From assembly GCA_034667685.1 (NCBI GenBank), contig JAXDQU010000033.1, positions 1,769-65,768 of the forward strand: a DNA stretch of 64,000 bases, in the 5' to 3' direction. Made by a program: the position numbers and the translations under genes. Positions 1-64,000 of the stretch are shown here, piece after piece (positions within the stretch are counted from its first letter, which is position 1; every line of letters begins with the position of its first letter). The DNA is from Thermoplasmata archaeon (GTDB lineage Archaea > Thermoplasmatota > SW-10-69-26 > JACQPN01 > JAJPHT01). The notes under the pieces were generated by a model, which was not told where the DNA came from, searched no databases, and saw only the letters and a program-made list of their open reading frames with translations.

Positions 1-80
1 TGATGGCGGCAAGCGAAGCGCCACGCGGAAGATGAAAAACCTCGCGGCAACGGAGGAGGTCGGGAAACAGGTTCTAGGCC
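1..80. repeat. Truncated copy (right hairpin arm plus tail) of a palindromic intergenic repeat; full copy at 2733-2875
   Basis: nt 1-80 align to 2791-2875 with a handful of substitutions and one 5-nt indel (gatgAAAAAcc vs gatgAAAAGAAAAAcc). Both copies end on the stop codon (cta on + strand) of a minus-strand secreted-protein gene (74 and 2869). The window starts inside the hairpin arm. Confidence 0.6.
35..39 (-). terminator. Oligo-T tract (T5 on sense strand) downstream of CDS 74-613
   Basis: A5 on + strand at 35-39 gives T5 on the minus strand, about 35 nt after the stop at 74. Oligo-T is the archaeal intrinsic termination signal. Conserved in the second repeat copy (2825-2834). Confidence 0.35.
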
Positions 81-613
81 ACGAGGCAGACCGGCCCTTC
101 GCCCGGAGCCTCAAAGCTCAGGTCGCAGGTGGGCTCGGTCGCGGTCCACGACCCGTCCGACTCCCAGCAGGGCCGCGTGTCGACGCCGGGGGAGGCGCCA
201 TAGCGGACGCAGAGGGTGTAGCCGAACACGGGGTCCTGCAGCGAGACGTGCCCGCCCGGAACGAGCTGATCGAGGATCTCCTGGAGCGAGCAGATCGACA
301 CCGAGCAGCAGGGCGCGCCCAGCATGCCGCAGAGCGCGACGATCGGCCCGAGGCACGCGTCGAGGTCCTCGCCCACGGTGACGTTCGTCCACACCGGCGG
401 CGGCGGAGGCGGACCGCCCGGCCCGGGCTCCGCGCGCTGCGCGAAGGCCACGACGGAGAGGCAAGCCGTCTGCACGCCCGCGTCGGGAATCGCGTTCGGA
501 TCGGGCGGCGGAGGCAGCGCGGCGGCGGACCCCGCGCCGACCGTCAGCAGCGCCAGGGCGAGAAGGAGCGGCTTGATCGGGGCCACGCGGCCCGGACGCG
601 CGCTCCCTCCCAT
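74..613 (-). CDS. Secreted cysteine-rich hypothetical protein (179 aa)
   Basis: ATG at 613 (cat 611-613). Signal-like N-terminus PIKPLLLALALLTVGAGSAAA, a poly-Pro linker and 10 Cys. Composition is protein-like, unlike the Arg-rich overlapping ORFs 32-1417(+) and 111-1031(-). Confidence 0.5.
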   Translation of the reverse strand: MGGSARPGRVAPIKPLLLALALLTVGAGSAAALPPPPDPNAIPDAGVQTACLSVVAFAQRAEPGPGGPPPPPPVWTNVTVGEDLDACLGPIVALCGMLGAPCCSVSICSLQEILDQLVPGGHVSLQDPVFGYTLCVRYGASPGVDTRPCWESDGSWTATEPTCDLSFEAPGEGPVCLVA

Positions 614-693
614 AACATCTCTCTGCAGATCGTTTCCGCATGCCGGGACGCCGGCGCGAAGCGCTTTTCTCTCCTGGCGCGCATCGCGCGGAC

Positions 694-2274
694 ATGGCGA
701 GGACGACGCGCGGCGCCACGATCGCGCTCCTTCTTGCCTTCGCCGCGCCGCTCGCGCAGGCCGCGACGAACGTCCAGGGCGATGCCGCCGCGCTGGACGC
801 GCCGCGCGTCGACGGCCCCGGCGAAGCCAGCGCCGCCATGGGCATCCTGGACCTCACCGCCGCGGCCCAGGCCGGCGCGCTGCGCATCGCGTGGTCCTCC
901 GCCAGCGGCCATCGCACGACCGGCTGGCAGGTGGGCGCGGCCGGCAACGGGTGGGGACCCGACTCGGACCGCGCTCCGATCGCATGGCCCGCGGGGAACC
1001 TCAGCGAGTTCGCGTGCGCGCGCGACTGCACCGTCGTCCTCTCGCTCCTGCCCGACGGCCAGGGGGCGATCGAGACGGGCGCGCTGGGCCTCGCCGGTCC
1101 GCTCGCCGGCGCCCCCGCGCTCGCCTCCGTGCACCGCTACGCGGCGCTGGGACCCCCGGGCTCGCCGCTCGTCGACGTGGGCCAGGACGCTTCGTGGCTC
1201 TCGGCGGACACGACGCCCGGCGCGTCCGGCCTGGGCATCGCGGGCGGGACGCCTTTCGCCCACGGCCGCGTCGCGCTCCGGATCTGGAACGCGAGCGCGC
1301 TGCGCCAGGACGCCGCGGGGGCGGAGCGCGTCGAGTCGGGCGAGCGCGTCGAGCCCGTCGTGGACGTCCTCGGGATCGCGGCTGCCCAGAACACGACGTG
1401 GACCATCCTCACGCTGACGCTGGAGGACGCGCGCGTGGAGGCGCCCTCGGGCGGCGCGCTCCTGCTCGCGCCCGCGCTCGACCTGCGCGTGCACGGCGAG
1501 GCCTCGTGGCGCCAGGCCTGGGGCGAGGTCCGCGTCGGAGGCCGCGCCACGCCCGTGCGCGGCGAGAGCCTTCACGTCGTCGGCCCCGCGCTGCGCCTCG
1601 GCCTCGCCTTGCCGGCCGCGCCCACCGCCGCCTCGCGTGGCGCGCTCTCGGGCGAGGCGAGCAGCGTGCGCGTGGCCGGACGCGAGCTCGTCCCCGCGGA
1701 CGCGCCCGTCTCGCCGGGGCAGGCCGAGGTCGTCGCGGGCGTCCTCGTGGCGGCGTCCCTGGTCGCGCTCCTGGCGCGGCTGGGCGCGTGGGCCGCGCTC
1801 TACTCCCGCGTCACGCGCTCGCGCCTGCTCGCCAACCCGACGCGCGTGGCCGCCTACGAGCGCATCCTCGCGCAGCCGGGCGTGCACGTCGCCCAGCTCA
1901 GCCGGGACGTGGGCGTGGGGCGCGTCGTGCTCCAGCACCACCTGCGCCTGCTGGAGGCGCACGGCCTCGTGGCGGCGCGCGCGCTGGGCCGCGTCCGGGC
2001 CTACTATCCGGGCGGGCGCGCGCCAGGCGCCGAGGGCGTGCGCCACGACGTCGCGCTCAAGGACGCCACGCGCAGCGCCATCCTCGCGCTCCTTGCCGGC
2101 GCGCCCCAGGGCCTCACGCAAAAGGAGGTCGCCCAGCGCGCGGGGCTCTCGCAGCGCCTCGTCTCCTACCACCTCGCCAGGCTGGGCGAGCTTGGCATGA
2201 TCGAGGGCCGCGGCGAGCGCCCGCGCCGCTTCGCGCCCGCGGGATGCTCCCCGAGCGGACCGACGCCGCCGTGA
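694..2274 (+). CDS. Membrane-anchored protein with signal peptide, ectodomain, one TM helix and two C-terminal winged-helix (ArsR/MarR-like) units
   Basis: ORF 640-2274; the ATG at 694 gives MARTTRGATIALLLAFAAPLAQA. TM-like span VVAGVLVAASLVALLARLGAWAAL. Then two wHTH-like segments: VHVAQLSRDVGVGRVVLQHHLRLLEAHGLV and LTQKEVAQRAGLSQRLVSYHLARLGELGMIE. Confidence 0.6.
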   Translation: MARTTRGATIALLLAFAAPLAQAATNVQGDAAALDAPRVDGPGEASAAMGILDLTAAAQAGALRIAWSSASGHRTTGWQVGAAGNGWGPDSDRAPIAWPAGNLSEFACARDCTVVLSLLPDGQGAIETGALGLAGPLAGAPALASVHRYAALGPPGSPLVDVGQDASWLSADTTPGASGLGIAGGTPFAHGRVALRIWNASALRQDAAGAERVESGERVEPVVDVLGIAAAQNTTWTILTLTLEDARVEAPSGGALLLAPALDLRVHGEASWRQAWGEVRVGGRATPVRGESLHVVGPALRLGLALPAAPTAASRGALSGEASSVRVAGRELVPADAPVSPGQAEVVAGVLVAASLVALLARLGAWAALYSRVTRSRLLANPTRVAAYERILAQPGVHVAQLSRDVGVGRVVLQHHLRLLEAHGLVAARALGRVRAYYPGGRAPGAEGVRHDVALKDATRSAILALLAGAPQGLTQKEVAQRAGLSQRLVSYHLARLGELGMIEGRGERPRRFAPAGCSPSGPTPP

Positions 2275-2483
2275 TGGAGCGTCCCGCGCCTAGCCACGAG
2301 CCTCAGCGGGATGGCTCCATCCGGAGGACGCGAACAGGCGACCTCGCGCCCCGCGCGCTCGGGGACGAGCTGGCCCTCGCGCGCGAGACGACCCAACGTG
2401 GTAGTGCACGAGCGTCGGCGCCTTCGCGAGCGCCTCGGCCATGGACCGGTTCGTCTCGCCCGGATGCGCCTCGACGTCGCTCC

Positions 2484-2825
2484 ATGCAGCCGATGGTGGA
2501 CACCCTGCTGGTGAACGAGACGCTGCGCCACATGGACGCCGAGGCGCGCGCGCCGGGCGCCTACTCCAACGCGCACCTGGAGCGGATGGCGATCCGCAAG
2601 ATGTTCGGCGAGGACGGGCTCGCCTCGCCGACGCGGTGCGCCGACGCTGGCGGCGAGCCTAGAGGCTGTTTCACGGCCTCTGTCGCAGCCGCGCAGGATT
2701 CTCCCCCGTGGTTGCGCCCTGTTTCGGCCGCGGCTTCGCTTGCCGCCATCACGCCAAGACGCCAACACGCGGCGTGTTGGCGTCTTGGCGTGATGGCGGC
2801 ACGCGAAGCGCCACACGGAAGATGA
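2484..2825 (+). CDS. Possible short CDS whose 3' third runs through the palindromic repeat (boundaries uncertain)
   Basis: Codons 2484 to about 2655 (atg cag ccg atg gtg gac acc ctg ctg gtg aac gag ...) have almost uniformly G/C third positions, unlike the flanks. There is no in-frame stop until 2823-2825, inside the repeat. No family recognised. Confidence 0.3.
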   Translation: MQPMVDTLLVNETLRHMDAEARAPGAYSNAHLERMAIRKMFGEDGLASPTRCADAGGEPRGCFTASVAAAQDSPPWLRPVSAAASLAAITPRRQHAACWRLGVMAAREAPHGR

Positions 2826-2875
2826 AAAGAAAAACCTCGCCGCGATGGAGGAGGTTATGAAACAGGTTCTAGGCC
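2733..2875. repeat. Palindromic intergenic repeat: 38-bp-arm hairpin plus conserved tail (second, truncated copy at 1-80)
   Basis: Arms 2733-2770 and 2772-2809 pair with a single mismatch (2740/2802). The inner 30 bp are perfect (2741-2770 vs 2772-2801). The tail 2810-2875 is shared with nt 20-80 and ends at the stop of CDS 2869-3312. Confidence 0.8.
2825..2834 (-). terminator. Oligo-T tract (T5CT4 on sense strand) downstream of CDS 2869-3312
   Basis: A4GA5 on + strand gives T5CT4 on the minus strand, 35-44 nt after the stop at 2869 and immediately before the long hairpin. Confidence 0.4.
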
Positions 2876-3312
2876 GACGGGCCCGCGTGGAGCGCGACGT
2901 CGAACGCGTCGCCCTGCGGGAACGCGAATGGGAAGCCCACGCGCAGCAGGTAGTCGCCCGGTGGCGCGTCCCAGACGCCGCTCGTGATGCCGCCGTACGA
3001 CGCCCCGCGCGGACCGCCGCCCGCCGTCTGGTGGCCGCCCGTCGCCGCGGGCTGGCCGTGGAGGTCGAGCAGCGTCGCCTCGGGCGCGAGGTTCTCCTGC
3101 GCGCTCGCCCAGGTGAGGTCGAAGCGCACGCCGCTGGCGCCCGCGGGCACGTGGATCAGGAAGCGCGCCTCGGGGTGCGCCGCGTCGAGCCGGCCCGCCT
3201 GGTCGAGCGACTCGGGCGCGCGCGCCGCCAGGCTCGACGACTCCAGCGTGGCGGCGGGGACCGTGCAGCCCGCGAAGAGGGCCGTCGCGAGGATCGCGAG
3301 CAGGACGCGCAT
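2869..3312 (-). CDS. Small lipoprotein-like secreted protein (147 aa)
   Basis: ATG at 3312 (cat 3310-3312) gives MRVLLAILATALFAGC, a lipobox-like signal. The rest of the 832-aa ORF 2869-5367 upstream of 3312 is Arg/Pro-rich and not protein-like. Confidence 0.6.
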   Translation of the reverse strand: MRVLLAILATALFAGCTVPAATLESSSLAARAPESLDQAGRLDAAHPEARFLIHVPAGASGVRFDLTWASAQENLAPEATLLDLHGQPAATGGHQTAGGGPRGASYGGITSGVWDAPPGDYLLRVGFPFAFPQGDAFDVALHAGPSA

Positions 3313-3368
3313 GGCCGGACCAACTGTGGTGGCCTCTTGCCGTTTTCGGTTGCGCACCTGGGCCGTTG

Positions 3369-4109
3369 TCACCCCGCCGCGGGGAGCGAGGCCGTCGCCG
3401 CGGCCGGCGCGTGGCGCGCGCGGTCGTGCGGCTCGAAGACGAGACGCACCGAGCCGAAGAGGCCCCGCTGGACGAGCCAGAAGTCCCGCAGGTGCTCCTG
3501 CTGCGGCAGCGGCGCGGGCTGGTCGAGGACGCGCTCCCCGACGCGCGCCTGGCTGGAGGCGACGCGCCACATCTCGACCGGGTTGGCGAGGAACCACTGG
3601 CCGTTGGGCACGCGCCCGGCGAGGCGCATCCGCCCCGCGCGCAGCATGGGACGCGCGGCGCGCGACATCGGCGCCAGGAGCGCGCGGCTGCGACCCCACG
3701 ACTCGGGCATCCAGCGGCCCATGACGCTCATGGCGCGCGTCGCGGGCGTCGAGGCGAGCGTCACGCTCCAGCGGATGCGGTCCTCGACGCGCACGTCGAG
3801 CTGCGTCGCGCTGCGCCAGTCGAGGCGGATGCGCGCCTGGCGCGACTCGTGGAACGCGCGGCCGAAGAAGCGCGGGCACGTGACCTCGTCGGGCTGGTCC
3901 GCGTAGTGCATCCAGCGGCCGTCGGGGTCGCGGTGCCAGACGGCCGTGTACGCCGGGCCGAAGGAGGAGACGGGGAAGCGGCGCAGCGCGAGCACGTCGC
4001 CCGTCGTGAACGGGAGGGCGTAGACGGCGTAGCCGAAAAGGCGGTCGCCCTCGCCCGGGGGCAGCTTCGCGTCCTTCTCGATCCGTTCCGCGACCGATCT
4101 GGGGTCCAT
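3369..4109 (-). CDS. Hypothetical cytoplasmic protein (246 aa)
   Basis: In-frame ATG at 4109 (MDPRSVAERIEKDAKLPPGEG...). Balanced composition rich in W/F/Y/H/M. The 43 residues upstream in ORF 3369-4238 are Arg-rich. No family recognised. Confidence 0.55.
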   Translation of the reverse strand: MDPRSVAERIEKDAKLPPGEGDRLFGYAVYALPFTTGDVLALRRFPVSSFGPAYTAVWHRDPDGRWMHYADQPDEVTCPRFFGRAFHESRQARIRLDWRSATQLDVRVEDRIRWSVTLASTPATRAMSVMGRWMPESWGRSRALLAPMSRAARPMLRAGRMRLAGRVPNGQWFLANPVEMWRVASSQARVGERVLDQPAPLPQQEHLRDFWLVQRGLFGSVRLVFEPHDRARHAPAAATASLPAAG

Positions 4110-4215
4110 GCGAGGAGGATCGGCGTCGCAGGCTTGGCGGTGTCGCGAGCGGGGCTCGCGGTTTTGGACACGCGCTAGCCAACGTTCTTCCTGCCGGCGC
4201 CGCGTGCCCGGGCCG

Positions 4216-5139
4216 ATGGACGCGCTCGATGTCGCCATCCTCCGCGCGATGGGGATCCGCCCCTACTCGCCCGCGCCGCGCCCGCTCGACGGGCTGCGTC
4301 CGCCCGCGCTCGCCAGGCGCCTGGGCGTCGCGGTGGACACGGTGAAGGCGCGCGTCTCGCGCATGCGCGACGCGGGGCTCCTGGCGGGCTACCGCGCGCT
4401 CCCGAACCTGCGCCACCTGGGCCTCACGGGCGAGGCGTACTTCTTCCGCGTGGACGGGCCCGCGAAGGCGCGCGCCCTCGAAGGCATCGCCGCGGAGCCG
4501 GGCCTCCTGGAGGTGCACGACATGATGGGCGCCGGCCTCTGCATCGAGATGGCGCACCGCGACGAGGCGGCGTGGCGCGCGAGCCTCCAGCGATTGCGCG
4601 CGCGGACAGGCGACGCGAGCCCCACGCCCTTCTACGACCTCCTGGTGCCCCCGGTCCGCCGCGAGCCGACGCGCCTCGACTGGCGCATCCTGCGCGCGCT
4701 GCGCGACGATGCCACGCGCGGCGCCGCGGAGATCGCGCAGAAGGAAGGGCTCTCCGCGCGCACCGTCAAGCGCCACCTCGATCGGCTGGAGGCGGAGGGG
4801 AGCATCCTCGCCGCGCCGGTGCTGGACCTGGCGAAGGCGCCCGGCCTCATCCTCTTCGAGCTCCTCACGTTCTTCGCGCCGGATGCCGACGCCGACACGC
4901 CCGCGCGCGTGCTGAAGGCGTTCGAGGATCGCGCGCTCACGGCGTTCCCGCCCAAGAGCGCGGGGCTGGGCCAGTTCGACCTTGTGCTCTGCGCGGGGAG
5001 CGTCGCCGACGTCGAGGCCGCGCGCCGCGAGGCGGGCCGCATCGCAGGCGTCGCGCGCGCCGAGACGTGGCTCTTCCAGGGCGTGCTCGACGCGAGCGCG
5101 TGGATCGACGCCGAGATCGAGAAGCGGGCGACGGCCTAG
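4216..5139 (+). CDS. Lrp/AsnC-type transcriptional regulator with two HTH plus ligand-domain units (307 aa)
   Basis: ATG at 4216. Two AsnC-type HTH-like segments: LDVAILRAMG...ALARRLGVAVDTVKARVSRMRDAGLL and LDWRILRALRDDATRGAAEIAQKEGLSARTVKRHLDRLEAEGSI. Each is followed by an alpha/beta segment. Confidence 0.65.
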   Translation: MDALDVAILRAMGIRPYSPAPRPLDGLRPPALARRLGVAVDTVKARVSRMRDAGLLAGYRALPNLRHLGLTGEAYFFRVDGPAKARALEGIAAEPGLLEVHDMMGAGLCIEMAHRDEAAWRASLQRLRARTGDASPTPFYDLLVPPVRREPTRLDWRILRALRDDATRGAAEIAQKEGLSARTVKRHLDRLEAEGSILAAPVLDLAKAPGLILFELLTFFAPDADADTPARVLKAFEDRALTAFPPKSAGLGQFDLVLCAGSVADVEAARREAGRIAGVARAETWLFQGVLDASAWIDAEIEKRATA

Positions 5140-6278
5140 GCGACCTTGACCGCGCGGAATCCCGCGTCCGCGCTCTCCGTCGGCGTGCCCTTGCCGCCGC
5201 GGTCGAGCCACATCTTGAACCGGTCGAACATGAACTCGGTGTCGCGCGGGCCGGGGCACGCCTCGGGGTGGTACTGGGACGATAGCACGGGGAGCTTGCG
5301 GTGGCGCAGGCCTTCCACGGTGCCGTCGTTGGCGTTGACCTCGGTGATGAGCACGTCCGCGGGGCACGAGGCCGGATCGACCGCGAAGCCGTGGTTCTGG
5401 CTCGTGATGTAGACGCGCCCCGTCTCCAGGTTCTTCACGGGCTGGTTCGCGCCGCGGTGGCCGAACTTGAGCTTGTACGTCTTGAGGCCGTAGGCGAGCG
5501 CGAGGAGCTGGTGGCCCAGGCAGATGCCCTGCGTGGGGTACTTCTCCATGACGTCGCGCAGCGTGGGCAGCGTGCGGCGAACGATATCAGGGTGCGCCGG
5601 GTCGCCCGGGCCATTGGACATGAAGATGCCCTCGACGCGCAGCGATTCGATATCACTGGAGGTGGCGTTCCAGGGCACCTTGTAGACGGTGCCGAAGCGC
5701 GCCTGGAGGTTGCGCACGATGTTGGCCTTGACGCCCGTGTCCACGAGCGCGACCTTGCCCTCGCCGCGGCCCTGGACGGGCGTGATCTGCTTGACCGACA
5801 CGAGGTCGACGAGGTTCTCCTTGTCGGGGAACGGCATCGTCTGCACCTTGCGCAGGATCTCCTCGGTGGAGAGCGTGTCCTCGGTCGTGATGCACGCGCG
5901 CAGCACGCCGCGGCTGCGCGTCTTGATGGTGAGCGCGCGCGTGTCGATGCCCTCGATGCCGGGGATATCATTCTCGACGAGGAAGTCGTGGAGCGTCTTC
6001 CGGCTCGCGCGGTGGCTGGGGTGGCGCGCCCACTCGTGGACGACGCACCCCCACGCCCAGACCTTGTCCGACTCGTTGGCCTCGGCGCTGATGCCGTAGT
6101 TGCCGATGAGCGGGTAGGTGAACATGAGGATCTGGCCGGCGTAGGAGGGGTCCGTGAGGGCCTCCTGGTAGCCGGTCATGCCGGTGGTGAACACCAGCTC
6201 GCCAAACCGCGTGCCCCGCGCGCCGAACGCCGATCCTTCCACGACGGTGCCGTCTTCGAGGATCAGGCGCGCGCTCAT
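5136..6278 (-). CDS. carA: Carbamoyl-phosphate synthase small (glutamine amidotransferase) subunit
   Basis: 380 aa. N-terminal CPSase small-chain motif FTTGMTGYQEALTDPSYAGQILMFTYPLIGNYG. Class-I GATase nucleophile motif GICLGHQ and QYHPE near the C-terminus. Confidence 0.95.
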   Translation of the reverse strand: MSARLILEDGTVVEGSAFGARGTRFGELVFTTGMTGYQEALTDPSYAGQILMFTYPLIGNYGISAEANESDKVWAWGCVVHEWARHPSHRASRKTLHDFLVENDIPGIEGIDTRALTIKTRSRGVLRACITTEDTLSTEEILRKVQTMPFPDKENLVDLVSVKQITPVQGRGEGKVALVDTGVKANIVRNLQARFGTVYKVPWNATSSDIESLRVEGIFMSNGPGDPAHPDIVRRTLPTLRDVMEKYPTQGICLGHQLLALAYGLKTYKLKFGHRGANQPVKNLETGRVYITSQNHGFAVDPASCPADVLITEVNANDGTVEGLRHRKLPVLSSQYHPEACPGPRDTEFMFDRFKMWLDRGGKGTPTESADAGFRAVKVA

Positions 6279-6344
6279 GTGCTGGGGACCCTGCGCCGAT
6301 TCCGGGCCCTCGTCTTCAATCTTTGCCGGGGCGCTGGACGCGAA

Positions 6345-6719
6345 TCACTGGAACGTGCCCCAGCCCGAGAGGATGCGCGGGCCCGCGGTGGCGCCGGTGG
6401 CCCAGTAGACGAAGTCGCCGCCAGCCTGCGCATGGAGCGAGCAGGCGCCGGGCGGGAACGTCTCGACGATCGGCGTGCCCATGACCTTGGGCTCGTAGCT
6501 GGGCAGCCCGCCCTTGCATCCCACGATCGCCTCGGGGAGGTCCAGCGTCCAGCCGGTCGTCTCCAGCGCGAGGGTGCCGTTCTCGGTCTGCTGGCCGGCC
6601 GCGCTGCTCCAGGTCCACGTGCCGGAGAGTCCCGCGCCCGCGGCCGTCGCCGCCATCGTCCCGCCGGCGCACGCGCTCCACGCGAGCGTCAGCACGATCG
6701 CCCAAGCCCAAAGGCGCAC
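6345..6719 (-). CDS. Small secreted/lipoprotein-like protein (124 aa)
   Basis: GTG start at 6719 preceded by GGGAGGG. N-terminus MRLWAWAIVLTLAWSACAGG (signal plus Cys). Gly/Thr/Trp-rich mature part. Confidence 0.5.
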   Translation of the reverse strand: MRLWAWAIVLTLAWSACAGGTMAATAAGAGLSGTWTWSSAAGQQTENGTLALETTGWTLDLPEAIVGCKGGLPSYEPKVMGTPIVETFPPGACSLHAQAGGDFVYWATGATAGPRILSGWGTFQ

Positions 6720-6796
6720 CCTGCACCCTCCCGGTCCTGGAGTGTCCTGCGCGGGAAGCCCCTTCGTCTGTCGCGCGGGGGGAAGACAACGCGGCC

Positions 6797-7483
6797 TCAG
6801 TGGGGAAGCGTGAGCCCCGGCAGCGCCTGCGCGATCCCGTTGAGGATGAACTGCACCGCGACGGCGGCGAGCAGCAGGCCCATGATGCGCGTGAAGACCT
6901 GGAGGCCCGAGCGTCCCAGGAAGCGGAAGAGGCGCTCGCCCATGACCAGGAGGAGGGCCGCGACGGCGAACGTCACGAGGACCGAGGCGTAGACGACGGC
7001 CTGCTCGATGCGGTCCGCGTGCGAGGCGAGCAGGATCATGACGGTGGTGATGGCGCCGGGCCCCGTGAGCAGGGGCACGCCCAGGGGCGTGATGCCGATG
7101 TTCTCGCGCTCCAGCGCGTCGGCGATCTCGGCGTCGTTGCTGTCCGCCTTGGGGCGCTCGCCCTGGAGCATGTCGAAGGCGACCTTGAAGATCAGGATCC
7201 CGCCCGCGATGCGGAAGGCCGGGATCGTGATGCTGAACACCGAGAAGATGAACTGCCCCGCCAGGCCGAAGACCACGAGCACGCCCGCGCCCACGAGCAC
7301 GGCCTTGGTGATGACGCGCCGGCGCATCGCGGCGTCGTAGCCGCCCGTGAGCGCCAGGAACGTCGGGATCACGCCGACGGGGTTCACGATGGCGAACACG
7401 CTGACCAGGATCGCGAGGAGCGCCGCCCAGTCCACGGGAAAGCCGAGCCCGCGCGGGCCTTCAACGTTTCGAAGGGGCGTCAC
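6797..7483 (-). CDS. MarC-family integral membrane protein
   Basis: Family-like sequence: LAILVSVFAIVNPVGVIPTFLALTGG...GITPLGVPLLTGPGAITTVMIL. There is no in-frame ATG. GTG at 7483 lies 22 nt downstream of TATAAA (7510-7505) and would be leaderless. GTG at 7435 is an alternative start. The ORF track's upstream extension to 7696 is Pro/Arg-rich. Confidence 0.75.
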   Translation of the reverse strand: MTPLRNVEGPRGLGFPVDWAALLAILVSVFAIVNPVGVIPTFLALTGGYDAAMRRRVITKAVLVGAGVLVVFGLAGQFIFSVFSITIPAFRIAGGILIFKVAFDMLQGERPKADSNDAEIADALERENIGITPLGVPLLTGPGAITTVMILLASHADRIEQAVVYASVLVTFAVAALLLVMGERLFRFLGRSGLQVFTRIMGLLLAAVAVQFILNGIAQALPGLTLPH

Positions 7484-7504
7484 CCGGCCCGGGGGTCGGG
7501 CGGC

Positions 7505-7510
7505 TTTATA
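7505..7510. promoter_or_regulatory. TATA box (TTTATA/TATAAA) apparently shared by divergent leaderless genes 6797-7483(-) and 7536-9152(+)
   Basis: This is the only A/T hexamer in the 52-nt gap. GTG 7536 is 26 nt downstream on the + strand and GTG 7483 is 22 nt downstream on the - strand. Confidence 0.5.
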
Positions 7511-7535
7511 GGGCCCCAGGCGAGTCGGCGCGGTC

Positions 7536-9152
7536 GTGCGGAGGCTCGTCGTGCTCCTGGCGCTCGCGCTGCTGGCGCCCAGCGTCGCGGCGGTGCCGAG
7601 CCTGCCCCTGGCGCCGCGCGCCGGAGCGCCAGGCGACCCGGGCGGACCGGGGTGCGTGCCGGACGCGACCGGCTTCACCTGCGTCTGGCTCTTCAACGAC
7701 TCCGACCAGATGGCCGACCCCGCGCACCTCGTCTCGGCGGGCGCGCTCCCCTTCTACGAGCTTCCCCTGCCCGCGGAGGCGGCCTACCCGCGCGCGTACG
7801 CCACGGTGCGCGTGAACTTCGCCGGCGAGGACAACGGCTGGTCCGTCGGGTTCGTCGCCGCCGACGCGAACGGCACGCACGGCCTGGGCACCGCGACGCA
7901 CGTCCCCGACCAGGCCACGTCGCCCTCGCACGTCTCGACGAGCACGCACGTCATGGAGGTGTGCGCGGGCTGCCGGATCGCGTTCGAGCTCTGGCCCAGC
8001 GCCAGCGAGCAGATGCGCGACGACCGCACCAACGACACGGCGCCCTCGATGGGCTCGTGGCGCGTGGGCGTGCACGTCGAGCCGCTCCCCCGCGGCGTCC
8101 TCCCGCCTCGCCCCGCCGCGACGCGCGACGACCCGCAGCTCCAGACGAGCGTCCACGTCGCCTCCGAGCCCGACCGCGAGATCCGCGCCGCGTGGCTCGA
8201 CCAGGCCGAGCTGGGCAGCGGGCTCTTCGAGGCGCGCCTCGCGGTGGGCTCGCTCGCGCACGTCGACTTCAACCACACCAACGCCTTCGACTTCCCGACG
8301 AACCGCATCGACTGGGTGCTCTCGTTCAGCGTGCGCGGCACGACGTACAACGTCACGTGGATCGCGCGCGAGTCCGACATGCCCGGCCTCGACTGCGGCC
8401 TCTACGCGGAGGATGGCGCCGAGCGCCTCGTGGCGTCCGTTCCCTGCGCGATGGACGTGCCCAACGCGACGCTCCTGGCGCGCATCCCCGAGCGCAGCGT
8501 CGGCAACCCGCTCCCGCAGGACCTCTTCACCGACATCCGCGCGGCGTCGTACTCGTACCCGAACTCGCCGATCGTCGAGCGATCCGACGCGCTCCATCCC
8601 GGCCTCTACGACCATCCGACGGGGCCGGTGCGCGACGCCGAGGACCAGACGACGGCGGAGGACATGCGCTACGCCTTCGCCCTCGGAGGGCCGGACGTCT
8701 GGCACGCGCTCAACCCGCGCCTCGATCCGCCGGTGGACCTCGTGCGCGCGTGGTACCAGGCGCCGCTCGCGAAGGAGAACCTGCCCAACACGCTGCAGGT
8801 GGTGGGCGCACTGCTCGCGGGCGTCACGTTCCTCGTGGGCGCCTTCGCGGTGCTCGCGCGCCGCCGCCAGATCCGGCGCCACCTCGACCGCATCGACGCC
8901 GTCGAGCGCTCCCCCGCCTTCGGCAGCGCGGACACGCTGCACGAGCTGGGCACGCTGGAGGACGAGTTCGCGCACCAGCTGCGCCGGGGGCGTCTCACCG
9001 AGGCGCAGTTCCAGGTCCTCAGCCAGCGCATCGCGAGCGTCGCGTCGCGCTTCGCCCTGCGCCGCGAGCTGGGCCTCGTGGGCAGCGCCGCGCCGCCCGA
9101 GCGCGTGGTGCGCGTGCCGGTGCAGGACGCGGATTCGTCTAGCGTCCCGTGA
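7536..9152 (+). CDS. Type-I membrane protein: signal peptide, ~400-aa ectodomain, TM helix, cytoplasmic tail with SHOCT-like end (538 aa)
   Basis: GTG start gives MRRLVVLLALALLAPSVAA. Several N-x-S/T sequons. TM span LQVVGALLAGVTFLVGAFAVLA followed by RRRQIRR. Tail contains LRRGRLTEAQFQVLSQRI. Confidence 0.6.
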   Translation: MRRLVVLLALALLAPSVAAVPSLPLAPRAGAPGDPGGPGCVPDATGFTCVWLFNDSDQMADPAHLVSAGALPFYELPLPAEAAYPRAYATVRVNFAGEDNGWSVGFVAADANGTHGLGTATHVPDQATSPSHVSTSTHVMEVCAGCRIAFELWPSASEQMRDDRTNDTAPSMGSWRVGVHVEPLPRGVLPPRPAATRDDPQLQTSVHVASEPDREIRAAWLDQAELGSGLFEARLAVGSLAHVDFNHTNAFDFPTNRIDWVLSFSVRGTTYNVTWIARESDMPGLDCGLYAEDGAERLVASVPCAMDVPNATLLARIPERSVGNPLPQDLFTDIRAASYSYPNSPIVERSDALHPGLYDHPTGPVRDAEDQTTAEDMRYAFALGGPDVWHALNPRLDPPVDLVRAWYQAPLAKENLPNTLQVVGALLAGVTFLVGAFAVLARRRQIRRHLDRIDAVERSPAFGSADTLHELGTLEDEFAHQLRRGRLTEAQFQVLSQRIASVASRFALRRELGLVGSAAPPERVVRVPVQDADSSSVP

Positions 9153-11304
9153 GCTTCACGTGGTTGTCGCGCGGCGAGTACGCCTCGCCCTGCTGCTTCA
9201 AGCGCTCGACGATGGCCTGCACCTTGTCGGGGGCGACGCCTTTCCGCTCGCACTCGGCCACGATCTCCGCATAATCCGCGCCGTGGTCCGTGCCGGCCTC
9301 CAGCGTGCGGATGACCTGCTTCACGATGCCCACGTTGGTGCGCTGCGAGGAGGAGACGCCGCTGGCGACCATGTCGATGTCCATGATGCCGCCCTCGCCG
9401 CCGCCGATCTTGCGCATGTAGTACTCGAAGATCTGGACGGCGCGGTCGGTGTCCTCGGCGCTGACCTCGTTCGCCAGGCGCACGCGCGCGCTCGCCTCCG
9501 AGAGGCGCACGAGCGCTTCGAGCTGACGCGCGGTGAGCGGGATGGCCTTGCTGTCCTCGGCGCTCCCCTGCCGGCGCAGGTCCACGTAGTACGCCGCGAG
9601 CTTGTCGCGCGCCTCCTCCGAGAGGACGGGGTGGCAGGAGCGCTTCGTGAACGCGACGTACTTGCGCAGGAAGTCCTTGGGGACCGGCGGCGCCGTGCGC
9701 GCCAGGAGCGCCGTGACCTCCTCCTCCGTGTACACGCTGTCCTCGTGGCGGATCTGCTCGAGCATGGCTCCGCCGCGGTGGACGTTGAGGATGAACTTGG
9801 CGAGCAGCGCGTCGCGGCCCGCGTCGGGCTGGTCGCGCAGGATGAAGATGACGTCGAAACGTGATAGCAGGGCGGGCGGGAAGTTGATCTGCTCCGCGAT
9901 GCTCGCGAATTCGTCGAAGCGGCCCATCTTCGGGTTGGCGGCGCCCAGCACGCTGCAGCGCGATTGCAGCGTGGCCGTGATGCCGGCCTTGGCGACGCTG
10001 ATCGACTGCTGCTCCATGCCTTCGTGCATGCTGCTCTGGTCGTTCTTGTCCATCTTGTCGATCTCGTCCACGCAGAGCAGGCCGCGGTCGGCGAGCACCA
10101 TGGCGCCCGCCTCCAGCGTCCAGCGCCCGTCGCCGAAGTCGTCCTTCACGGCCGCGGCGGTGAGGCCGGCGCCCGACGACGACTTGCCCGACGTGTAGAT
10201 GCCGCGGGGCGCCAGGCCGCTCATGTACCGGATGAGCTGCGACTTGGCGACGCCCGGGTCACCCACGAGCAGGACGTGGATGTCGCCGCGCAGGCGCGTC
10301 TTGTCGGGGAGCTTCTTCTCGACGCCGCCGAAGAGCTGGAGCAGCAGCGTCAGCTTCTCCATCTCCAGGCCGAAGAGCGTGGGGGCGATGCTGTTGCGCA
10401 GCTTGACGTAGACCTCCGGATCGCGCGCGAAGAGCTTGATCTGCTCCTCTTCCTCCTCGGTCGTCTCGATCTCCTCGAACTCCTGCTCGTGCTTCTCCAC
10501 GGAGTTCGTCTCGACGAAGATCTCGAAGAGCGTGCTCTTCACGCCGTGGTCCTTCTTCACGTTGCAGCGGAGCACGCCGTTGATGGTGATGCGCTCGCCG
10601 GGGCGCAGGATGCCGCAGAGGTCGTCCTCGCAGAAGAGGTTCAGGCGCTGGGGCTGCTCGCCGCCGCGCATGTTCTCCGGCGCCTCCTGGATCTCGATCT
10701 TCTGCGTGTCGACGAACTTGGAGGCCTGGCCGCGCGTCTCCGCGACGATGAGCTTGAAGGTGCTGTCACGGCCGCAGCCGCCCTGGTCCTCGTAGCACTC
10801 CAGGGGCTCCTTCAGGACGAGGTGCTCCTCCTGCGGCTCCTTGATGAACGCGCCGCAGCGCCCGCACTGGAAGACCGCGTCCTGGAGCTTCGGGCGGACC
10901 TCCGTGCTCTTCTTCACGAGCCCCTTGACCGCGACCATGCGGCCCAGGTGCTCGGCGCGGAGGTCGCGCACGTCGATGGTGCTGGTCGCCGGCAGGTGCT
11001 CGACGCGCACGTGGAGCTTCGGCCGGGGCTCGGCGGGGACGTCGACGGACTTCAGCGCCTCCTCCGCCTGCACGAGCGTCTCCAGCGGATGCGTGAGGAG
11101 CCGCTCCGCGAGCTTGCTGTCGTGCTTGTCGAGGTCGTACCAGTCGACGACGAGGCTGCGCTTCTGCGGCCAGCCGAGCACGGCCTCGTTGATCTGCTCA
11201 CGGCAGTACTTCTTGAAGAAGCGCTCCCACGACTTCACCTGCGGCTCGTCGCCGGTCGCAACGATGCCGGACTCGACTTCAGGGGGCGGCGACATCGGGA
11301 CCAT
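9139..11304 (-). CDS. mcm: MCM (minichromosome maintenance) replicative helicase
   Basis: 721 aa. Zn-finger CGRCGAF...CYEDQGGCG, Walker A GDPGVAKS, Walker B LLCVDEIDKM, arginine-finger region SRFD, C-terminal wHTH-like tail. Archaeal-type size and layout. Confidence 0.95.
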   Translation of the reverse strand: MVPMSPPPEVESGIVATGDEPQVKSWERFFKKYCREQINEAVLGWPQKRSLVVDWYDLDKHDSKLAERLLTHPLETLVQAEEALKSVDVPAEPRPKLHVRVEHLPATSTIDVRDLRAEHLGRMVAVKGLVKKSTEVRPKLQDAVFQCGRCGAFIKEPQEEHLVLKEPLECYEDQGGCGRDSTFKLIVAETRGQASKFVDTQKIEIQEAPENMRGGEQPQRLNLFCEDDLCGILRPGERITINGVLRCNVKKDHGVKSTLFEIFVETNSVEKHEQEFEEIETTEEEEEQIKLFARDPEVYVKLRNSIAPTLFGLEMEKLTLLLQLFGGVEKKLPDKTRLRGDIHVLLVGDPGVAKSQLIRYMSGLAPRGIYTSGKSSSGAGLTAAAVKDDFGDGRWTLEAGAMVLADRGLLCVDEIDKMDKNDQSSMHEGMEQQSISVAKAGITATLQSRCSVLGAANPKMGRFDEFASIAEQINFPPALLSRFDVIFILRDQPDAGRDALLAKFILNVHRGGAMLEQIRHEDSVYTEEEVTALLARTAPPVPKDFLRKYVAFTKRSCHPVLSEEARDKLAAYYVDLRRQGSAEDSKAIPLTARQLEALVRLSEASARVRLANEVSAEDTDRAVQIFEYYMRKIGGGEGGIMDIDMVASGVSSSQRTNVGIVKQVIRTLEAGTDHGADYAEIVAECERKGVAPDKVQAIVERLKQQGEAYSPRDNHVKLTGR

Positions 11305-11446
11305 CCACGAACGCGCTGGATCACTTGACCCTTCTGCGGAAATCAGGCACCGTCCGCTCCAGACATGGGATTCCCCTGCGGAGAGGTGCCCGAAAGTGTA
11401 ACGGCACGCGGTGGAGCGGAAGCCAGGGGGAGGGGGTTGTCCGCCC

Positions 11447-11528
11447 GGCTCAGGACTCTGGACTCAGGACTCTGGGCTCAGGGCTCCGGAGCCTTGAGCC
11501 CAGAGTCCTGAGCCCAGAGTCCTGAGCC
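11447..11528. repeat. 82-nt near-perfect palindrome built from inverted triplets of a 15-nt unit (CTCAGGACTCTGGRC-like)
   Basis: Positions i and 22975-i pair across 11447-11528, with mismatches only at 11462/11513 and 11481/11494. The centre is GGCTCCGGAGCC (11482-11493). Units start at 11449, 11464 and 11479 and are mirrored on the right arm. It lies between mcm (-) and the DUF72 gene (+). Confidence 0.85.
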
Positions 11529-11575
11529 CGAAAGTCTCCACCTGCTCCATCGGAAACGCTCCGGGCAGGCTGCAC

Positions 11576-11583
11576 GCTTATCC
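11576..11583 (+). promoter_or_regulatory. TATA-like GCTTATCC upstream of DUF72 gene
   Basis: A/T island 43 nt upstream of GTG 11626. The same GCTTATC/CCTTATC core recurs upstream of the two tandem paralogs (18844, 20787). Confidence 0.3.
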
Positions 11584-11625
11584 CCGCGTCGACCCGTACG
11601 AGAAGGTGGTGTCGCGCTGATCCGC

Positions 11626-12504
11626 GTGGGCATGTCCGGCTGGAGCTACCCCGAGTGGGTCGGCCCCTTCTACCCCGTCTCGCTGCGCGGCGAGCCGTCG
11701 GCCTGGCTGGCCCACTACGCGCGCCACTTCCGCGCCGTGGAGATCAACAGCACCTTCTACGCGATGCCGGGCGAGGAGCTGGTCGCCTCGTGGGCCCGGC
11801 AGGGCGTGCAGCTCCTGGAGCGCGGGCCCTTCGAGTTCTCGCTCAAGCTGCCTCGTGACGTGACGCACCGTGCGCTGCCCCAGGGCGACCGCGACGCCGC
11901 GCGCGAGCTGACCGGCCGCTTCGACCGCGAGGTGCTCGACCCGCTCGCCGGCGAGGGGCTCCTGGGCGCGGTACTCGTGCAGCTTCCGCCGCGCCTCCCG
12001 CCCACGCCGCCCGTGGTGCGCGCGCTCCAGGACGTGGTCGCGGCGCTCGCCGAGCGCGCCATCGCCGTCGAGGTGCGCGACGGCGCCTGGCTCGACCACG
12101 GCGTGCTCGTCGAGGCCGCGCAGCCGGCGTTCGGGCGCGACGTCGCGCTCGTGCAGTGGAGCGGCGGCGCCTCGGCCGATCCGCGCGACGCGCCCCGCGC
12201 GCCGACACCCGCCTCGCACGCGTACATCCGCTTCCACGGCCGCAAGTTCGACCCCGAGGACGCGCGACCGCATGACGAGGAGGGGGCGCGCTACGACCAC
12301 CTTTACGCGCCCGAGGACCTGCGTCCGTGGGCCGAGCACGCGCGCCGCCTCGCGCAGGACGGCCGCGACGTCCGCGTCTTCTTCAACAACACGACGCACG
12401 CCAAGGGCACGCGCAACGCGATGGAGCTCCTGGAGATGCTGGGTCAGGCGCCCGCGGGGCTCGCGAAGCCGCGCCTCACGGAGCAGACGCGCCTGGAGGT
12501 CTGA
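11626..12504 (+). CDS. DUF72 (UPF0759/YecE-like) family protein
   Basis: Family-like motifs GMSGWSYPEWVGPFYP, VEINSTFY, FEFSLKLPRDVTH and VFFNN. GTG at 11626 or ATG at 11632. Confidence 0.9.
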   Translation: MGMSGWSYPEWVGPFYPVSLRGEPSAWLAHYARHFRAVEINSTFYAMPGEELVASWARQGVQLLERGPFEFSLKLPRDVTHRALPQGDRDAARELTGRFDREVLDPLAGEGLLGAVLVQLPPRLPPTPPVVRALQDVVAALAERAIAVEVRDGAWLDHGVLVEAAQPAFGRDVALVQWSGGASADPRDAPRAPTPASHAYIRFHGRKFDPEDARPHDEEGARYDHLYAPEDLRPWAEHARRLAQDGRDVRVFFNNTTHAKGTRNAMELLEMLGQAPAGLAKPRLTEQTRLEV

Positions 12505-13825
12505 CGTCCTCGCCGGTCGGGCTGCGCGAGGCGGCCACGATCGTCCCGTCGGCCACGTCCACGTCGCGCAGCTCGTACGCGTCCCCCGGGCGCGGGCCGG
12601 CCGGGTCCCAGTCGGAGGGATCGCAGTCGAAGCCCGGCACCGGAGGCGCGCCCGGCCCGAGGGCATCGCCGCACCACTCCGAGGCGTAGGACGCGCCGCC
12701 GGGGACGCGGTCGGGCAGGGGTCCCACGTGCGCCTCGAAGGTCCATGCGTCCTGCGGGAGCGGCGCGTCGAGGCCGCCGCCCTGCTCGCGCATGCGCGGC
12801 AGCGGGCCGGCGTCGAGCGCGGGCATCGCGCCGGGCCGCGCGCTCCAGCCTCCGGGCGCCAGCGCGGGACGGTCGCGGCCGGCGGGCAGCGCGCCATCGA
12901 GCGCCGCGAGCGGGCCGAGGAGCTCCGGCGCGCCCAGCCCGCCGGGCACGCCGCACCCCGAGGGGCCGAGCGTCTCGCAATCGAGGCGCGACTGCGGCGC
13001 GTAGGCGAACACGACGTCGGGCGCGGTGCGGGCGCGTTGGGCGCCGCGCGTCTCCGCCGCCGCGAGGAGCGCGTACGGATCGCCCGTCGCCTCGGGCAGC
13101 GGCGAGGCGGGCGCGTCGAGGTCCGCGGGCCCGCCGCGCCAGAGCGGCGCCAACGCGTCGAGGGGCGGCGGCGCGCCCGCGAGGCACGTCGCCGCGTCGA
13201 GCAGGCCGCCCGTGTGCCGCGCGTGCGCCGCGTCGGGATAACCGTCGGGCCCGCCGCAGAACGCCGGCATCGTGGCGCCGGGCGCGACGTGGTCGCCCCA
13301 GACGCGCGCCTCGGGGTCCTCGATGACGCGCAGGTCCGGCTCGGTGCCCCGCGGCGGCACGGGCTCGAGGGGAAGCAGCTCCGTGACCCAGCCGTCGCCA
13401 TCGTGAACGGCGGGATGGTTCGCCGGAAAGCTGGGGCAGAGCCGCGGGTCGACCGGGAATCCCGCGGCGGCCGAGGCCTGCGCCGCATACTCGCGCAACG
13501 CACCGTCGGCGAGCCCGACGTACCCGTCGCGGTTGCAATCCACCCAGACGCCGAGGATCGCGACGAACCCCTCGACGGGCTCGGCGGCGACGCGGCTGCC
13601 CAGCGTCGCGGAGTTGGGCGAAGGCCCCGCGCCCCCGACCTGCTCGACGGCGGCCACGTTGAAGTAGACGCGATCCAAGGCATCGCCGGGCGGACCCGCC
13701 CACATCAGGCCCCCCTCGCGGTCGGCGGGCGTGTCGGGCTCCAGGCTCCCGTACGCGCCCCACGTCGCGCCGGCCGAAGGGATCGCGAGCAGCGCGGCGA
13801 GGAGGAGCGGAAGGAATCGTCGCAT
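12476..13825 (-). CDS. Secreted Cys-rich protein, divergent paralog 1 of a three-member family (449 aa)
   Basis: ATG at 13825 gives MRRFLPLLLAALLAIPSAGA. Shares blocks with 16986-18773 and 18952-20712: WGAYGSLEPD, SPNSATLGSR, VWVDCNRDGYVGLADGALREY, SEWC...GFDCDPSDW, GDAYELRDVDV. Confidence 0.7.
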   Translation of the reverse strand: MRRFLPLLLAALLAIPSAGATWGAYGSLEPDTPADREGGLMWAGPPGDALDRVYFNVAAVEQVGGAGPSPNSATLGSRVAAEPVEGFVAILGVWVDCNRDGYVGLADGALREYAAQASAAAGFPVDPRLCPSFPANHPAVHDGDGWVTELLPLEPVPPRGTEPDLRVIEDPEARVWGDHVAPGATMPAFCGGPDGYPDAAHARHTGGLLDAATCLAGAPPPLDALAPLWRGGPADLDAPASPLPEATGDPYALLAAAETRGAQRARTAPDVVFAYAPQSRLDCETLGPSGCGVPGGLGAPELLGPLAALDGALPAGRDRPALAPGGWSARPGAMPALDAGPLPRMREQGGGLDAPLPQDAWTFEAHVGPLPDRVPGGASYASEWCGDALGPGAPPVPGFDCDPSDWDPAGPRPGDAYELRDVDVADGTIVAASRSPTGEDVRPPGASAP

Positions 13826-13849
13826 CGGCCGCGCGGGCGCCTCGCACGT

Positions 13850-13855
13850 GATATC
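13850..13855 (-). promoter_or_regulatory. TATA-like GATATC about 25 nt upstream of ATG 13825 (leaderless-type spacing)
   Basis: Minus strand reads aaaGGATATCAcgtgcgaggcgcccgcgcggccgATG. This is the only A/T island in the 77-nt divergent gap. Confidence 0.35.
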
Positions 13856-13902
13856 CTTTGCCCCCGAGGGCGCGACGCGGCGCCCACCGCCGGCCAAGGA
13901 CG

Positions 13903-14829
13903 ATGCCCCCGCGCGCCGCCCCAGCCACGGTGAACAACCTGAACCGAATCAACGCCATCCTGACGACCGCCGCGCTCCTCGCGCTCGCCGCCGGCCCCGC
14001 CCTCGCGCAGCCTGACGACGACGCGCCGCCCGTCCTTCCCGCCGCCTGCGAGGCCACGCTGCGCGCGCTCCACGCGGAGTTCACCGCCCACCGCGCGACG
14101 CTTCCGCCCGCCGCGGCCGCGCTCGCCCTCCAGACGCGCGCCGGCCCCGCGTGCGGCTTCGACCTGACCGGCCGCACGCCCACCACCGCGAACGAGACCG
14201 CCCTGCGGCGCTTCGTCGAGGGCCTGGGCGATGCGCGGCGCGAGAAGGGCCCCGGCGACCTGAGCGACCTCGTGCCCGGCTCGCCCGACCTGCCCGACCC
14301 CACGCGCCTCGTGGGCGGCACGCCCGACCCGCGCACCGGCGCCATCCCCACCGACGGCCCCGCCGTGGGCGACGCCACCCGCGAGGTCGTCCCCTGCTCC
14401 ATGAGCGGCAGCGGCCCCGGCACGCTCACCGCCACCATCCTGGGCATCGCGTGGCCCTTCACCGCGGCCCAAGGCGCGTGGCAGGCGCCCGGCGGCGTGA
14501 AGGAGGTCAGCGGCGCGACGACGGGGGTGAGCGGGGACCAGAGCTCGCTCGCCGGCTCCATCGTCTTCGCCGCGCTCCCGATCAGCTCGGTCGGCGAGCC
14601 CTCCATCTCGTGCCTGAAGATCACGACTGTCACCGGCGTGGACGAGGGGTGTGACGCGGGCTGGCTCGTCACGCCGATCTGGGGCCATGTCGGAGCCCAC
14701 TGCCACCAGACGGTGGAGACGGCGTCCAAAATTCAGCCCTGCGGAGCGGCCGTTAGCCAGAGCGCCATCGGCAGCCTCATCTTGGCGACCCACGCTTACA
14801 AAGTCGCGAACCCGCCCGAGGGTTGTTAG
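13903..14829 (+). CDS. Secreted hypothetical protein (308 aa; alternative GTG start 13930)
   Basis: Signal-like NRINAILTTAALLALAAGPALAQP. Pro/Thr-rich middle. Cys-containing C-terminal domain ending ...NPPEGC. Confidence 0.5.
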   Translation: MPPRAAPATVNNLNRINAILTTAALLALAAGPALAQPDDDAPPVLPAACEATLRALHAEFTAHRATLPPAAAALALQTRAGPACGFDLTGRTPTTANETALRRFVEGLGDARREKGPGDLSDLVPGSPDLPDPTRLVGGTPDPRTGAIPTDGPAVGDATREVVPCSMSGSGPGTLTATILGIAWPFTAAQGAWQAPGGVKEVSGATTGVSGDQSSLAGSIVFAALPISSVGEPSISCLKITTVTGVDEGCDAGWLVTPIWGHVGAHCHQTVETASKIQPCGAAVSQSAIGSLILATHAYKVANPPEGC

Positions 14830-14844
14830 CTGCGGGAGGAAAGT

Positions 14845-15771
14845 GTGCGCCTCGTCATCCTGTTGGCAGCCCTCTCGCTCTCGGGATGCCTGAGCGTGCC
14901 GCCCACGGTCCCCGCGGCCCGGAGCTTCACCATCGACGATGCTGGACATCGCGCCGAGGTCGCTCCGCGCATCGCGTTCGAGTCCAACGAAAGCAACGGC
15001 AGCGCGGCGTGGCGCGTCGATTCGCCAAGCGCCCTGGGCATCCTTGGCTCCTTCAACGCGACGCGGTCCTCGGAAGCCCAGGCGACGCGCGTGCTCACGT
15101 TCCTGCACGACGGAGCCGTCGACGACGTGCTGCCGGGCGGGCTGAGCTTCCCGGGGCTCACGGGCGGCGATCACGTCGCCGCGCGCCTCGAAGCCGCGAA
15201 CCAGTCCGTGGGGCACGACGCGGGGCACGTGGGCGACGTGGCGGCGCGGCGCGAGGCGGTCGTGTTCCAGGCGTTCCCGGCGGCTCACGCCGGGTGGCTG
15301 GTGGCGCTCTGGTCGAACCAGGCGGAGCCGGTGCGGCTCGACGTGTCGCTGCCGCCCGACGCGGTCGTCTCGCCCGTCGAGACGGGGCCGGTCGTGGTGG
15401 GCGAGGAGGCGGACTTCCACGGCGGCGCGGCGCTCGTGACGCCCGCGGCCGGGGCGATCCGCGGCGCGACGTTCCCCCTGTCCGCGCCGACGCTGACGAT
15501 GATCGAGCTGGTGCGCGCGCCGGGGCAGCACGGGGCGTTGGAGGCGCGGCTCGCGCATGGCGCGCACGCGATGTCGCTCGACCAGCCCGCGGACCACGCC
15601 ACGCGCTACACGTTGGCGATGGCGTGGGCCGCGTCGGCCTCGGGCTCGCTGGTCCTCGACCAGTCGGGCGAGCAGGCCGAGGGCGACGTGTTCGTCCTGA
15701 GCGCGCGGGCGCCCGCGGGGCTCGACCTCGCGCAGGACCTGTGGGCCGAGAGCGAGACCGACTTCGGCTGA
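14845..15771 (+). CDS. Lipoprotein-like secreted protein (308 aa)
   Basis: GTG at 14845, 15 nt after the upstream stop, preceded by GGGAGGAAAG. N-terminus MRLVILLAALSLSGC (lipobox-like). Confidence 0.6.
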   Translation: MRLVILLAALSLSGCLSVPPTVPAARSFTIDDAGHRAEVAPRIAFESNESNGSAAWRVDSPSALGILGSFNATRSSEAQATRVLTFLHDGAVDDVLPGGLSFPGLTGGDHVAARLEAANQSVGHDAGHVGDVAARREAVVFQAFPAAHAGWLVALWSNQAEPVRLDVSLPPDAVVSPVETGPVVVGEEADFHGGAALVTPAAGAIRGATFPLSAPTLTMIELVRAPGQHGALEARLAHGAHAMSLDQPADHATRYTLAMAWAASASGSLVLDQSGEQAEGDVFVLSARAPAGLDLAQDLWAESETDFG

Positions 15772-15804
15772 GCGTCGAGGCCGCCGCATCCGGTGCGCGC
15801 GGGC

Positions 15805-16188
15805 TCAGTCGCCCTCGGCGAATCCGATCCGCACGGCCCACGCGCCAAGCGCCAGGTGGGCCACGTTCTCCGCCAACTCCAGGTGGAGGCCCACGAGCGG
15901 GCCGAGGCCGAAGAGGCGGCCGCTGAGGAATCCCAACGTCGCGAGGCCGAGCAGCGCGACGCCCGTCCAGCCCGCGGCGGGGCGCGAGACGCGCTCGGGG
16001 ACGAGGCCCGTGGCGAAGGCGATCGCAAGGAGCGCCAGCGCGCCGTGGAGGATATCACCGGCGCGGTCGAAGCCCCAGTAGCCGCCAAGCTGGACCGCGC
16101 GGTGGATCGACTCGAGCCAGACGCCCAGCGCGGTGAGCGCGACGAGGAGCAGCGCGGAGGCGCGCCAGAAGAGGAGGTCGCCGCGCAT
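15805..16188 (-). CDS. Small 4-TM membrane protein (127 aa), possibly DUF4383-like
   Basis: ATG at 16188 (MRGDLLFWRASALLLVALTALGVW...). Four hydrophobic spans. Repeated motif D/N-x-x-H-x-A-L-G/A (GDILHGALALLA; ENVAHLALGAWA). Sits 4 nt downstream of the wHTH gene stop. Confidence 0.55.
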   Translation of the reverse strand: MRGDLLFWRASALLLVALTALGVWLESIHRAVQLGGYWGFDRAGDILHGALALLAIAFATGLVPERVSRPAAGWTGVALLGLATLGFLSGRLFGLGPLVGLHLELAENVAHLALGAWAVRIGFAEGD

Positions 16189-16192
16189 GGTC

Positions 16193-16930
16193 TCACGCCA
16201 GCGGGGGGACGTCGAGCGCGTAGCGGCGCGGCGCGAGCAGATGCGCGCGGCACGGCCCGCGGGCATGGCCTTCCAGGAATCCTTCGACGAGGCCCGCGAG
16301 GAGCGCCAACGCGCGCGCGTCGGGCGTCTCGGGCAGCGCGGCGCCCGGCTCCGCCTCCAGGCGCGCGGCCTCGAGGTCGAGCCGGAGCGGGCGGGCGAGG
16401 CCCTCGCGCTCCAGGATCGTCGCGATCGCGCCGACGGCCTCGCGCGCGCTCGCCGCCGCCAGGGGCGGATTCGCCAGCGCGCCGAGCCTGCGCGCCTGCG
16501 CGCGAAGCGCGTCCTCGCCCACGTCCGCGGGCGCGGCGGCCAGCGCGTCGAGGGCGATCGCGAGCGGCACGCGCGTGGCGAGGGGCGAGGTCGCCACGTA
16601 CTGCTTGACGGCGGTGCGAAGCTGCTCGACAGGCAGGTTGGAGGAGCCGATGCGCTTCGCGCGCAGGCGGTAGATCTTCTTGCGCTTGTCCGTGGGGTGC
16701 GCGATCTCCTCCACGAGGCGCTGCTGGAGAAGCTCTTTCATGTGGACGCTGGAGAGCGTCGGCTTCGCCTTGCGCGTGAGCTTCACCAGCTCGGGGAGCT
16801 GGCGGTCCTTCTTCGCCAGCGCGTTGAGGATCTGGCGGCGCACCTCGTTGGTCACCGCGACGTAGCCCGACTCCGTCTGGTAGATGTCGAAGTCGCTGCT
16901 GGGCACAGGCTGGGGGAACGTTCGTTGCAA
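16193..16930 (-). CDS. ArsR/TrmB-like winged-helix transcriptional regulator with C-terminal ligand-type domain (245 aa)
   Basis: TTG start at 16930 (GTG nine codons in is an alternative). HTH region VRRQILNALAKKDRQLPELVKLTRKAKPTLSSVHMKELLQQRLVEE...KRKKIYRL. Confidence 0.65.
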   Translation of the reverse strand: MQRTFPQPVPSSDFDIYQTESGYVAVTNEVRRQILNALAKKDRQLPELVKLTRKAKPTLSSVHMKELLQQRLVEEIAHPTDKRKKIYRLRAKRIGSSNLPVEQLRTAVKQYVATSPLATRVPLAIALDALAAAPADVGEDALRAQARRLGALANPPLAAASAREAVGAIATILEREGLARPLRLDLEAARLEAEPGAALPETPDARALALLAGLVEGFLEGHARGPCRAHLLAPRRYALDVPPLA

Positions 16931-16941
16931 AATGAACGTTT

Positions 16942-16972
16942 GCGGGCGGCGCGCCCGAAGGGCGCCGCCCGC
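16942..16972 (-). terminator. GC-rich hairpin plus T4 downstream of paralog 2
   Basis: GCGGGCGGCGC (16942-16952) pairs with GCGCCGCCCGC (16962-16972). On the minus strand the hairpin is followed by aaacgttcaTTTTg. Confidence 0.45.
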
Positions 16973-16985
16973 CTGGAAGGATCGC

Positions 16986-18773
16986 CTACCAGCAGCTGCC
17001 CTGGGTCACGACGCCGTTGCCCGCCGTGCGGGGGCCGACGTCGCCGCCCGTGGGGTTCTCGCTGGAGCCGCGGCCCGCCACGGTCGAGTCGTAGCACTGG
17101 ACGTCGCGGAGGTTGTACGCGTCACCCACGGTGCCCAGGAGGTCCGCGTGCGCGACCTTCTGGGGCGGGTCGAGGGTGAGGTCCATGTACCAGTCCGCGG
17201 GGTCGCAGTCCCAGCCGTTGGTCGGGGGCGCGCCGCCGCCGATGCCGTTGGTGCACCACTCCGTGCCGTACGTGCCCGCGCCGGGCGTCGAGACGCCGGA
17301 AGCGCCGGTGTAGGCGTAGAAGGTGTACCAGTGGATCGGGAAGAAGTCCAGCGTCGCGGTGGGCGGCGTGGTCGAGCGGTCGGTGACGACGCCGCCCGTG
17401 CTCGTGCCCGAGCCGGGGCCGACGGACCACAGGTTGCCGCCGACGCCCACGGTGTTGTAGACCTCGGGGAGACCCGCGTCGGCGGGCGTGCCGCACGCCT
17501 TGCCGGTCGCGCCCGCGCCGCAGCCGTTGATCGCCGTGCCCTGGCGGTTGTTCCAGGGGCGGAAGCCGAAGTTGAATCCGGCGCCGGTCTTGTAGGCCGT
17601 GTAGGGTGGGGCGATCTCGTCGTAGCTCTGGCGCTCGCCCACGGTGCCGTAGAAGTCCTGGCCGCCGTCGTCCGACGTCTTGCAGTCGTCCGTGGCGAAG
17701 AGCTCCTCGTGCGTCTCGTTGACGGTGCCGGGGACCGTGCCCTGCGGGTTCGTGTGGACGCCGCCGGGGGCGCGGATGCCGCGCTTGCCCGTGCCGCTGC
17801 CCTGGTTGTTCGTGTCCTGCAGGTACGTGGTCAGGTCGACGGCGGGGTCCGCGTTGCAGTCCTGCTCGCCCGAGACGATCGAGTTGCGGCTGTCGTCCGA
17901 GCCCGAGCGGTCGGGCGTGGAGACGGTGCCGTCGCCCATGCCGGGGACCGGGCGGTCCGCGGGGCCGCCGGGCGCGTAGTACGTGCTCGGCTCGGCCGTG
18001 CCGGCCACCGTGCCGGTCGGGTCCTCGGCCGCGAGGTCGTCGTGGACGGCGTCGCCCAGCGCGCCGCCGCAGTCCTCGTGGCGCATGATGCCGCCCGTGT
18101 GGCCCAGGTCGCCGTTGGCGAAGCCGCCGATGCAGCCGCCGCCGGTGGCGGAGCCCCAGTCGAACGTCGTGGGCTGGACGCCCTCGCCCCAGACCTTCGC
18201 GCTGAGGTCCGAGATGGTGCGGTAGTCCGTGCTGATGGCGTGGGCGTTGCCGAAGTTGTCCCGCGCGTACGCGATGGGGATCATCTCGGTGACCCAGCCG
18301 CTGGCCGAGTCGTAGTGGATCCTGCCCGCGTTGGCGGGCGCGTCGTTCAGGTCGGGGCAGATCGCCGGGTCGATGGCGTGGCCCGCCGCCGCGGAGACCT
18401 GCGCCTGGTACTCGCGCAGCGCGCCGTCCGCGAGGCCGATGTACCCGTCGTGGTTGCAGTCGACCCAGACGCCCATCTCGGCGTCGAAGCCGCCGTTGTT
18501 GAAGCCCGCGCCGTCGACCTGGACGCCGCCCTCCATGCGGGAGCCCAGGGTCGCCGAGTTGGGCGACACGTCGGACGAGATCTCGTCCGCCCAGACGTGG
18601 AAGTAGACCTTGTTGGTCTCCGTCGTCGGGGCGTTCTGCCACATCATGCCGCCGTCGCGGTCATAGTGGTTGTCCGGCTCCAGGCCGCCGTAGGCCGCCC
18701 ACGTGGCGAAGCCCGCGGGCATGATCATGACCGTCGCGATCGCGACGGCGCTCCAATTCAGAATCCTCCTCAC
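16986..18773 (-). CDS. Secreted Cys-rich protein, paralog 2 (595 aa)
   Basis: GTG at 18773 (VRRILNWSAVAIATVMIMPAGFATWA) preceded by GGGAGTG. Blocks shared with paralog 3: VWVDCNHDGYIGLADGALREYQ, ICPDLNDAPAN.G.IHYDSASGWVTE, GTVPGTVNETHEE.FATDDC, FRPWNNRQG.AINGCGAGATGK.CGTPADAGLPE, GTYGTEWC, NGWDCD.ADW. Confidence 0.75.
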   Translation of the reverse strand: MRRILNWSAVAIATVMIMPAGFATWAAYGGLEPDNHYDRDGGMMWQNAPTTETNKVYFHVWADEISSDVSPNSATLGSRMEGGVQVDGAGFNNGGFDAEMGVWVDCNHDGYIGLADGALREYQAQVSAAAGHAIDPAICPDLNDAPANAGRIHYDSASGWVTEMIPIAYARDNFGNAHAISTDYRTISDLSAKVWGEGVQPTTFDWGSATGGGCIGGFANGDLGHTGGIMRHEDCGGALGDAVHDDLAAEDPTGTVAGTAEPSTYYAPGGPADRPVPGMGDGTVSTPDRSGSDDSRNSIVSGEQDCNADPAVDLTTYLQDTNNQGSGTGKRGIRAPGGVHTNPQGTVPGTVNETHEELFATDDCKTSDDGGQDFYGTVGERQSYDEIAPPYTAYKTGAGFNFGFRPWNNRQGTAINGCGAGATGKACGTPADAGLPEVYNTVGVGGNLWSVGPGSGTSTGGVVTDRSTTPPTATLDFFPIHWYTFYAYTGASGVSTPGAGTYGTEWCTNGIGGGAPPTNGWDCDPADWYMDLTLDPPQKVAHADLLGTVGDAYNLRDVQCYDSTVAGRGSSENPTGGDVGPRTAGNGVVTQGSCW

Positions 18774-18843
18774 GCTGTTCACTCCCTGCCAAGGCTGCGC
18801 CACGCGGGCGAGACCCAAGCCACGCCGGAAGGCGCTTGGGGGG

Positions 18844-18851
18844 CGATAAGC
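18844..18851 (-). promoter_or_regulatory. TATA-like GCTTATCG 71 nt upstream of paralog 2 start
   Basis: Minus strand reads ccgaatGCTTATCGcccc. The equivalent ccgaagCCTTATCGgcccc lies 75 nt upstream of paralog 3. Confidence 0.35.
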
Positions 18852-18899
18852 ATTCGGTCCACGCCGCGGTGAAGTCTCGGGAGACCCGCTTCGCTTTCC

Positions 18900-18939
18900 A
18901 AAAAAGGTGGGGTGGGCGGCGCCGCGGGCGCCGCCCACC
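18900..18939 (-). terminator. Perfect 13-bp hairpin followed by T6 downstream of paralog 3
   Basis: GGTGGGCGGCGCC (18911-18923), loop gcg, GGCGCCGCCCACC (18927-18939). A6 at 18900-18905 gives T6 on the minus strand after the hairpin. It starts 13 nt after the stop at 18952. Confidence 0.6.
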
Positions 18940-18951
18940 AAGTCCTGTCGC

Positions 18952-20712
18952 CTAGGTACACGCCGGGCCGAGGGGCGTCACCGCGTCGAGGGCGTGCGGG
19001 CCCACGGCGGTGCCCGCGGCCGTCGCGAGCGTCGTGTCGTAGCAGTCCACGTCGCGGAACTGGTACGAGTCGCCCACGGTGCCCAGCAGGTAGTCGTTGG
19101 GCAGCTTCTGGCCGGTGGAGGGGTCGAGGTTCCAGTCCGCGCCGTCGCAGTCCCAGCCGTTCTCGCTGCTGGCACCCGAGCCGACGCCGTCGGCGCACCA
19201 CTCGGTGCCGTACGTGCCGGTGTTCGTCGGGAGCGAGAAGCCGCTCTCCGAGGTGAACGCGTAGAACGTGTACCAGTTCGCCGGGAAGGCGTTGGGCGTC
19301 ACGGTCGGGGGCGTCGTCGAGCGGTCGGAGCTCGCGCCGCCCACCGCGGGCGCCGTGCCCACGGTGCCCACGGACGTCCACTGGTTCTGGCCGCTGCCGT
19401 CGTAGCTGTAGGCCTCGGGGAGGCCCGCGTCGGCGGGCGTGCCGCACACCTTGCCGGTCGCGCCCGCGCCGCAGCCGTTGATCGCCGCGCCCTGGCGGTT
19501 GTTCCAGGGGCGGAAGACGAAGTTGTACTCCGCCGCGATCTTGCTCGTGGTGGAGGACGTGTCGGGGCCGCTGCCCTCGACGCCCACGCCGCCGGGCTGG
19601 TACGCGTCGTGGCCGTAGTCGTCGCCGGTGGAGCAGTCGTCCGTGGCGAAGACCTCCTCGTGCGTCTCGTTGACCGTGCCGGGCACGTTGCCGTTCGGGT
19701 TGACGGCGGGCGAGCCGGGCGCGCGGGGGCCGCGGTGGCCGTTGTTGCCGTTGCCCGCGTTGTTGAACACGGGGTCGAGCGCGCTGCCGGTGAGCGGGGC
19801 CGCGTTGCAGTCCTGCTCGCCCGAGACGAACGAGCTGCCGCTGCCGTCGGGGCCGCCCACGAGGGCGGGCGTCTTCTGGTCCGCCTGGCCGCCTTGCGCG
19901 TAGAGCGAGCTGGGCTCGGGCGTGCCGGCCACCGTGCCCGTCGGGTCGCTGCCCGCGAGCGCGTCGTGCGCCAGGTCGGCCGCGCTCCCGTCGAGGCAGT
20001 CGAGGTGCTGGGCGACGCCGCCCGTGTGGTGGAGCTGGCCCCCCTCGGCGTCGGAGCCGAAGAGCGTGGTGCACACGGCCGCCGTGGCGATGCTCGCGCC
20101 GGGCGCGACGTTGTCGCCCCACACCTTCGCCTGGACGTCGGAGATGGTGCGGTAGTCGGTCGTGATGGCCGTGGGGGGCTTGTTCTGCGCGTTGGGGACC
20201 TGGTAGCCGATCGGGATCAGCTCGGTGACCCAGCCGCTGGCCGAGTCGTAGTGGATCTTGCCCACGTTGGCCGGCGCGTCGTTGAGGTCGGGGCAGATCG
20301 TCAGGTCCACGGGGTGGCCCGCGGCGTCCGAGACCTGCTTCTGGTACTCGCGCAGCGCGCCGTCCGCCAGGCCGATGTACCCGTCGTGGTTGCAGTCCGT
20401 CCACTGGCCGAAGAGGCCCACGAAGGCCTCGCCGCCGGGGGACTCCAGGCGGTCGCCCAGCGTCCCCTCGTTGGGGGAAAGGCCGGGCGAGCCCAGGCCG
20501 CCGCCGGCGCCGGTGGCGGTGATGCCGTTGAAGACGTTGAAGTAGATGCGGTCCTTGGCGACGCCCGGGCCATCCGGGAACATGTAGCCGCCGTTGTGGT
20601 CGTAGCTCGTGTCGGGTTCGCTGCCGCCGTACGAGCCCCACGCCTGGACGCCCAGGGGAAGGACCATCGTGGCGGCCACGGCGAGGGCCGTGATCGTGAC
20701 AAGACTCTTCAT
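18952..20712 (-). CDS. Secreted Cys-rich protein, paralog 3 (586 aa)
   Basis: ATG at 20712 preceded by GGGAGTG. Signal MKSLVTITALAVAATMVLPLGVQA. Same conserved blocks as paralog 2, including the EF-hand/dockerin-like loop DCNHDGYIGLAD. Confidence 0.8.
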   Translation of the reverse strand: MKSLVTITALAVAATMVLPLGVQAWGSYGGSEPDTSYDHNGGYMFPDGPGVAKDRIYFNVFNGITATGAGGGLGSPGLSPNEGTLGDRLESPGGEAFVGLFGQWTDCNHDGYIGLADGALREYQKQVSDAAGHPVDLTICPDLNDAPANVGKIHYDSASGWVTELIPIGYQVPNAQNKPPTAITTDYRTISDVQAKVWGDNVAPGASIATAAVCTTLFGSDAEGGQLHHTGGVAQHLDCLDGSAADLAHDALAGSDPTGTVAGTPEPSSLYAQGGQADQKTPALVGGPDGSGSSFVSGEQDCNAAPLTGSALDPVFNNAGNGNNGHRGPRAPGSPAVNPNGNVPGTVNETHEEVFATDDCSTGDDYGHDAYQPGGVGVEGSGPDTSSTTSKIAAEYNFVFRPWNNRQGAAINGCGAGATGKVCGTPADAGLPEAYSYDGSGQNQWTSVGTVGTAPAVGGASSDRSTTPPTVTPNAFPANWYTFYAFTSESGFSLPTNTGTYGTEWCADGVGSGASSENGWDCDGADWNLDPSTGQKLPNDYLLGTVGDSYQFRDVDCYDTTLATAAGTAVGPHALDAVTPLGPACT

Positions 20713-20786
20713 GCGATTGCACTCCCAACGCAGGGTGGGATAGCCTCCTCCCGGTCCCGGCGCGCTCCGGCGAACGATCGAGGGGC

Positions 20787-20794
20787 CGATAAGG
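20787..20794 (-). promoter_or_regulatory. TATA-like CCTTATCG 75 nt upstream of paralog 3 start
   Basis: Conserved in sequence and spacing with 18844-18851 upstream of paralog 2. Confidence 0.35.
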
Positions 20795-21079
20795 CTTCGG
20801 CCGCCGGACGATCCCGGAGGTCCTCGTGAGCCCTAGGCGCGACGCGGAACCCCTCTGGCCGGCCGCCGTTTCCCCAAGCGTCATGGGGGGGTGCGACCGA
20901 CCGCCGCGCGGAGGAAGGACGCGCCCCTGCCACCGGCCTCGTTTCTACATGTCGAGCCTCATTCCACGGTCAAAGGGTGTGTCGCAAAACTCAAGAGGGG
21001 CCAACCCGTGGCCTCGGATTGCTGCCAGGGGCGGAGCGTCCACGTCCGTCCAGGTGGCGAAGCCTGAGGAGGCTGTGCA

Positions 21080-24000
21080 TTGAAGCGAGCCACTGCGCTG
21101 AAGGTCCTAGCTGGGACTCTTGCTCTGATCACGCTGGCGTCGGCGCTTCCCCTCGCGGTGTACCTGGAGAACCAGGCCGCGAAGGGCGCCACGTCCGGCG
21201 CCAGTCCCACTGACGAAGGAGCCCCCGACGCCACGGGTCCGCTCCCCTTCGGCCCCTCGGCCGGCACCGATCCCTCCTCGACGCCGCAGGCCCCCGCGGG
21301 CGGTCCCTCCTCCCTCCCGCCGGCCTCCGACGCCACCTTCTTCGCCGCGCGCCCCTCCTCCGCCGGCGGCACGGGCAGCCCCCTCGTGGACGAGATCCTC
21401 GGGGCCGCCCACACGATGGGCCTGAAGGACGTCCAGGTCCCCGCGCTGCCCACGCAGCAGCTTCCGGCGACGAACCCGCTGCGCTTCGCGATCGTCGCGT
21501 GGATCGCCGCGACCGGCTCGAAGGTCCCCGCGGACCAGCTCTCGACGCAGCTCGCGCAGGCCGACGCGCTCCCGCAGCCCTTGCAGAAGGACCTCGCGCT
21601 CGTGATCCTCAGCGCGGCGCAGGCCAGCATCCTCCAGCAGGTCGCGCTGGCGAAGCTCTCGCCCGCCGACGTCGCGTGGGTCTACGCGCACCCGGAGTTG
21701 GCCGACCAGCTCGCCAAGGGCGTCTCGACGCCCGACACGCAGCGGCTCGCGGCCCTCGCGGGCAAGGTCGACATGAAGTCCAGCCTGGAGGCCTCGCTCC
21801 TCGTCGTCGAGGCCGTCGAGGCCACGCGCGGCGACCTCGCGAGCTATCAAGCGAAGCACGTGCTCGAAGCCGCGCCGGCCCTCGCGCAGGACCCGAGCAC
21901 CGCGGCGCTGATCCGCCTGATCGCGTCCGCCAGCGGCGGGCTCTCCGACGCCGACAAGATCCGCCTCGCGGCGCGCATCGTCGCCACGAGCGCGCACCTC
22001 CCGGCGCCCGCGGAGCCCACGCCCATCGCGTCGTTCGCCGATGCCGTGCAGGGCCTCGTGAAGGCCTCCAGCATGGCGCCCGACCCGGCCGCGCTCTCCG
22101 CCGCGCTCGCCCGCGCCGACGCGCTTCCCGCCGACCTCCAGACCGCGCTCGCCACGATGGTGAGCGCCGAGTCGAATGCGATCAATGCGGCGAACCCGCA
22201 GCTCTACACGCCCACGGGCCGCCTCGACGCGCTCGTCGACGTCCTCATGGCGACGGCCTACGCGATGCCCACGCTGGAGAAGTACAACCTCTTCTGGCGC
22301 GACGCGCCCAGCGCGCTCCGCGTCGGGCAGTGGACGCCCGCGGCCGCCGCCGGCTACGCGCTCGAGGAGTCCGCGCTTCTGCTATCAGCGCGCGGCGACC
22401 CCGTCGCGGTCGCGCGCGCCGAAGGCTATCTCCACGGCGGAGGCCTCGTCTCGCCCACCATCCCCGCCCGCACGCTCACCGAGGCGTACGCCGCGCTCGA
22501 GGCGCAGGCGCGCCTGACGCCCGACGCGAAGGCGCTCGCCTCCGTCGACCAGGCCGCGGCCACGCTGGCGCCCGCCGTGCGCGACGCCGCCGCGATCATG
22601 ATGTCCGGCGCGGCCGAGAGCGCGCGTTACCAGCGCCTCGCCTTCGCCAACCTCACGCCGCAGGAGCAGGCGTGGCTCACCACGCAGACGCTCGGCCTCG
22701 ATGGCCTCTACGCGCAGGCCAGCCCCACGCAGGCCCAGCTCGACGCGCTCGCCCGCGCCTCGCTGCTCGCGGAGCGCGTCAACGCGACCGCGCTCGCCAA
22801 CGCCGAGGTCGTGGGCGTGATGGCCCTCGCGCAGGCGCGCCAGACGCTCGCCAGCGCCGGCTACGCCGCGCAGGCCGAGGACGTCCGCGCCGCGCCCACG
22901 ATCTGGGCGCGCCTCGCCGCGCTCCTGCCCGTGGGCAGCGCCAGCGCGCAGTCCGCCGCGTGCGTCGACCTCGGGTCGAGCATCCAGGTCGGCGTCGTCG
23001 ACAACGACTGCGCCAACGACGTCCTGCTGCGAATCCACCTGAGCGTGCTCCCCTCGTCGAGCAGCCCCGAGTGCGACGGCTCCTCGTGCTGGGCCCACTT
23101 CGGCGACGCCAACGACGAGGCGCTCGTCCTCCTGGGCACCGGGGGCTCCAACCTGATGCCCGAGACCGGCACGCGCTTCGAGTGCGCCGAGAGCCCCGCC
23201 TACGCGCAGGACCGCGCGGGCGGCGCCGCCATGTGCGCCGACGGCTCCTCCTTCCCCTCGCAGACCGTGCAGGTCCCGCGCTACGGCGCCGCGACGGTGC
23301 TGCTCGACCTGGGCGGCTCCGACACGTACGACCGCCCCGTGGCCGCCACGTCGGTCAACGCCACGCTCCCCGTCTCGCTCCACCTCGACATGGGCGGCTC
23401 CAACGTCTACCTCGACCCGACGAGCCTCTACGACGGCCGCGACCCGATGATCGTCGCCGTGGGCCGCGACGCGGGCATGCCCACCGAGGGCAGCGCCGAG
23501 TTCGGCGGCGTCGCCGTGCTCTTCGACGCGGACTCCGCCGCGAGCGACTCGTACACGGCGCGCACGCACGGCATCGGCTTCGGCCGCTTCGGCCTGGGCA
23601 TGGTCGTGGACCTGGGCGGCAACGACCTCTACGCCGGCGGCAACTTCACGCAGGGCGCCGGCTCGGAGGAGTACAACCTCGGCGGCGGCATCCTCCTCGA
23701 CGCGGGCGGCAACGACCGCTACGTGGCGACCGTGATCCGCGGCGCCGCGCAGGGCTACGGCCTGGGCGGCGTGCTGCTCGACGTGCAGGGCAAGGACTCG
23801 TACACCAACCGCCACGACCCGCTGGGCCTTCCCGCCTCGCGCCTCAACGTGCTCCCCGGCGGCGACCTCGGATCGCTCTCCTCGCGCGGCGACAACCGCG
23901 TCTGGATCGACGGCGACTCGGGCGTGAACGTCGGCCTCGGCCTCGACGAGGACGCCTCGACCGGCCCCAACCTCGGGCGCGGGCTCCCCGGCATCGAGGA

Positions 24001-27000
24001 CTTCGTCGCGCAGGAGCAGGGGCGCGTGGGCGCCATCGCGCAGGACTCCGACGGCGACACGTTCCCCGACTTCATCGAGAGCGCCTTCGGCACCGACCCG
24101 CACGGCGCGGCCTCGTACCCCGCGGGCTTCCCGCGCGGCCCGATCCTCGACCTCCCCCTCCAGGGCAACAGCGTCAACGACGACGGCGGCAAGGTCTCCA
24201 ACGACGCGCCCCCGGGCACGCCGGTGGGCTCCGACAAGATCGTGGACCTGCGCCTCCCCACCCACAACCTCGGCGGCCTCGACGGGGTCTGCCTGGGCCG
24301 CGAGCACCTGAACGCCTCGGGCCTGGACGGCTCGCTGGCCAGCGTCTCGGGCGGCACCCCCGTCTCGGACAACGTGGACGGCCAGGCCGCGGGCACCGAC
24401 CAGGGCGACACCCTCCACGGGCAGGACTGCGCCCCCACCTCGATCACGTTCGGCCCCAACGGCACGGGCTCCGACCAGAGCAACCAGGACAACTTCTCCT
24501 TCCAGCTTCCCACCGGCATCCTCGCCATCGGCGACTCGGTGGACACCACGTACTCCGTCGACTACCTCGTCGCGATCGACCTGGGCGGCAACGACCGGTT
24601 CCTCGACGTGGCCGGCGGCGCCACGCCCATCCTGACGACGCCCTCCGAGGCGACGGCCACGAGCAGCTCGATCACCGGCACGACCGTGAGCTATCAGCAG
24701 GCGTTCCTCGCGCCCACGCTCGCGATCAACGTCGATCCCTCGCTCGTCGTGCAAGCCATCCGCGACCCGCAGCCCGGCTGCGGCTGCGACGCCTACCTCC
24801 CGGCCAAGTCCACCGGCGGCGACTACTCGCAAGGCAGCATGTACGGCGTGCTCGTCGACACCGGCGGCAGCGACCGCTACTTCGCGCGCAACGTCAGCCA
24901 GGGCGCGGTGGGCGGCGTGCTGCTCGACCTCTCGGGCACCGACCTCTACTTCGCCAACAGCCTCTCGCAGGGCGCCTCGCTGGCGGGCTTCGGCACGGGC
25001 GTCAACGGCGCCACGGGCCTCCCCTCGGGCGACGGCCGCTTCCTGGGCAAGGACTCCGCGGACCGCCGCGCCGTGCCCGGCCTGCTCCTCGACGCCGCGA
25101 GCGCCTCCGACGCGCTGGGTGGAGCCAACTTCTTCCAGGCCGCCTCGAACAGCCAGGGCTTCGCGCGCGGCTTCCCGCTGGGCGCGGCGCTCAACACCGG
25201 CAGCGGCGGCGCGGGCCCCGCGAACAACACCGTCTGCGACCTCGACACGCAGGGCTTCGGCACGAAGGGCTCGGGGAGCTGCCAGCAGTCGCCCGACGCC
25301 GTGGGCCTCCTGATCTCCGCGGGCCCCAACACCTTTGATAGCTACGCGGGCCAGACGAAGGTCCAGGGCGTCGGCGGCGGCCGCGGACTGGGCGCCCTCT
25401 TCGACCTGGGCAGCACGGCCGACTCCTACGCCGCGCAGGGTGCCATCAGCCAGGGCGCCCCCCTGGGCGAGGCCACGTCCGCCGGCACGGGCATCTACGA
25501 CCCCGCGGGCAACGCGACCGAGCCGGGCGCCGGCCTCCTCGTGGACCTCGCCGGCGGCGCGGGCGGCAACGCCTACACGCTGGGCGCGCAGACGCGCGAC
25601 CGCGCGGGCCACGTGACCATCACCCGGGCCGACGCGCCCGTCTACGTCAGCCCCGGCGGCACGCAGGTGGGCGGCGCGCACCTCTACGACGACGTCGGCA
25701 TCGACGCCGACCTCAACGCCACGAGCGCCGACGCCAGCCACCCCACGGCCGCGGGCATCCTCCCCGCCATCTTCGGCGGCGACGTCCAGGGCTCCGCGGG
25801 CAAGCTGCTCGACATCCCGGCCGCGCGCCTCGCCATCGGCGACAGCACCGGCACGGCGTACAACGGCACGGACTACGCGCTCATCGTCGACCTGGGCGGC
25901 GCCAACGCGTACAACGACACCGGCGCGGGCTTCGTGGCCGACGCGCTCGCCAGCGCCGAGGCGCAGCCCTCCGGCCAGAGCTGCGTCGCGGCCGCGTGCG
26001 AGCGCCCCACGCTGAGCCTCTACCCCGTCTCGCTCCTTCTCGACGCGGGCTCCGCGGGCAGCTCGCACGTCGCCTCGCGCCCCCTTTCGCAGGGCGCCGG
26101 CTTCTTCAGCGTCGGCGTCCTCGCGGACCTCGGCGGCAACGACGCGTACTCCGTCGTCAGCTCGCCCCAGCTCTCGTTCGGCCTGGGCTGGGCGCCGCGC
26201 GTGCCCGTCTTCGACGGCAACGTCAACTACGGCCCTGGCGCCGAGTGGAACGCCACGCTGCGCAGCCGCAACGCGACGCAAGATGTTATCACCAGGCCGG
26301 CCGGCTCCACGCTCAACCTGACGAGCCTGCAGGACCCGCGCCTCGTCTCGCCCTTCAAGGTCACGATGGAGAACGACGGGCGCGCGCTCTACCTCGCGAT
26401 CGAGGGCCTCACGCGCAGCACCGCCGCCACGGGCGTCTCGGGCAGCGCGTACGGCAAGCAGGGCGACCGCCTCTCCGTTGATATCAACCCCGGCGCCACG
26501 CACGCCGTCTTCGACGCGGCGCTCAACCGCACGGGCCTGCTGCGCGTCGGCCTCAACATGCAGAACGACGGCTCGGCCTGCGCGCCGCCCATCGTCGAGG
26601 CGATGAACGTCACGCCCACCGGCCAGCTCTTCTCGCCCGACGCGGCCAGCGCGGTCATCGGGAAGTGCCGCGTCGCCAACGGGCGCTTCTACGCCGAGAT
26701 CGCGGTGCCGCTCCTTCCGGGCCTCACGCGCGACCCGCTCGCGCTCGCCTACACGCAGGACGCGGACGGCAAGCTCCACTACTGCGCGAACGTCCCGGGC
26801 TGCGTCGACGACGCCGCCTTCGCGGTCCGCCTGCAGTTCCACGAGAACGCGACGGGCAACGACTACGCCTGGCCCGCCGGCACCACCGACGTGGAGGGCG
26901 CGTTCAACGCCACCTCCAGCCAGCCCTCGAGCACGCCGCCGGGCAGCGTCGTCCCCTTCATGCTCGACTGGGCCACGGTCCAGCTCGCGCAGGCCGGCTC

Positions 27001-30000
27001 CGACGCGATCCCGCCCGCCCTCGCGCGCACGCCCGACCTGACGCAGGGCGCCGCCGTCGCGGGCGTGGGCATCGTCGCCAACCTCGGCACCGGCGCCAGC
27101 GACAAGACGTTCACCGCGGGCGAGCGCTCGCAGGCCTACGCGGCCTACGGCGGCCTCGCCATGCTGCTATCCGCGTCCGGCTCCGACGTCTACACGGCCG
27201 GCGCGCTCAGCCAGGCCGCGGCGCAGACGCAGGGCGTCTCGCTCTTCCTCGCCTCCGACGGCAACGACCGCTACGTCCTCACCGACCCCGTCACGCCGCG
27301 CGTGCGCAACGACGGCTACGTCCCCAGCGCGGGCGACCGCGCCAGCGCGACGTTCCTCGACCTGGGCGGCGCCGACGTCTACGACCTCGACGCGCCCGCC
27401 GCGTGCGAGGCGCAGCACTGCGCGTTCCTCCCCTCGGGCGGCTCGGCCGGCGCGATCCCGCCCGCCAAGAACCAGCGCGCGTGGGTCTCGCAGGACCGCG
27501 CCGCCGCCAGCACCGGCGGCGCGGGCGTCGACGCCGACATCGTGGACACCTACGTGCGCAACCAGCTCGCGCCCACGCTCGAGACGGCGCTCTACGCGCA
27601 GGCCGCGCTCACGCGGCTGGGCATGAGCCCCGCGGACCCCGCGGCCCCCTTCGGCTGCGCGCCGGGCCAGGTCCCCACGCGCAACTGGAGCGCGGCCGTC
27701 TCGAACCCCGTGCTCTCGGGCACCGTCTGCCTGCGCGCGCACGTGGACCTCACGCCGCGCGCCCAGTCGGCCAGCACCACGATCGACCACGTGGACTTCC
27801 TGCTCGACGGCCGCCCCGTCCTCTCCGTCCCCAACCCGGACCCCGCCGCCGCGGTCGTCGACCTCGCGGGCCTGCTCGACACGACGCGCTATCTCGAAGG
27901 CGTGCACGACCTCACCGCGCGCACCGCCATCCGCGTCGCCATCCAGCCGCCCGCCGGCAGCAACGCCCCCGTCTCGACGATGCTGCTCTACGACGACTCC
28001 TCGGCCTCGCTGACGCCCGATCCTTCCAGCGCGCGCGTGCTGGTGAGCAACGCGCCGCTCCCCTCGCTCGCGCTGGCGCCCGCCTTCGCCACGACGAACG
28101 CCTCGGCGGTCGTCTCCGCCATCGCGTCCGACCCGACCAAGGCGCGCCTCGACGCGACGTACGCCGTCTCGCACGACGCCGACGAGGAGCGCCTCAACGC
28201 GTTCATGCGCTGGGCCCCCTCCGCCGAGCAGTCCGCGATCCCGTGCGAGCCCGCCGCGACGCGCCTGTGCAGCCTGCTGCCGCTCTACCTGCCCGACCCC
28301 GCGCTGGGCACCAACCTCACGACGACGCCCACCAACGCCGCGCTGGGCACCGCGTACGGGGAGCAGGGCGACGCGCAGGCCTTCTCCGTGAAGACCTCGA
28401 CGCTGGGCACGCCGCTCACCATCGCGACGAAGGACGCCTTCCACGTCCACCTCAACGACCACACGCCGCTGCTCCCCGGCCAGGCGTACACGACGCGCAT
28501 CCTCGTCCACCTCGACGGGCCCTCGGGCTCCAAGCTCCAGGTGGGCGGCCAGGACGTGCTCCTCGCCAACGCGACCGTCGTCAACGACTTCACGACGCCC
28601 GGCGCGACCGCCGGAGGCCTCCTGGGCGACAACTACGCCGCGACGCGCGGCACCGTGTACGGCGCGTTCGAGGACGGCGAGCAGGGCGTCGCCGGCCTGC
28701 GCCACTTCGACCCGGGCCCGGCGCTGGGCGCGCTCCTGCAGAACTGCTGCCTGATCCCGTCGGTCTCGCACACCGTCTCCGACAAGCTCAACGGCACCTC
28801 CGAGGCGGGCACGCTGGACCCCTACACGGAGACCGCCGCCAACACCACCGAGGGGAACCTGCCCGCCACCGACACGGGCTTCTCCGACTTCTTCCTCGAC
28901 CTCCAGGACTCGCCCGCGCTGCGCAGCCTCGGCGTCGTCCCCAGCGCGGACGGCACGGGCCTCACGATCCCGCCCGGCTACGGCATCAGCCTGGAGATCT
29001 TCGACGCGCCGAACACCGTCGTCGTCCCCGAGCACACCGGCGACTCCCTCGACACCGTCGAGGAGACCTACGGCAGCACGCTCAACCAGGTCGGCATCGT
29101 CAGCACGCCCGTGCTCCCCCTGACCGCGCTCCTGGGCCAGGACTACAGCGAGAGCCTCGACCGGCTCGTGCTCCCCACGCACGTCGTCGACCCCGCGCTC
29201 CCCGCGGTCACGGACCAGACGATCAACGTCACCGCGGCGCTCATCGCCCCCGTCGACAACGTGAAGCAGTCGCTCCAGCAGTCGACGCTCAACAAGACGC
29301 TCTCGAACGGCCCGCCCGTCGCGTTCTTCTTCACGGGCACCGGCGACGCGACCTCGCAGAGCCGCCTCGACGTGCGCGTGCCCGCCGAGCCCTCGACCCT
29401 CGTGACCCTGCAGGTCCTCGACGCCGCGGGCACCGTGCGCCGCACGCTCGTCTCCGAGCGCCCCACCGCGGGCAGCCTCCCCGGCCAGGCCGACAGCGCG
29501 GACGCCTCCAGCTTCGCGCCCCACGTCGTCTACCTGCGCAACGGCACCGGCTCGCCCTACTCGCGCCTCGGCGCCGCCTGGCGCGGCGAGGACGACCACG
29601 GCAACCGCCTGCCCGACGGCGTCTACACGGTCCGCCTGGCCGCGCAGGACCCCGCCAACCCCGCGGTCGCGCTCACGCAGAACGCGCTGCTCGACTCGAC
29701 GCCGCCCCTCACGACGATCACCACGCCGGACCACATCAGCAGCGCGATGCTCGTGGACAATGGCATCCCGCTCGCGTGGAGCGTCGCCGAGGGCGACACC
29801 GGCTCGGGCGTCAGCACGACGCGCCTCTACGTCTGGAACGGCCAGGGCAGCCTCGCCGACCCGACGAAGTGGGTCGCCGCCTCCGTCTTCGGCGCGGCCG
29901 AGGGCGACAACGAGTTCGACGGCAGCACCACCGCGGTCCACGCCAAGGCGCCTGGCGCGACGCCCACCACCTCCTACTGGATGGCGATCAGCCGCGACTT

Positions 30001-33000
30001 CGCCGGCAACGTCGAGGCCGCGTGCCGCACCACCTGCGACCCCGGCCTGCGCACGGCGGAGGACTTCTACAAGGCCGCCATCGCCAACAAGCTCGCGCTG
30101 GGCGCGGGCGTCGGCTACAAGGCGATCACGCTCGACACGCAGCCGCCCAGCATCGTGGTCCCCGCCGACCAGGTCGCGGGCCTCGGCGGCCTCAGCCTCA
30201 ACCACGTCTCGTTCCACGGCACGCCCGCGTACTTCGTGCCCGGCGGCCAGCCCGTCGCGTTCCGCGTGTGCGCGCAGGACGCCAACTCGCCCGGCCAGGC
30301 CGTCGCGCACGTCGCCGTCACGTTCGACTACATCGACCCCGTCTCGCTCGACGTCACCTCGTACTCGCGCGACGCCGCCCTCGACTCCACGGGCGCCCCC
30401 TGCCCCGCGGGCTATCAAAAGTGGGCCTTCGGCGGATGGGGCGCGGAGGACGCGAACAAGACGCTCTTCCCCGACGGCGCGTGGACCGTCTCCGCCGCCG
30501 CCTACGACGCCGCCGGCAACGTCGTCATCGAGGGCTTCGACCCCGTCATCCTCGACAGCCAGGCGCCCAACGTCACCGCGCAGGCGCCCATCTACCCCGC
30601 CGGCCAGAGCGCCGTGAAGCCCGGCGACTCGCTCACCCTGCGCCTGAGCGCGGCCGATGCGTTTGGGCTGGACGACGCGCCCGGCAGCATCGTCTTCGAC
30701 GCCACCGCGCTCAACCAGACGCCCGGCAACGTCGCCGCCCGTCCCGCGCGCGAAGGCACCCAGATCTTCCAGGAAGCCACCTTCCGCGTCGACAAGCGCG
30801 GCCTCGTCGACGGCCACGCCTACCTCGTCGCGGCCACCGTGCGCGACCGCGCGGGCAACCCCACCCGGGTAACGTTCCAGATCCCGGTGAGCTTTGCGTC
30901 GTTCTCGTTCAACCAGAGCGGCAGCGCGACGAGCGCCTCGGGCGTGCGCGTGCTCAACGTGGGCTACGACAGCGTCACGCTCGCGTGGAACACCAGCTCG
31001 CCCACGACCGGCTACGTCCGCTACGGCACGAGCAACGCGACGATGGCCGACGGCCCGCGCAACGAGACGCTCGCCTACGCGCACGTCGTGACGCTCGCCG
31101 GCCTCGCGCCCAGCACGCGCTACCTCGTGCGCGCCGGCTCCACGAGCGCGGGCGGCGTCGTCAACCTGAGCGACCCGCTCGCGGTCACCACCGCCAGCGC
31201 GCTCTACCTGACGCTGACCTCCCCGCAGCCCTCCGCGGACGGCAAGCCCGTGCCCCTCTCGGGCGCGGTCCCCATCCTCTTCCAGGGCGGCCTGCGCGGC
31301 GCCGGCGGCCTGGTGCGCTACACGCTCCAGACGCGCGCCTCGCCCCACGACCCGTGGACGTTCGTCACCACGCTCACGCAGGGCGGCGACACGCACGCGC
31401 TCTCGCTCAACAGCAGCCGCTACCTCGACGGCGCGAGCTATCAGATCATGCTCACCGCCGAGGCCGGCCCCGACGCGGCGCACATGGACAGCCAGAGCAC
31501 GCCCGCGCTCGGGCCCTTCCTGCTCGACAACACGCCCCCCGACGTGGAGGTCGTGGCGCCGCTGGTCGCGACGAAGGACGCGCAGCCCACGCTCGTGGCC
31601 AGCGCGGACGACAACCTTGCCGGCTTCGGCGCGGCGCCCGCCTCGCTCGCGATCGACGGGCAGCCCGTGGGCCGCGCGCTCAACGCCACCGGCACGGCAG
31701 AGGGCATCTCGCTGCGCTACGCGATCCCCACCGCGCTCGCGGAGGGCCCGCACACGTTCGACCTGCGCGTCGTCGACCGCGCCGGCAACCTCGCCGAGCA
31801 GGTCTGGACCGTCGTGGTCGACAACGACCCGCCCCTCGCGCTCGTCAACCCGACCGGCTTCGCGCCCGGCCTCGCCGCGGCCAAGGCGGGCGGCACGGTC
31901 ACGCTGAACCTGACGCTCACCGACGCGAGCGGCGTGGCCAGCGCGACGGCCGACACCTCGGGCCTCTCCTCGCAGGCGACGACCCGGCTCGTCCGCCTCC
32001 CCGGCACGAGCTTCTACGGCGGCACGGCGCCCGTCACGCTCGCCAGCCCCGCGGTCTCGGTGCCGGTCCACGTGGCCATCCTCGACCTCGCCGGCAACGA
32101 GCGCGACCTCACGATCCCGGTCGTCGTGGACAACACGCCGCCCGTCGCGCAGGAGCCCACGCTCACCAGCGTCGACTACACGCGCGCCGTCGTCAGCGTC
32201 GTCACCAGCGAGCCCGCGGTCCTCCAGGGCGCGGCCACCGCGTCCGGCAGCCCGCCCGTGAGCGCCGCGACGACGAGCCTCGTGGCGAGCCCCGCGCTGG
32301 AGCTGAAGGGCCTGCTGCCCAGCCGCACCTACGCGTACGAGATCAAGGTGCTCGACGCCGCGGGCAACGCGGTCACCGTCTCGGGCAACCTCGCCACGAA
32401 GGTCGACAGCGAGGCGCCCAGCAAGGTCGGCGCGAACGTCCCCGGCTCGGGCGTCTCGGTCGACGACCTGCTCAACGGCACGTTGCGCCTCTCCTGGCCC
32501 CCGGCCACCGACAACGTCGGCGTGTCGGTCTACCGCGTCTACCGCAGCGACGACGGCGGCGCGACGTACAAGCCGATCGCCGAGGTCCAGGGCCTCTCCT
32601 ACGACGACGCCGGCCTCGCGCTGGAGAAGAAGTACGCCTACGAGGTCGTCGCGGTCGACTACGGCGGCAACGAGGGCCTGCCCTCCACGCCGATCACCGC
32701 GAGCGCCACGGAGGCGCCCAGCCTCTCCGCCGGAGCGGCGACGCCCACCCTCGGAAGCACCTCGACGCTCTTCCGCTACGTCGTCACCTACATGAGCCCG
32801 GGGAACGTCGCGCCCGCCTACGTGCACCTCGTGCTCGACGGCGTGCCGGTCAACATGACTTCTGCGGGCGCCGGGACGTACGTCTACGAGACGAAGCTCG
32901 CGCCGCACAAGCGCGACGCGCCCCACACGTACTCGTTCGAGGCGAGCGACGGGCGTTACGTCGTGAAGTTCCCGCTCGACGGGAAGCCGCTGCGCGGTCC

Positions 33001-33160
33001 GCTCGTCACGATCGACGGCTCGGACGCCGGCGCCACCGGCTTCGCGGCCTTCGCGCAGCGCGTCCCCCTGGGCGGCGCGGCGCTCGTCTCCGTCGCGCTC
33101 GTCGCGGCCGCCGCGCTTGCGGCGCTCGTCCTGCGCAAGAAGAAGGAGGGATCCAAGTGA
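21080..33160 (+). CDS. Giant surface protein 1 (4,026 aa): N-terminal anchor, helical modules, beta-solenoid-like repeats, Ig-like/FN3 units, C-terminal TM with basic tail
   Basis: TTG start 7 nt after GGAGG (21068-21072). Hydrophobic LKVLAGTLALITLASALPLAVYL, then a P/S/T linker. At least 15 [LV][LV]D[LA]GGxDxY repeats. One DSDGD Ca-loop (24044). FlgD-Ig-like GVYTVRLAAQD. Units delimited by LD[TSN]xPP. Two FN3-like units (about 30940-31200 and 32440-32700). Ends VPLGGAALVSVALVAAAALAALVLRKKKEGSK. Strong G/C third-position bias and low Arg content, unlike the overlapping ORFs. Confidence 0.85.
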   Translation: MKRATALKVLAGTLALITLASALPLAVYLENQAAKGATSGASPTDEGAPDATGPLPFGPSAGTDPSSTPQAPAGGPSSLPPASDATFFAARPSSAGGTGSPLVDEILGAAHTMGLKDVQVPALPTQQLPATNPLRFAIVAWIAATGSKVPADQLSTQLAQADALPQPLQKDLALVILSAAQASILQQVALAKLSPADVAWVYAHPELADQLAKGVSTPDTQRLAALAGKVDMKSSLEASLLVVEAVEATRGDLASYQAKHVLEAAPALAQDPSTAALIRLIASASGGLSDADKIRLAARIVATSAHLPAPAEPTPIASFADAVQGLVKASSMAPDPAALSAALARADALPADLQTALATMVSAESNAINAANPQLYTPTGRLDALVDVLMATAYAMPTLEKYNLFWRDAPSALRVGQWTPAAAAGYALEESALLLSARGDPVAVARAEGYLHGGGLVSPTIPARTLTEAYAALEAQARLTPDAKALASVDQAAATLAPAVRDAAAIMMSGAAESARYQRLAFANLTPQEQAWLTTQTLGLDGLYAQASPTQAQLDALARASLLAERVNATALANAEVVGVMALAQARQTLASAGYAAQAEDVRAAPTIWARLAALLPVGSASAQSAACVDLGSSIQVGVVDNDCANDVLLRIHLSVLPSSSSPECDGSSCWAHFGDANDEALVLLGTGGSNLMPETGTRFECAESPAYAQDRAGGAAMCADGSSFPSQTVQVPRYGAATVLLDLGGSDTYDRPVAATSVNATLPVSLHLDMGGSNVYLDPTSLYDGRDPMIVAVGRDAGMPTEGSAEFGGVAVLFDADSAASDSYTARTHGIGFGRFGLGMVVDLGGNDLYAGGNFTQGAGSEEYNLGGGILLDAGGNDRYVATVIRGAAQGYGLGGVLLDVQGKDSYTNRHDPLGLPASRLNVLPGGDLGSLSSRGDNRVWIDGDSGVNVGLGLDEDASTGPNLGRGLPGIEDFVAQEQGRVGAIAQDSDGDTFPDFIESAFGTDPHGAASYPAGFPRGPILDLPLQGNSVNDDGGKVSNDAPPGTPVGSDKIVDLRLPTHNLGGLDGVCLGREHLNASGLDGSLASVSGGTPVSDNVDGQAAGTDQGDTLHGQDCAPTSITFGPNGTGSDQSNQDNFSFQLPTGILAIGDSVDTTYSVDYLVAIDLGGNDRFLDVAGGATPILTTPSEATATSSSITGTTVSYQQAFLAPTLAINVDPSLVVQAIRDPQPGCGCDAYLPAKSTGGDYSQGSMYGVLVDTGGSDRYFARNVSQGAVGGVLLDLSGTDLYFANSLSQGASLAGFGTGVNGATGLPSGDGRFLGKDSADRRAVPGLLLDAASASDALGGANFFQAASNSQGFARGFPLGAALNTGSGGAGPANNTVCDLDTQGFGTKGSGSCQQSPDAVGLLISAGPNTFDSYAGQTKVQGVGGGRGLGALFDLGSTADSYAAQGAISQGAPLGEATSAGTGIYDPAGNATEPGAGLLVDLAGGAGGNAYTLGAQTRDRAGHVTITRADAPVYVSPGGTQVGGAHLYDDVGIDADLNATSADASHPTAAGILPAIFGGDVQGSAGKLLDIPAARLAIGDSTGTAYNGTDYALIVDLGGANAYNDTGAGFVADALASAEAQPSGQSCVAAACERPTLSLYPVSLLLDAGSAGSSHVASRPLSQGAGFFSVGVLADLGGNDAYSVVSSPQLSFGLGWAPRVPVFDGNVNYGPGAEWNATLRSRNATQDVITRPAGSTLNLTSLQDPRLVSPFKVTMENDGRALYLAIEGLTRSTAATGVSGSAYGKQGDRLSVDINPGATHAVFDAALNRTGLLRVGLNMQNDGSACAPPIVEAMNVTPTGQLFSPDAASAVIGKCRVANGRFYAEIAVPLLPGLTRDPLALAYTQDADGKLHYCANVPGCVDDAAFAVRLQFHENATGNDYAWPAGTTDVEGAFNATSSQPSSTPPGSVVPFMLDWATVQLAQAGSDAIPPALARTPDLTQGAAVAGVGIVANLGTGASDKTFTAGERSQAYAAYGGLAMLLSASGSDVYTAGALSQAAAQTQGVSLFLASDGNDRYVLTDPVTPRVRNDGYVPSAGDRASATFLDLGGADVYDLDAPAACEAQHCAFLPSGGSAGAIPPAKNQRAWVSQDRAAASTGGAGVDADIVDTYVRNQLAPTLETALYAQAALTRLGMSPADPAAPFGCAPGQVPTRNWSAAVSNPVLSGTVCLRAHVDLTPRAQSASTTIDHVDFLLDGRPVLSVPNPDPAAAVVDLAGLLDTTRYLEGVHDLTARTAIRVAIQPPAGSNAPVSTMLLYDDSSASLTPDPSSARVLVSNAPLPSLALAPAFATTNASAVVSAIASDPTKARLDATYAVSHDADEERLNAFMRWAPSAEQSAIPCEPAATRLCSLLPLYLPDPALGTNLTTTPTNAALGTAYGEQGDAQAFSVKTSTLGTPLTIATKDAFHVHLNDHTPLLPGQAYTTRILVHLDGPSGSKLQVGGQDVLLANATVVNDFTTPGATAGGLLGDNYAATRGTVYGAFEDGEQGVAGLRHFDPGPALGALLQNCCLIPSVSHTVSDKLNGTSEAGTLDPYTETAANTTEGNLPATDTGFSDFFLDLQDSPALRSLGVVPSADGTGLTIPPGYGISLEIFDAPNTVVVPEHTGDSLDTVEETYGSTLNQVGIVSTPVLPLTALLGQDYSESLDRLVLPTHVVDPALPAVTDQTINVTAALIAPVDNVKQSLQQSTLNKTLSNGPPVAFFFTGTGDATSQSRLDVRVPAEPSTLVTLQVLDAAGTVRRTLVSERPTAGSLPGQADSADASSFAPHVVYLRNGTGSPYSRLGAAWRGEDDHGNRLPDGVYTVRLAAQDPANPAVALTQNALLDSTPPLTTITTPDHISSAMLVDNGIPLAWSVAEGDTGSGVSTTRLYVWNGQGSLADPTKWVAASVFGAAEGDNEFDGSTTAVHAKAPGATPTTSYWMAISRDFAGNVEAACRTTCDPGLRTAEDFYKAAIANKLALGAGVGYKAITLDTQPPSIVVPADQVAGLGGLSLNHVSFHGTPAYFVPGGQPVAFRVCAQDANSPGQAVAHVAVTFDYIDPVSLDVTSYSRDAALDSTGAPCPAGYQKWAFGGWGAEDANKTLFPDGAWTVSAAAYDAAGNVVIEGFDPVILDSQAPNVTAQAPIYPAGQSAVKPGDSLTLRLSAADAFGLDDAPGSIVFDATALNQTPGNVAARPAREGTQIFQEATFRVDKRGLVDGHAYLVAATVRDRAGNPTRVTFQIPVSFASFSFNQSGSATSASGVRVLNVGYDSVTLAWNTSSPTTGYVRYGTSNATMADGPRNETLAYAHVVTLAGLAPSTRYLVRAGSTSAGGVVNLSDPLAVTTASALYLTLTSPQPSADGKPVPLSGAVPILFQGGLRGAGGLVRYTLQTRASPHDPWTFVTTLTQGGDTHALSLNSSRYLDGASYQIMLTAEAGPDAAHMDSQSTPALGPFLLDNTPPDVEVVAPLVATKDAQPTLVASADDNLAGFGAAPASLAIDGQPVGRALNATGTAEGISLRYAIPTALAEGPHTFDLRVVDRAGNLAEQVWTVVVDNDPPLALVNPTGFAPGLAAAKAGGTVTLNLTLTDASGVASATADTSGLSSQATTRLVRLPGTSFYGGTAPVTLASPAVSVPVHVAILDLAGNERDLTIPVVVDNTPPVAQEPTLTSVDYTRAVVSVVTSEPAVLQGAATASGSPPVSAATTSLVASPALELKGLLPSRTYAYEIKVLDAAGNAVTVSGNLATKVDSEAPSKVGANVPGSGVSVDDLLNGTLRLSWPPATDNVGVSVYRVYRSDDGGATYKPIAEVQGLSYDDAGLALEKKYAYEVVAVDYGGNEGLPSTPITASATEAPSLSAGAATPTLGSTSTLFRYVVTYMSPGNVAPAYVHLVLDGVPVNMTSAGAGTYVYETKLAPHKRDAPHTYSFEASDGRYVVKFPLDGKPLRGPLVTIDGSDAGATGFAAFAQRVPLGGAALVSVALVAAAALAALVLRKKKEGSK
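23297..27390 (+). repeat. Degenerate protein-level repeat array [LV][LV]D[LA]GGxDxY...QGA (putative beta-helix/solenoid) within giant protein 1
   Basis: Examples: LLDLGGSDTY, HLDMGGSNVY, VVDLGGNDLY, LLDAGGNDRY, LLDVQGKDSY, AIDLGGNDRF, LVDTGGSDRY, LLDLSGTDLY, IVDLGGANAY, LADLGGNDAY, LLSASGSDVY, FLASDGNDRY, FLDLGGADVY. Confidence 0.6.
33145..33160 (+). promoter_or_regulatory. Translational-coupling junction: GGAGG, 7 nt, then GTGA (start of giant 2 overlaps stop of giant 1)
   Basis: aaGGAGGgatccaaGTGAcc; GTG 33157-33159 and TGA 33158-33160. Nearly the same layout as 45725-45741. Confidence 0.7.
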
Positions 33161-36100
33161 CCATCGCCGCCCAGTTCCCCAAGACGGCCGCGCTCCTCGT
33201 GACGCTCCTCATGGCCATGCCCGTGAGCGGCGTCGCGGGCGCCCAGTCCCTCCCGGACGTGCCGCGCATCCCCAGCCTCCCGCTGCCGGGCCCGCACGAC
33301 CACTGCGTGCAGTCCGAGCTCACCCAGCCGCAGCTCCTCGCCGACCTCAACGCGGCCCTGGGCGGCGACCTCTACTTCGCCGACGACCACGGCGCGCCCG
33401 TGCTCTGCGGCGCCGACAACCAGCCCCTCGCGCAGTACGCGACGCTCATGGCCGAGGGCAAGGGCGTCATCGAGCAGTACAATGCGACCGCGGCGCTGCT
33501 CCAGCGCCAGGCCGACGAGCGCGACCGCGCCACCCTGCCGCAGGGTGATATCATCTACCCGACCTTCCCGCTCCTCAAGGACGACTTCAACGGCCACCGC
33601 GTCGGCGGCGTGGGCGCCTGGAGCGTCGTCACCGAGCACGGCGAGGACCCGCTCATCCGGCTCGCCGACACGACGGACGCCAACGGCACGCGCGCCGAGT
33701 ACCGCTTCGGCGACGCGACCGGCTACGCGCGCGGCGCGCACCAGTGGCTCGTCTCGCCCATGATGGACCTCGACGCGGTGCGCGGCAACGCCGACGCGCT
33801 GCGCTCGCTCCTGGCGGCCGAGGACGCCGCCATCAGGACGCTCGCCACGCTCTGCGACCAGGGCTCGCTGGGCAGCTCCCCGACGATCCCGCCGGACCCC
33901 AACGACCTGGGCAACCCGTCGCGGGGCCCCGGCGGCCAGAGCCCGCTGAGCGTCGTGTGCGGCCGCAACGAGATCCCCGTCCCCTTCCTCGAGCAGTCGC
34001 CCTACGACAAGCCCGGCCAGGTCCTCGTGGCCGCGATGACGCAGCAGGTCAAGGGCATCACCGCGAAGCTGCCGCTCGTGCGCGACGCGGCGACGCTCAC
34101 CTTCGGCTACCGGTTCAACCTCGCCAACCAGACCGACGGCGTGCGCGCGTGGCTCTACCTGGGCGACGACGCGCCCGACCGCAGCACGCTCTTCGACGCG
34201 ACGCGCTTCGGCACCGGCGCCTCGCAGGCCGCGCTCGACGACGCCGCGATCCGCGAGGCGAACTCCGCGGGCGCGAAGCAGAACGCGTGCAACAACGGCG
34301 GCGGCAACGTCGACCCGATCCTCTGCCACGACGCGGGCACGGGCGGCATCCTGCTCGACCCCGAGGCGACGACGGGCCGCAACGGCGGCGCGTGCGCGCT
34401 CCGGGACATGGCGCCCGTCGCGGCCTTCCGCGACGACGCGAGCGCGGACCCGGACCAGGCGTGCGCCTTCACCGGCGACCACGCGGGCACGCTGCGCTTC
34501 GACCTGACCAACCACACGGGCCAGCGCGCCTGGCTCCTCCTGGAGGTCAAGACCGTCGCGCCCAGCGGCCGCGCCGGCGACGCCGGCTTCTTCCAGGACG
34601 CCTCCTCCTTCCCGCGCCAGACGGGCTTCGGCTTCGAGCTCCAGCGCGTCGACGCCGAGGGCCAGGCCTGGTACCGCAACGTGCGCGTCGAGAACGTCGG
34701 CTTGAACCTCCCGCACACGCCCGCGGGCAACCCCGCCGGCGACGACCCGGCCACCGTGCGCATCGTGGCGCCCGGCCTGGCCGCGCCGCCCGTCGCGGTC
34801 GACCTGCTCAACGCCGGCGCCGAGGTCGAGAACGGCACGCTCCGCGTCTCCGCCAGCCTCCGCGAGGACGACGGCACGCTCGCGGGCGCCGTCGACCTCG
34901 CCGGCGAGACGCACGTCGTCAACCTCACGCCCGGCGAGGCGCGCCGCGTCTGGTTCTCGTGGACGCAGCCGCCCGTCGAGGGCCGGCGCTACGCGCTCAG
35001 CGCCGCGCTCACGGGCGACGACGCCACCACCAACACCGGTGATATCACCAACCTCAACACGACGACCGCCACGCAGCCCAACGCGACCGCGGCGCGCCTG
35101 CCCAACATGGCCAGCCAGCCCGGCGGCGTCGACCACACGACGGCCAGCGTCGACGCGCGCGCCTACGTGCGCCACGCGCTCACCGCGGTGCACGCCGAGC
35201 GCGACGCGGGCGGGGCCCCCCTGGAGGTCTGCTCCGAGATCCGCAACACGATCTGCGCGCCCCAGCCCGCCGCCAAGAAGGGCGAGACGCGCATGCTCCA
35301 GGTGGGCGTGCGCAACGACGGCAGCCAGGACGAGGTCGTCACCGCGCAGCTCCAGCTCTCGCTGGGCGGCGTGGACAAGTCCAGCGCGATCGTCGATGGC
35401 GCCACGCGCGACGTGGGCGTCCTCGCCCCCGGCGAGACGCGCATCGTCTCGTGGACGCTGATCCCCTCCGACCCGGGCGCCTACGCCGCGACCGCGGTCT
35501 TCACGACGCCCGCGGGCACCACCGTCACGGCCACGCGCCAGGTCTACGTCCAGCGCACGACGGGCATGCTCTGCTTCGACAACGAAGGGAGCGACCGCGA
35601 GTGCGCCCCCGGCTTCGTCCTCTCGCAGCCCGACGCGCTCGCCGGCCTCGACGTGACGGCGGGCTATCAATCCCAGGACGGGCTCGTCGTCGCCACCGCC
35701 ATCCGCCAGGACGCGGGCGCGCTCTACACGCGCAACGCCCAGGGCGCCTGGACCGCGACGCGCGACCTCTCCAACCAGACGCTCGCGGGCGCGCTCCACC
35801 TGGCGACGCCCGCCAACGACACGGGCTTCGGCTCGATCCGCGCCTTCCTCCAGGGACCCGACGCGCTCTACCTCGTGGGCGACAACGGCACCGTCCTGCG
35901 CGACGCGCCCGACGGGCTCACCAGCATCCGCTTCAACGACACCCTCCGCCCCTTCGCGCTCACCACCGCCGCGTGGTGGAACGGCACGCTCTGGGCCGGC
36001 GGCGCGGGGAGCCAGCTCGTCTTCTGGAACCAGTCGGCCCACGAGATGCAGCCCGACCTCAACGTCACCTACTACCGCACCGGCTCGGACGGGAAGCCCG

Positions 36101-39100
36101 TCCTCGACCGCTTCCTCGGCACGGTCCACGCGCTCGTCGTGCAGAAGGGCAAGCTCTGGCTCGCGGCGGACAGCGGCGCGCTGCTCCTCAACGACACCGG
36201 GTACTGGCACCTCGCGTCCGTGGGCGGGAGCGAGGCGGCCTCCGACTTCACCGACGCCCTGCTCGTCGAGGGCGTCCTCTACGTCACCGGCAGCGGCGGC
36301 CTCGTCGCGCGCCAGCCCGACGCGGCGACGCGCCCGCTCCAGCTCGCCGCGTACGGCCCGCTCCCGCAGGTCCACCTGGGCCAGACGCCCGACGTGCTCG
36401 CCATCGCGCAGGCGCCCGGCGGCGCGCTCTACGTGCAGGACTCGCTGGGCCGCGTCCTCTTCTGCAACGCGTGCGACGCGCCCGCGGCGCCGCGCTGGGC
36501 CGTCGCGAGCCTCGCGCTTCCGCCCGTGGGCGACGCGCACGCGCCCGCCCGCGTCGTCGCGCGCGCCGCGAGCCCCACCGCGCTGAGCCTGCTCACCACC
36601 GGAGGCGCGGTCCTCGACTTCGCGCAGGGCAGCGCGGCCGCCGACAACCTCGGCGACTGGCAGGCGCTCCCCGACCTCTACGCGCAGGACGGCGCGCTCG
36701 AAGTCCAGCCCTCGCCCAAGGCGGCCCTGCAGGCCTACCGCGTGCTGCTCCCCGCCGCGCAGACCGGCTTCGACCGCTTCCACGTCACGCTCCACCACAA
36801 CGTGATGCAGGCCTCGTCCACCGCCGAGGCGTACGTGCGCCTCGTCTACAGCAGCGCGTTCCCCGACGGCACGCTCGCGCAGGGCATGACCGGCCTCAAC
36901 AGCGGCCTCTACACCTGCCCCCCGCCCAGCGGCGTCTTCTCCTCGCTCAACCAGGGGCAGGTCCCCGCCGTGGGCGCTGGCGTCGGCGGCGCCGACCGCG
37001 TCCCCTTCGGCGGCGACGTGTGCCAGTACAACGGCACGCTCGTCCAGGTCGGGAACCTCTTCCTGCAGGACGTCGCCAACTTCACCGCGCCCACCTCGGG
37101 CGGCTGGGACCAGGTCACCCTCGACGTACCCGTGGGCACGTACAACAGCGCCGGCCGCCAGGTCCTCGGCTCCTTCTACGGCGTCGAGTTCCTCCACGCG
37201 GGCCCCGCGCGCTGGGCCATCGATGACATCACCGTCCTGGGCCACGACGCGACCGGCTGGCACACGCTGCTCGACTACGGCGGCTCCGGCCACGCGCAGG
37301 GGCTCACGCGCACCGTGGCGTACCCGATCGGCGACGCGCTCGCCTCGGCCGGCCAGCTCGGCGGCGTCGTCGACTCGAACGCGAACAAGCCCAGCACCTG
37401 GGACTTCCACGAGGTCGACTCGCCCTACGGCTACGGCCTCGACAGCCCGTGGCACCTCACGACGCTGGGCGCCCAGCCCGTCTGGGCCGCGAACGACGAG
37501 CTCCAGGGCGGCGGCTCCTCGCCCCACCTCGACTCCAACGTGAACGCGCGCCTCGTCTCGCCCGTGCTGGACCTCTCCAGCGCGTTCGACCCCGTCGTCT
37601 CGTTCCGCCACGCCTACGCGTTCCGCACGTACACGAAGGACGACATGCTGGCGGCCGGCGACACCGGCTGGCTCGAGGTGCAGTACCTGCGCCAGGGCCC
37701 CGACGAGTGCCCCCCGCCCGCCACGTCCGACACGACGTGCGGCTGGACGCCCTTCTACAACGTCACGCCCGACGAGGGCTACCCCAACGGCGACGACATG
37801 GGCTACCCCGGCTTCGTCAAGAACGACATGACGACCTACAAGCCCACCTGGCCCGACACCCTTTCCGGCTACATCACGGACCAGGCCGGAAGCGCCGCGC
37901 ACCCCAACCCCGGCGCCGAGTTCCTCCCGCTCGTGGGCCCCGACGCGACCAACCCCGCCTCGAACGCGTCGCACTCGTTCTGGTTCCGCTCCGCGCGCCC
38001 CGGCCCCGACGGCAAGATCACCTCCGTCCTCGACCCCGCGACCTACCAGGCGGTGCGCGTCGACCTGAAGCGCGCCGCGTGCCGCCAGGCGTTCGTCGAG
38101 GCCGACAAGGGATGCATCCCGCTCGACATGGCCGGCCACACCGTGGACCTCTCGGGCCACCAGGTGCGCTTCGCGTTCCACCTGGAGACCAACCACGTCG
38201 TCGACAACGGCGTCGACGCGCTCTACGGCTGGCAGAACGCGGAGAACCAGGGCAAGTGGCCCACGTCCTACCCCGGCGAGGGCTGGTACGTCACCGACTT
38301 CCAGGTGGAAGGCGCCAACCCGCTGGGCATCGACCTCACCGCGTCGAGCCTCGTCTTCCGCGAGGGCTACGACACCGCGCGCCTGGGCGTGGGCCCCGGC
38401 ACGCGCGTGCCCGTGAACGTCACGATCGCCAACCACGGCCTCTTCGACGTGATGGGCTACACCGGCGCGCTGGAGATCCGCCGCGTGCTCGACCCGGTCC
38501 ACAAGACGAGCGAGCTGATCCAGACGCTGCCCCTCGCGCAGCAGCCGCAGATCGCGCCCGGCGAGAGCGTCAACCAGACGTTCTTCTGGGACGTGCCCGC
38601 GCAGGAGGGCGGCCTCTACGCGCTGACCTTCACGCTGACGCCCCTGGGCATCGACCGCGACGAGAACCCGCTCGACAACCTCGTCAAGCTGGGCGCGCTC
38701 ACCGCGCCCATCGTCGCCGCCTCGCATCCCGAGTTCCACGTCGAGACGATCGTGCGCCCGCAGAACGCGACCAGCGAGATCCCGCGCGCCATCGCGATCT
38801 ACCTCGACAACACCGGCAACGTGCCCCTCTCGGGCTTCGAGGTCACGCGCGACGTCCGCGACCAGAACGGCATCAGCGTCGACCACCGCACGTTCCAGAC
38901 GGTGCGCCCCGTCGCCGAAGGCACGCGCGTCAACCTCGCCGCCGTGGCCGACCTCGACCCCTCGACGGACGTCTTCTTCCAGCCGCCCGCCGCGCAGGAC
39001 TACAAGCTCCTCGTGAGCGCCACCACGGGCGCCCTGGTCGACGGCGAGACCACCACCGTCCGCTCGCTCGACGCGTTCCTCTTCGACGACGCCGAGAGCG

Positions 39101-42100
39101 GCGTGCAGGGCGAGTCGTTCCGCGGCGACTGGTCGCTCGATCCGGCGTGGGCCGCGCAGTCGCCCGGCTTCCGCAGCGACGCCGCCTACGGCTTCGGCGA
39201 CCCGACGACGAACAAGTATCCGGACAACGCCGACGCCTCCGCCACGCTCCCCGTCGTCGACGTGGGCAGCGCGCGCGACGCCAAGGTCGCGTTCTACTCG
39301 CGCTATCAATTCGAGCCCGGCTTCGACGCCGGCGCGCTCCAGGCCTCGGCCGACGGAGGCAGGACGTGGGTCGATCTCCCGGCCTCGCCCGATCCGCTCA
39401 ACGGCCTGCCCACGGGCTTCCTCGCGGACGCGCCGCTCTCGCCCTCGAACCCGCTCCACCCCGACGGGAACCCGGACAAGACGACGTACGCCTTCACCGG
39501 CGACTCGTCCACGCTGCCCGAGGCGCCCGGCGGCTGGGTCTTCAGCCAGTTCGACCTGACGCGTTTCCCGAACGTCACGCTCTCCAACGTCGCGTACGCG
39601 TTCTACCGCAACCTGGAGCTGAAGGACTACCAGCTCGCGAAGGGCAACAACACCGCGCTCCCCGCGGGCCTCGCGAACAATGCGACGTACACCTCGTCGA
39701 GCTGGGGCTCCATCGCCAACCCCGACACGCTCTGGCAGGTGCAGAACCTCACGCAGGACGCCGGCCCGGCGGTCGACGCCGCGCTGGGCAGCGACGCCGC
39801 GACGCCGCCCACGGGCGACGGCTCGCTCTGGTGGTCGGGCTCCGCCTCGCTCGCGGACGACGGGAAGGTCACGCCGAGCAACCAGATGCTCAACGTCCCG
39901 GTGGACCTCACCGGCTACGACGCCAAGGACCGCAACGCCGTCACGCTCGACTGGTGGGAGTGGGCCGGCCGCTTCGGCCAGGTCTTCATCTACCGCGACA
40001 ACACGACCAACGATCCGCCCGCCGCGACGAGCAGCTTCGTCAACGCCTTCGGCGGCTTCGACGGCCTCCAGAACCCCTCGCCCACGTACCGCTACAACGT
40101 GAGCAAGCCCACGGTCATCGAGACGCGCGGCCACTGGTACCACATGGTCTCGGACGTCTCGGCCCTGAAGGGGCGCGCGTTCAACGTCACGTTCGTCTAC
40201 GCGCCCATCATCGGCGCCTCGGGCAGCGGCAGCGCCGACGGCACGAACTGCGCCACGCAGACGCCGGCCAACTTCCGGGCGAAGTGCTTCGGCGGCAGCG
40301 GCGTCAACCTGGACGACCGCGGCTTCGCCATCGACGGCTTCCACGTCGTCGCCTCGCACACGCTCAACGGCCAGGTGGCCGACGCGCGCACGATCCTCTC
40401 GACGGCGGATGCGTGGAGCCGCGCGCAGGTCGTCGCGTGCCCGCAGACCGGCGCGGCCAACGAGCTGCCCTGGCGCAGCGGGTCCAATGCGTTCTACCCC
40501 TGCTACTCGCAGGTCCACGCGGACGACGGCACGCACCAGCCCGACATGTTCCCCACCTTCGACGCCTACGCGCCCCTGGCGAAGGACAGCCTCGGCCTCA
40601 CCTGGTCGCGCGCCAGCGCCGTGCCCGGCGTGCCCAGCGGCTGGACCACCATCCCCGTCGTGGACGCGGACGGCTTCGGCCCCGGCGGGCCCGCGGGCGC
40701 CAAGACGCCCCTGGGCGAGACGCCCTTCGCCTGGTACTCGGGCGCGCCCAACGCCTCCAACAGCTTCGCGCCCGCGACGAAGATCACCTCGTGCGCGTTC
40801 CCCGACAAGCCGTGCCCGACGCCCGGCTCGGAGTCGCGCCTCGTGACGCCGGTCTTCGACCTCGCGCGCATCGCGGGCTCGGACGCCGCGCTGACGTTCA
40901 CGCACCGCTACGCGTTCAACCAGCTCTACACGGGCTCCACCGACTATCCGCTCGCCTCGGGCGGCGTGGTCGAGGTGCAGGCCTTCGACGACGCGACGGG
41001 CACGTGGGGCCCCTGGCAGCAGATCTACGCGCGCCCCGACGCCATGGACCCGTACCCGGTCGATCCGGTCACGGGCCACGCGCTCCTCAACCTGACCTAC
41101 GACGGCGAGCACGGCGCGTTCGGCCCCGCGCGCGGCGGCTACAGCGCCTTCACCGTGAACGCCACGCCCGGCACGCTGGGCCTGCGCGCCCAGGACTCGC
41201 CCTTCGAGGCGCACGCGCCCACGCAGGGCGTCAAGACCGACGTGCAGTACCTCTACTCGGGCTGCTCGCGCGCGATCGCGGACAACGAGAACGGCTGGGT
41301 CGACGCGCGCTTCGACGTCTCGCGCTTCATCGGCCAGAAGGTCCGCTTCGGCTTCCACGTCGCGTTCAATGCGCGCAGCGTGGGGATGACGAACGACACG
41401 GCCTCGCCGACGCTGGCGACCTGCACGGCCCGGGACCCCACGCCGCTCACCGCGAAGGAGGGCGGCTGGTGGATCTCCAACCTCAACATCGTGGGCGACG
41501 TGCTCGCGGGCGGCCCGATCCAGCTCCGCCTGCGCGCCGCGACCGACGGCGACGTGGACGCGGGCCACTGGCAGGTCGACGACGTGTCCGTCTTCGGCCA
41601 GCGCTACCAGAGCAACCTCGCGCTCTTCGCCGACGACGCGGCCGTCCACCGCGCGCTCCCGGGCAGCACGATCTCGATCCCGATCACCGTGCGCAACCTC
41701 GGCTCGCTGGTCCGGCACGGCGTCGCCGTCGAGGCGCACCTGCCGCCCGGGGGCATGCGCGGCACGGTCACGCTCTCGGGCCACGGCAGCGCGGGCAACG
41801 CGAGCGAGGCGCTCGACGCGGCGCGCGACCTCTCCGACCCGGCCAACGGCGGCATCCTGCTGCTGGCCAGCGCGGTGGCGCCCGGCGACGCGACGACGTT
41901 CGTGCTCAACGTCACGCTCGACCCGACCGCGCCCGCGGGCCAGACCTCCATCATCCTCACGACGCTGGAGCTCGACCCGACCTCGGGCCAGTTCCAGCGC
42001 ATCACGAGCAACGAGGTGCAGGGCCTGCTCCAGCGCGTGCTCACGCTCAACGTGACGCAGACGGCGCAGCTGAGCTTCCTCTCGCGCGCCACGACGCCCG

Positions 42101-45100
42101 TCGTGGGCGTGCCGGGCGCCTCGGCGGACCTCTCCGTCGTCGTGGGCAACGACGCGGGCGTGCCCGTGACCGCGACGCTCCAGTGCAGCGGCTTCATCAA
42201 CGACCACACGAAGCCCGCCGACACCGGGAGCGCGGACTACGTGCCCGTGAACGTGACGCGCCAGGTGATCCCCGACTGCGGAACGCGCACCGTCTCGATC
42301 CCCAACGGCGGCCGCGTCAGCGTCCACTTCAACGCGACGCCCACCGCGAGCGGCATCCTGCACTTCCACGTCGCCGGCCACGGCAACGACGGCACGGTGG
42401 GCGGCTTCGACGTCGCGCCCCTGGACGTGGCGATGCCCGTGGGCCAGACGCCGCAGCCCTTCGCCGATCCGTTCAACGCCTCCTCCGACGTGGCGAGCAA
42501 CTGGACCACCGGGACCGGCGAGCCCATCGCGTGGTCGTACACGCGCGGCCACGACGCCACCGGCGCGATGATCGTGGGCCTCGACGACAACGCGTCCAAC
42601 CGCGGCGACACCGACCAGCGCCCGGCGGGCGGCCACTTCCAGGCCGTCACGCCCCTCGTCGACCTGCACAACTACACCGCCGGCCAGCCCGCGTTCCTGA
42701 CCTTCTGGCACCAGGACCGCTTCGGCGTGGGCGAGGGCGCGGACGTGAGCGCGTTCGTCATCGACGACGAGACCACCGGAGTCTCGCGCACCAGCGTCGC
42801 CTCGTGCAAGCTCTATCCCGTCACCGGCTACGAGGGCAGGCTCACCGAGTACGTCGCGCCCATCGTGAACAACCAGAAGGTCGGCGTCGACGACCTCAAC
42901 GCGGCCTGGGGGAGCGGCGGCGAGTACCTCGCCTACAATGGCAACGTCGAGGGCGGCTCCGGCTTCCACGCGAGCGCCGACGCGGCCTTCTTCGTGAGCA
43001 ACGGCACGTGGGAGGAAGGGTGGAGCAAGGCCGTCTTCGACCTCGCGCACCAGCCCGCCTGCCGGGACAAGAACACGAAGGCGCCCCTCGACCTCGTGGG
43101 GCACCAGGTGCAATTCGTCTTCGACGGCTGGACCGGCTCGAGCGCGACCGACGCGAACACGCTGCGCGGCCGCGGCCAGGGCATGGTCGTGGACGACGTG
43201 AGCGTGGGCCCCTACCAGCTCGCCATCCACCCGGTCAACGCGCAGCGTGCCATGCTGCTCGACAACACGACGAAGACGTTCAACGTCATCGCGCAGAACT
43301 TCGGCTCGTACGCCGACCTCGTGCGCGTGGCCTACGACGCGGAGCACTCCTCCGCCCCCGCCGGCGCCATCTTGCCCGCGAGCGGGATCGTGGCGCTCCA
43401 GCCCGGCGAGTCGCGCGTGATCCCCGTCACGGTCACGCTGCCGCGCGACCCGAGCCTGCTCTCCACGACGTACCACGCGACGCTGCTGGTGCAGAGCGTG
43501 CTCGACGGCGCCGCCGGCGCGGCCACGACGCTCGACGTCGCCTTCGCGCCGCGCTCGCTGCCCGACCTGGGCGTCTCGGTCGCGCTGCCCACCGGGGCCG
43601 CCGGCTCCGTGCAGGAAGGCACCGACGCGTTCATCCCCATCACCGTGGACAACCACGGCCTGGCGGACTCGCCCGCCACGCGGCTGCGCGTCGTCGACCG
43701 CTGGGTCGAGGGCGGCACCGACACGCCCTACGACCTCGCGGTGCCCGCGGTGCGCAGCTACTTCAACGCGCCCGACCAGTCGAGCGCCGTCCTCGAGCTC
43801 GCCTGGCGCCCTGCGCGCGGCACGGTGGGCACGCACGAGCTGATCGTCCAGGCGGACCCGGACGGCCTGCTCGACGAGTACACCCGCGCCGACGACCGCG
43901 CCGTGCTCACCGTCCCCGTCTCGCCGCTCCTGGTCCCGGACCTTGATATCACGAGCGCGACGGGCCTCCGCGTGCGCAATGCGCAGGGCTCGCCGGTCGA
44001 CCCCGCGCAGGACGCGGACGTCTCGCGCTACGAGGTCACCGCGGGCGAGCTGGTCGGCTTCGAGCTGAAGGTGCTCAACGCCGGCCGCGCCGCGGCGACC
44101 AACGTCGACGTGCGCGCGAGCATCGGCTCGCTGACGCTCCCCGCGAAGACGATCGCGTTCATCCCCGCGGGCGGCCAGGCCATCGTGACGTTCAACTGGC
44201 TCGCGCAGAAGGGCGAGTACAACCTCAGCTTCGACGTGCGCAACGAGCAGCTCCAGCTCTCGACGGACAACGACCACTTCCCCGGCACGGGCCTCGTGCT
44301 CCTGACGGTGAAGGACTACGAGGTCCACGTCGACCTGGCGCCGCTCCCGGCGGCGATCGACGCCGGAAGCTCGCTGAAGGTGCCCTTCAACGTCACCAAC
44401 GCGGGCAACGCGGGCGAGGAGCTGCGCTTCGTCGCGCAGGCGCCGCAGGGCGTCACCGTGACGCTTCCGCGCGACGGGCTCTTCCTGCGCGCCGGCGAGA
44501 CGTACAACGGAGTGGCGCGCGTCGACGTCAGCGACGTCGCCGTCGCAGGCGCGCCAATCCCACAGTTCATGAAGGTGCTCGCGATTTCGCGCGAGAACCC
44601 CATGAAGGTGGCCTCCGCCCAGGCGCCTCTTGCGGTCCGCGCCGAGTACGCGGGCTCGCTGGTCGCCACCGTCGCGAGCGGCTCGCCCCCGGCGCTCCTG
44701 GTTCCCATCACCGCGCGGAACGAGGGCAACAGCCTCGAGCCCTGGACGATCCGCGTCGACCTGCCGGCGGGCTGGGCCGCGCAGGAGACGCTCCCGTCCA
44801 AGCTCGTCGTGCCCCCGCGCGGCCAGGCCACGCTGCTGCTGCACGTGAGCGTGCCCATGGGCACCGCGCCCGGGCCGCAGGCGGTCGTCACGCACGCGAC
44901 GATGCCCGATGGCGAGACGCGCGAAGGCGCGGTCTCCGCCAACGTGCTGCCCGTGCGCGCCGCCACGGCGAAGGTCGTGGACGCGGACGCCAAGCCCGCG
45001 CAGGGCGCGTTGGCGTACCCCGTCGCGATCCAGAACGAGGGCAACGTCGCCACCCCCTTCGAGCTGCTGCTCACGCAGCTTCCCGCGGGCGTGCAGGCGA

Positions 45101-45741
45101 CGATCGAGCCCTCGCGGTTCAGCCTCGCGCCGGGCGCCAAGACCGTGGCGACGCTGCTCGTCACCCCCAACGCAAGCATCCAGGCGGGGGACTACCCCGT
45201 CACCGCTTACGCGCTCTTCCCGGGCGTCACGCCCGACACGGCGGAGGGGCACGCGAACGTGCAGCAGCTCAAGGTGAGCATCGTCCGGCCCGACCTGCAG
45301 GTCTCCACGCTGGAATACGCGCCGCGCCAAGGGCTGCGCGCGGGCGACCGCGTGAACGTGCGGGTCCCGATCGCCAACGGCGGCACGGGCGCCGCCGCGG
45401 ACGTGCCGGTCCACCTCTTCGTGGACGACGTGTTCGCCGGCGAGACGCGCGTCGCCTCGCTCGCGGCGGGCGGCCAGACCGAGGCGACGTTCAACTGGAC
45501 GGCGCTGCCTGGCGCCCACACGCTCACGGCCGTGGTGGACCCGTACAACGACACCGTCGACCCCGTGCGCGCCGACAACGCCGTCGCCGCGCAGGTCAAC
45601 GTCGGCGGCGGTGATATCACGGGCGGGCTCGCCGCGCAGCGCTCGAAGGTCCCCGGCCCCGAGCTGGGCCTCGCCCTCGTGGCGCTCGCCGCCCTCGCCC
45701 TGGCCCTCGCCAAGCGCGGGCCGAGGAGGCCCCCCAAGTGA
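33157..45741 (+). CDS. Giant surface protein 2 (4,194 aa): signal peptide, five jelly-roll-like modules, propeller-like segment, CARDB-type array, C-terminal VPGPEL plus TM plus basic tail
   Basis: GTG start gives (M)TIAAQFPKTAALLVTLLMAMPVSGVAGAQS. Recurrent module signature WLVSPMMDL, RLVSPVLDL...FRHAYAF, RLVTPVFDL...FTHRYAF, AVTPLVDL...FWHQDRF. Propeller-like blades (ALYLVGDNGTVL, KLWLAADSGALL, VLYVTGSGGLV, ALYVQDSLGRVL). CARDB-like units starting PDLGVSV, PDLDITS, PDLQVST. The part of ORF 26665-45741 upstream of 33157 is Arg-rich shadow. Confidence 0.85.
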   Translation: MTIAAQFPKTAALLVTLLMAMPVSGVAGAQSLPDVPRIPSLPLPGPHDHCVQSELTQPQLLADLNAALGGDLYFADDHGAPVLCGADNQPLAQYATLMAEGKGVIEQYNATAALLQRQADERDRATLPQGDIIYPTFPLLKDDFNGHRVGGVGAWSVVTEHGEDPLIRLADTTDANGTRAEYRFGDATGYARGAHQWLVSPMMDLDAVRGNADALRSLLAAEDAAIRTLATLCDQGSLGSSPTIPPDPNDLGNPSRGPGGQSPLSVVCGRNEIPVPFLEQSPYDKPGQVLVAAMTQQVKGITAKLPLVRDAATLTFGYRFNLANQTDGVRAWLYLGDDAPDRSTLFDATRFGTGASQAALDDAAIREANSAGAKQNACNNGGGNVDPILCHDAGTGGILLDPEATTGRNGGACALRDMAPVAAFRDDASADPDQACAFTGDHAGTLRFDLTNHTGQRAWLLLEVKTVAPSGRAGDAGFFQDASSFPRQTGFGFELQRVDAEGQAWYRNVRVENVGLNLPHTPAGNPAGDDPATVRIVAPGLAAPPVAVDLLNAGAEVENGTLRVSASLREDDGTLAGAVDLAGETHVVNLTPGEARRVWFSWTQPPVEGRRYALSAALTGDDATTNTGDITNLNTTTATQPNATAARLPNMASQPGGVDHTTASVDARAYVRHALTAVHAERDAGGAPLEVCSEIRNTICAPQPAAKKGETRMLQVGVRNDGSQDEVVTAQLQLSLGGVDKSSAIVDGATRDVGVLAPGETRIVSWTLIPSDPGAYAATAVFTTPAGTTVTATRQVYVQRTTGMLCFDNEGSDRECAPGFVLSQPDALAGLDVTAGYQSQDGLVVATAIRQDAGALYTRNAQGAWTATRDLSNQTLAGALHLATPANDTGFGSIRAFLQGPDALYLVGDNGTVLRDAPDGLTSIRFNDTLRPFALTTAAWWNGTLWAGGAGSQLVFWNQSAHEMQPDLNVTYYRTGSDGKPVLDRFLGTVHALVVQKGKLWLAADSGALLLNDTGYWHLASVGGSEAASDFTDALLVEGVLYVTGSGGLVARQPDAATRPLQLAAYGPLPQVHLGQTPDVLAIAQAPGGALYVQDSLGRVLFCNACDAPAAPRWAVASLALPPVGDAHAPARVVARAASPTALSLLTTGGAVLDFAQGSAAADNLGDWQALPDLYAQDGALEVQPSPKAALQAYRVLLPAAQTGFDRFHVTLHHNVMQASSTAEAYVRLVYSSAFPDGTLAQGMTGLNSGLYTCPPPSGVFSSLNQGQVPAVGAGVGGADRVPFGGDVCQYNGTLVQVGNLFLQDVANFTAPTSGGWDQVTLDVPVGTYNSAGRQVLGSFYGVEFLHAGPARWAIDDITVLGHDATGWHTLLDYGGSGHAQGLTRTVAYPIGDALASAGQLGGVVDSNANKPSTWDFHEVDSPYGYGLDSPWHLTTLGAQPVWAANDELQGGGSSPHLDSNVNARLVSPVLDLSSAFDPVVSFRHAYAFRTYTKDDMLAAGDTGWLEVQYLRQGPDECPPPATSDTTCGWTPFYNVTPDEGYPNGDDMGYPGFVKNDMTTYKPTWPDTLSGYITDQAGSAAHPNPGAEFLPLVGPDATNPASNASHSFWFRSARPGPDGKITSVLDPATYQAVRVDLKRAACRQAFVEADKGCIPLDMAGHTVDLSGHQVRFAFHLETNHVVDNGVDALYGWQNAENQGKWPTSYPGEGWYVTDFQVEGANPLGIDLTASSLVFREGYDTARLGVGPGTRVPVNVTIANHGLFDVMGYTGALEIRRVLDPVHKTSELIQTLPLAQQPQIAPGESVNQTFFWDVPAQEGGLYALTFTLTPLGIDRDENPLDNLVKLGALTAPIVAASHPEFHVETIVRPQNATSEIPRAIAIYLDNTGNVPLSGFEVTRDVRDQNGISVDHRTFQTVRPVAEGTRVNLAAVADLDPSTDVFFQPPAAQDYKLLVSATTGALVDGETTTVRSLDAFLFDDAESGVQGESFRGDWSLDPAWAAQSPGFRSDAAYGFGDPTTNKYPDNADASATLPVVDVGSARDAKVAFYSRYQFEPGFDAGALQASADGGRTWVDLPASPDPLNGLPTGFLADAPLSPSNPLHPDGNPDKTTYAFTGDSSTLPEAPGGWVFSQFDLTRFPNVTLSNVAYAFYRNLELKDYQLAKGNNTALPAGLANNATYTSSSWGSIANPDTLWQVQNLTQDAGPAVDAALGSDAATPPTGDGSLWWSGSASLADDGKVTPSNQMLNVPVDLTGYDAKDRNAVTLDWWEWAGRFGQVFIYRDNTTNDPPAATSSFVNAFGGFDGLQNPSPTYRYNVSKPTVIETRGHWYHMVSDVSALKGRAFNVTFVYAPIIGASGSGSADGTNCATQTPANFRAKCFGGSGVNLDDRGFAIDGFHVVASHTLNGQVADARTILSTADAWSRAQVVACPQTGAANELPWRSGSNAFYPCYSQVHADDGTHQPDMFPTFDAYAPLAKDSLGLTWSRASAVPGVPSGWTTIPVVDADGFGPGGPAGAKTPLGETPFAWYSGAPNASNSFAPATKITSCAFPDKPCPTPGSESRLVTPVFDLARIAGSDAALTFTHRYAFNQLYTGSTDYPLASGGVVEVQAFDDATGTWGPWQQIYARPDAMDPYPVDPVTGHALLNLTYDGEHGAFGPARGGYSAFTVNATPGTLGLRAQDSPFEAHAPTQGVKTDVQYLYSGCSRAIADNENGWVDARFDVSRFIGQKVRFGFHVAFNARSVGMTNDTASPTLATCTARDPTPLTAKEGGWWISNLNIVGDVLAGGPIQLRLRAATDGDVDAGHWQVDDVSVFGQRYQSNLALFADDAAVHRALPGSTISIPITVRNLGSLVRHGVAVEAHLPPGGMRGTVTLSGHGSAGNASEALDAARDLSDPANGGILLLASAVAPGDATTFVLNVTLDPTAPAGQTSIILTTLELDPTSGQFQRITSNEVQGLLQRVLTLNVTQTAQLSFLSRATTPVVGVPGASADLSVVVGNDAGVPVTATLQCSGFINDHTKPADTGSADYVPVNVTRQVIPDCGTRTVSIPNGGRVSVHFNATPTASGILHFHVAGHGNDGTVGGFDVAPLDVAMPVGQTPQPFADPFNASSDVASNWTTGTGEPIAWSYTRGHDATGAMIVGLDDNASNRGDTDQRPAGGHFQAVTPLVDLHNYTAGQPAFLTFWHQDRFGVGEGADVSAFVIDDETTGVSRTSVASCKLYPVTGYEGRLTEYVAPIVNNQKVGVDDLNAAWGSGGEYLAYNGNVEGGSGFHASADAAFFVSNGTWEEGWSKAVFDLAHQPACRDKNTKAPLDLVGHQVQFVFDGWTGSSATDANTLRGRGQGMVVDDVSVGPYQLAIHPVNAQRAMLLDNTTKTFNVIAQNFGSYADLVRVAYDAEHSSAPAGAILPASGIVALQPGESRVIPVTVTLPRDPSLLSTTYHATLLVQSVLDGAAGAATTLDVAFAPRSLPDLGVSVALPTGAAGSVQEGTDAFIPITVDNHGLADSPATRLRVVDRWVEGGTDTPYDLAVPAVRSYFNAPDQSSAVLELAWRPARGTVGTHELIVQADPDGLLDEYTRADDRAVLTVPVSPLLVPDLDITSATGLRVRNAQGSPVDPAQDADVSRYEVTAGELVGFELKVLNAGRAAATNVDVRASIGSLTLPAKTIAFIPAGGQAIVTFNWLAQKGEYNLSFDVRNEQLQLSTDNDHFPGTGLVLLTVKDYEVHVDLAPLPAAIDAGSSLKVPFNVTNAGNAGEELRFVAQAPQGVTVTLPRDGLFLRAGETYNGVARVDVSDVAVAGAPIPQFMKVLAISRENPMKVASAQAPLAVRAEYAGSLVATVASGSPPALLVPITARNEGNSLEPWTIRVDLPAGWAAQETLPSKLVVPPRGQATLLLHVSVPMGTAPGPQAVVTHATMPDGETREGAVSANVLPVRAATAKVVDADAKPAQGALAYPVAIQNEGNVATPFELLLTQLPAGVQATIEPSRFSLAPGAKTVATLLVTPNASIQAGDYPVTAYALFPGVTPDTAEGHANVQQLKVSIVRPDLQVSTLEYAPRQGLRAGDRVNVRVPIANGGTGAAADVPVHLFVDDVFAGETRVASLAAGGQTEATFNWTALPGAHTLTAVVDPYNDTVDPVRADNAVAAQVNVGGGDITGGLAAQRSKVPGPELGLALVALAALALALAKRGPRRPPK
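45725..45741 (+). promoter_or_regulatory. Translational-coupling junction: GGAGG, 8 nt, then GTGA
   Basis: gaGGAGGccccccaaGTGAgc; GTG 45738-45740 and TGA 45739-45741. Confidence 0.7.
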
Positions 45742-48700
45742 GCCATCGGGGGGACCGCGGGGCAATCCGGGCTGGTCGAGCGTGCGCCATCGCGCTGGCC
45801 GCGATGATGCTGCTCCCTTCGCTGCCCACGGGGCAGGCGCAATCCACGGGCGACCCGTGGTGGGGCGCGAGCGACAAGGCGCACCCGACGCAGGGCTACG
45901 CGATCCGCGTGCCCGTCCTCGTCGAGAACGCGCTGGCGTATCCGCTCGCCAACCCGCTGGTCAGCGTCGACGTGGACTTCGGCAAGCTGCTCCTCGACGC
46001 GGGCTGGTCCTCCACGATCCGCATCGGCACCGCGCCCACGCTGACGGGCTTCACGCTCGACGAGGGCAGCATCCGCGTGGTCGACTACGGCCGCAACGGC
46101 TGGAGCGGCGGCCCCGTCAACGGCGCCTCGACGCCGCCCACCCCCGCGCAGTTCTACCCCGGCGCGTGGCACGCCGACCACGCCGCGCCCTACGGCAACC
46201 AGACGAACCCGGCGGGCACGCTGCTCATCGCGTACAAGGGCACGCTGGCGCCCCACGAGAAGCACTACTTCTACGTCTACGCCAACCCGCGTGAGTTCGA
46301 GGACGCGCCCGCCACGCCCCACCCCTTCAGCCTGGTCGACCGCGCGCCGCTCGACGCCTTCCTCTGGGGCGGCTCGCTGGGCACGACGTTCTACGGCTTC
46401 GAGCCCCAGCAGGGCGGCACGCAGCACAAGATCGACGTGCTGCCCATGACGCCCGGCGCCAGCCCCACGGTCGTGACGCTCTACACGCTCCAGAACGGCA
46501 AGTTCACGCTCGCCACCACCTCGGGCACGAACCCCGCGTACGGCTTCGTGGGCTCGCACGTCACGTTCCTCGTGCCCGCGAACACCGCGTGGAAGGTCGT
46601 CACCGACCGCCCTTCGCTCGTGGCCGCGCAGCGCGCGGGCGACGCCGGCGCGCAGACGCGCGAGATCGACGGCTTCGTGCCCGGCCTGGACGGCAGCTTC
46701 GCCGGCTCGCGCTTCGCCCTTTTCGGCGTCAAGAGCGACCAGTTCGGCGCGGCCGGCGGCAGCTATCAAATGGTGCGCGCGGGCGGCGGCAGCTTCACCG
46801 TCACGTGCACCACGCTGGCGCCGCCTCCCAGCGGCGGGTCCGGGTGCCTGGGCCAGGCCGCGACGCTCTCCCCCGCCAACACGCTCGCCACGATCGGCGT
46901 CGCGGCCGGCGCGTGGGTCGAGCTCGACGCGAGCACGCCCGAGGCGCGCTTCCTGGTCAGCCAGCACGTGCTCTCCACGTCGGCCAACGAGGGGCTCGCC
47001 GGCTACGCCGTCCCCGCGCTCACGGGCGGCCCCGAGGGCACCGAGTTCTTCGCGGCCGCGCCCAACGACGGCGGCCTCTACCGCCTCTGCGCGGACGCGC
47101 CCCTGGAGCTTCGCGCGGTGAGCTTCGCGCACCCCTCCATCCAGGCGTTCCCGGAGGGCCCGGTCGACACCACGCCGCCCCTGGGCCTCGCCGCCGGATG
47201 CGTGGACGAGGCCGCGCAGGCCACGACACCCGACGCGCCGCTCGACTTCTACAGCACGATCGACCCGCGCACCGGCGTCGACACCAGCGGCGTCCCCTTC
47301 CGCCTCTCCGTCTCCGCCACCGGCCGCCTGACCACCTCGCTGGAGCGCCCCGCGTTCGGCGCGGTGGGCGGCGTCGCGGGCCTCGACTTCCAGACCGTGG
47401 GCAAGCCCGGCCAGTACGGGCGCATCGAGGTCTTCGGCCACTACAACGGCACCGACGTCAACGTCACGATGGACCGCCTCTCCAGGACGGGGCAGGTCGT
47501 CACGACGAGCGCCATCTACCACGTGGGGGTCGACGGCGTGCTCAACGGCGCCGTCGCGCCGCTGCTCGACCCCGCGCGCGACGCGACCTCGCTCTGGCGC
47601 TATCACCTCGTCGCCTCGAAGCCGATCAGCGTCGTCTACGCGGACGACATGCAGACCGCCGACGGGAGCCAGAGCTACCCCTACGGGCGCGTCGTGCCCG
47701 CCGAGCCGGTCTCGCCCCGCGCGACCGTGCTGGGCGCCGAGTTCCGCGGTCCGCTCGTGGCGATCACCTCGCCCGACGCGCCCGGACGCAACTTCCTCTA
47801 CGAGAGCGGCGGCCCCGGCTCCGCGCTCGACTTCACGCTCGACGTGCACAACCTCGGGCGCTGGCTGGGCGGCGAGGGGCTCGCCGACACCGTGAGCCTC
47901 TCGTGCGACGCGCCCGACGACTGGAAGGTCTCGGGCTGCTCGCGCGACCTGACGATGGCGGGCGGCGAGGCGCAGCGCGTGCAGCTTTCCATCACCCCGT
48001 CCGCGGGCGACGTGAACCTGACGAAGACCGTCACCGTCATGGCGCGCTCCAGGAGCGGCGGCAGCCCCGCGCTCTTCGCCATCCGCATCCACGTCGAGGT
48101 GCGCTACGGCGTGGGCATGTGGTTCGACGTCGAAGGCGGAAGGAAGACCATCGACCCGCCCATCGGCGTCGACCCCGGCGCCACGTACCACTACGACGTC
48201 ATCGTCAAGAACACGGGCAGCACGACCGACACGTTCGAGCTCTCCGTCAAGCCGCCCGCGGAAGGCTGGACGCAGGCGCTCACGCTGGGCGGCAAGCCCG
48301 TGACGCGCGTCACGCTGGACGCCGGCGCCTCGCGCGCGCTCGACTTCGCCGTCACCGCGCCCAACCAGGAGACGGCGCCCAAGAGCTTCGTCTCCATCAC
48401 CGCGCAGTCGGACTCGGCGTTCAATGCGGGCGACGTCGTGAACACTGCGACGCAGATCCGGCCGAAGATCAGCATCAGCCTCAAGATCGACCCGCCCGCG
48501 CAGGTCGTGGCGCCCGGCGACAACGCCACGTTCAACCTCACGGTGAACAACTCGGGCAACTCCATCTTCCTCATCCGGCTCGTCAACGACAGCCAGCTTC
48601 CCGCGGGCTGGACGAGCGCGTTCAGCCTCGACCCGCCCGAGGTCAACCTCAACCCCGGCGACTCGTACAGCTTCGGCCTGGGTGTCACCCCGCCCCCGGG

Positions 48701-49826
48701 CTCGCGCGCGGGCGACCTCGCGACGCTGAAGCTCACCGCGCTCGTGGGCGAGAGCGACACCAACCTCCAGCCGGGCGACCAGGTCGGCGCGGTCGTCGTC
48801 GTGCGCCGCGTGCACGACCTCACGACGCCGAACCTGCCCGACGCCATCGCCGCGCCCAACGAGACGCTGCGCTACCTGCTGCCCATCGCCAACGCGGGCA
48901 ACGGCGACGACGCGCTCGAATTGCTATCGGGCGCCGTGAGCCCTGCGTGGCATCTCGTCAGCGACGCGCCCAGCCTCGACCTGCCCTACAACCAGACCGC
49001 GGAGCTTCCGCTCACGCTCCAGGTGCCCCCCGGCGCGCCCGCGGGCCTGACGAACCTGACCTTCACCGTGCGGCTCTCGCGCGAGGCGACGCAGAACCTC
49101 TCGATCCCGATCCAGGTCCTGCCCACCGCGCGGCTCGACGTGCGCGCGCCCGCCGACGTGCGCACGAGCCCCGGCCGCCCCACGCAGATCGAGGCGACCG
49201 TCGTCAACGTGGGCAACCTCGCGGGCGACTTCGCCTTCGCGCTCGACGCGCCCGAGGGCTGGAACGCCACCGTCGTCCCCTCGCACGCGAGCCTTGACGT
49301 GGGCGCCACGCTCCCCGTGCGCGTCCTGCTCAACGCCTCGCGCGCCGCGGAGGACGGCCGCTTCCCCGCGCGCCTGGCCGCCAGCTTCGGGGGCGCGGCC
49401 GCGGGCGGAGCCAACCTCAGCGTCGCCATCGCGCGCCCGCTGCTCGCGCTCTCCGGCGTGCAGACGACCGGCACGTTGGCGAACGGCGACCTCGTGCTCG
49501 TCAGCGCCGGCGTGCAGAACACGGGCGCCATCGACGCGGAGAACGTCACCGTGGCGCTCGTCGTGGACGGCGCCGCCGTGAGCAAGGTCGTCCTGGAGCG
49601 CGTGCCCGTCGACCAGACCAAGGTGGCGACGCTCAACTGGGTCGCCACGGGCACGCCGAAGGAGGTCCGCGTCGTGATCGACCCGCAGGGCGACGTCGTG
49701 CAGGCCAGCCGCGACCACACCGAGCAGGTCGTGACGTTCGCCTCGCGCGTCCCCGGCCCCGAGCCCGCCCTCTTCCTCGCCCTCGCCATCTCCCTCGCCC
49801 TCGTCCTGCGGAGGCGCCGCGCATGA
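45738..49826 (+). CDS. Surface protein 3 (1,362 aa): signal peptide, DUF2341-like N-domain, CARDB/NEW3-like beta-sandwich repeats, C-terminal VPGPEP plus TM plus RRRRA
   Basis: Signal-like AIALAAMMLLPSLPTGQAQS. N-domain DPWWGAS...YAIRVPVLVEN. Repeats such as YHYDVIVKNTGSTTDTFELSVKPPAEGW and NATFNLTVNNSGNSIFLIRLVNDSQLPAGW. Ends RVPGPEPALFLALAISLALVLRRRRA. Confidence 0.85.
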   Translation: MSHRGDRGAIRAGRACAIALAAMMLLPSLPTGQAQSTGDPWWGASDKAHPTQGYAIRVPVLVENALAYPLANPLVSVDVDFGKLLLDAGWSSTIRIGTAPTLTGFTLDEGSIRVVDYGRNGWSGGPVNGASTPPTPAQFYPGAWHADHAAPYGNQTNPAGTLLIAYKGTLAPHEKHYFYVYANPREFEDAPATPHPFSLVDRAPLDAFLWGGSLGTTFYGFEPQQGGTQHKIDVLPMTPGASPTVVTLYTLQNGKFTLATTSGTNPAYGFVGSHVTFLVPANTAWKVVTDRPSLVAAQRAGDAGAQTREIDGFVPGLDGSFAGSRFALFGVKSDQFGAAGGSYQMVRAGGGSFTVTCTTLAPPPSGGSGCLGQAATLSPANTLATIGVAAGAWVELDASTPEARFLVSQHVLSTSANEGLAGYAVPALTGGPEGTEFFAAAPNDGGLYRLCADAPLELRAVSFAHPSIQAFPEGPVDTTPPLGLAAGCVDEAAQATTPDAPLDFYSTIDPRTGVDTSGVPFRLSVSATGRLTTSLERPAFGAVGGVAGLDFQTVGKPGQYGRIEVFGHYNGTDVNVTMDRLSRTGQVVTTSAIYHVGVDGVLNGAVAPLLDPARDATSLWRYHLVASKPISVVYADDMQTADGSQSYPYGRVVPAEPVSPRATVLGAEFRGPLVAITSPDAPGRNFLYESGGPGSALDFTLDVHNLGRWLGGEGLADTVSLSCDAPDDWKVSGCSRDLTMAGGEAQRVQLSITPSAGDVNLTKTVTVMARSRSGGSPALFAIRIHVEVRYGVGMWFDVEGGRKTIDPPIGVDPGATYHYDVIVKNTGSTTDTFELSVKPPAEGWTQALTLGGKPVTRVTLDAGASRALDFAVTAPNQETAPKSFVSITAQSDSAFNAGDVVNTATQIRPKISISLKIDPPAQVVAPGDNATFNLTVNNSGNSIFLIRLVNDSQLPAGWTSAFSLDPPEVNLNPGDSYSFGLGVTPPPGSRAGDLATLKLTALVGESDTNLQPGDQVGAVVVVRRVHDLTTPNLPDAIAAPNETLRYLLPIANAGNGDDALELLSGAVSPAWHLVSDAPSLDLPYNQTAELPLTLQVPPGAPAGLTNLTFTVRLSREATQNLSIPIQVLPTARLDVRAPADVRTSPGRPTQIEATVVNVGNLAGDFAFALDAPEGWNATVVPSHASLDVGATLPVRVLLNASRAAEDGRFPARLAASFGGAAAGGANLSVAIARPLLALSGVQTTGTLANGDLVLVSAGVQNTGAIDAENVTVALVVDGAAVSKVVLERVPVDQTKVATLNWVATGTPKEVRVVIDPQGDVVQASRDHTEQVVTFASRVPGPEPALFLALAISLALVLRRRRA
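49810..49826 (+). promoter_or_regulatory. Translational-coupling junction: GGAGG, 8 nt, then ATGA
   Basis: cGGAGGcgccgcgcATGAtg; ATG 49823-49825 and TGA 49824-49826. Confidence 0.7.
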
Positions 49827-52800
49827 TGGAGCGCCTCCTCAAGCTCCTGCCGCAGGGCCTCAGCCGCCGCCTCGCGCGCGGCGCGGTGCCCATCGTCGTG
49901 GGCATCGTCCTCCTGATCCTCGTCGCGGGCGTGGCGCTCGCCGCGCTCGTCTCGCCCGGCACGCTGGGCCTCAGCGCCGCGCGCGTGGCCGAGACGCGCC
50001 AGCTTCCCGACACGTTCCAGGGCGCGGGCCTCGCGACGACCGACTCGGACCACGACGGCCTCCCCGACGCGCTGGAGAACTACCTCTACGGCACCGACCC
50101 CGGCCAGTGGAACAGCAGCGGCTTCGGAATCCCGGATGGCTGGCTCGCGCAGTACGGCTACGATCCGCTCTCGCCCGTGACGAAGGACGCGCGCGGCGCC
50201 GCGCCCCCGGCGGACGCGCTCGCGCAGCTCCCCGCGTACGCCAACGGCTACCCCGATTCGTATCGCCCGCCGTTGCTCGATTACTACGACCACGGCAAGC
50301 CCGCGGGCTACCAGCCCGGCCAGGACGCGCCCTGGTGGAGCAAGGCGACCGGCGTCGACCCCACGCAGTGGGACCAGGCCCACACGGGGATTCCCACGGG
50401 CTGGCTGCTGCATTACGGCCTCGACCCGCTGCACACCAACCCCGACGCCGTGGCGCCCGGCGCGAAGGGCAACCTCACGGTGCGCGAGGCGTTCACGCAC
50501 AATACGGACCCGCTGGCGCTCGACAGCGACCTCGACGGCCTCTCCGACTGGACCGAGATCCACGTCACGCGCACCGACCCCGCGAAGTTCAGCACCGCGG
50601 GCACCGGGATCGCGGACGGCTGGGCGCTCCACTTCGCCCTCAACCCGTTCGACGCCAACGCGGGCAGCCAGGACCCCGACCGCGACGGCCTGACCAACCT
50701 GGAGGAGTTCGTCTACTCCTACAATGCGTTCCGCGGCCTCGTCACGCAGCAGGGCCTTCCCGTCCTGTACGCGAAGGGCCTCGACCCGACCAACGCGCAG
50801 ACCGCCGGCACGGGCATCCCCGACGGCTGGTACGTGAAGTACAACCTCTCCCCCTTCGGCGAGGACGTCGACCGCATCATCGCCAACGCGAGCGACTGGC
50901 CCCTCGCCCGGGACCTGCCCCCCGCGGCGGCCGGCCCGCGGGCGAGCTGCACCGAGGTCGCGACGAACCCGCCCGCGCTCGGACAGCCGATCCCCGACTG
51001 CGCGATGACGATCAAGGACGCCTACCTCTACAACCGCCCCCCGTCCTGGAACGAGACGAAGGACGGCGTCTGGTGGGGCGGCACGAACCCCGCCACGGGC
51101 GACACGGACGGCGACGGCGTCCCCGACGCGATCGAGATCCGCGGCTGGTACGCCAACGAGACGCTCGACACCGGCCCCGACGCCAAGCCGCGCACGTACC
51201 TCGCCCACGGCAACCCGCTCCAGTCCGACAGCGACGGCGACGGCCTCACCGACCGCGAGGAATACCTCGGCCAGACCACGTGCGGCGCCGCCGGGCCCAA
51301 CGTCGTCCCGCGCGCGTTCCCGCCCACCAACCCGCTCAACCGCGACACGGCCTTCTCGGGCCTCACCGACCTGGAGAAGGTCTGCGGGGTGGTGCGCGGC
51401 GACGCCAAGTATGATATCACCGGCACCGCGGGCTCGCTCGATCCCACCAAGGCCGACTCGGCGGGCGACCTGATGAAGGACGGCCCGCGCCTGGAGTTCT
51501 GGGCGCAGCGCTTCGACGCCTACCGCGTCAGCCCGCTCTACCCCTACAACGGGAGCGCGTACAAGACGCTCTTCGACTGGACGAAGCTCTACCACCGCTT
51601 CGACGGTATGTCCGAGGAGCAGGTCGTCGCGCAGCTCCGCCCCGACGGCGACGTGGACGGCGACGGCATCCCCAACGTCCTCGACAGCGACCCCTCGGGC
51701 GGTCTCTTCGCGCAGGGCGACCCCGGCGCGGCCAAGACGAAGGTCTACTTCGACGCGGGCCCCAAGATGGACCCCTCGCTCTACAAGCTCACCGAGTTCG
51801 CCAGCAGCTTCCCGCGCCCCGCCACCGACCCGGCCAACCCCGACACGGACGGCGACGGCCTCCCCGACGCCTGGGAGATCCGCTACGGCACCTTCGACCC
51901 CGCGATCCACGCGGCCGGCCAGCAGGGCGGATGGAACCTCGACCCCTCGCGCGCCGACAGCGACGGCAACGGCGTGGCCGACGACAAGGAGAACCTGGAC
52001 GGCGACGTCGTCCCGTGGTACTCCTACGACGCCTCGGCGCGCGCCTCGCACAGCTACTCCTTCACCGTCAAGGACGAGTACGTCGCCGGCACGGACCCCA
52101 ACAAGCTCTCCACCACGGGCGACGGAGTCAGCGACGGCTGGAAGGCGTTCTGGGGCTCGCGCATCGACGCCGAGACGTTCCCCTCGCTCCTCTCCGCCAA
52201 CGACCCGCGCATTGGTGATAGCATCCTCAACCATCCCGCGCGCCGCGCCGAGATCGAGAAGGCGATGCTGTCCTCCCCCATCCAGCCCCTCGCGAAGCTC
52301 TCGTGCGACGCGGGCGGCTGCAAGGAGACCGGCTACGTGCGCTTCGCGTGCGATGCGGCCGACCCCTCGCAGCTTGACATCACGTGCGATCCGCTCCCCG
52401 CGGGCGCCGGGCAGGACCGCTGCGCCGCGCTGGCCGCCGCCGTCGTCCTCGACCCGACGCGCGAGCAGAAGGACGTCAACGGCTGCCTGGACGGCCCCAA
52501 CCTCAAGGGCGTCGCGACGAAGATCCTGCCCATCGAGGGCGTCTCGCGGCTGACGTACGCGGACGAGCAGCGCCTCCGCACGAACCCGTTCCTCGCCGAC
52601 ACGGACGGCGACGGCGCGCCCGACGCGTACGAAGCCTACATGCTCGGCCTCGCCAAGGCGCGCAACCCCGTCTCGACCTTCCCCGACCCGGCCAACCCCG
52701 AGACGGGCGACCGCGCCGACCCCGACAAGGACGGGCTTTCGCTCGCGGACGAGTGCCACGCCGCGGACGGCGCGTGCGCGCAATTCACCTTCAGCTTCCC

Positions 52801-55800
52801 GGACGCCAACGGCCTGCCCAAACCCTACGGCGCGGGGAGCGACCCCAACCTCGCGGACACCGACGGCGACGGCATCGAGGACGGCATCGAGGTCGCCGCC
52901 GGCACCGTCAACCCGCTGGTGCCGAAGGACGTCGACGACTTCCGCAACGCGCTCAAGGACAGCGACTGGGACGGCGTCCCCGACTACCTGGAGCTGACCG
53001 GCTTCGGCAAGACGCAATACAACTTCGATAGCAACGTGAAGACCGACCCGCAGCGCGCCTCGACCGCGGGCAACGGCCTGCTCGATGGCCCGGACCGCTT
53101 CTCCACGCAGGTGCCCACCGCGGTCGCCGCGCAGTGGAACGCGACCGGCATCGCGCACAAGACGCTCGCCAACGGCACCGTGGAGTTCTACGGCGCGGGC
53201 ACGTTCCACAGCGTGTGCGGCTGCCTGCCCACCGTGCTCGATAGCAGCGGCACGGGCATCCCCGATGGCTGGTACGCGTATTACCTGCGCAGCCCCACCG
53301 AGGGCACGCCGCCCGTCGCGCAGTACGCGCTCCACAGGCCGTCGTGGTGGGACGAGAGCCGGATGGGCGTCTGGTGGTGGGGCGCTCCGGCGGCCGCGAC
53401 GAGCGCGCCGACCGACCTCAACGGCAACGGCTTGAACGACAACAACGGCGAGGACCCCTTCCCCTCGCTCGCCAACGGCACGCTGGTCACGGCCCAGGGC
53501 ACGTTGCGCAGCCTCGACGAGGCCCGCGCGTGGGTGCTCGCGGCGCCGACGCCTGAGATCATGCGCCAGCGCGCGCAGAGCCTGGGCGACGCGCCCGGCG
53601 AGCCTGCGTTCGGCCGCGCGCAGCCGCACGATGGCGCCCGCGCGGCGAGCCAGATCACGGATCTCGTCGTGGCCAACGGCACGGGCGTCGTGGTCAAGGG
53701 TGTGCCATTCCCTGTTACGGGCAGGCTCGTCGCGGCGGGCGCGCCCGCCGCGAACCGCACGATCCTCGTCTCGATGTTCTCGCCCGACGCGGCGAAGCTC
53801 GTGGGCGCGGGCTTCACGGATGACAACGGGCGCTTCAGCTTCCAGGCCGACCTCGCGACGGGCCAGACCGTGACGATCCCCGCGGGCCGCGTGCTCCTGG
53901 GCGAGACGTCGGGCGCGGCGCTCCTGCCCTTCGATCCGGCCAGCGTCGGCGCGGGCGCGGCGACGGGCGGCATCCCCAACCAGATCGTCGTGTGGACGTA
54001 CAACACGAGCATCGCGCTCCCCCACCCGACCGCCTTCAGCGCGGCCGCGCCGGTGAACGTCACGGTCCACTCGGACACCGTCCTCGACACCACGGTCAAC
54101 CCCGTGGCGGAGAACGGCCAGACGCTCGTGGGCGACGTGCGCCTCGCCGACAAGGGGGGCGGCGCGCTCCAGGAGCCGATCAACGTCACGTGGAGCGGCG
54201 CGCCGGGCGCTGCGCCGCTGAAGCTCGCGCGCGAGACCGACCGCGCGGGCCACGTCAACCTCACGAACCTGAACCTCCCGATCTCGGTGCGCCAGCCCGG
54301 CGTCTACCGGCTGGGCGCGACGTTCGCCTCGACCGACCCCAACCTCAACAGCTCCGCGCTCGCCTTCGACATCGACGTGCGCAGCCCCGCCACGCTCTCG
54401 GTCGCCCTCTCGGCGCCGGGCGGCACGGTGGGCGACGTGCTGGGGGTGACGGGCAGCCTCGCGACGCGCGACGTGAGGCTCGTGGACGGCTCGCTCGTCC
54501 CAGGCGCGCCCGTGCCGGGCGTCACGGTCCACGTCCTCCTGGGCGCGCTCGACCAGCCCGTCACCACGGATGCCAACGGCAACTTCAGCGTCTCCTTCCC
54601 GATCCCCGCGACGCTCGCGGCCGGCCCGCAGAGCGTGCTCGCGCGCTTCGGGGGCGACGAGCTCACGGGCGCCGCGGAGGGAAGCGCGCCGCTCGCGGTG
54701 AAGCGCACCGCGCAGATCGTCGACCTGACGACGCTCGCCGGGCCGCGCTCGCTGACCAGCACGCTCGCGGGCCGCCTCGTGGACAACGCGGGCGACGGCA
54801 TCCTGGGCACGCTGAGCGCGCGCGGCGCGAAGGGCTTCCTGGGCAGCGTCGACACCGACGACACCGGCGCCTTCCGCCTCGACGTGCCCCTGGGCGCCCT
54901 GCCCCTGGGCCTCTCCAGCGTGAACGTCACGTACCCCGGCGACCGCGACCACGGCGAGGCGCAGAACCTCACCACCGCGCGCGTCACCAGCGCCACGCGC
55001 CTCGTCCTGGCGCCGCTCCCCTCCAGCCTCGTGCGCGGCCAGCCGCTCGCGATCTCCGCGCGCCTTCTCGACGACCAGGACGCGCCCGTCGCGCAGCAGG
55101 CCGTCACCGTCGCGTGGCGCGGCGAGAAGGTCGGCACCACCGTCACCGACGCGCAAGGCCGCCTCGCCTTCCAGATTCCCACGAACCTCACCGAGCGCCC
55201 CACGCTCGCGGACGTCGGCCTCGTCTTCGCCCCGCGCGCCACCTCCGTCTACCAGGGCGCCATCGCCGCGGGCCGCGTGCAGGTCCTCCAGGGCGCCTCG
55301 CTCTCGCTCGACCCGCAGCGCGTCTCGCGCGGCTTCGTCGCCGCCACCGGCAGCCTCGTCGACGACCAGGGCCACCCCCTCGCCGCCGCGCCCGTCACGC
55401 TGCGCGTCGGAGGGCTCGACTTCGGCGAGACGCGCACCGCCCGCAACGGCACCTTCCTCGTCGAGCGCCCGCTCCCGCCCGCGATCGGCCTGGGTGATAT
55501 CACGGCGCTCGCCAGCTTCCCGGGCGAGGCGGGCGTCGCGTCCGCCAACGCCACCGCGACGTGGGGCGTGCGCAGCCCGCTCAGCCTGGAGCTGACGAGC
55601 CTCGCACCGCTCGTGCGCGGCGAGACGGCCCCGCTCGAGGGGACGCTCGTGGACGACCAGGGCAGGCCCGTCGACGCGACGCTGGCGATGAGCCTCGCCG
55701 GCCAGCCCGTGGGCACGCTCGTCGCGCACGCCGGCAAGCTCAGCGGCGGAGTCGCCGTCCCCGCCGACCTCGCGCGCGGCGAGGCGACGCTCTGGATCAA

Positions 55801-56596
55801 CGCGACCGCCACGAGCCAGTACGACGCGATGGCGAAGGCGCTCGACGTCGTCGTCAAGATCCGGCCCAAGGTCGAGGTGCACCTCCCGGCGCTCGCCGTG
55901 CGCGGCTTCAGCGTCGCGGGCGACGTCACCCTGCTCGACGACAAGGGGCAGCCGCTCCGGAACGCCAGCTTCGCCTACGCGCTGGGCAAGGGCGCCTCGC
56001 CCCTCTTCGGCCTCACCGACGCGGAAGGGCGCGCGACGCTCGCCTCGGTGACTCCCCTTTCGGGCGACGCATCGTTCGCCATCACCGTGCGCGGCGCGGG
56101 CGACGTCCTGGGCACCGAGTACCGCAGCCAGGCCATGACCGTCGTGGGCCCGAGCACGCCGCTCGCGTACGCCACGATCCTCGTCATCGTCCTCGTCGTC
56201 CTCCTCGTCATCGCGGCCGTGGTCGTGCTCGCGATCCTGCGCCGCCGCCAGCTGGGCGAGGCGCGCGAGATCCTGCAGGAGGCGATCGCCGAATTGCTCG
56301 CGGGCAACGAGTACCAGGGCGTCATCTTCCTGGCGTACCGGCGCTTCAGCGCGCACCTCGCCCGCTACGGCTACGCCGAGAAGGAGAGCCAGACGCCGCG
56401 CGAGTTCGCGGGCTCCGTCCGGAAAGCGTTGCCCGTGGGCGCCGTCGCGCTGCGCGAGCTGATCCGCCTCTTCGAGGAGGCGCGCTACTCCGACCACGCC
56501 ATCGGCACCGAGGAGCGCGACCAGGCCGTCGCCTCGCTCGCCGCCGTGCGCAACGAGCTCGACGGCCTCCTGGGCCGCAAGGCGGTGAACGGATGA
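49823..56596 (+). CDS. Surface protein 4 (2,257 aa): N-terminal TM anchor, thrombospondin-type-3-like Ca-binding repeats, Ig/carboxypeptidase-regulatory-like repeats, TM helix, cytoplasmic DUF4129-like tail
   Basis: N-terminal RRLARGAVPIVVGIVLLILVAGVALAALV. At least 12 DxDxDGxxDxxE loops. Recurrent G[IV][PAS]DGW motif. Seven or more units like TGRLVAAG...TDDNGRFSF and GSLVDDQGHPL...ARNGTFLV. TM span ILVIVLVVLLVIAAVVVLAILRRRQ. Tail has QTPREFAGSV...LIRLFEEARYSDH (DUF4129-like). Confidence 0.85.
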   Translation: MMERLLKLLPQGLSRRLARGAVPIVVGIVLLILVAGVALAALVSPGTLGLSAARVAETRQLPDTFQGAGLATTDSDHDGLPDALENYLYGTDPGQWNSSGFGIPDGWLAQYGYDPLSPVTKDARGAAPPADALAQLPAYANGYPDSYRPPLLDYYDHGKPAGYQPGQDAPWWSKATGVDPTQWDQAHTGIPTGWLLHYGLDPLHTNPDAVAPGAKGNLTVREAFTHNTDPLALDSDLDGLSDWTEIHVTRTDPAKFSTAGTGIADGWALHFALNPFDANAGSQDPDRDGLTNLEEFVYSYNAFRGLVTQQGLPVLYAKGLDPTNAQTAGTGIPDGWYVKYNLSPFGEDVDRIIANASDWPLARDLPPAAAGPRASCTEVATNPPALGQPIPDCAMTIKDAYLYNRPPSWNETKDGVWWGGTNPATGDTDGDGVPDAIEIRGWYANETLDTGPDAKPRTYLAHGNPLQSDSDGDGLTDREEYLGQTTCGAAGPNVVPRAFPPTNPLNRDTAFSGLTDLEKVCGVVRGDAKYDITGTAGSLDPTKADSAGDLMKDGPRLEFWAQRFDAYRVSPLYPYNGSAYKTLFDWTKLYHRFDGMSEEQVVAQLRPDGDVDGDGIPNVLDSDPSGGLFAQGDPGAAKTKVYFDAGPKMDPSLYKLTEFASSFPRPATDPANPDTDGDGLPDAWEIRYGTFDPAIHAAGQQGGWNLDPSRADSDGNGVADDKENLDGDVVPWYSYDASARASHSYSFTVKDEYVAGTDPNKLSTTGDGVSDGWKAFWGSRIDAETFPSLLSANDPRIGDSILNHPARRAEIEKAMLSSPIQPLAKLSCDAGGCKETGYVRFACDAADPSQLDITCDPLPAGAGQDRCAALAAAVVLDPTREQKDVNGCLDGPNLKGVATKILPIEGVSRLTYADEQRLRTNPFLADTDGDGAPDAYEAYMLGLAKARNPVSTFPDPANPETGDRADPDKDGLSLADECHAADGACAQFTFSFPDANGLPKPYGAGSDPNLADTDGDGIEDGIEVAAGTVNPLVPKDVDDFRNALKDSDWDGVPDYLELTGFGKTQYNFDSNVKTDPQRASTAGNGLLDGPDRFSTQVPTAVAAQWNATGIAHKTLANGTVEFYGAGTFHSVCGCLPTVLDSSGTGIPDGWYAYYLRSPTEGTPPVAQYALHRPSWWDESRMGVWWWGAPAAATSAPTDLNGNGLNDNNGEDPFPSLANGTLVTAQGTLRSLDEARAWVLAAPTPEIMRQRAQSLGDAPGEPAFGRAQPHDGARAASQITDLVVANGTGVVVKGVPFPVTGRLVAAGAPAANRTILVSMFSPDAAKLVGAGFTDDNGRFSFQADLATGQTVTIPAGRVLLGETSGAALLPFDPASVGAGAATGGIPNQIVVWTYNTSIALPHPTAFSAAAPVNVTVHSDTVLDTTVNPVAENGQTLVGDVRLADKGGGALQEPINVTWSGAPGAAPLKLARETDRAGHVNLTNLNLPISVRQPGVYRLGATFASTDPNLNSSALAFDIDVRSPATLSVALSAPGGTVGDVLGVTGSLATRDVRLVDGSLVPGAPVPGVTVHVLLGALDQPVTTDANGNFSVSFPIPATLAAGPQSVLARFGGDELTGAAEGSAPLAVKRTAQIVDLTTLAGPRSLTSTLAGRLVDNAGDGILGTLSARGAKGFLGSVDTDDTGAFRLDVPLGALPLGLSSVNVTYPGDRDHGEAQNLTTARVTSATRLVLAPLPSSLVRGQPLAISARLLDDQDAPVAQQAVTVAWRGEKVGTTVTDAQGRLAFQIPTNLTERPTLADVGLVFAPRATSVYQGAIAAGRVQVLQGASLSLDPQRVSRGFVAATGSLVDDQGHPLAAAPVTLRVGGLDFGETRTARNGTFLVERPLPPAIGLGDITALASFPGEAGVASANATATWGVRSPLSLELTSLAPLVRGETAPLEGTLVDDQGRPVDATLAMSLAGQPVGTLVAHAGKLSGGVAVPADLARGEATLWINATATSQYDAMAKALDVVVKIRPKVEVHLPALAVRGFSVAGDVTLLDDKGQPLRNASFAYALGKGASPLFGLTDAEGRATLASVTPLSGDASFAITVRGAGDVLGTEYRSQAMTVVGPSTPLAYATILVIVLVVLLVIAAVVVLAILRRRQLGEAREILQEAIAELLAGNEYQGVIFLAYRRFSAHLARYGYAEKESQTPREFAGSVRKALPVGAVALRELIRLFEEARYSDHAIGTEERDQAVASLAAVRNELDGLLGRKAVNG
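50042..52995 (+). repeat. Array of thrombospondin-type-3-like calcium-binding loops (DxDxDGxxDxxE) with interspersed GIPDGW motifs
   Basis: Examples: DSDHDGLPDALE (50042), DSDLDGLSDWTE, DPDRDGLTNLEE, DTDGDGVPDAIE, DSDGDGLTDREE, DTDGDGLPDAWE, DSDGNGVADDKE, DTDGDGAPDAYE, DPDKDGLSLADE, DTDGDGIEDGIE, DSDWDGVPDYLE. Confidence 0.75.
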
Positions 56597-57816
56597 AGCT
56601 CCTCCAAGACCCCAAGCCGCGCGGCTGGCTCGCCGTGGGCCTCGTCGCCGCGCTCGCGCTGATCGTGCTATCCCCGTTCGTGCTCTTCCCCGCCCAGCGC
56701 CATCTCTCGGCCTACGCCGAGGGCGCCGAGGACGCCTCGCACGTGCGCGGCGAGCTCTCCGCCTGGACGACGCGCGACGTGCTGACCACGCCCTCTTTGC
56801 TATCCGGCGTCAAGGACCCAGGCAAGACGCTCCTCCTGGTCATGGGCGCCGAGCGCCGCTACGACGCCTCCGAGGCGGAGGCCATCGTCTCCTTCCTGCG
56901 CGCCGGCGGGCACGTCATCCTCGCCGACGAGGGCGGCTTCGGCACCGCCGTCGCGCGAGAGGCGGGCTTCGCCTTCGACAACAGCCGCGTGCTCGACAGC
57001 AGCAACTACCACGGCGACCCCAAGCTCGTCGTCGCCAACAGCACGCTCGCGGGCCGCACGTACCGCATCCTCTTCAACGCGCCCACCGCCATCGTGGCGC
57101 TCCCCGACGCGACCGGCCTCGCGCCGCAGGTCCTCGCGCGCTCCACCGCCGCGGCCGCGTTCCCGGAGAGCAGCTACCGCGACCTCAAGGGCAACGGCCA
57201 GATCGACATCGCCGACCCCACGGGGCCCTTCGACCTCGTCGTGCGCACCGACCGCCTGGGCGGCACGCTCGTCCTCGTCGCCGACACCGGCCTCTTCATG
57301 AACGGGCAGGTGGACCTCGGCGAGTTCGAGAACGGCGCCTACGTCCGCGCGCTCGTGAATGACATCCTTCCTCGGGACGGCACGATCCTGATCGACGAGA
57401 GCCGCCACGCGCCGCACCCCGGCCTCGCGCCGCTCGACGACGCCGCGCGCGCCCTGGGCCGCGTCACGAGCGGCGACCTCGTCACCTACGCGGCCGTCGC
57501 GCTCCTCGTCCTCGCGGCCGCGGTCGCCGTCGCGATGACGCGCGCCACCGAGGACTGGAGCCACCACGATCACACCGTCGACCACGTCGTCGCGGCGCCC
57601 GAGTCGCTGCGGCCCGACCTGGAAAGAGCGCAGCGTCTCGCACGCCGCCGCATCAGCGAAAAGCATAATATCCCCATGGAGCAGGTGGCGGCGATGAGCG
57701 CCGAGCAGCTCTTGGCGGTCTGCGGCGATGCGATGCTCGCCAACGCCGCCGCCGGAACGCTGCGCGCCGACCCTTCTCCCCTCTTCCGATCCTACGCAGC
57801 TGAGGCAATCCCATGA
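56593..57816 (+). CDS. DUF4350-like membrane protein (407 aa)
   Basis: ATG 56593 overlaps the upstream TGA (ATGA). N-terminal TM GWLAVGLVAALALIVLSPFVLF. Motif KTLLLVMGAERRYDASEAEAIVSFLRAGGHVILADEGG is typical of DUF4350. Second TM LVTYAAVALLVLAAAVAVAM. Confidence 0.75.
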   Translation: MKLLQDPKPRGWLAVGLVAALALIVLSPFVLFPAQRHLSAYAEGAEDASHVRGELSAWTTRDVLTTPSLLSGVKDPGKTLLLVMGAERRYDASEAEAIVSFLRAGGHVILADEGGFGTAVAREAGFAFDNSRVLDSSNYHGDPKLVVANSTLAGRTYRILFNAPTAIVALPDATGLAPQVLARSTAAAAFPESSYRDLKGNGQIDIADPTGPFDLVVRTDRLGGTLVLVADTGLFMNGQVDLGEFENGAYVRALVNDILPRDGTILIDESRHAPHPGLAPLDDAARALGRVTSGDLVTYAAVALLVLAAAVAVAMTRATEDWSHHDHTVDHVVAAPESLRPDLERAQRLARRRISEKHNIPMEQVAAMSAEQLLAVCGDAMLANAAAGTLRADPSPLFRSYAAEAIP

Positions 57817-58850
57817 CCCCGCCCGAGACGACGACCCGCATCACGCCCACGGCCGCGAGCGCCACGCTCACCGGGCCGCCGCGCGACCCCAAGATCCGCG
57901 AGGCCATCCGCCAGGTCGGCGTGGCGGGCACCGCGCTCACCGACGAAGTCGGCCGGGTGATCGTGGGCAAGAAGGACCAGCTCAAGCTCGTCGTGCTCGC
58001 CATCTTCACGGAAGGCAGCCACGTCCTCCTGGAGGACATGCCGGGCCTGGGCAAGTCCGTCCTCGCCGCGGCCCTCGCCCGCGCGAGCGGCTGCGACTTC
58101 AAGCGCGTGCAGTTCACGCCCGACCTGCTGCCCTCTGACATCAACGGCACGTTCATCCTCAACCAGCGGACGCACGAGTTCGACTTCCGCCCCGGGCCGA
58201 TCTTCACGAACTACCTGCTCGCGGACGAGATCAACCGCGCCTCGCCCAAGACGCAGTCCGCCATGCTCGAGGCGATGGCCGAGAAGCAGGTGACGGTGGA
58301 AGGCTACACGCAGAAGCTTCCGAAGCCCTTCGTCGTCATGGCGACGCAGAACCCCGTCGAGCAGGCCGGCACGTACCCGCTGCCGGAGGCGCAGATGGAC
58401 CGCTTCGCGATGAAGCTCAGCATGGGCTATCCTTCCCTGGAGGAGGAGGCGGAGATCCTGATCCGCCGCGCCAAGCGTGGCAAGGACGACTTCGACGTCA
58501 AGCCCGTGAGCAGCGCCGAGCAGATCGTGGCGATGCAGAAGGCGATCGAGAACGTGTACGTCTCGGACGAGCTGATCCGCTACATCGCGACGCTCATCGA
58601 CGCCACGCGCAAGCACCCGCAGCTCGTGGCCGGCTCGTCGCCGCGCGGCACGCAGAACCTGTTCAAGCTGGCGCGCGGCTGGGCCGCGATCCACGGCCGC
58701 GACTACGTGGTGCCCGATGACATCAAGCGCCTGATGGTGCCCGTGCTGGCGCACCGCGTGATCCTGAAGCCGGAGCCCCGCATCAAGGGCGTGAAGGCGC
58801 AGGACATCATGCAGCAGATCCTCGACAACACGCCCGTGCCCAAGGTCTGA
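57813..58850 (+). CDS. moxR: MoxR-family AAA+ ATPase
   Basis: ATG overlaps the upstream TGA (ATGA). Walker A PGLGKS, Walker B LLADEINRA, ATQNPVEQAGTYPLPEAQMDRF, SPRG sensor region. 345 aa, typical MoxR (AAA_3) size. Confidence 0.95.
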   Translation: MTPPETTTRITPTAASATLTGPPRDPKIREAIRQVGVAGTALTDEVGRVIVGKKDQLKLVVLAIFTEGSHVLLEDMPGLGKSVLAAALARASGCDFKRVQFTPDLLPSDINGTFILNQRTHEFDFRPGPIFTNYLLADEINRASPKTQSAMLEAMAEKQVTVEGYTQKLPKPFVVMATQNPVEQAGTYPLPEAQMDRFAMKLSMGYPSLEEEAEILIRRAKRGKDDFDVKPVSSAEQIVAMQKAIENVYVSDELIRYIATLIDATRKHPQLVAGSSPRGTQNLFKLARGWAAIHGRDYVVPDDIKRLMVPVLAHRVILKPEPRIKGVKAQDIMQQILDNTPVPKV

Positions 58851-58852
58851 AC

Positions 58853-60100
58853 ATGTGGACGCGCAAGTCGACGCTGCTCGTGGGGGTCGGCCTCCTGGCC
58901 CTCCTCCTGGGCATCGCGGGGAAGAGCCCCGCCGCCCTCGCCGCCGGCAGCGTCGCGCTCGCGTTCGTCCTGGTCAACCGCGCGCTCTTCCGCGGCACGG
59001 AGGACGTGCGCGCCACGCGCAGGCTCGACCTGCAGCGCGTCTACGAGGGCGAGACGACGCAGGTGCGCGTCGAGGTGGAGAACCCGAGCAAGCGCCTTCT
59101 CTTCCTGGAGGTGCGCGACCGCCTTCCGCGCCAGCTCAAGGTCGCGGCGGGCGCGTCGTACGACTTCGTGGCGCTTCCCGGCGGGGCGCGCGATGACGTG
59201 ACCTACACGGTGCAGGCGCCGCTCCTGGGCGTCTACGAGGTGGGCCCCACCGACCTGCGCCTGGAGGATCCCTTCGGCCTCTTCTACGAGGAGCGCGCGG
59301 TCGAGGGCAGCAACACCTTCTGGGTCCTGCCGCGCCACGAGGACCTCCGCAAGGCCGCGCTGCTCTCGAACCTCCCGATGCCGCTGATGGGGGAGCACCA
59401 GGTCAACCGGCCCGGCGACGGCTTCGACTTCTTCGCGCTGCGCGAGTACGTGCCCGGCGACACGATGCGCGCCATCAACTGGAAGGCCAGCGCGCGCTCG
59501 GGCAAGATGATGGTCAACCAGATGATGCGCACCACCGCGGCCGAGGTCGCCGTCTTCATCGACGCGCGCGCCGTCACCGCGATGGGCAAGGAGGCGCAGA
59601 GCGGCCGCGTGCTCACCGCGCGCGCCGCGGCCAGCATGATCGAGCTGGTCTTCGCGCGCAAGGACCAGCCGCGCGTCATCCTCTACGGCGAGGGCGTGCG
59701 CGAGATCGAGCCGCAGCCCGCCGACCGCATGGTGCCGCTCCTCCTGGAGACGCTCGCGGAGCTGGTGCCCGCCGGCAGTGTGCCGCTGCGCCACGCCGTC
59801 TCCCAGACGCTCCCGTCGCTCAAGCCCCGCACGCCGGTCATCCTCGTCTCGCCCATGCTCGACGATGGCACCGTGGCGGAGGCGGCCAGCATCCTGCTCG
59901 CCAACGACATGCTCCTGGCCGCGGTCTCGCCGCGCCCCGAGAGCCTGCCCGGCCTTCCGGCGGACTTCGCCGCGGCGCTCATGAAGGAGCGCGCGCAGGC
60001 GCTCAACGAGCTGCGCGGCTACGGCGCCATCGTCATCGACCTGGAGCCGGGCGCGAGCCTGGCCGCGACGATGGAGAAGGGGAGGCTGCTCGTGGCATGA
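58853..60100 (+). CDS. DUF58 family protein (vWA-fold partner of MoxR)
   Basis: Starts 2 nt after the moxR stop. Two N-terminal hydrophobic helices. Signature FDFFALREYVPGDTMRAINWKASAR. Confidence 0.9.
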   Translation: MWTRKSTLLVGVGLLALLLGIAGKSPAALAAGSVALAFVLVNRALFRGTEDVRATRRLDLQRVYEGETTQVRVEVENPSKRLLFLEVRDRLPRQLKVAAGASYDFVALPGGARDDVTYTVQAPLLGVYEVGPTDLRLEDPFGLFYEERAVEGSNTFWVLPRHEDLRKAALLSNLPMPLMGEHQVNRPGDGFDFFALREYVPGDTMRAINWKASARSGKMMVNQMMRTTAAEVAVFIDARAVTAMGKEAQSGRVLTARAAASMIELVFARKDQPRVILYGEGVREIEPQPADRMVPLLLETLAELVPAGSVPLRHAVSQTLPSLKPRTPVILVSPMLDDGTVAEAASILLANDMLLAAVSPRPESLPGLPADFAAALMKERAQALNELRGYGAIVIDLEPGASLAATMEKGRLLVA

Positions 60101-60777
60101 CGAAGCCCTTCCCCCACGAGCGGCGCCTGCAGCGCTTCGCGTTCGCCGCGCTCGCCCTCGCCGCGATCCTCGCCCTCGTCGCCACGCGCCAGGGAGAGAT
60201 GCGTCTCTTCGGCGCCGCCGTCCCCGGCCTCGCGGCGTACGTCCTCGTGGGCGCGGGCGCCATCGCGGGCGTCGTCGCGATCCTGCGCCGCGTGCCCTGG
60301 CTGGCGCTCGCGGCCGTGGCGCTCCTCGTGCTCGCCACCGTGCCGGCCGACCTGCTATCACCCGGCCTCCCGGCCTGGGGCGTCGCGCTCGCCTTCGCCG
60401 CCGCCGCGCTCGCCTTCGCCGAGCTGGTCCACATGATGGGGCGCTACGAGGCCGCGCACCGCGCCGTGGAGCGCGACGGCCTGCCCGAGGACCACCTCAA
60501 CCGCGTCACCGACGAGGCGCTGGCCACGCTCGCCGGCCGCGCCGGCCTGGCGCTCCTCCTCGTGGGGCTCGCGCTGGGCCTGGCGTACCTTCTCGCCTTC
60601 GCGGGCCCCGCGCAGTGGCGCGACGCGCTGGAGACGACCTCGCCGCTGGGCGTCGGCCTCGCCGCGATGGCGCTCCTGGGCGCGGGCGCCCTTCTCGTCC
60701 TCTTCCGTGGCGCGCGCATGCCGTGGCGGCGCGCCCCGATCCCGCCAACCCAGGAGAATGCTCCCGATGTCGACTAG
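60097..60777 (+). CDS. Polytopic membrane protein (226 aa, about 6 hydrophobic spans), family not recognised
   Basis: ATG 60097 overlaps the DUF58 TGA (ATGA), with GGGAGG 11 nt upstream. Ala/Leu/Gly-rich spans, e.g. FAFAALALAAILALVAT and AGLALLLVGLALGLAYLLAFAG. Confidence 0.65.
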   Translation: MTKPFPHERRLQRFAFAALALAAILALVATRQGEMRLFGAAVPGLAAYVLVGAGAIAGVVAILRRVPWLALAAVALLVLATVPADLLSPGLPAWGVALAFAAAALAFAELVHMMGRYEAAHRAVERDGLPEDHLNRVTDEALATLAGRAGLALLLVGLALGLAYLLAFAGPAQWRDALETTSPLGVGLAAMALLGAGALLVLFRGARMPWRRAPIPPTQENAPDVD

Positions 60778-63700
60778 GACCGTTGCCGCCCTGCTCGTCG
60801 CTCTCGTCTCGCTCAGCGTGCTCCCCGCGGGCGCCCAGGCCCAGGGGGCGGGGACCAGCGACCTCGTCGCGACGGCGCTCGTCCTCGACAACCCCATCGT
60901 CAACAGGACGACGACCGTGGACCTCACGGTGCAGAACCTCGGCACCGCCACCAGCGGCCCCTTCACGGTCTTCTTCGGCTACGGGAAGGCCGACTCGGAC
61001 GCCGACTGCCTCACCGCCGACAACTCGGCCGACTCCAGCGACCCGACCCAGGTCGCCAACTCCGGTCCGCAGGCGTGCTATCAGCAGCAGCCCTCGGGCC
61101 TGCCCGGAGGCCAATCCGTCCACGTCACGTTCCGCTGGACGATCACGCCCGCGAAGGCGTTCCCGAACAACGGCCAGATCACGATCATGACCGAGATCGA
61201 GAACCCCTGCACGCAGCAGCAGAACACGACGGCCTGCCAGGGCACGACCGGCGTGATCGGCAGCCGGAGCCAGGGCCCCGACACGGAGACGGGGAACAAC
61301 CTGAAGGCGTTCTTCCCCTCCGTCAAGATCCCCAAGGTCCACGCGTGGCCGCTGCGCAACGCTCCGGCGCCCGAGCCGGCCAGCGCGCCCACGTTCGTGA
61401 ACCTCGACTGGCCGCGCGACCAGGTCAGCGTGCCGTGCGTCGACCCGCCGCTCGTCAACGACGTCGCGTGCGTCGCGCAGCCCGGCCACGCCATCCAGTC
61501 GGTCTACCACGTCGTCAACAGCGGCAACACCGGCGACACGATGGTGGGCTCGGTCCTCGCGATGGCGTCGCTCTACAGCGACCTGGGCTACCGCGTCACG
61601 TTCGCGCCCGCCTCCAAGTTCCTCAACCCCGGCGAGTCGGCCGACATCGTCGCGATGATCGACGTGCCCCCGCAGGCCCCCGCCGGCCAGTCGCCCAACG
61701 TGGGCACCGCCACGCCCAACATCACGCTGGTGTGGTCCTCCTCCACCGATTCCCGCGTCCGCAGCGACGACGCGGGCAACACGGCGCAGGACTGCCCGTC
61801 CACGCTCGACGACGCGCGCGAGTGCCAGGCCGCCACGCTCCTGCCCTTCGTGGTGGCGACCCGGCACGGCCTCAACGTCACGACGAGCCTCAAGGACAAC
61901 TTCACGACGGTCTCCGTGGGCAACACGACCTCGTTCAGCCTGATCGCGAACAACACGGGCAACGCGCCCGACGAGTACGCGGTCACGCTCGACCGCGCGC
62001 TGAGCACGATCAACGACTCGTGGCTGCGCCCCGGCTCGCTCCCCGCGCCGCGCACGCTCCAGGCCGGCGAGGTCTCCACGTTCCAGCCCACCATCGTCCC
62101 GCCCGCGAACGCGACGAAGGGATACTACACGGTGGCGTACGACGTGCAGAGCACCTCGACCGACGCGACGCTGCCCCAGAAGGTCAAGTTCACCGTGCTC
62201 CTCGACCAGTGGTACGGCCTGACCTGGCAGAACGACAACCCGCGCCAGCGCCTCGTGCCCGGCGAGAGCGCCTCGTTCCGCATGAGCGTCGCCAACCCCG
62301 GCAACGGCCCGGAGAACCTGACGGTGGGCGTGCAGAACCAGCCCAACGGATGGTTCTGGTCGATCTCCAGCACGACGATCGCGCTGGGTCCCCACGGCCT
62401 GGGCAACGACACGGCCGTCTTCTTCCTCAACACGACGATCCCGCCCAACGTCCCCGCCGGCGCGGCGGCGACCTTCTTCGTGAACGTCACGTCCAACGAC
62501 CCGGCCAACCAGCCCGCGCTGCGCCCCGCGCCCGCGAGCCTGGAGGACGAGGTGGACGTGATCGCGGGCCCCAACGCCGAGCTGAGCGCCGGCGTCACCG
62601 AGCAGTTCGTCGACCCGGGCAACACGACGACCTACCGCGTCCACGTGCGCAACGTGGGCAACGAGGCGAGCAACTTCAGCGTCGTCGCGCGCTCCTCCAG
62701 CGGCGTCTGGGGCGCGAGCGTCGACCCGGGCTATCTCGTGCTCGTGCCGGTCAACTCGCCCACCGGCTTCGCGGAGGGCGACGTCACGCTCACGCTGCGC
62801 GCGCCCGCGGGCGTGCGGGTGGGCGACCCCGAGTCGATCGACCACGTGACCGTGACGCTGACGCCCTCGACGGACGACGGGCGCGCGCGCAGCCTCGTGC
62901 TCGACGGGCGCCTCTCCGGCCCCGACCTCACCGTCGCGCGCGTCGACGCCAACACCACGACGCCCTACGGCGGCGACCCCCTCGGCCTCACGGTGCGCGT
63001 GGGCAACGTCGGCAACCGCCAGCCCGCGGCGGCGGTCACGCTCAGCGTCGTCGCCATCGACGCCACGGGCGGCCGGACGCTCATCGGCAACGTCACGCTC
63101 CTTCCCACCGACCTGCGCCCGGGCGGCGTGCACGACGTGCGGGTGCCCTGGGACACGACGGGCGTCGAGGGCGCGCAGGTGATCCAGGCGACGATCGACC
63201 CCGCCAACGCGATCCCCGAGATCGACGAGACCAACGACCAGGCCTCGCTCTCGCTGGTGCTCCGCACCGCCAACGCGATCCGCCTCGTGCCTCCGCAGGA
63301 CGGCCTCTCGGGCCACCCGGGCGAGCGCGTCTCGTACGACGCCTCGCCGGACGTCTTCCAGATCCAGTACACCGGCAACCAGCCCTCCGAGCCCGTGCGC
63401 GTCGAGATCCTCAGCGAGCACGGCTGGGTCGCGGCGGACAAGGCCGTCATCAACCTCGACCTGCCGCACCTCGCGACGCTCCCCATCCCGGTCGACCTCA
63501 CGATCCCCACGCTGCCCGGCACGAGCACCGACCGGCTGACGCTGCGCGTGACGCCCGTGTACCGCCCCAACGCGCCCGTCACGGCCGCCATCACGACCGG
63601 CGTGCTCGACGACGCGCCTCCCCAGATCCAGGGCGTCACCGTCGACCCGCCCGCGATCAAGCTGGGCCAGAACGCGACGATCTACGCCACGGTGGTCGAC

Positions 63701-64000
63701 GCGACCGGCCTCGCCAGCGTGCGCGCCAACGTCATCACGCCCACCAGCGACGTCGAGAGCCTGCTGCTCCTGCCGCAGCCCGACGGGCGCTTCGCCGCGA
63801 CGCAGCCCTGGCTCCAGGCCGGCACGTACGGCGTCACCCTCGCCGCGACGGACAACGCCGTGCCCACGCCCAACGTGAACGACACGCACCAGGTGCTCGC
63901 CTCGTTCAGCGTCGCGCCCGGAAGCCAGCCCGTCATCGCGCTCGCCCCCGGCCAGTCCACGACGATCCACACGGGCTCGGTCGTGCTCCTCTCGATCACG
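60767..64000 (+). CDS. Large secreted CARDB-repeat surface protein, 3'-truncated by the window (at least 1,078 aa)
   Basis: Not in the ORF track because there is no stop. I checked every TGA/TAG/TAA from 60767 to 64000 and none falls in this frame. ATG 60767 (alternative 60758) follows AGGAG and overlaps the upstream gene by 11 nt. Signal MSTRTVAALLVALVSLSVLPAGAQA. CARDB-like units (DLVATALVLDNPIVNRTTTVDLTVQNLGTATSGPF; PDLTVARVDANTTTPYGGDPLGLTVRVGNVGN). Confidence 0.8.
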   Translation, partial: MSTRTVAALLVALVSLSVLPAGAQAQGAGTSDLVATALVLDNPIVNRTTTVDLTVQNLGTATSGPFTVFFGYGKADSDADCLTADNSADSSDPTQVANSGPQACYQQQPSGLPGGQSVHVTFRWTITPAKAFPNNGQITIMTEIENPCTQQQNTTACQGTTGVIGSRSQGPDTETGNNLKAFFPSVKIPKVHAWPLRNAPAPEPASAPTFVNLDWPRDQVSVPCVDPPLVNDVACVAQPGHAIQSVYHVVNSGNTGDTMVGSVLAMASLYSDLGYRVTFAPASKFLNPGESADIVAMIDVPPQAPAGQSPNVGTATPNITLVWSSSTDSRVRSDDAGNTAQDCPSTLDDARECQAATLLPFVVATRHGLNVTTSLKDNFTTVSVGNTTSFSLIANNTGNAPDEYAVTLDRALSTINDSWLRPGSLPAPRTLQAGEVSTFQPTIVPPANATKGYYTVAYDVQSTSTDATLPQKVKFTVLLDQWYGLTWQNDNPRQRLVPGESASFRMSVANPGNGPENLTVGVQNQPNGWFWSISSTTIALGPHGLGNDTAVFFLNTTIPPNVPAGAAATFFVNVTSNDPANQPALRPAPASLEDEVDVIAGPNAELSAGVTEQFVDPGNTTTYRVHVRNVGNEASNFSVVARSSSGVWGASVDPGYLVLVPVNSPTGFAEGDVTLTLRAPAGVRVGDPESIDHVTVTLTPSTDDGRARSLVLDGRLSGPDLTVARVDANTTTPYGGDPLGLTVRVGNVGNRQPAAAVTLSVVAIDATGGRTLIGNVTLLPTDLRPGGVHDVRVPWDTTGVEGAQVIQATIDPANAIPEIDETNDQASLSLVLRTANAIRLVPPQDGLSGHPGERVSYDASPDVFQIQYTGNQPSEPVRVEILSEHGWVAADKAVINLDLPHLATLPIPVDLTIPTLPGTSTDRLTLRVTPVYRPNAPVTAAITTGVLDDAPPQIQGVTVDPPAIKLGQNATIYATVVDATGLASVRANVITPTSDVESLLLLPQPDGRFAATQPWLQAGTYGVTLAATDNAVPTPNVNDTHQVLASFSVAPGSQPVIALAPGQSTTIHTGSVVLLSIT

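Follow-up and report, generated by a model that had tools for sequence, protein, structure and literature searches.

The locus considered here raises the question of why genes for giant surface proteins should lie in one run with a MoxR/DUF58 ATPase cassette, and what such a run might do. It lies in a 64,000-nucleotide stretch of DNA, here called the window, from an uncultured soil archaeon of the Thermoplasmatota, whose genome has a GC content of 73%. An MCM and relatives within the Thermoplasmatota mark the organism as archaeal. The original prediction was that the genes form one coupled operon unlike any described system, possibly for assembling or maintaining a calcium-dependent surface matrix.

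Gene organization

The operon consists of nine genes, g1 to g9, all on the plus strand (Table 1) and extending over 43.5 kb. Open reading frames open at all nine starts originally proposed, and the codon composition agrees: GC is 0.93-0.98 at position 3 and 0.41-0.54 at position 2, which is the coding signature expected in a 73% GC genome. The junctions are two GTGA, four ATGA, one 2-nt gap and one 11-nt overlap, with no intergenic space, also as predicted. The GGAGG-like sites reported before most starts are present, with GGAGG 4-18 nt before five of the nine (background 1.1% of positions) and a GGAG/GAGG core at seven (background 7.2%). The start codon of g1 is TTG, with GAGGAGG 8 nt before it. 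This arrangement suggests that the nine genes are co-transcribed and translationally coupled, and the operon promoter is presumably within the divergent intergenic region in front of g1.

The last gene, g9, is cut by the end of the window. A longer copy of this contig gives its full length as 1,257 aa, which places the end of the operon at the window equivalent of position 64540. Outside the window, 3' of g9, there is a strong hairpin with a stem of ~33 bp, followed by a GAPDH-like gene. The lengths originally given for g1 to g8 are correct, and with full-length g9 the products sum to 14,489 aa. The many N-x-S/T sequons that had been noted are about twofold more frequent than in shuffled sequences for g1-g4 and g9 (z 3.1-6.2), whereas g5-g8 show no excess over shuffles, so that enrichment is limited to the predicted ectodomain proteins.

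Table 1. Predicted features of the operon, in window coordinates.
Feature	Length	Coordinates	Strand	Predicted product and domains
Divergent intergenic region	367 nt	20713..21079	.	Between minus-strand secreted-protein gene and g1
g1	4,026 aa	21080..33160	+	Signal peptide; C-terminal third FlgD_ig, fn3, Big_13 Ig-like
g2	4,194 aa	33157..45741	+	Signal peptide; scattered CARDB, NPCBM_assoc, MAM-like (Pfam)
g3	1,362 aa	45738..49826	+	Signal peptide; NPCBM_assoc x3, CARDB, Ig_VWA7-like
g4	2,257 aa	49823..56596	+	N-terminal TM, ectodomain, second TM, cytoplasmic DUF4129
g5	407 aa	56593..57816	+	DUF4350 (arCOG01314-type); PF14258 44.7 bits
g6	345 aa	57813..58850	+	MoxR-type AAA+ ATPase; AAA_3 208.6 bits (cut-off 27), AAA_lid_2 85.2 bits
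g7	415 aa	58853..60100	+	DUF58; N-terminal hydrophobic hairpin, cytoplasmic DUF58 (Ig-like + vWA-like)
g8	226 aa	60097..60777	+	6-TM membrane protein; no family match
g9	1,257 aa (full length)	60767..64000 (window end cuts gene)	+	Signal peptide; CARDB x2, Ig_VWA7-like

Anchored giant proteins

Four of the giants, g1, g2, g3 and g9, are clearly predicted to be Sec-type secreted, sequon-rich proteins that are attached to the membrane, either by a C-terminal TM helix or by tails of PGF/PEP-CTERM type. The C-terminus of g1 is a TM helix followed by a KKK tail. In the other three, the tail as read by eye is tripartite, with a Pro-Gly motif, a TM helix and a basic end (VPGPE + TM + basic in g2, VPGPEP + TM + RRRR in g3, LPGPE + TM + RRRR in g9), and looks like a PGF/PEP-CTERM sorting signal. 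With the PEP_CTERM HMM (cut-off 16) the g3 tail reaches 16.1 bits, and this generic model is the only one that it matches; with TIGR04126 (PGF-CTERM, cut-off 24.5 bits) the g9 tail reaches 16.2 bits, and the g2 tail matched none of the sorting-signal HMMs tried. No archaeosortase gene is found within the 64-kb window.

Substrates of PGF-CTERM/archaeosortase A include the Haloferax S-layer glycoprotein. They have in common with the anchored giants a signal peptide, a sequon-rich ectodomain and a tail made of a Pro-Gly motif, TM helix and Arg-rich end, and the literal PGF is present in the g2 orthologue of a related locus, L086. The window tails differ in reading (V/L)PGPE and in scoring below the TIGR04126 cut-off.

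The g1 protein has 22-24-aa repeats of the form hLhDxGGxDxY...SQGxG in four blocks (aa 735-920, 1140-1500, 1577-1703 and 1990-2100). These blocks fall within ~2,700 aa of g1 that have no match in Pfam or the PDB, and the same is true of most of g2. The Ig-like, FN3, CARDB and calcium-binding domains listed in the original prediction were recovered with Pfam, and g9 has in addition a weak Ca_tandemer match. The predicted solenoid fold is moderately supported, by an AF2 model, while the jelly-roll is weakly suggested, by the MAM-like matches.

The membrane module

The remaining giant, g4, is a subunit of the membrane module itself, its giant ectodomain being covalently joined to the module's DUF4129 domain (PF13559, 56.5 bits; aa 2171-2239, nt ~56333-56539), which follows the second TM helix (aa 2119-2137). 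The ectodomain of ~2,075 aa contains at least 8-14 TSP3-type calcium-binding repeats (DxDxDGxxD, nt 50020-53003) and an Ig-like array with CarboxypepD_reg, Big_1 and MG4 matches. Pfam also finds TSP3_bac and the Binary_toxB calcium-binding domain. The suggested calcium dependence of the matrix would rest mainly on these TSP3 repeats.

The architecture of g4 resembles that of TgpA without a detectable Transglut_core domain (PF01841), for which there was no match in the whole protein at E<=0.01 or in aa 601-1400 at E<=0.5. It is homologous to a 1,701-aa TgpA-like protein (TgpA_N + Transglut_core + DUF4129) in locus L010, through the N-terminal TSP3 region, the Ig-like array and the TM-DUF4129 end, and the gene for this protein is located immediately 5' of DUF4350-MoxR-DUF58. 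Proteins of 1,700 aa or more account for 24 of the 150 best relatives found in the library for the g4 C-terminus. Transglut_core was found in six of 23 giant relatives of g4, as well as in the L010 homologue.

Pfam and topology agree that MoxR, DUF58, DUF4350 and membrane proteins are interleaved with the giants, as first described. The predicted topology of g5 is a TM helix, a GldG/flavodoxin-like ectodomain, a second TM helix and a cytoplasmic tail of ~90 aa. The ATPase, g6, has no TM helix and is therefore expected to be cytoplasmic. Its Walker B motif is LLADE, and its Walker A motif is a variant, EDMPGLGKS, in which the first Gly is replaced, as it is in all the aligned archaeal relatives. 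Its profile scores assign it to the AAA_3 MoxR-proper type.

The g7 gene starts 2 nt past the moxR stop codon. One segment of its N-terminal hairpin came from a TM scan and the second was identified by eye; the DUF58 domain is predicted to be cytoplasmic by the positive-inside rule. The DxSxS MIDAS motif is absent from g7, which has DARAV instead, and likewise from the whole clade, making classic metal-dependent vWA binding doubtful. A polytopic protein with 4-7 TM helices, represented here by g8, comes right after DUF58 in every related locus examined (8 loci).

Conservation in related lineages

Linkage of the giants to the cassette in relatives, proposed at the outset as something to look for, was found. 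The order g2-g3-g4-DUF4350-MoxR-DUF58-small membrane protein(-g9) and its overlapping junctions are kept in at least six other lineages, represented by loci L086, L005, L090/L091, L093, L094 and L095. Across these relatives, MoxR ranges from 94% identity down to ~60%, and the giants share as little as 24-33%. Persistence of order and overlaps over such distances indicates that the linkage is selected. In L086, the MoxR-bearing cassette is 94% identical to that of the window and the giants are 51-53% identical.

The cassette also occurs on its own. Most of the Thermoplasmatota MoxR loci that were fetched contain the DUF4350-MoxR-DUF58 trio, and in Poseidoniales the same core cassette has no giant neighbours, being found for example beside xanthine-dehydrogenase-type genes. 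The module thus does not require the giants. In a further variant, L092, a giant DUF4129 protein is accompanied by DUF4350 and DUF58, with no MoxR nearby.

Relation to known systems

The original claim that this is not a described system was too strong. Makarova, Galperin and Koonin (2015; PMC5898192) predicted an archaeal complex of DUF4350 (arCOG01314), MoxR, vWA/DUF58 and Ig-like/S-layer-like proteins, for which they proposed a role in secretion or membrane remodelling (their section 3.2 and Table 2); this was a computational prediction, without an experimental function. The g1-g9 operon shares with it a membrane-anchored DUF4350, a MoxR/GvpN-family AAA+ ATPase and a DUF58-type Ig-like + vWA protein in one predicted operon, together with Ig-like surface proteins (here CARDB, fn3, Big_13 and NPCBM_assoc in g1-g4 and g9). 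The small 5-TM protein of that complex may be likened to the 6-TM g8 by topology. It differs in that the surface proteins are 1,257-4,194 aa rather than of ordinary size, in having a giant TgpA-like DUF4129 subunit, and in lacking DUF1616/arCOG02884 (PF07760; no match in the nine operon proteins). The 2015 survey scored the arCOG01314 family as absent from Thermoplasmata and did not describe a giant form (PMC5898192). The giant-protein version of the module is undescribed in the searchable literature, its core having already been predicted in 2015.

We take PA2874 and PA2875 of P. aeruginosa to be the DUF58 protein and the MoxR-type ATPase that accompany TgpA. Both genes are co-transcribed with tgpA (PMC3507681). 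This TgpA-DUF58-MoxR group (PA2875-PA2874-PA2873, PMC3507681) resembles our operon in that MoxR and DUF58 accompany a membrane protein whose extracytoplasmic domain is combined with a DUF4129-type region at the C-terminus. The mycobacterial Rv3689-Rv3695 cluster (PMC8191103) has MoxR, DUF58, a DUF4129-type membrane protein and also DUF4350. With three to four times the length of TgpA, g4 has no detectable Transglut_core and includes arrays of TSP3 and Ig-like domains; compared to either cluster, g1-g9 has four extra giant anchored proteins, in an archaeal host without peptidoglycan.

Other published bacterial MoxR-DUF58 or MoxR-vWA clusters include FN3 or Ig surface proteins. The Bifidobacterium PFNA cluster (pkb2-fn3-aaa_atp-duf58-tgm; PMC8430577) combines a large secreted FN3 glycoprotein with an MRP-type MoxR, DUF58 and a membrane transglutaminase. 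Unlike g1-g9, it encodes a Ser/Thr kinase, joined in some species by a phosphatase and an FHA protein, a set that suggests signalling, and it has a single FN3 protein of moderate size, no DUF4350 and no giants. In the actinobacterial Esr threat-sensing pathway (bioRxiv 10.64898/2026.09.08.750141), genes for a MoxR + vWA pair are linked to the gene for a filamentous surface protein built of Ig repeats, and a transglutaminase keeps this filament attached to the cell. Esr and the MoxR-vWA-beta-propeller ternary systems (Kaur et al. eLife 2020, PMC7159879) are marked by beta-propeller sensors, kinases, FHA proteins or effectors, and by a MoxR of the distinct bpMoxR clade; none of these occurs in g1-g9. 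Bat aerotolerance systems are recognized by BatA/BatB VWA membrane proteins and TPR proteins beside MoxR-DUF58, and the operon has no VWA or TPR Pfam matches.

A model for the operon

On balance, we favour the view that the operon is a giant-protein variant of a conserved archaeal DUF4129/DUF4350/MoxR/DUF58 module, serving as a self-contained kit with which a surface coat is built and maintained. Its function would plausibly be to assemble or maintain a glycoprotein coat at the expense of ATP. Other MoxR/vWA pairs suggest, by analogy, that the MoxR ring would use DUF58 as an adaptor to engage the cytoplasmic tails of g4 (DUF4129) and g5, and would spend ATP to assemble, lock or remodel the transmembrane scaffold. 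The scaffold ectodomains may then dock the co-expressed anchored giants, as clients or partners of the module, and organize them into the coat, while the overlaps of stop with start codons, together with Shine-Dalgarno sites, might keep the subunits stoichiometric. All the protein-protein contacts in this model are ones that we infer.

Several observations count against a coat kit. The cassette is free of giants in Poseidoniales and L092 has no nearby MoxR; g4 has no detectable transglutaminase core, the part behind TgpA's only known activity; the giants have ordinary signal peptides, with no obvious need for a dedicated chaperone; and DUF58 has no MIDAS.

A bolder version, which we regard as quite improbable, is an autonomous trans-envelope machine driven by ATP, in which a cytoplasmic MoxR ring, via DUF58, the DUF4129 tail of g4 (as a transmembrane stalk) and GldG-like g5, would exert mechanical control over the conformation, tension or position of a coat made of giant calcium-binding glycoproteins. 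If true, the archaeal machine would correspond to inside-out integrin activation or to the movement of surface adhesins of SprB/Gld type, in a lineage whose cells may have no rigid wall, and would give a first mechanistic role to the MoxR-DUF58-DUF4129/TgpA modules that are widespread in bacteria and archaea.

Alternative explanations

Signals could instead pass from outside to inside, with the giants as sensors or antennae whose state is relayed by MoxR-DUF58 to a cytoplasmic response, as in the Esr and ternary conflict systems. We consider this unlikely. Esr does join a filamentous Ig-repeat protein to MoxR, a vWA protein and a transglutaminase (bioRxiv 10.64898/2026.09.08.750141), the cytoplasmic tails of g4 and g5 could relay signals, and the giants diverge far faster than the cassette, as seen in L086. 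However, no kinase, phosphatase, FHA protein, beta-propeller, transcription factor or effector is present in the operon or its conserved relatives (beta-propeller, kinase and FHA domains gave no match in any operon protein). Moreover, g6 scores 17.7 bits against the bpMoxR model, below the cut-off of 27, in keeping with MoxR-proper, and its partner is DUF58 rather than the vWA protein of the ternary systems.

Dedicated secretion, following Makarova et al., is distinctly unlikely. Here g4, g5, g8 and DUF58 would form a conduit, with MoxR powering export of the giants, and besides the proposal for the arCOG01314 neighbourhood (PMC5898192, section 3.2, Table 2) it can draw on the resemblance of DUF4350 to GldG of the gliding/type IX apparatus, a handler of giant adhesins such as SprB, and on the location of the cargo genes within the same operon. 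Against this, Sec export should suffice for g1, g2, g3 and g9, given their ordinary N-terminal signal peptides, and the sole polytopic protein is g8, which is small for a channel. MoxR ATPases are known as maturation chaperones, not translocases. DUF58, assumed to be secreted in the 2015 model, is predicted to be cytoplasmic.

That adhesin genes simply landed beside a housekeeping MoxR cassette, the overlaps being a by-product of a compact genome, would fit the giant-free state of most Thermoplasmatota cassettes, including those of Poseidoniales near xanthine-dehydrogenase-type genes, and the length of only ~290 aa of most DUF4129 partners. This reading is disfavoured and very improbable: order and overlaps are kept across lineages with highly diverged giants, g4 covalently joins a giant ectodomain to DUF4129, and giant forms recur among the best relatives of its C-terminus.

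The contig is not chimeric. The chance that an assembly artefact across repeats produced the operon is negligible, the worry having stemmed only from gene size and repeat-rich proteins, with no support found for it: long repeats are absent, direct DNA repeats reaching at most 40-75 nt with 60-83% identity; four samples yielded five independent contigs that show 0 mismatches to the window over 35738-64000; and the g1/g2 and g2/g3 junctions are also present in L086, a different organism.

Gene content and borders of the operon

The locus is a giant form, conserved and not described before, of a module for which the core had been predicted in 2015. It consists of nine genes (g1 to g9), coding for four giant anchored surface proteins (g1, g2, g3, g9) and a cassette of DUF4129 (g4), DUF4350 (g5), MoxR (g6) and DUF58 (g7) proteins, followed by a membrane protein (g8). 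The GC content of the window is 71–78% throughout, which produces long spurious ORFs in every frame. Real genes were therefore distinguished by codon-position GC. All nine of the coupled-looking ORFs originally predicted are supported by this measure, with third-position GC of 0.93–0.98 and second-position GC of 0.41–0.54. Their junctions are exactly as had been described, namely two GTGA, four ATGA, one short gap and one overlap. Ribosome-binding-like sites had been noted before most starts: GGAGG is found 4–18 nt before the start in five of the nine genes, compared with 1.1% of all positions in the region, and its four-base core at seven of nine (background 7.2%).

Features of the locus, in window coordinates, continued past the window end for g9 and the hairpin (only the start is given for g1–g8)
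Feature	Position	Strand	Junction with preceding gene	Description
MCM helicase gene	9139–11304	−		full-length: MCM_N, OB, P-loop and lid domains
Divergent tandem gene	16986–18941	−		no Pfam match
Divergent tandem gene	18952–20712	−		no Pfam match
g1	21080	+		giant anchored surface protein
g1 repeat region	23282–27379			aa 735–2100
g2	33157	+	GTGA	giant anchored surface protein
g3	45738	+	GTGA	giant anchored surface protein
g4	49823	+	ATGA	2,257-aa giant with DUF4129 end
g5	56593	+	ATGA	DUF4350
g6	57813	+	ATGA	MoxR ATPase
g7	58853	+	2-nt gap	DUF58
g8	60097	+	ATGA	six-TM protein
g9	60767–64540	+	11-nt overlap (60767–60777)	giant anchored surface protein
Hairpin	~64557–64644 (L001:14461–14548)			near-perfect, stem ~33 bp

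The full g9, seen on a longer JGI contig, is 1,257 aa long, so that the nine genes of the operon span 43,461 nt and comprise 14,489 codons. Upstream, 367 nt of intergenic sequence separate g1 from a divergent gene. A hairpin located directly after the g9 stop (on the fetched contig L001) has a dG of −77.8 kcal/mol, with a z of −7.6 against shuffled sequences, and no copy of its arm is found within the window. It is probably an operon terminator or a transcript-stabilising element. Past the hairpin there is a gap of 180 nt, and then a type II GAPDH-like gene.

Assembly and host

Mis-assembly across repeats was a concern for genes of this size. Exact-protein look-ups showed that these genes also lie on five further contigs, which come from four samples (JGI 3300044737, JGI 3300044807, SRR24887402 and SRR24887406) and have no mismatches with the window wherever they overlap it, that is, over 35738–64000. 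The longest direct DNA repeats between 20 and 64 kb are only 40–75 nt long with 60–83% identity, and consist of short TSP3 and GGxD units that have diverged. BLASTP of the giant proteins against one another and against themselves found no strong internal repeats in g1 or g2. Mis-assembly across repeats is therefore dismissed, the chance that the operon is an artefact being negligible. The BLASTP and DNA repeat searches also rule out simple tandem expansion, and BLASTP rules out g1 and g2 as paralogues.

The clearest archaeal marker in the window is the MCM helicase gene. Among species-representative genomes, the closest MoxR homologues come almost entirely from Thermoplasmatota MAGs, the best being ‘Thermoplasmatota archaeon SMAG_U14314’ with 86% identity. 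The archaeal host assumed at the outset is correct.

The giant surface proteins

Domains were assigned using Pfam and NCBIfam, which bear out the domain types originally read from the sequence wherever there is any signal. In g1, FlgD_ig, fn3 and Big_13 domains all lie within the last 1,300 aa; CARDB, NPCBM_assoc and MAM-like domains are scattered over g2, while g3 has three NPCBM_assoc and one CARDB, and g9 has two CARDB. Neither Pfam nor the PDB has a match for the N-terminal 2,700 aa of g1 or for most of g2. In PDB sequence searches the sole match to g1 was C-terminal and fn3-like, and g2 had none.

The repeat region of g1 contains four blocks of a 22–24-aa repeat, hLhDxGGxDxY...SQGxG. An AlphaFold2 model of one block is all-β, with short, regularly spaced strands (mean pLDDT 70, and 85–95 in the repeat core). 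Foldseek returned no significant match for this model. Its best matches are calcium-dependent β-helix and β-roll proteins, headed by a calcium-dependent β-helical antifreeze protein (E=2.9), all of them non-significant, so that the model is only suggestive of a solenoid. The same DxGGxDxY...SQGxG repeat also builds a widespread uncharacterised bacterial protein family of about 650–700 aa, whose named sources include Planctomycetota, Myxococcales and Deltaproteobacteria MAGs, and some of whose members are fused to PDZ or HEAT domains. Among the matches listed, none has a Pfam family over the repeat.

A hydropathy scan yields a coherent topology for the set, in which g1, g2, g3 and g9 begin with a signal peptide and carry a C-terminal anchor. 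The ends of g2, g3 and g9 consist of (V/L)PGPE, a TM helix and an Arg-rich terminus. Judged from sequence, these tails have the tripartite form of the PGF-, PEP- and MYXO-CTERM sorting signals; they score at or below the cut-offs of the sorting-signal HMMs, and the g2 orthologue on contig L086 has a literal PGF at the equivalent position. N-x-S/T sequons are about twofold over-represented in g1–g4 and g9 (z 3.1–6.2) and occur at chance level in g5–g8, a pattern that fits extracellular N-glycosylated ectodomains. As judged by ORF size and partial Pfam annotation, none of the high-GC3 ORFs in the first 21 kb looks AglB-sized or archaeosortase-like.

The module proteins

The g4 protein contains TSP3_bac repeats, a Binary_toxB calcium-binding domain, Ig-like domains (CarboxypepD_reg, Big_1 and MG4) and a C-terminal DUF4129. 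By hydropathy it has an N-terminal TM segment, an ectodomain of about 2,075 aa and a second TM segment, followed by RRRQ and DUF4129, which the positive-inside rule places in the cytoplasm. A transglutaminase core was not found in the whole protein, or in its middle 800 aa at a lenient E-value, and g4 is therefore not classed as a TgpA enzyme. The g5 protein (DUF4350) consists of TM segment, ectodomain, TM segment and a 90-aa cytoplasmic tail.

The MoxR ATPase g6 (AAA_3, 208.6 bits) has no TM segment. Its Walker B is kept (LLADE), and its Walker A is a clade-typical variant, EDMPGLGKS. All aligned archaeal MoxR relatives (window 57813–60100 and loci L005–L084) have ED[FYM]PGL[AG]K[ST] here, with the first Gly lost. 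In g7 an N-terminal hydrophobic hairpin, of which one segment is called by the hydropathy scan and the second was read by eye from the sequence, precedes a cytoplasmic-side DUF58 domain. The DxSxS MIDAS motif is absent from g7 and from all archaeal DUF58 relatives examined, and is replaced by DxR; ligand binding by these vWA-like domains may thus not involve a metal ion. The g8 protein has six TM segments and no Pfam or NCBIfam match.

Relatives of g4 place it within the module. In a Thermoplasmata MAG of 52% GC (locus L010), DUF4350-MoxR-DUF58 is immediately preceded by the gene for a protein of 1,701 aa with seven TSP3 repeats, TgpA_N, Transglut_core, Ig-like domains and DUF4129. This protein aligns with g4 over the N-terminal, Ig-like and C-terminal regions, which makes g4 a TgpA-like subunit of the module and not a bystander. 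About 1.8 kb downstream of the same cassette is a Cas10/Cmr2-type gene with HD and palm domains (L010:14608–16779), which is probably unrelated.

An exhaustive phmmer search with the TM and DUF4129 end of g4 found 1,856 relatives. The best 150 cluster representatives include 24 of at least 1,700 aa and 34 of 1,000–1,699 aa; these giants were missed by a word-indexed search with the g4 tail, which returned mostly proteins of about 290 aa. When 23 giant relatives were scanned, all had DUF4129, 13 had TSP3, 17–19 Ig-like domains and six Transglut_core. A degenerate DNA scan of species-representative genomes for LFEEARYSxH hit almost only Thermoplasmata/Thermoplasmatota, plus some Bathyarchaeia. 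It gave 123 ORFs, of which 79 have fewer than 500 codons before the motif and at least 11 have 1,000 or more, while 24 are cut by the edge of the locus. These lengths imply that the ancestral partner is a small DUF4129 membrane protein and that the giant form is a recurrent minority.

Conservation of the linkage

A genome-contig search with the DUF4350 protein gave no confirmed relative. Relatives were found instead by searches with MoxR and g2, by exact-protein look-ups and by the LFEEARYSxH scan. The DUF4350-MoxR-DUF58 trio is present in most MoxR loci fetched, and DUF58 is followed by a gene for a 4–7-TM protein in all loci checked, although these proteins are mutually unalignable. In Poseidoniales the trio lies among genes of ordinary size, adjoining xanthine-dehydrogenase-type genes, and giants are absent. 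In the marine group II loci inspected (L016, L023, L027 and others, ~2650–8030), a set of three xanthine-dehydrogenase-family genes (2Fe-2S, molybdopterin-binding and FAD-binding subunits) lies immediately upstream of the cassette, with a 330-aa protein bearing an N-terminal signal and a C-terminal TM segment between the two.

A lack of linkage between cassette and giants in relatives would have counted against the original prediction; the arrangement in fact recurs in several lineages. The best orthologous operon, g1–g7 in order, is on L086 (JAJPHT010000008.1), a contig of 73% GC labelled ‘Proteobacteria bacterium Centralia_MAG_189’, with identities to the window of 51, 53, 65, 69, 69, 94 (MoxR) and 82%. 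This is probably a mis-binned or mis-labelled archaeal contig. Locus L005 has g3–g9, with 48% identity in g4. Loci L090/L091, L093, L094 and L095 are more distant (MoxR ~60%, g4 27–32%, GC 64–70%). They encode a g3-like protein of 1,300–1,430 aa, a DUF4129 protein of 2,170–2,220 aa, DUF4350, MoxR, DUF58 and then, at the position of g8, an unannotated protein of 200–266 aa, and here too the junctions overlap. L091, L093 and L095 also keep a CARDB protein, 3,700 aa or longer; the upstream giant of L094 has only a faint Big_13 match, and L094 also has an extra CARDB protein of 1,122 aa.

Two further loci depart from this order. In JAEHCK010000005.1 (GCA_020696345.1, 10001–22367), the genes that come after the one for a 2,653-aa transglutaminase-TSP3-DUF4129 protein code for DUF4350, DUF58 and a membrane protein of 551 aa. 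MoxR is missing both from between them and from the vicinity; the ATPase seems to be dispensable in this lineage or encoded elsewhere. Locus L087 encodes a 2,982-aa transglutaminase-DUF4129 protein, with no cassette in the DNA available.

Relation to known systems and proposed function

To our knowledge, few prokaryotic gene clusters without a mechanism are as widespread as the MoxR-DUF58 modules with their TgpA/DUF4129 and DUF4350 partners. Examples are the essential Pseudomonas TgpA, mycobacterial Rv3689–Rv3695, the PFNA cluster and the archaeal arCOG01314 system; in Pseudomonas, we take PA2874 and PA2875 to be a DUF58 protein and a MoxR-like ATPase. TgpA is reported to be essential and co-transcribed with these two genes (PMC3507681). 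Rv3689–Rv3695 is a co-regulated DUF4350/MoxR2/DUF58/SpoIIM/RDD cluster (PMC8191103), and the Bifidobacterium PFNA cluster combines an FN3 surface glycoprotein with MoxR, DUF58 and a transglutaminase (PMC8430577). In actinobacteria, the Esr pathway links MoxR and a vWA protein to a surface filament of Ig repeats and to a transglutaminase by which this filament is retained (bioRxiv 10.64898/2026.09.08.750141). In archaea, the arCOG01314 (DUF4350) neighbourhood comprises a MoxR/GvpN ATPase, an Ig-like and vWA (DUF58-type) protein, predicted S-layer/Ig-like surface proteins and small 2–5-TM membrane proteins. Makarova, Galperin and Koonin (2015; PMC5898192, section 3.2 and Table 2) described it and suggested that it forms a new kind of complex for secretion or membrane remodelling. 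The Thermococcales hypervariable Ig-protein module (PMC8416519) was rejected as a counterpart, having no MoxR or vWA component.

Full-text searches on DUF4350, DUF4129, arCOG numbers and giant Thermoplasmatota proteins found no description of the giant operon. The claim that this is not a described system is thus too strong for the principle, given the published core and its bacterial parallels, but fair for the giant form. The observation behind the original prediction stands, and its interpretation only in part.

Gene order, topology, domain content and conservation are established here; how the system works is inferred. On balance we favour, with somewhat better than even confidence, a variant of the arCOG01314/TgpA-type module that assembles or maintains a surface structure. 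A MoxR hexamer, with membrane-tethered DUF58 as a vWA-like adaptor, would act on two cytoplasmic targets, the DUF4129 tail of g4 and the g5 tail, and so assemble or remodel a transmembrane scaffold. The ectodomains of this scaffold, a calcium-repeat/Ig-like stalk in g4 and a GldG-like domain in g5, would then organise the co-expressed anchored giants g1–g3 and g9 into a glycoprotein coat. Outside-in sensing by the same proteins is unlikely, as no signalling or effector domains are present. That the module forms a true secretion conduit is also rather improbable, since Sec signal peptides are present on the giants and there is just one polytopic protein, a small one. Coincidental adjacency of giants and cassette, contradicted by the deep synteny and by the g4 fusion, is very improbable.

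In this clade the DUF4129 subunit of the module itself has become a surface protein of 2,257 aa, and up to four more giant anchored glycoproteins are kept in an overlapping-gene operon across deep divergence. Together these are genomic evidence, of an unusually direct kind, that cell-surface proteins are what the module acts on or works with. The value of the locus lies in the physical and genetic tie between the enigmatic MoxR-DUF58-DUF4129/TgpA modules and particular surface proteins of the cell, with candidate clients and contact points named, namely the cytoplasmic tails of g4 and g5 at aa 2138–2257 and aa 315–407, respectively. It also brings to light a populous, unannotated family of giant archaeal envelope proteins, which probably dominate the surface of uncultured, apparently soil-associated Thermoplasmatota.

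The divergent gene pair

The two tandem genes that diverge from the operon share a similar Cys-containing C-terminal motif, LLGTVGD[SA]Y..RDV.CYD[TS]T, and the 586-aa protein of the pair has a clear signal peptide. They may encode paralogous secreted proteins.

Follow-up and report, generated by a model that had tools for sequence, protein, structure and literature searches.

The cassette described here, from a high-GC Thermoplasmatota archaeon of an uncultured soil lineage, fits by its gene content the arCOG01314-associated system predicted in archaea, and it appears to be a lineage-specific and enlarged variant of this widespread, uncharacterized kind. The first-pass annotation had placed DUF4350, MoxR, DUF58, and membrane protein genes at 56593-60777, flanked on both sides by giant secreted proteins. 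However, DUF4129 forms the C-terminus of the upstream 2257-aa protein (g4), so that the cassette really begins at 49823, and its sequence features indicate that this flanking giant is a core component of the cassette rather than a neighbor. The downstream protein, g9, is large (1257 aa on the full contig), not giant.

Operon layout and predicted proteins

In the window (the whole 64,000-nucleotide stretch analyzed), the cassette genes are translationally coupled inside a single plus-strand operon that runs from 21080 past 64000, as follows.

21080-33160, plus strand: g1, secreted surface protein of 4026 aa (fn3, Big_13; signal peptide; C-terminal motif, TM helix, and KKK tail)
33157-45741, plus strand: g2, secreted surface protein of 4194 aa (three CARDB, NPCBM_assoc, MAM-like; C-terminus VPGPEL, TM helix, and basic tail)
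45738-49826, plus strand: g3, secreted surface protein of 1362 aa (NPCBM_assoc, CARDB, Ig-like; C-terminus VPGPEP, TM helix, and RRRR)
49823-56596, plus strand: g4, DUF4129 component of 2257 aa (Pfam, hydropathy, Ca motifs, BLASTP, collinear orthologs)
56593-57816, plus strand: DUF4350 protein (arCOG01314-type) of 407 aa (Pfam E = 2.3e-11, above cut-off)
57813-58850, plus strand: MoxR-family AAA+ ATPase of 345 aa (AAA_3 E = 3.3e-62; AAA_lid_2 E = 2.5e-24)
58853-60100, plus strand: DUF58 protein of 415 aa (Pfam E = 5.2e-18)
60097-60777, plus strand: p226, six-TM membrane protein of 226 aa (no Pfam or NCBIfam family; hydropathy, alignment, AF2)
60767-64000, leaving the window, plus strand: g9, secreted CARDB/choice-of-anchor-T-like protein (C-terminal LPGPE, TM helix, and RRRR)

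The Pfam matches bear out the first-pass assignments of the DUF4350, MoxR, and DUF58 families. The proposed coupling of the operon through overlaps likewise holds, as its junctions are 4-nt overlaps or close to that: ATGA at 49823, 56593, 57813, and 60097, GTGA at 33157 and 45738, a gap of 2 nt between the MoxR stop and the DUF58 start, and an overlap of 11 nt between the p226 and g9 genes. The first gene of the operon, g1, starts with TTG, preceded by a GGAGG site. A GC3 frame plot, with third-position GC of ≈0.92-0.98, backs exactly the cassette frames on the plus strand.

The DUF4129 domain occupies residues 2171-2239 of g4 (E = 2.9e-15; 56.5 bits compared to a Pfam cut-off of 24.8). Topologies throughout were assigned by hydropathy scan and the positive-inside rule only; for g4 they predict an N-in TM helix (≈19-45), an ectodomain of ≈2060 aa, a second TM helix (≈2113-2140), and a cytoplasmic DUF4129 domain. 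The ectodomain carries 8 strict (11 loose) TSP3-type DxDxDG Ca motifs between residues 74 and 1057, followed by CarboxypepD_reg/MG4/Big_1-like beta-sandwich repeats. The DUF4350 protein is predicted to have an N-terminal TM helix or signal anchor, a GIFT/GldG-like alpha/beta ectodomain, a TM helix at ≈296-316, and a conserved helical cytoplasmic tail of 90 aa that holds many of the invariant residues of the family alignment. Foldseek matches of its AF2 model (pLDDT 80) to the N-terminal domain of IFT52 (3.8e-7), a human OST-B subunit (5.3e-7), and a GH42 trimerization domain suggest a fold resembling the GIFT-type domains of the assembly scaffolds IFT52 and OST-B.

MoxR matched AAA_3 with 208.6 bits (cut-off 27), AAA_lid_2 with 85.2 bits (cut-off 22.7), and PDB entry 2R44, listed merely as "uncharacterized protein," with E = 1.9e-76. 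Its translation contains a P-loop (PGLGKS) and a Walker B motif (LLADE), consistent with a predicted ATPase, and it has neither a signal peptide nor a TM helix and is therefore predicted to be cytoplasmic. The DUF58 protein starts with a two-helix membrane hairpin, and because positive residues lie on both flanks of this hairpin, the vWA-like DUF58 domain that follows is also predicted to be inside. In alignments, F-I-D-A-R-A stands at its metal-site position in place of DxSxS, with the metal-site serines missing; a sequence search found no solved homolog.

The remaining subunit, p226, was noted at the outset to lack a recognizable motif, and matched no Pfam or NCBIfam family. Hydropathy and an AF2 model (pLDDT 76) predict six TM helices with both termini inside, and conservation is highest in a cytoplasmic helical hairpin that links TM4 to TM5 (ELVHM..RYE.AHRAVE...PEDH.NRVTDEA). 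A search for a PDB fold match found none, and the family is tiny, with only 22 homologs in one search and 20 among 1.84 billion representatives in another. We conclude that p226 represents a lineage-specific family for which no convincing relative is known.

The co-transcribed proteins g1-g3 and g9, which contain Ig-like and surface domains (CARDB, NPCBM_assoc, fn3, Big_13), all end in VPGPE[PL], LPGPE, or VPLGG, then a TM helix, then an RRRR or KKK tail. The window proteins scored below the cut-offs of curated sorting models (15.7 compared to 24.5 for PGF_CTERM; 15.5 compared to 16 for PEP_CTERM); the g9 ortholog in relative locus L009 (IPGFE...) scored above them for both Heimdall-CTERM (26.5 compared to 24) and Loki-CTERM (20.3 compared to 19.9). 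No archaeosortase gene was found in the scanned ORFs of the window. C-terminal PGF-/Heimdall-CTERM-like sortase-type signals appear to account for how g1-g3 and g9 are anchored in the membrane.

Conservation in relatives and in other taxa

The cassette occurs in only 4 GTDB species. Every relative with enough flanking sequence retains the g3-to-g9 gene order, down to 48% DUF4350 identity, which argues that the arrangement is not due to chance, and the giant g4 is itself retained down to 36% DUF4350 identity. Orthologs of g4 are collinear (2255-2304 aa), and orthologs of g3 lie directly upstream of g4 wherever the locus extends that far. The one relative comparable further upstream, L020, has a g1 ortholog and a full-length g2 ortholog (53% identity). 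Among the operon genes, MoxR is the best conserved between relatives (88-94% identity). In the same genome pairs, g4 keeps pace with the DUF4350 protein and p226 (48-50% and 69-71% identity), whereas g9, g1, and g2 diverge faster (33-57% identity).

The first-pass annotation had described a conserved association of DUF4129, DUF4350, MoxR, and DUF58, and this proved correct. All four families occur together in haloarchaea, and three of the four are annotated together in Streptomyces (no DUF4350) and Catenovulum (no annotated DUF4129). The mycobacterial Rv3689-Rv3695 locus has annotated DUF4350, MoxR, and DUF58 genes (PMC8191103). DUF4129 is a frequent partner of MoxR-DUF58: of the 8 non-Bat loci with annotation that were inspected, 6 have it annotated, the exceptions being Catenovulum and Actinomyces. 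The extracytoplasmic part of these DUF4129 proteins ranges from almost nothing (323-aa protein) up to that of 716-748-aa proteins with the same repeat families as g4, and g4 aligns with the 716-aa Halogeometricum protein at a BLASTP E of 4e-12. By this comparison, the DUF4129 subunit appears enlarged about threefold in the soil Thermoplasmatota lineage.

The link between cassette and large surface proteins is real within the lineage, as judged by synteny, but it does not extend to all taxa. A search for the cassette without adjacent large surface proteins found at least five such loci (Haloferax larsenii, Halomontanus, Haloferax mediterranei, Streptomyces, and Catenovulum), and the mycobacterial cassette also has no giant protein. 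These loci imply that giants are not obligate clients and that the cassette may be tied to g1-g3 and g9 in this lineage alone or only through regulation. Big Ig-like surface proteins do adjoin MoxR-DUF58 in independent cases, namely Halogeometricum, Actinomyces oris (a 2096-aa Ig-like protein, then MoxR, DUF58, and a transglutaminase), and the bifidobacterial PFNA operon, where a similar arrangement has been described (PMC8430577).

Comparison with known systems

A surface or secretion role has been suggested before: Makarova, Galperin, and Koonin (2015; PMC5898192) predicted an arCOG01314-associated secretion or membrane-remodeling system (a "putative secretion/surface-assembly system") with Ig-like or S-layer-like neighbors in most archaeal operons. 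As in this description, the window encodes a DUF4350 protein whose large ectodomain lies between a signal or anchor and a C-terminal TM helix, a MoxR/GvpN-type ATPase together with a DUF58-family vWA-like protein, and neighboring Ig-like surface proteins and small multi-TM proteins. The same paper describes the DUF58 family as Ig-like plus vWA, and the Ig-like N-terminal part rests on that description. Unlike the system as described there, the window encodes a 2257-aa DUF4129 giant (the term DUF4129 has 0 occurrences in the text of PMC5898192 available), a lineage-specific 6-TM family, and four very large sortase-signal proteins on the same transcript. No DUF1616/COG4743/PF07760 S-layer-like subunit was found among the operon proteins scanned, whereas the haloarchaeal loci have one; this subunit is described as frequent, not universal (PMC5898192).

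Haloarchaeal loci (Halogeometricum borinquense pHBOR01 and Haloferax larsenii pHl5678-2) contain all four core families, as here. Their DUF4129 protein shares the layout of TM helix, beta-sandwich repeats, TM helix, and DUF4129, with repeats homologous to those of g4; their DUF4350 ectodomain is homologous to that of the window (hhalign probability 98%); and their DUF58 protein likewise has a DxR variant at the vWA metal-site position. In contrast, their genes are divided between the two strands and do not form one coupled operon, their DUF4129 protein has 716-748 aa instead of 2257 aa, and their small membrane proteins differ. Giants are absent from the H. larsenii locus, and Halogeometricum has a divergently transcribed 1777-aa CARDB protein.

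TgpA/YebA-like operons and the PFNA cluster also combine a MoxR and DUF58 core with a polytopic membrane protein (PMC3495828; PMC8430577), and in Actinomyces and Bifidobacterium the gene just upstream of MoxR codes for a very large Ig/FN3 surface protein. The C-terminal DUF4129 domain of the TgpA-type triad is present in the window, in g4. Unlike these operons, the cassette lacks a transglutaminase core and Ser/Thr kinase or FHA components, and it has DUF4350, which is absent there. The order DUF4350-MoxR-DUF58 is identical to that of the window in M. tuberculosis Rv3689-Rv3695 (PMC8191103) and Catenovulum adriaticum. These actinobacterial and proteobacterial RDD-SpoIIM-DUF4129-DUF4350-MoxR-DUF58 loci encode RDD and SpoIIM where the window has p226, their membrane partners are small, and giant surface proteins are absent; in hhalign, p226 resembled neither SpoIIM nor RDD. 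The operon contains none of the VWA_2 or TPR proteins of the Bat (BatA-E) aerotolerance type, both of which occur in the Ensifer locus.

A proposed membrane machine acting from inside to outside, and its alternatives

We favor, with confidence that is evenly balanced, the interpretation that the unit at 49823-60777 encodes a five-protein membrane machine that acts from inside to outside at the cell surface. A cytoplasmic MoxR AAA+ ring and a membrane-tethered, cytoplasmic DUF58 adaptor, vWA-like and with no canonical metal site, would cooperate on the DUF4129 domain of g4, the C-terminal tail of the DUF4350 protein, and the TM4-TM5 loop of p226. ATP-driven remodeling inside may then bring about the assembly or a switch in state of the large parts outside, where the Ca-repeat/beta-sandwich stalk of g4 and the GIFT-type DUF4350 ectodomain would form a cell-surface platform at which the co-transcribed sortase-signal proteins g1, g2, g3, and g9 may be exported, organized, or held. 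Domain content, topology predictions, coupling, synteny, relative rates, and the presence of the core cassette elsewhere were established directly; the physical contacts, the inside-to-outside direction, and the relation to g1-g3 and g9 are what we infer. Should the Ig-vWA (DUF58-type) protein be "likely secreted," as Makarova et al. have it (PMC5898192), part of the topology model would invert. No pore-forming or translocase-like component was identified in the operon, so a strict "secretion system" label is unsupported.

It had been proposed that g1, g2, g3, and g9 are clients of the cassette, which would serve as their dedicated chaperone in folding, Ca loading, or membrane anchoring. As stated, this proposal is not supported, and we regard it as unlikely, although it keeps some weight from the conserved co-transcription and coupling with surface proteins in the lineage, from the large Ig-like, FN3, or CARDB proteins that repeatedly adjoin MoxR-DUF58 in unrelated taxa (PMC8430577), and from M. 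tuberculosis MoxR1, which is reported to assist RipA export (as cited in PMC12067865). Folding and Ca binding occur outside, whereas MoxR and the soluble domain of DUF58 are predicted to be cytoplasmic and so could not directly fold or load extracellular domains. Moreover, DUF58 lacks the DxSxS metal-site residues, anchoring is otherwise explained by the C-terminal signals, and at least five inspected loci have the cassette without giants. The search for TSP3-type Ca repeats covered g4 only, which is itself a cassette subunit.

The varied contexts of the core cassette, among genes for sugar metabolism, metal resistance, halocin, and baseplate-like proteins, and its co-regulation with glycerol-uptake genes in M. 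chelonae (PMC8191103) would fit a module for general envelope maintenance or stress whose function is unrelated to the surface-protein genes on its transcript, an idea put forward for Bat-type and rhizobial MoxR operons. We consider this quite unlikely here, since the DUF4129 subunit of the module itself forms a 2060-aa surface structure in this lineage, the operon order with its 4-nt overlaps survives deep divergence, and most archaeal arCOG01314 operons have Ig-like or S-layer-like neighbors (PMC5898192).

A third possibility, which we hold to be very unlikely, is membrane-proximal AAA+ processing or quality control, in which DUF58 would capture the tails of membrane proteins for unfolding or extraction by MoxR and for cleavage by a partner. 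By Pfam architectures, the MoxR-DUF58-DUF4129 core is common to TgpA/YebA-type operons. Zhang and Aravind (2012; PMC3495828) proposed such a role for operons of MoxR, vWA, and transglutaminase-like peptidase genes, and A. oris pairs MoxR-DUF58 with a Transglut_core protein, though DUF4129 was not detected there. In addition, 7 of 21 members of the p226 family have weak PF11992 (TgpA_N) matches (best E = 2.9e-4), and four members scanned singly gave a consistent register; however, these four reached only 10-15 bits, far under the cut-off of 30. Scans of g4, DUF4350, DUF58, and p226 found no Transglut_core at E ≤ 0.01 and detected no other transglutaminase or peptidase domain. An hhalign profile comparison of p226 with the A. 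oris transglutaminase protein, which itself has no TgpA_N match, was also negative.

A role in phage defense or conflict, as in MoxR-vWA ternary systems (Kaur et al., 2020), might be suggested by a weak bpMoxR Pfam match (E = 0.0019; 17.7 bits compared to a cut-off of 27) and by the frequent use of surface proteins as phage receptors, but it is effectively refuted by domain content. MoxR matches AAA_3 proper (208 bits), PADLOC families matched none of the four proteins, and no beta-propeller, effector, or NTPase-sensor architecture is present; synteny is also stable, unlike in defense islands.

Returning to the membrane machine, one specific form of it, a long shot in our estimate, is an inside-out mechanical switch in which the cytoplasmic MoxR/DUF58 motor would pull on the GIFT-domain protein and on g4, seen as a Ca-stiffened surface stalk of 2000 residues, by its DUF4129 tail. 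Such pulling would alter how far the giant surface coat of the cell extends, how adhesive it is, or how it moves laterally. If true, this switch would give prokaryotes a counterpart to integrin inside-out activation or to adhesin-track gliding, and it would provide the first function assigned to the whole DUF4129/DUF4350/MoxR/DUF58 class.

Organization of the operon and its secreted proteins

Spurious ORFs are plentiful at the G+C content of the window (72-76%, with a third-codon-position value of ~0.98 in the codon-position G+C plot), and genes were therefore fixed by the codon-position G+C pattern, which indicates coding on the + strand throughout from 21080 to the window end. The following features were assigned; coordinates prefixed L004 and L009 belong to retrieved loci.

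Genes and C-terminal sorting-like signals
9139-11304, - strand, MCM helicase, encoded in the window
21080-33160, + strand, g1, large secreted protein, 4026 aa
33157-45741, + strand, g2, large secreted protein, 4194 aa
45738-49826, + strand, g3, large secreted protein, 1362 aa
49823-56596, + strand, g4, DUF4129 protein, 2257 aa
56593-57816, + strand, DUF4350 gene (Pfam E 2.3e-11)
57813-58850, + strand, MoxR gene (Pfam AAA_3 E 3.3e-62, AAA_lid_2 E 2.5e-24)
58853-60100, + strand, DUF58 gene (Pfam E 5.2e-18)
60097-60777, + strand, p226 gene, membrane protein of 226 aa
60767 onward, past the window end, + strand, g9, large secreted protein, 1257 aa on the complete contig
33040-33160, sorting-like signal
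45620-45741, sorting-like signal
49720-49826, sorting-like signal
L004 14300-14444, sorting-like signal
L009 17750-17902, sorting-like signal

The Pfam matches uphold the coordinates and family calls (DUF4350, MoxR and DUF58) of the first-pass annotation. Operon junctions are GTGA/ATGA overlaps with two exceptions: MoxR and DUF58 are separated by 2 nt, and p226 overlaps g9 by 11 nt. Upstream of g1 are 366 nt of non-coding sequence and a GGAGG site. A 351-aa gene located 3' of g9 in relatives was judged to be outside the operon, because a gap of at least 180 nt follows g9 and the matches of this gene are weak and GAPDH-like. Just upstream of the operon are three paralogous secreted proteins (12476-13897, 16986-18941 and 18952-20712, all -) with common N-terminal WG.YG(G)SEPDT and C-terminal LGTVGD.Y.(F/L)RDV.CYD motifs; no Pfam family was found for the two of the three that were scanned (16986-18941 and 18952-20712). 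Two putative multi-HTH (ArsR/TrmB/HVO_0163-like) regulators (640-2274, + and 4108-5139, +), a MarC membrane protein (6797-7696, -) and a carbamoyl-phosphate synthase small subunit (5136-6278, -) are also encoded upstream, with no obvious link to the operon.

g1, g2, g3 and g9 each have a signal peptide and a C-terminus consisting of a short motif (VPGPEP, VPGPEL, VPLGG or LPGPE; PGF in orthologues, as IPGFE or VPGFE), a TM segment and a basic tail. The window copies score below the cut-offs of curated sorting-domain models, and one g9 orthologue scores above those of Heimdall-CTERM and Loki-CTERM. By sequence, these signals look like an undescribed Thermoplasmatota flavour of PGF-/Heimdall-/Loki-CTERM; no archaeosortase gene was seen within the window. 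PGF-CTERM signals, with archaeosortase A in Haloferax, direct processing and lipid anchoring. Because signals of this type do so, anchoring of g1-g3 and g9 would need no MoxR cassette, and the membrane anchoring that the first-pass annotation had proposed as one possible task of the cassette would be accounted for by the sorting-type signals. Each surface protein of the operon also contains 16-50 N-glycosylation sequons.

Predicted architecture of the cassette subunits

The protein encoded upstream of DUF4350 had been read as a giant flanking secreted protein. However, the C-terminus of this protein (g4) is a DUF4129 domain (aa 2171-2239; Pfam, E 2.9e-15). Hydropathy predicts an N-terminal TM segment, an ectodomain of ~2060 aa, a second TM segment at ~2113-2140 and a cytoplasmic DUF4129 domain, which is preceded by an RRRQ stop-transfer sequence on the predicted cytoplasmic side. 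Within the ectodomain, TSP3-type DxDxDG calcium motifs (8 by a strict pattern, 11 by a loose one) are spread over aa 74-1057, and CarboxypepD_reg/MG4/Big_1-like beta-sandwich repeats (Pfam) come after them. On haloarchaeal plasmids, where DUF4350, MoxR, DUF58 and DUF4129 genes occur together, the DUF4129 proteins (716-748 aa) combine the repeat families of g4 with a C-terminal DUF4129 domain, and the g4 repeats align with the 716-aa Halogeometricum protein (E 4e-12). This match and the DUF4129 tail imply that g4 is, as judged by predicted domain content, the DUF4129 subunit of the cassette, about threefold enlarged, and not an external neighbour.

MoxR has no hydrophobic segment. The N-terminus of DUF58 is a two-helix hairpin, and its vWA-like domain was placed in the cytoplasm with MoxR because the hairpin is flanked by basic residues on each side (hydropathy). 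The vWA fold of the window protein is a Pfam assignment only, and the metal-site position reads D-A/G-R, not DxSxS, in this clade and in the aligned haloarchaeal DUF58 proteins. DxSxS is likewise missing in the other non-Bat DUF58 loci aligned and is kept in a Vibrio protein from a locus of apparently Bat type by ORF layout. An Ensifer locus encodes a vWA/TPR protein (Pfam).

The DUF4350 protein is predicted to be N-in, with an ectodomain of ~260 aa, a TM segment and a 90-aa tail in which many invariant residues of the family alignment are found. The AlphaFold2 model (pLDDT 80) matched the IFT52 N-terminal domain (E 3.8e-7), chain G of human OST-B (E 5.3e-7), the trimerisation domain of GH42 beta-galactosidase and GATase1-like proteins. 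We take chain G to be OST48, which is likewise a type I membrane protein with a GIFT domain. The matches agree with the GldG and beta-galactosidase similarity described by Makarova et al. (2015; PMC5898192). The OST-B/IFT52 resemblance, the sequons of the surface proteins and the glycosyltransferase genes beside the Haloferax larsenii cassette would make a tie to surface glycosylation conceivable. A profile search for the wider family added just one distant member (P0077), and comparison of the tail with the 176-aa Streptomyces protein in the DUF4350 position gave the expected register without significance (E 0.068).

The first-pass annotation recognized no motif in p226, and Pfam and NCBIfam searches were likewise empty. 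p226 is predicted to have six helices with both termini inside, and conservation is highest in the cytoplasmic hairpin that joins TM4 to TM5. Homologues number 22 in 5.8 billion clusters, all at least 45% identical, and the family profile matched 20 of 1.84 billion representatives. The AF2 model (pLDDT 76) is a membrane bundle made up entirely of helices, for which Foldseek found no meaningful neighbour in the PDB (best E 0.55, TM 0.31), and a PDB sequence profile search gave no relative. Weak TgpA_N (Pfam) matches occurred in 7 of the 21 family members (best E 2.9e-4; members scanned singly reached 10-15 bits, where the cut-off is 30) in a consistent register. These were an attractive lead because the bacterial transglutaminase protein that accompanies MoxR-DUF58 has TgpA_N as its membrane domain. 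However, hhalign gave probabilities of <1% for the p226 profile against the Actinomyces oris transglutaminase protein, and of <1% each against Catenovulum SpoIIM and RDD, haloarchaeal DUF7519 and other small proteins encoded after DUF58, as well as for the MarC control. Homology of p226 to TgpA_N, SpoIIM, RDD or DUF7519 was set aside on these comparisons, although the A. oris protein used in them itself gave no TgpA_N match, and no TgpA sequence was obtained next to DUF58 in the Vibrio, Photobacterium and Ensifer replicons examined. We treat p226 as a lineage-specific subunit, for which these sequence and structure searches traced no ancestry.

A small polytopic protein recurs directly after DUF58 (200 aa in Streptomyces, DUF7519 in Halomontanus, 139-158 aa in Halogeometricum and Haloferax), and these proteins are positional analogues of p226 with no detectable sequence similarity. 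Their 3-4-TM genes in unrelated genomes (L021 11122-11649; L022 9089-9691; L015 14829-15302; L014 15585-16004; L028 8148-8624) often overlap the DUF58 stop; apart from DUF7519 in Halomontanus, families were not assigned.

Conservation and companions of the cassette

Close homologues of the window proteins bear the name 'Candidatus Thermoplasmatota archaeon', and the host is accordingly taken to be an uncultured archaeon; the relatives come from soil and groundwater metagenomes. Every contig of sufficient length has the order g3, g4, DUF4350, MoxR, DUF58, p226, g9, which holds down to 48% DUF4350 identity, with similar lengths of g3 (1321-1389 aa), g4 (2255-2304 aa), p226 (226-227 aa) and g9 (1237-1257 aa). 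The sole relative with sequence extending that far upstream (n=1) has both g1 and g2. A lineage at 36% DUF4350 identity keeps a g4 orthologue that is collinear and 38% identical across 2000 aa; this orthologue has a DUF4129 tail and overlaps DUF4350 by 4 nt. This cassette type was found in four GTDB species representatives only, in a contig scan with patterns of the clade-specific tail; distant cassettes, outside the reach of that scan, were sampled instead by tblastn on annotated plasmids. Within the same genome pairs, identities were 88-94% for MoxR, 65-81% for DUF58, 48-69% for g4, 50-69% for DUF4350, 47-71% for p226, 43-64% for g3, 51% for g1, 53% for g2 and 33-57% for g9. g4 divergence follows that of DUF4350 and p226, and the sortase-signal proteins drift faster. 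One 70%-identical archaeal operon (L016/L003; GCA_021325135.1, JAJPHT010000008.1) is titled 'Proteobacteria bacterium isolate Centralia_MAG_189', a MAG that is probably mislabelled or chimeric, because the contig is clearly Thermoplasmatota.

Archaea, Actinobacteria (M. tuberculosis Rv3689-Rv3695 among them) and Proteobacteria have cassettes in which DUF4129 and DUF4350 accompany MoxR-DUF58. In Halogeometricum, the cassette has a very large Ig-like neighbour, a 1777-aa CARDB protein that is divergently oriented. In A. oris, a 2096-aa Big_9/cadherin/fn3 protein comes first, and MoxR, DUF58, a Transglut_core protein and an RDD-FHA protein follow in that order, and in the bifidobacterial PFNA operon a MoxR cassette lies beside a very large Ig-like protein (PMC8430577). 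By contrast, no large surface protein is nearby in Haloferax larsenii, Halomontanus rarus, Haloferax mediterranei, Streptomyces, Catenovulum adriaticum (RDD, SpoIIM, a 515-aa protein, DUF4350, MoxR, DUF58) or at mycobacterial Rv3689-Rv3695, a locus with co-regulated orthologues in M. chelonae (PMC8191103). Very large surface proteins ("giants") are therefore recurrent but not obligatory companions of the cassette.

Several haloarchaeal loci have other neighbours. The H. larsenii cassette adjoins three glycosyltransferase genes. On Halogeometricum pHBOR01 (L015, 19046-21262), the DUF4129 gene is flanked by genes of the tubulin/FtsZ family and of DUF1616; this echoes a vWA-FtsZ-like association reportedly noted by Makarova and Koonin. 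On H. mediterranei pHME322 (L028, 5376-13670), a DUF4129/DUF58/small membrane protein/MoxR set adjoins the halocin H4 gene and the genes of two large proteins, a 'baseplate J/gp47 family protein' (1142 aa) and one of >1370 aa, which hints at a tie of such cassettes to contractile-injection-like or secreted-toxin loci.

A candidate membrane complex and its alternatives

The predicted topologies of DUF58, g4, DUF4350 and p226 imply that each membrane subunit would present a conserved module to the cytoplasm, where MoxR sits. The best-supported reading, which we hold about as readily as we doubt it, is that the cassette forms a membrane complex in which MoxR-DUF58 acts on the cytoplasmic modules of its partners. 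A cytoplasmic MoxR ring would work with the membrane-tethered DUF58 adaptor on the modules of g4, DUF4350 and p226; this action would assemble or switch the extracellular parts of the partners, which in this lineage may serve as a platform amid the surface proteins expressed with them. The contacts between subunits and the direction of action are those that we infer.

That the cassette is a chaperone devoted to the giants on its flanks, as the first-pass annotation had envisaged, is unlikely: extracellular chaperoning of neighbours is not what the predicted topology supports, with MoxR and the DUF58 domain on the cytoplasmic side. We consider it improbable that the cassette is an envelope module unrelated to the surface proteins and merely sharing their transcript. 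AAA+-coupled processing, the role proposed for MoxR-vWA-transglutaminase operons (PMC3495828), seems decidedly improbable here. A defence system is barely credible and was rejected on Pfam domain content and the lack of a PADLOC match.

The cassette type and its presumed cell-surface link are already in the literature. The window cassette fits the arCOG01314 system, which Makarova et al. (2015; PMC5898192) predict from comparative genomics to be a secretion or membrane-remodelling complex; the DUF4129 subunit is now seen to accompany it frequently and to vary in its ectodomain. What is new is the giant size of the DUF4129 subunit, the 6-TM subunit specific to this lineage, the fully coupled operon (counted as ten-gene; nine genes are listed) with four sortase-signal giants, and the conserved, predicted cytoplasmic modules kept by all membrane subunits. 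With its giant surface DUF4129 subunit, translational coupling of partners and conserved modules that would face the ATPase, this is an unusually legible version of the cassette, which replaces a vague 'chaperone' label with a specific, testable architecture in which cytoplasmic tails would be the MoxR-DUF58 substrates. The host of the window is uncultured, and the haloarchaeal homologues (Haloferax, Halogeometricum) provide genetically tractable models. Because huge Ig-like surface proteins recur beside the cassette in unrelated taxa, its general role may be to build or control the coats of the cell surface.
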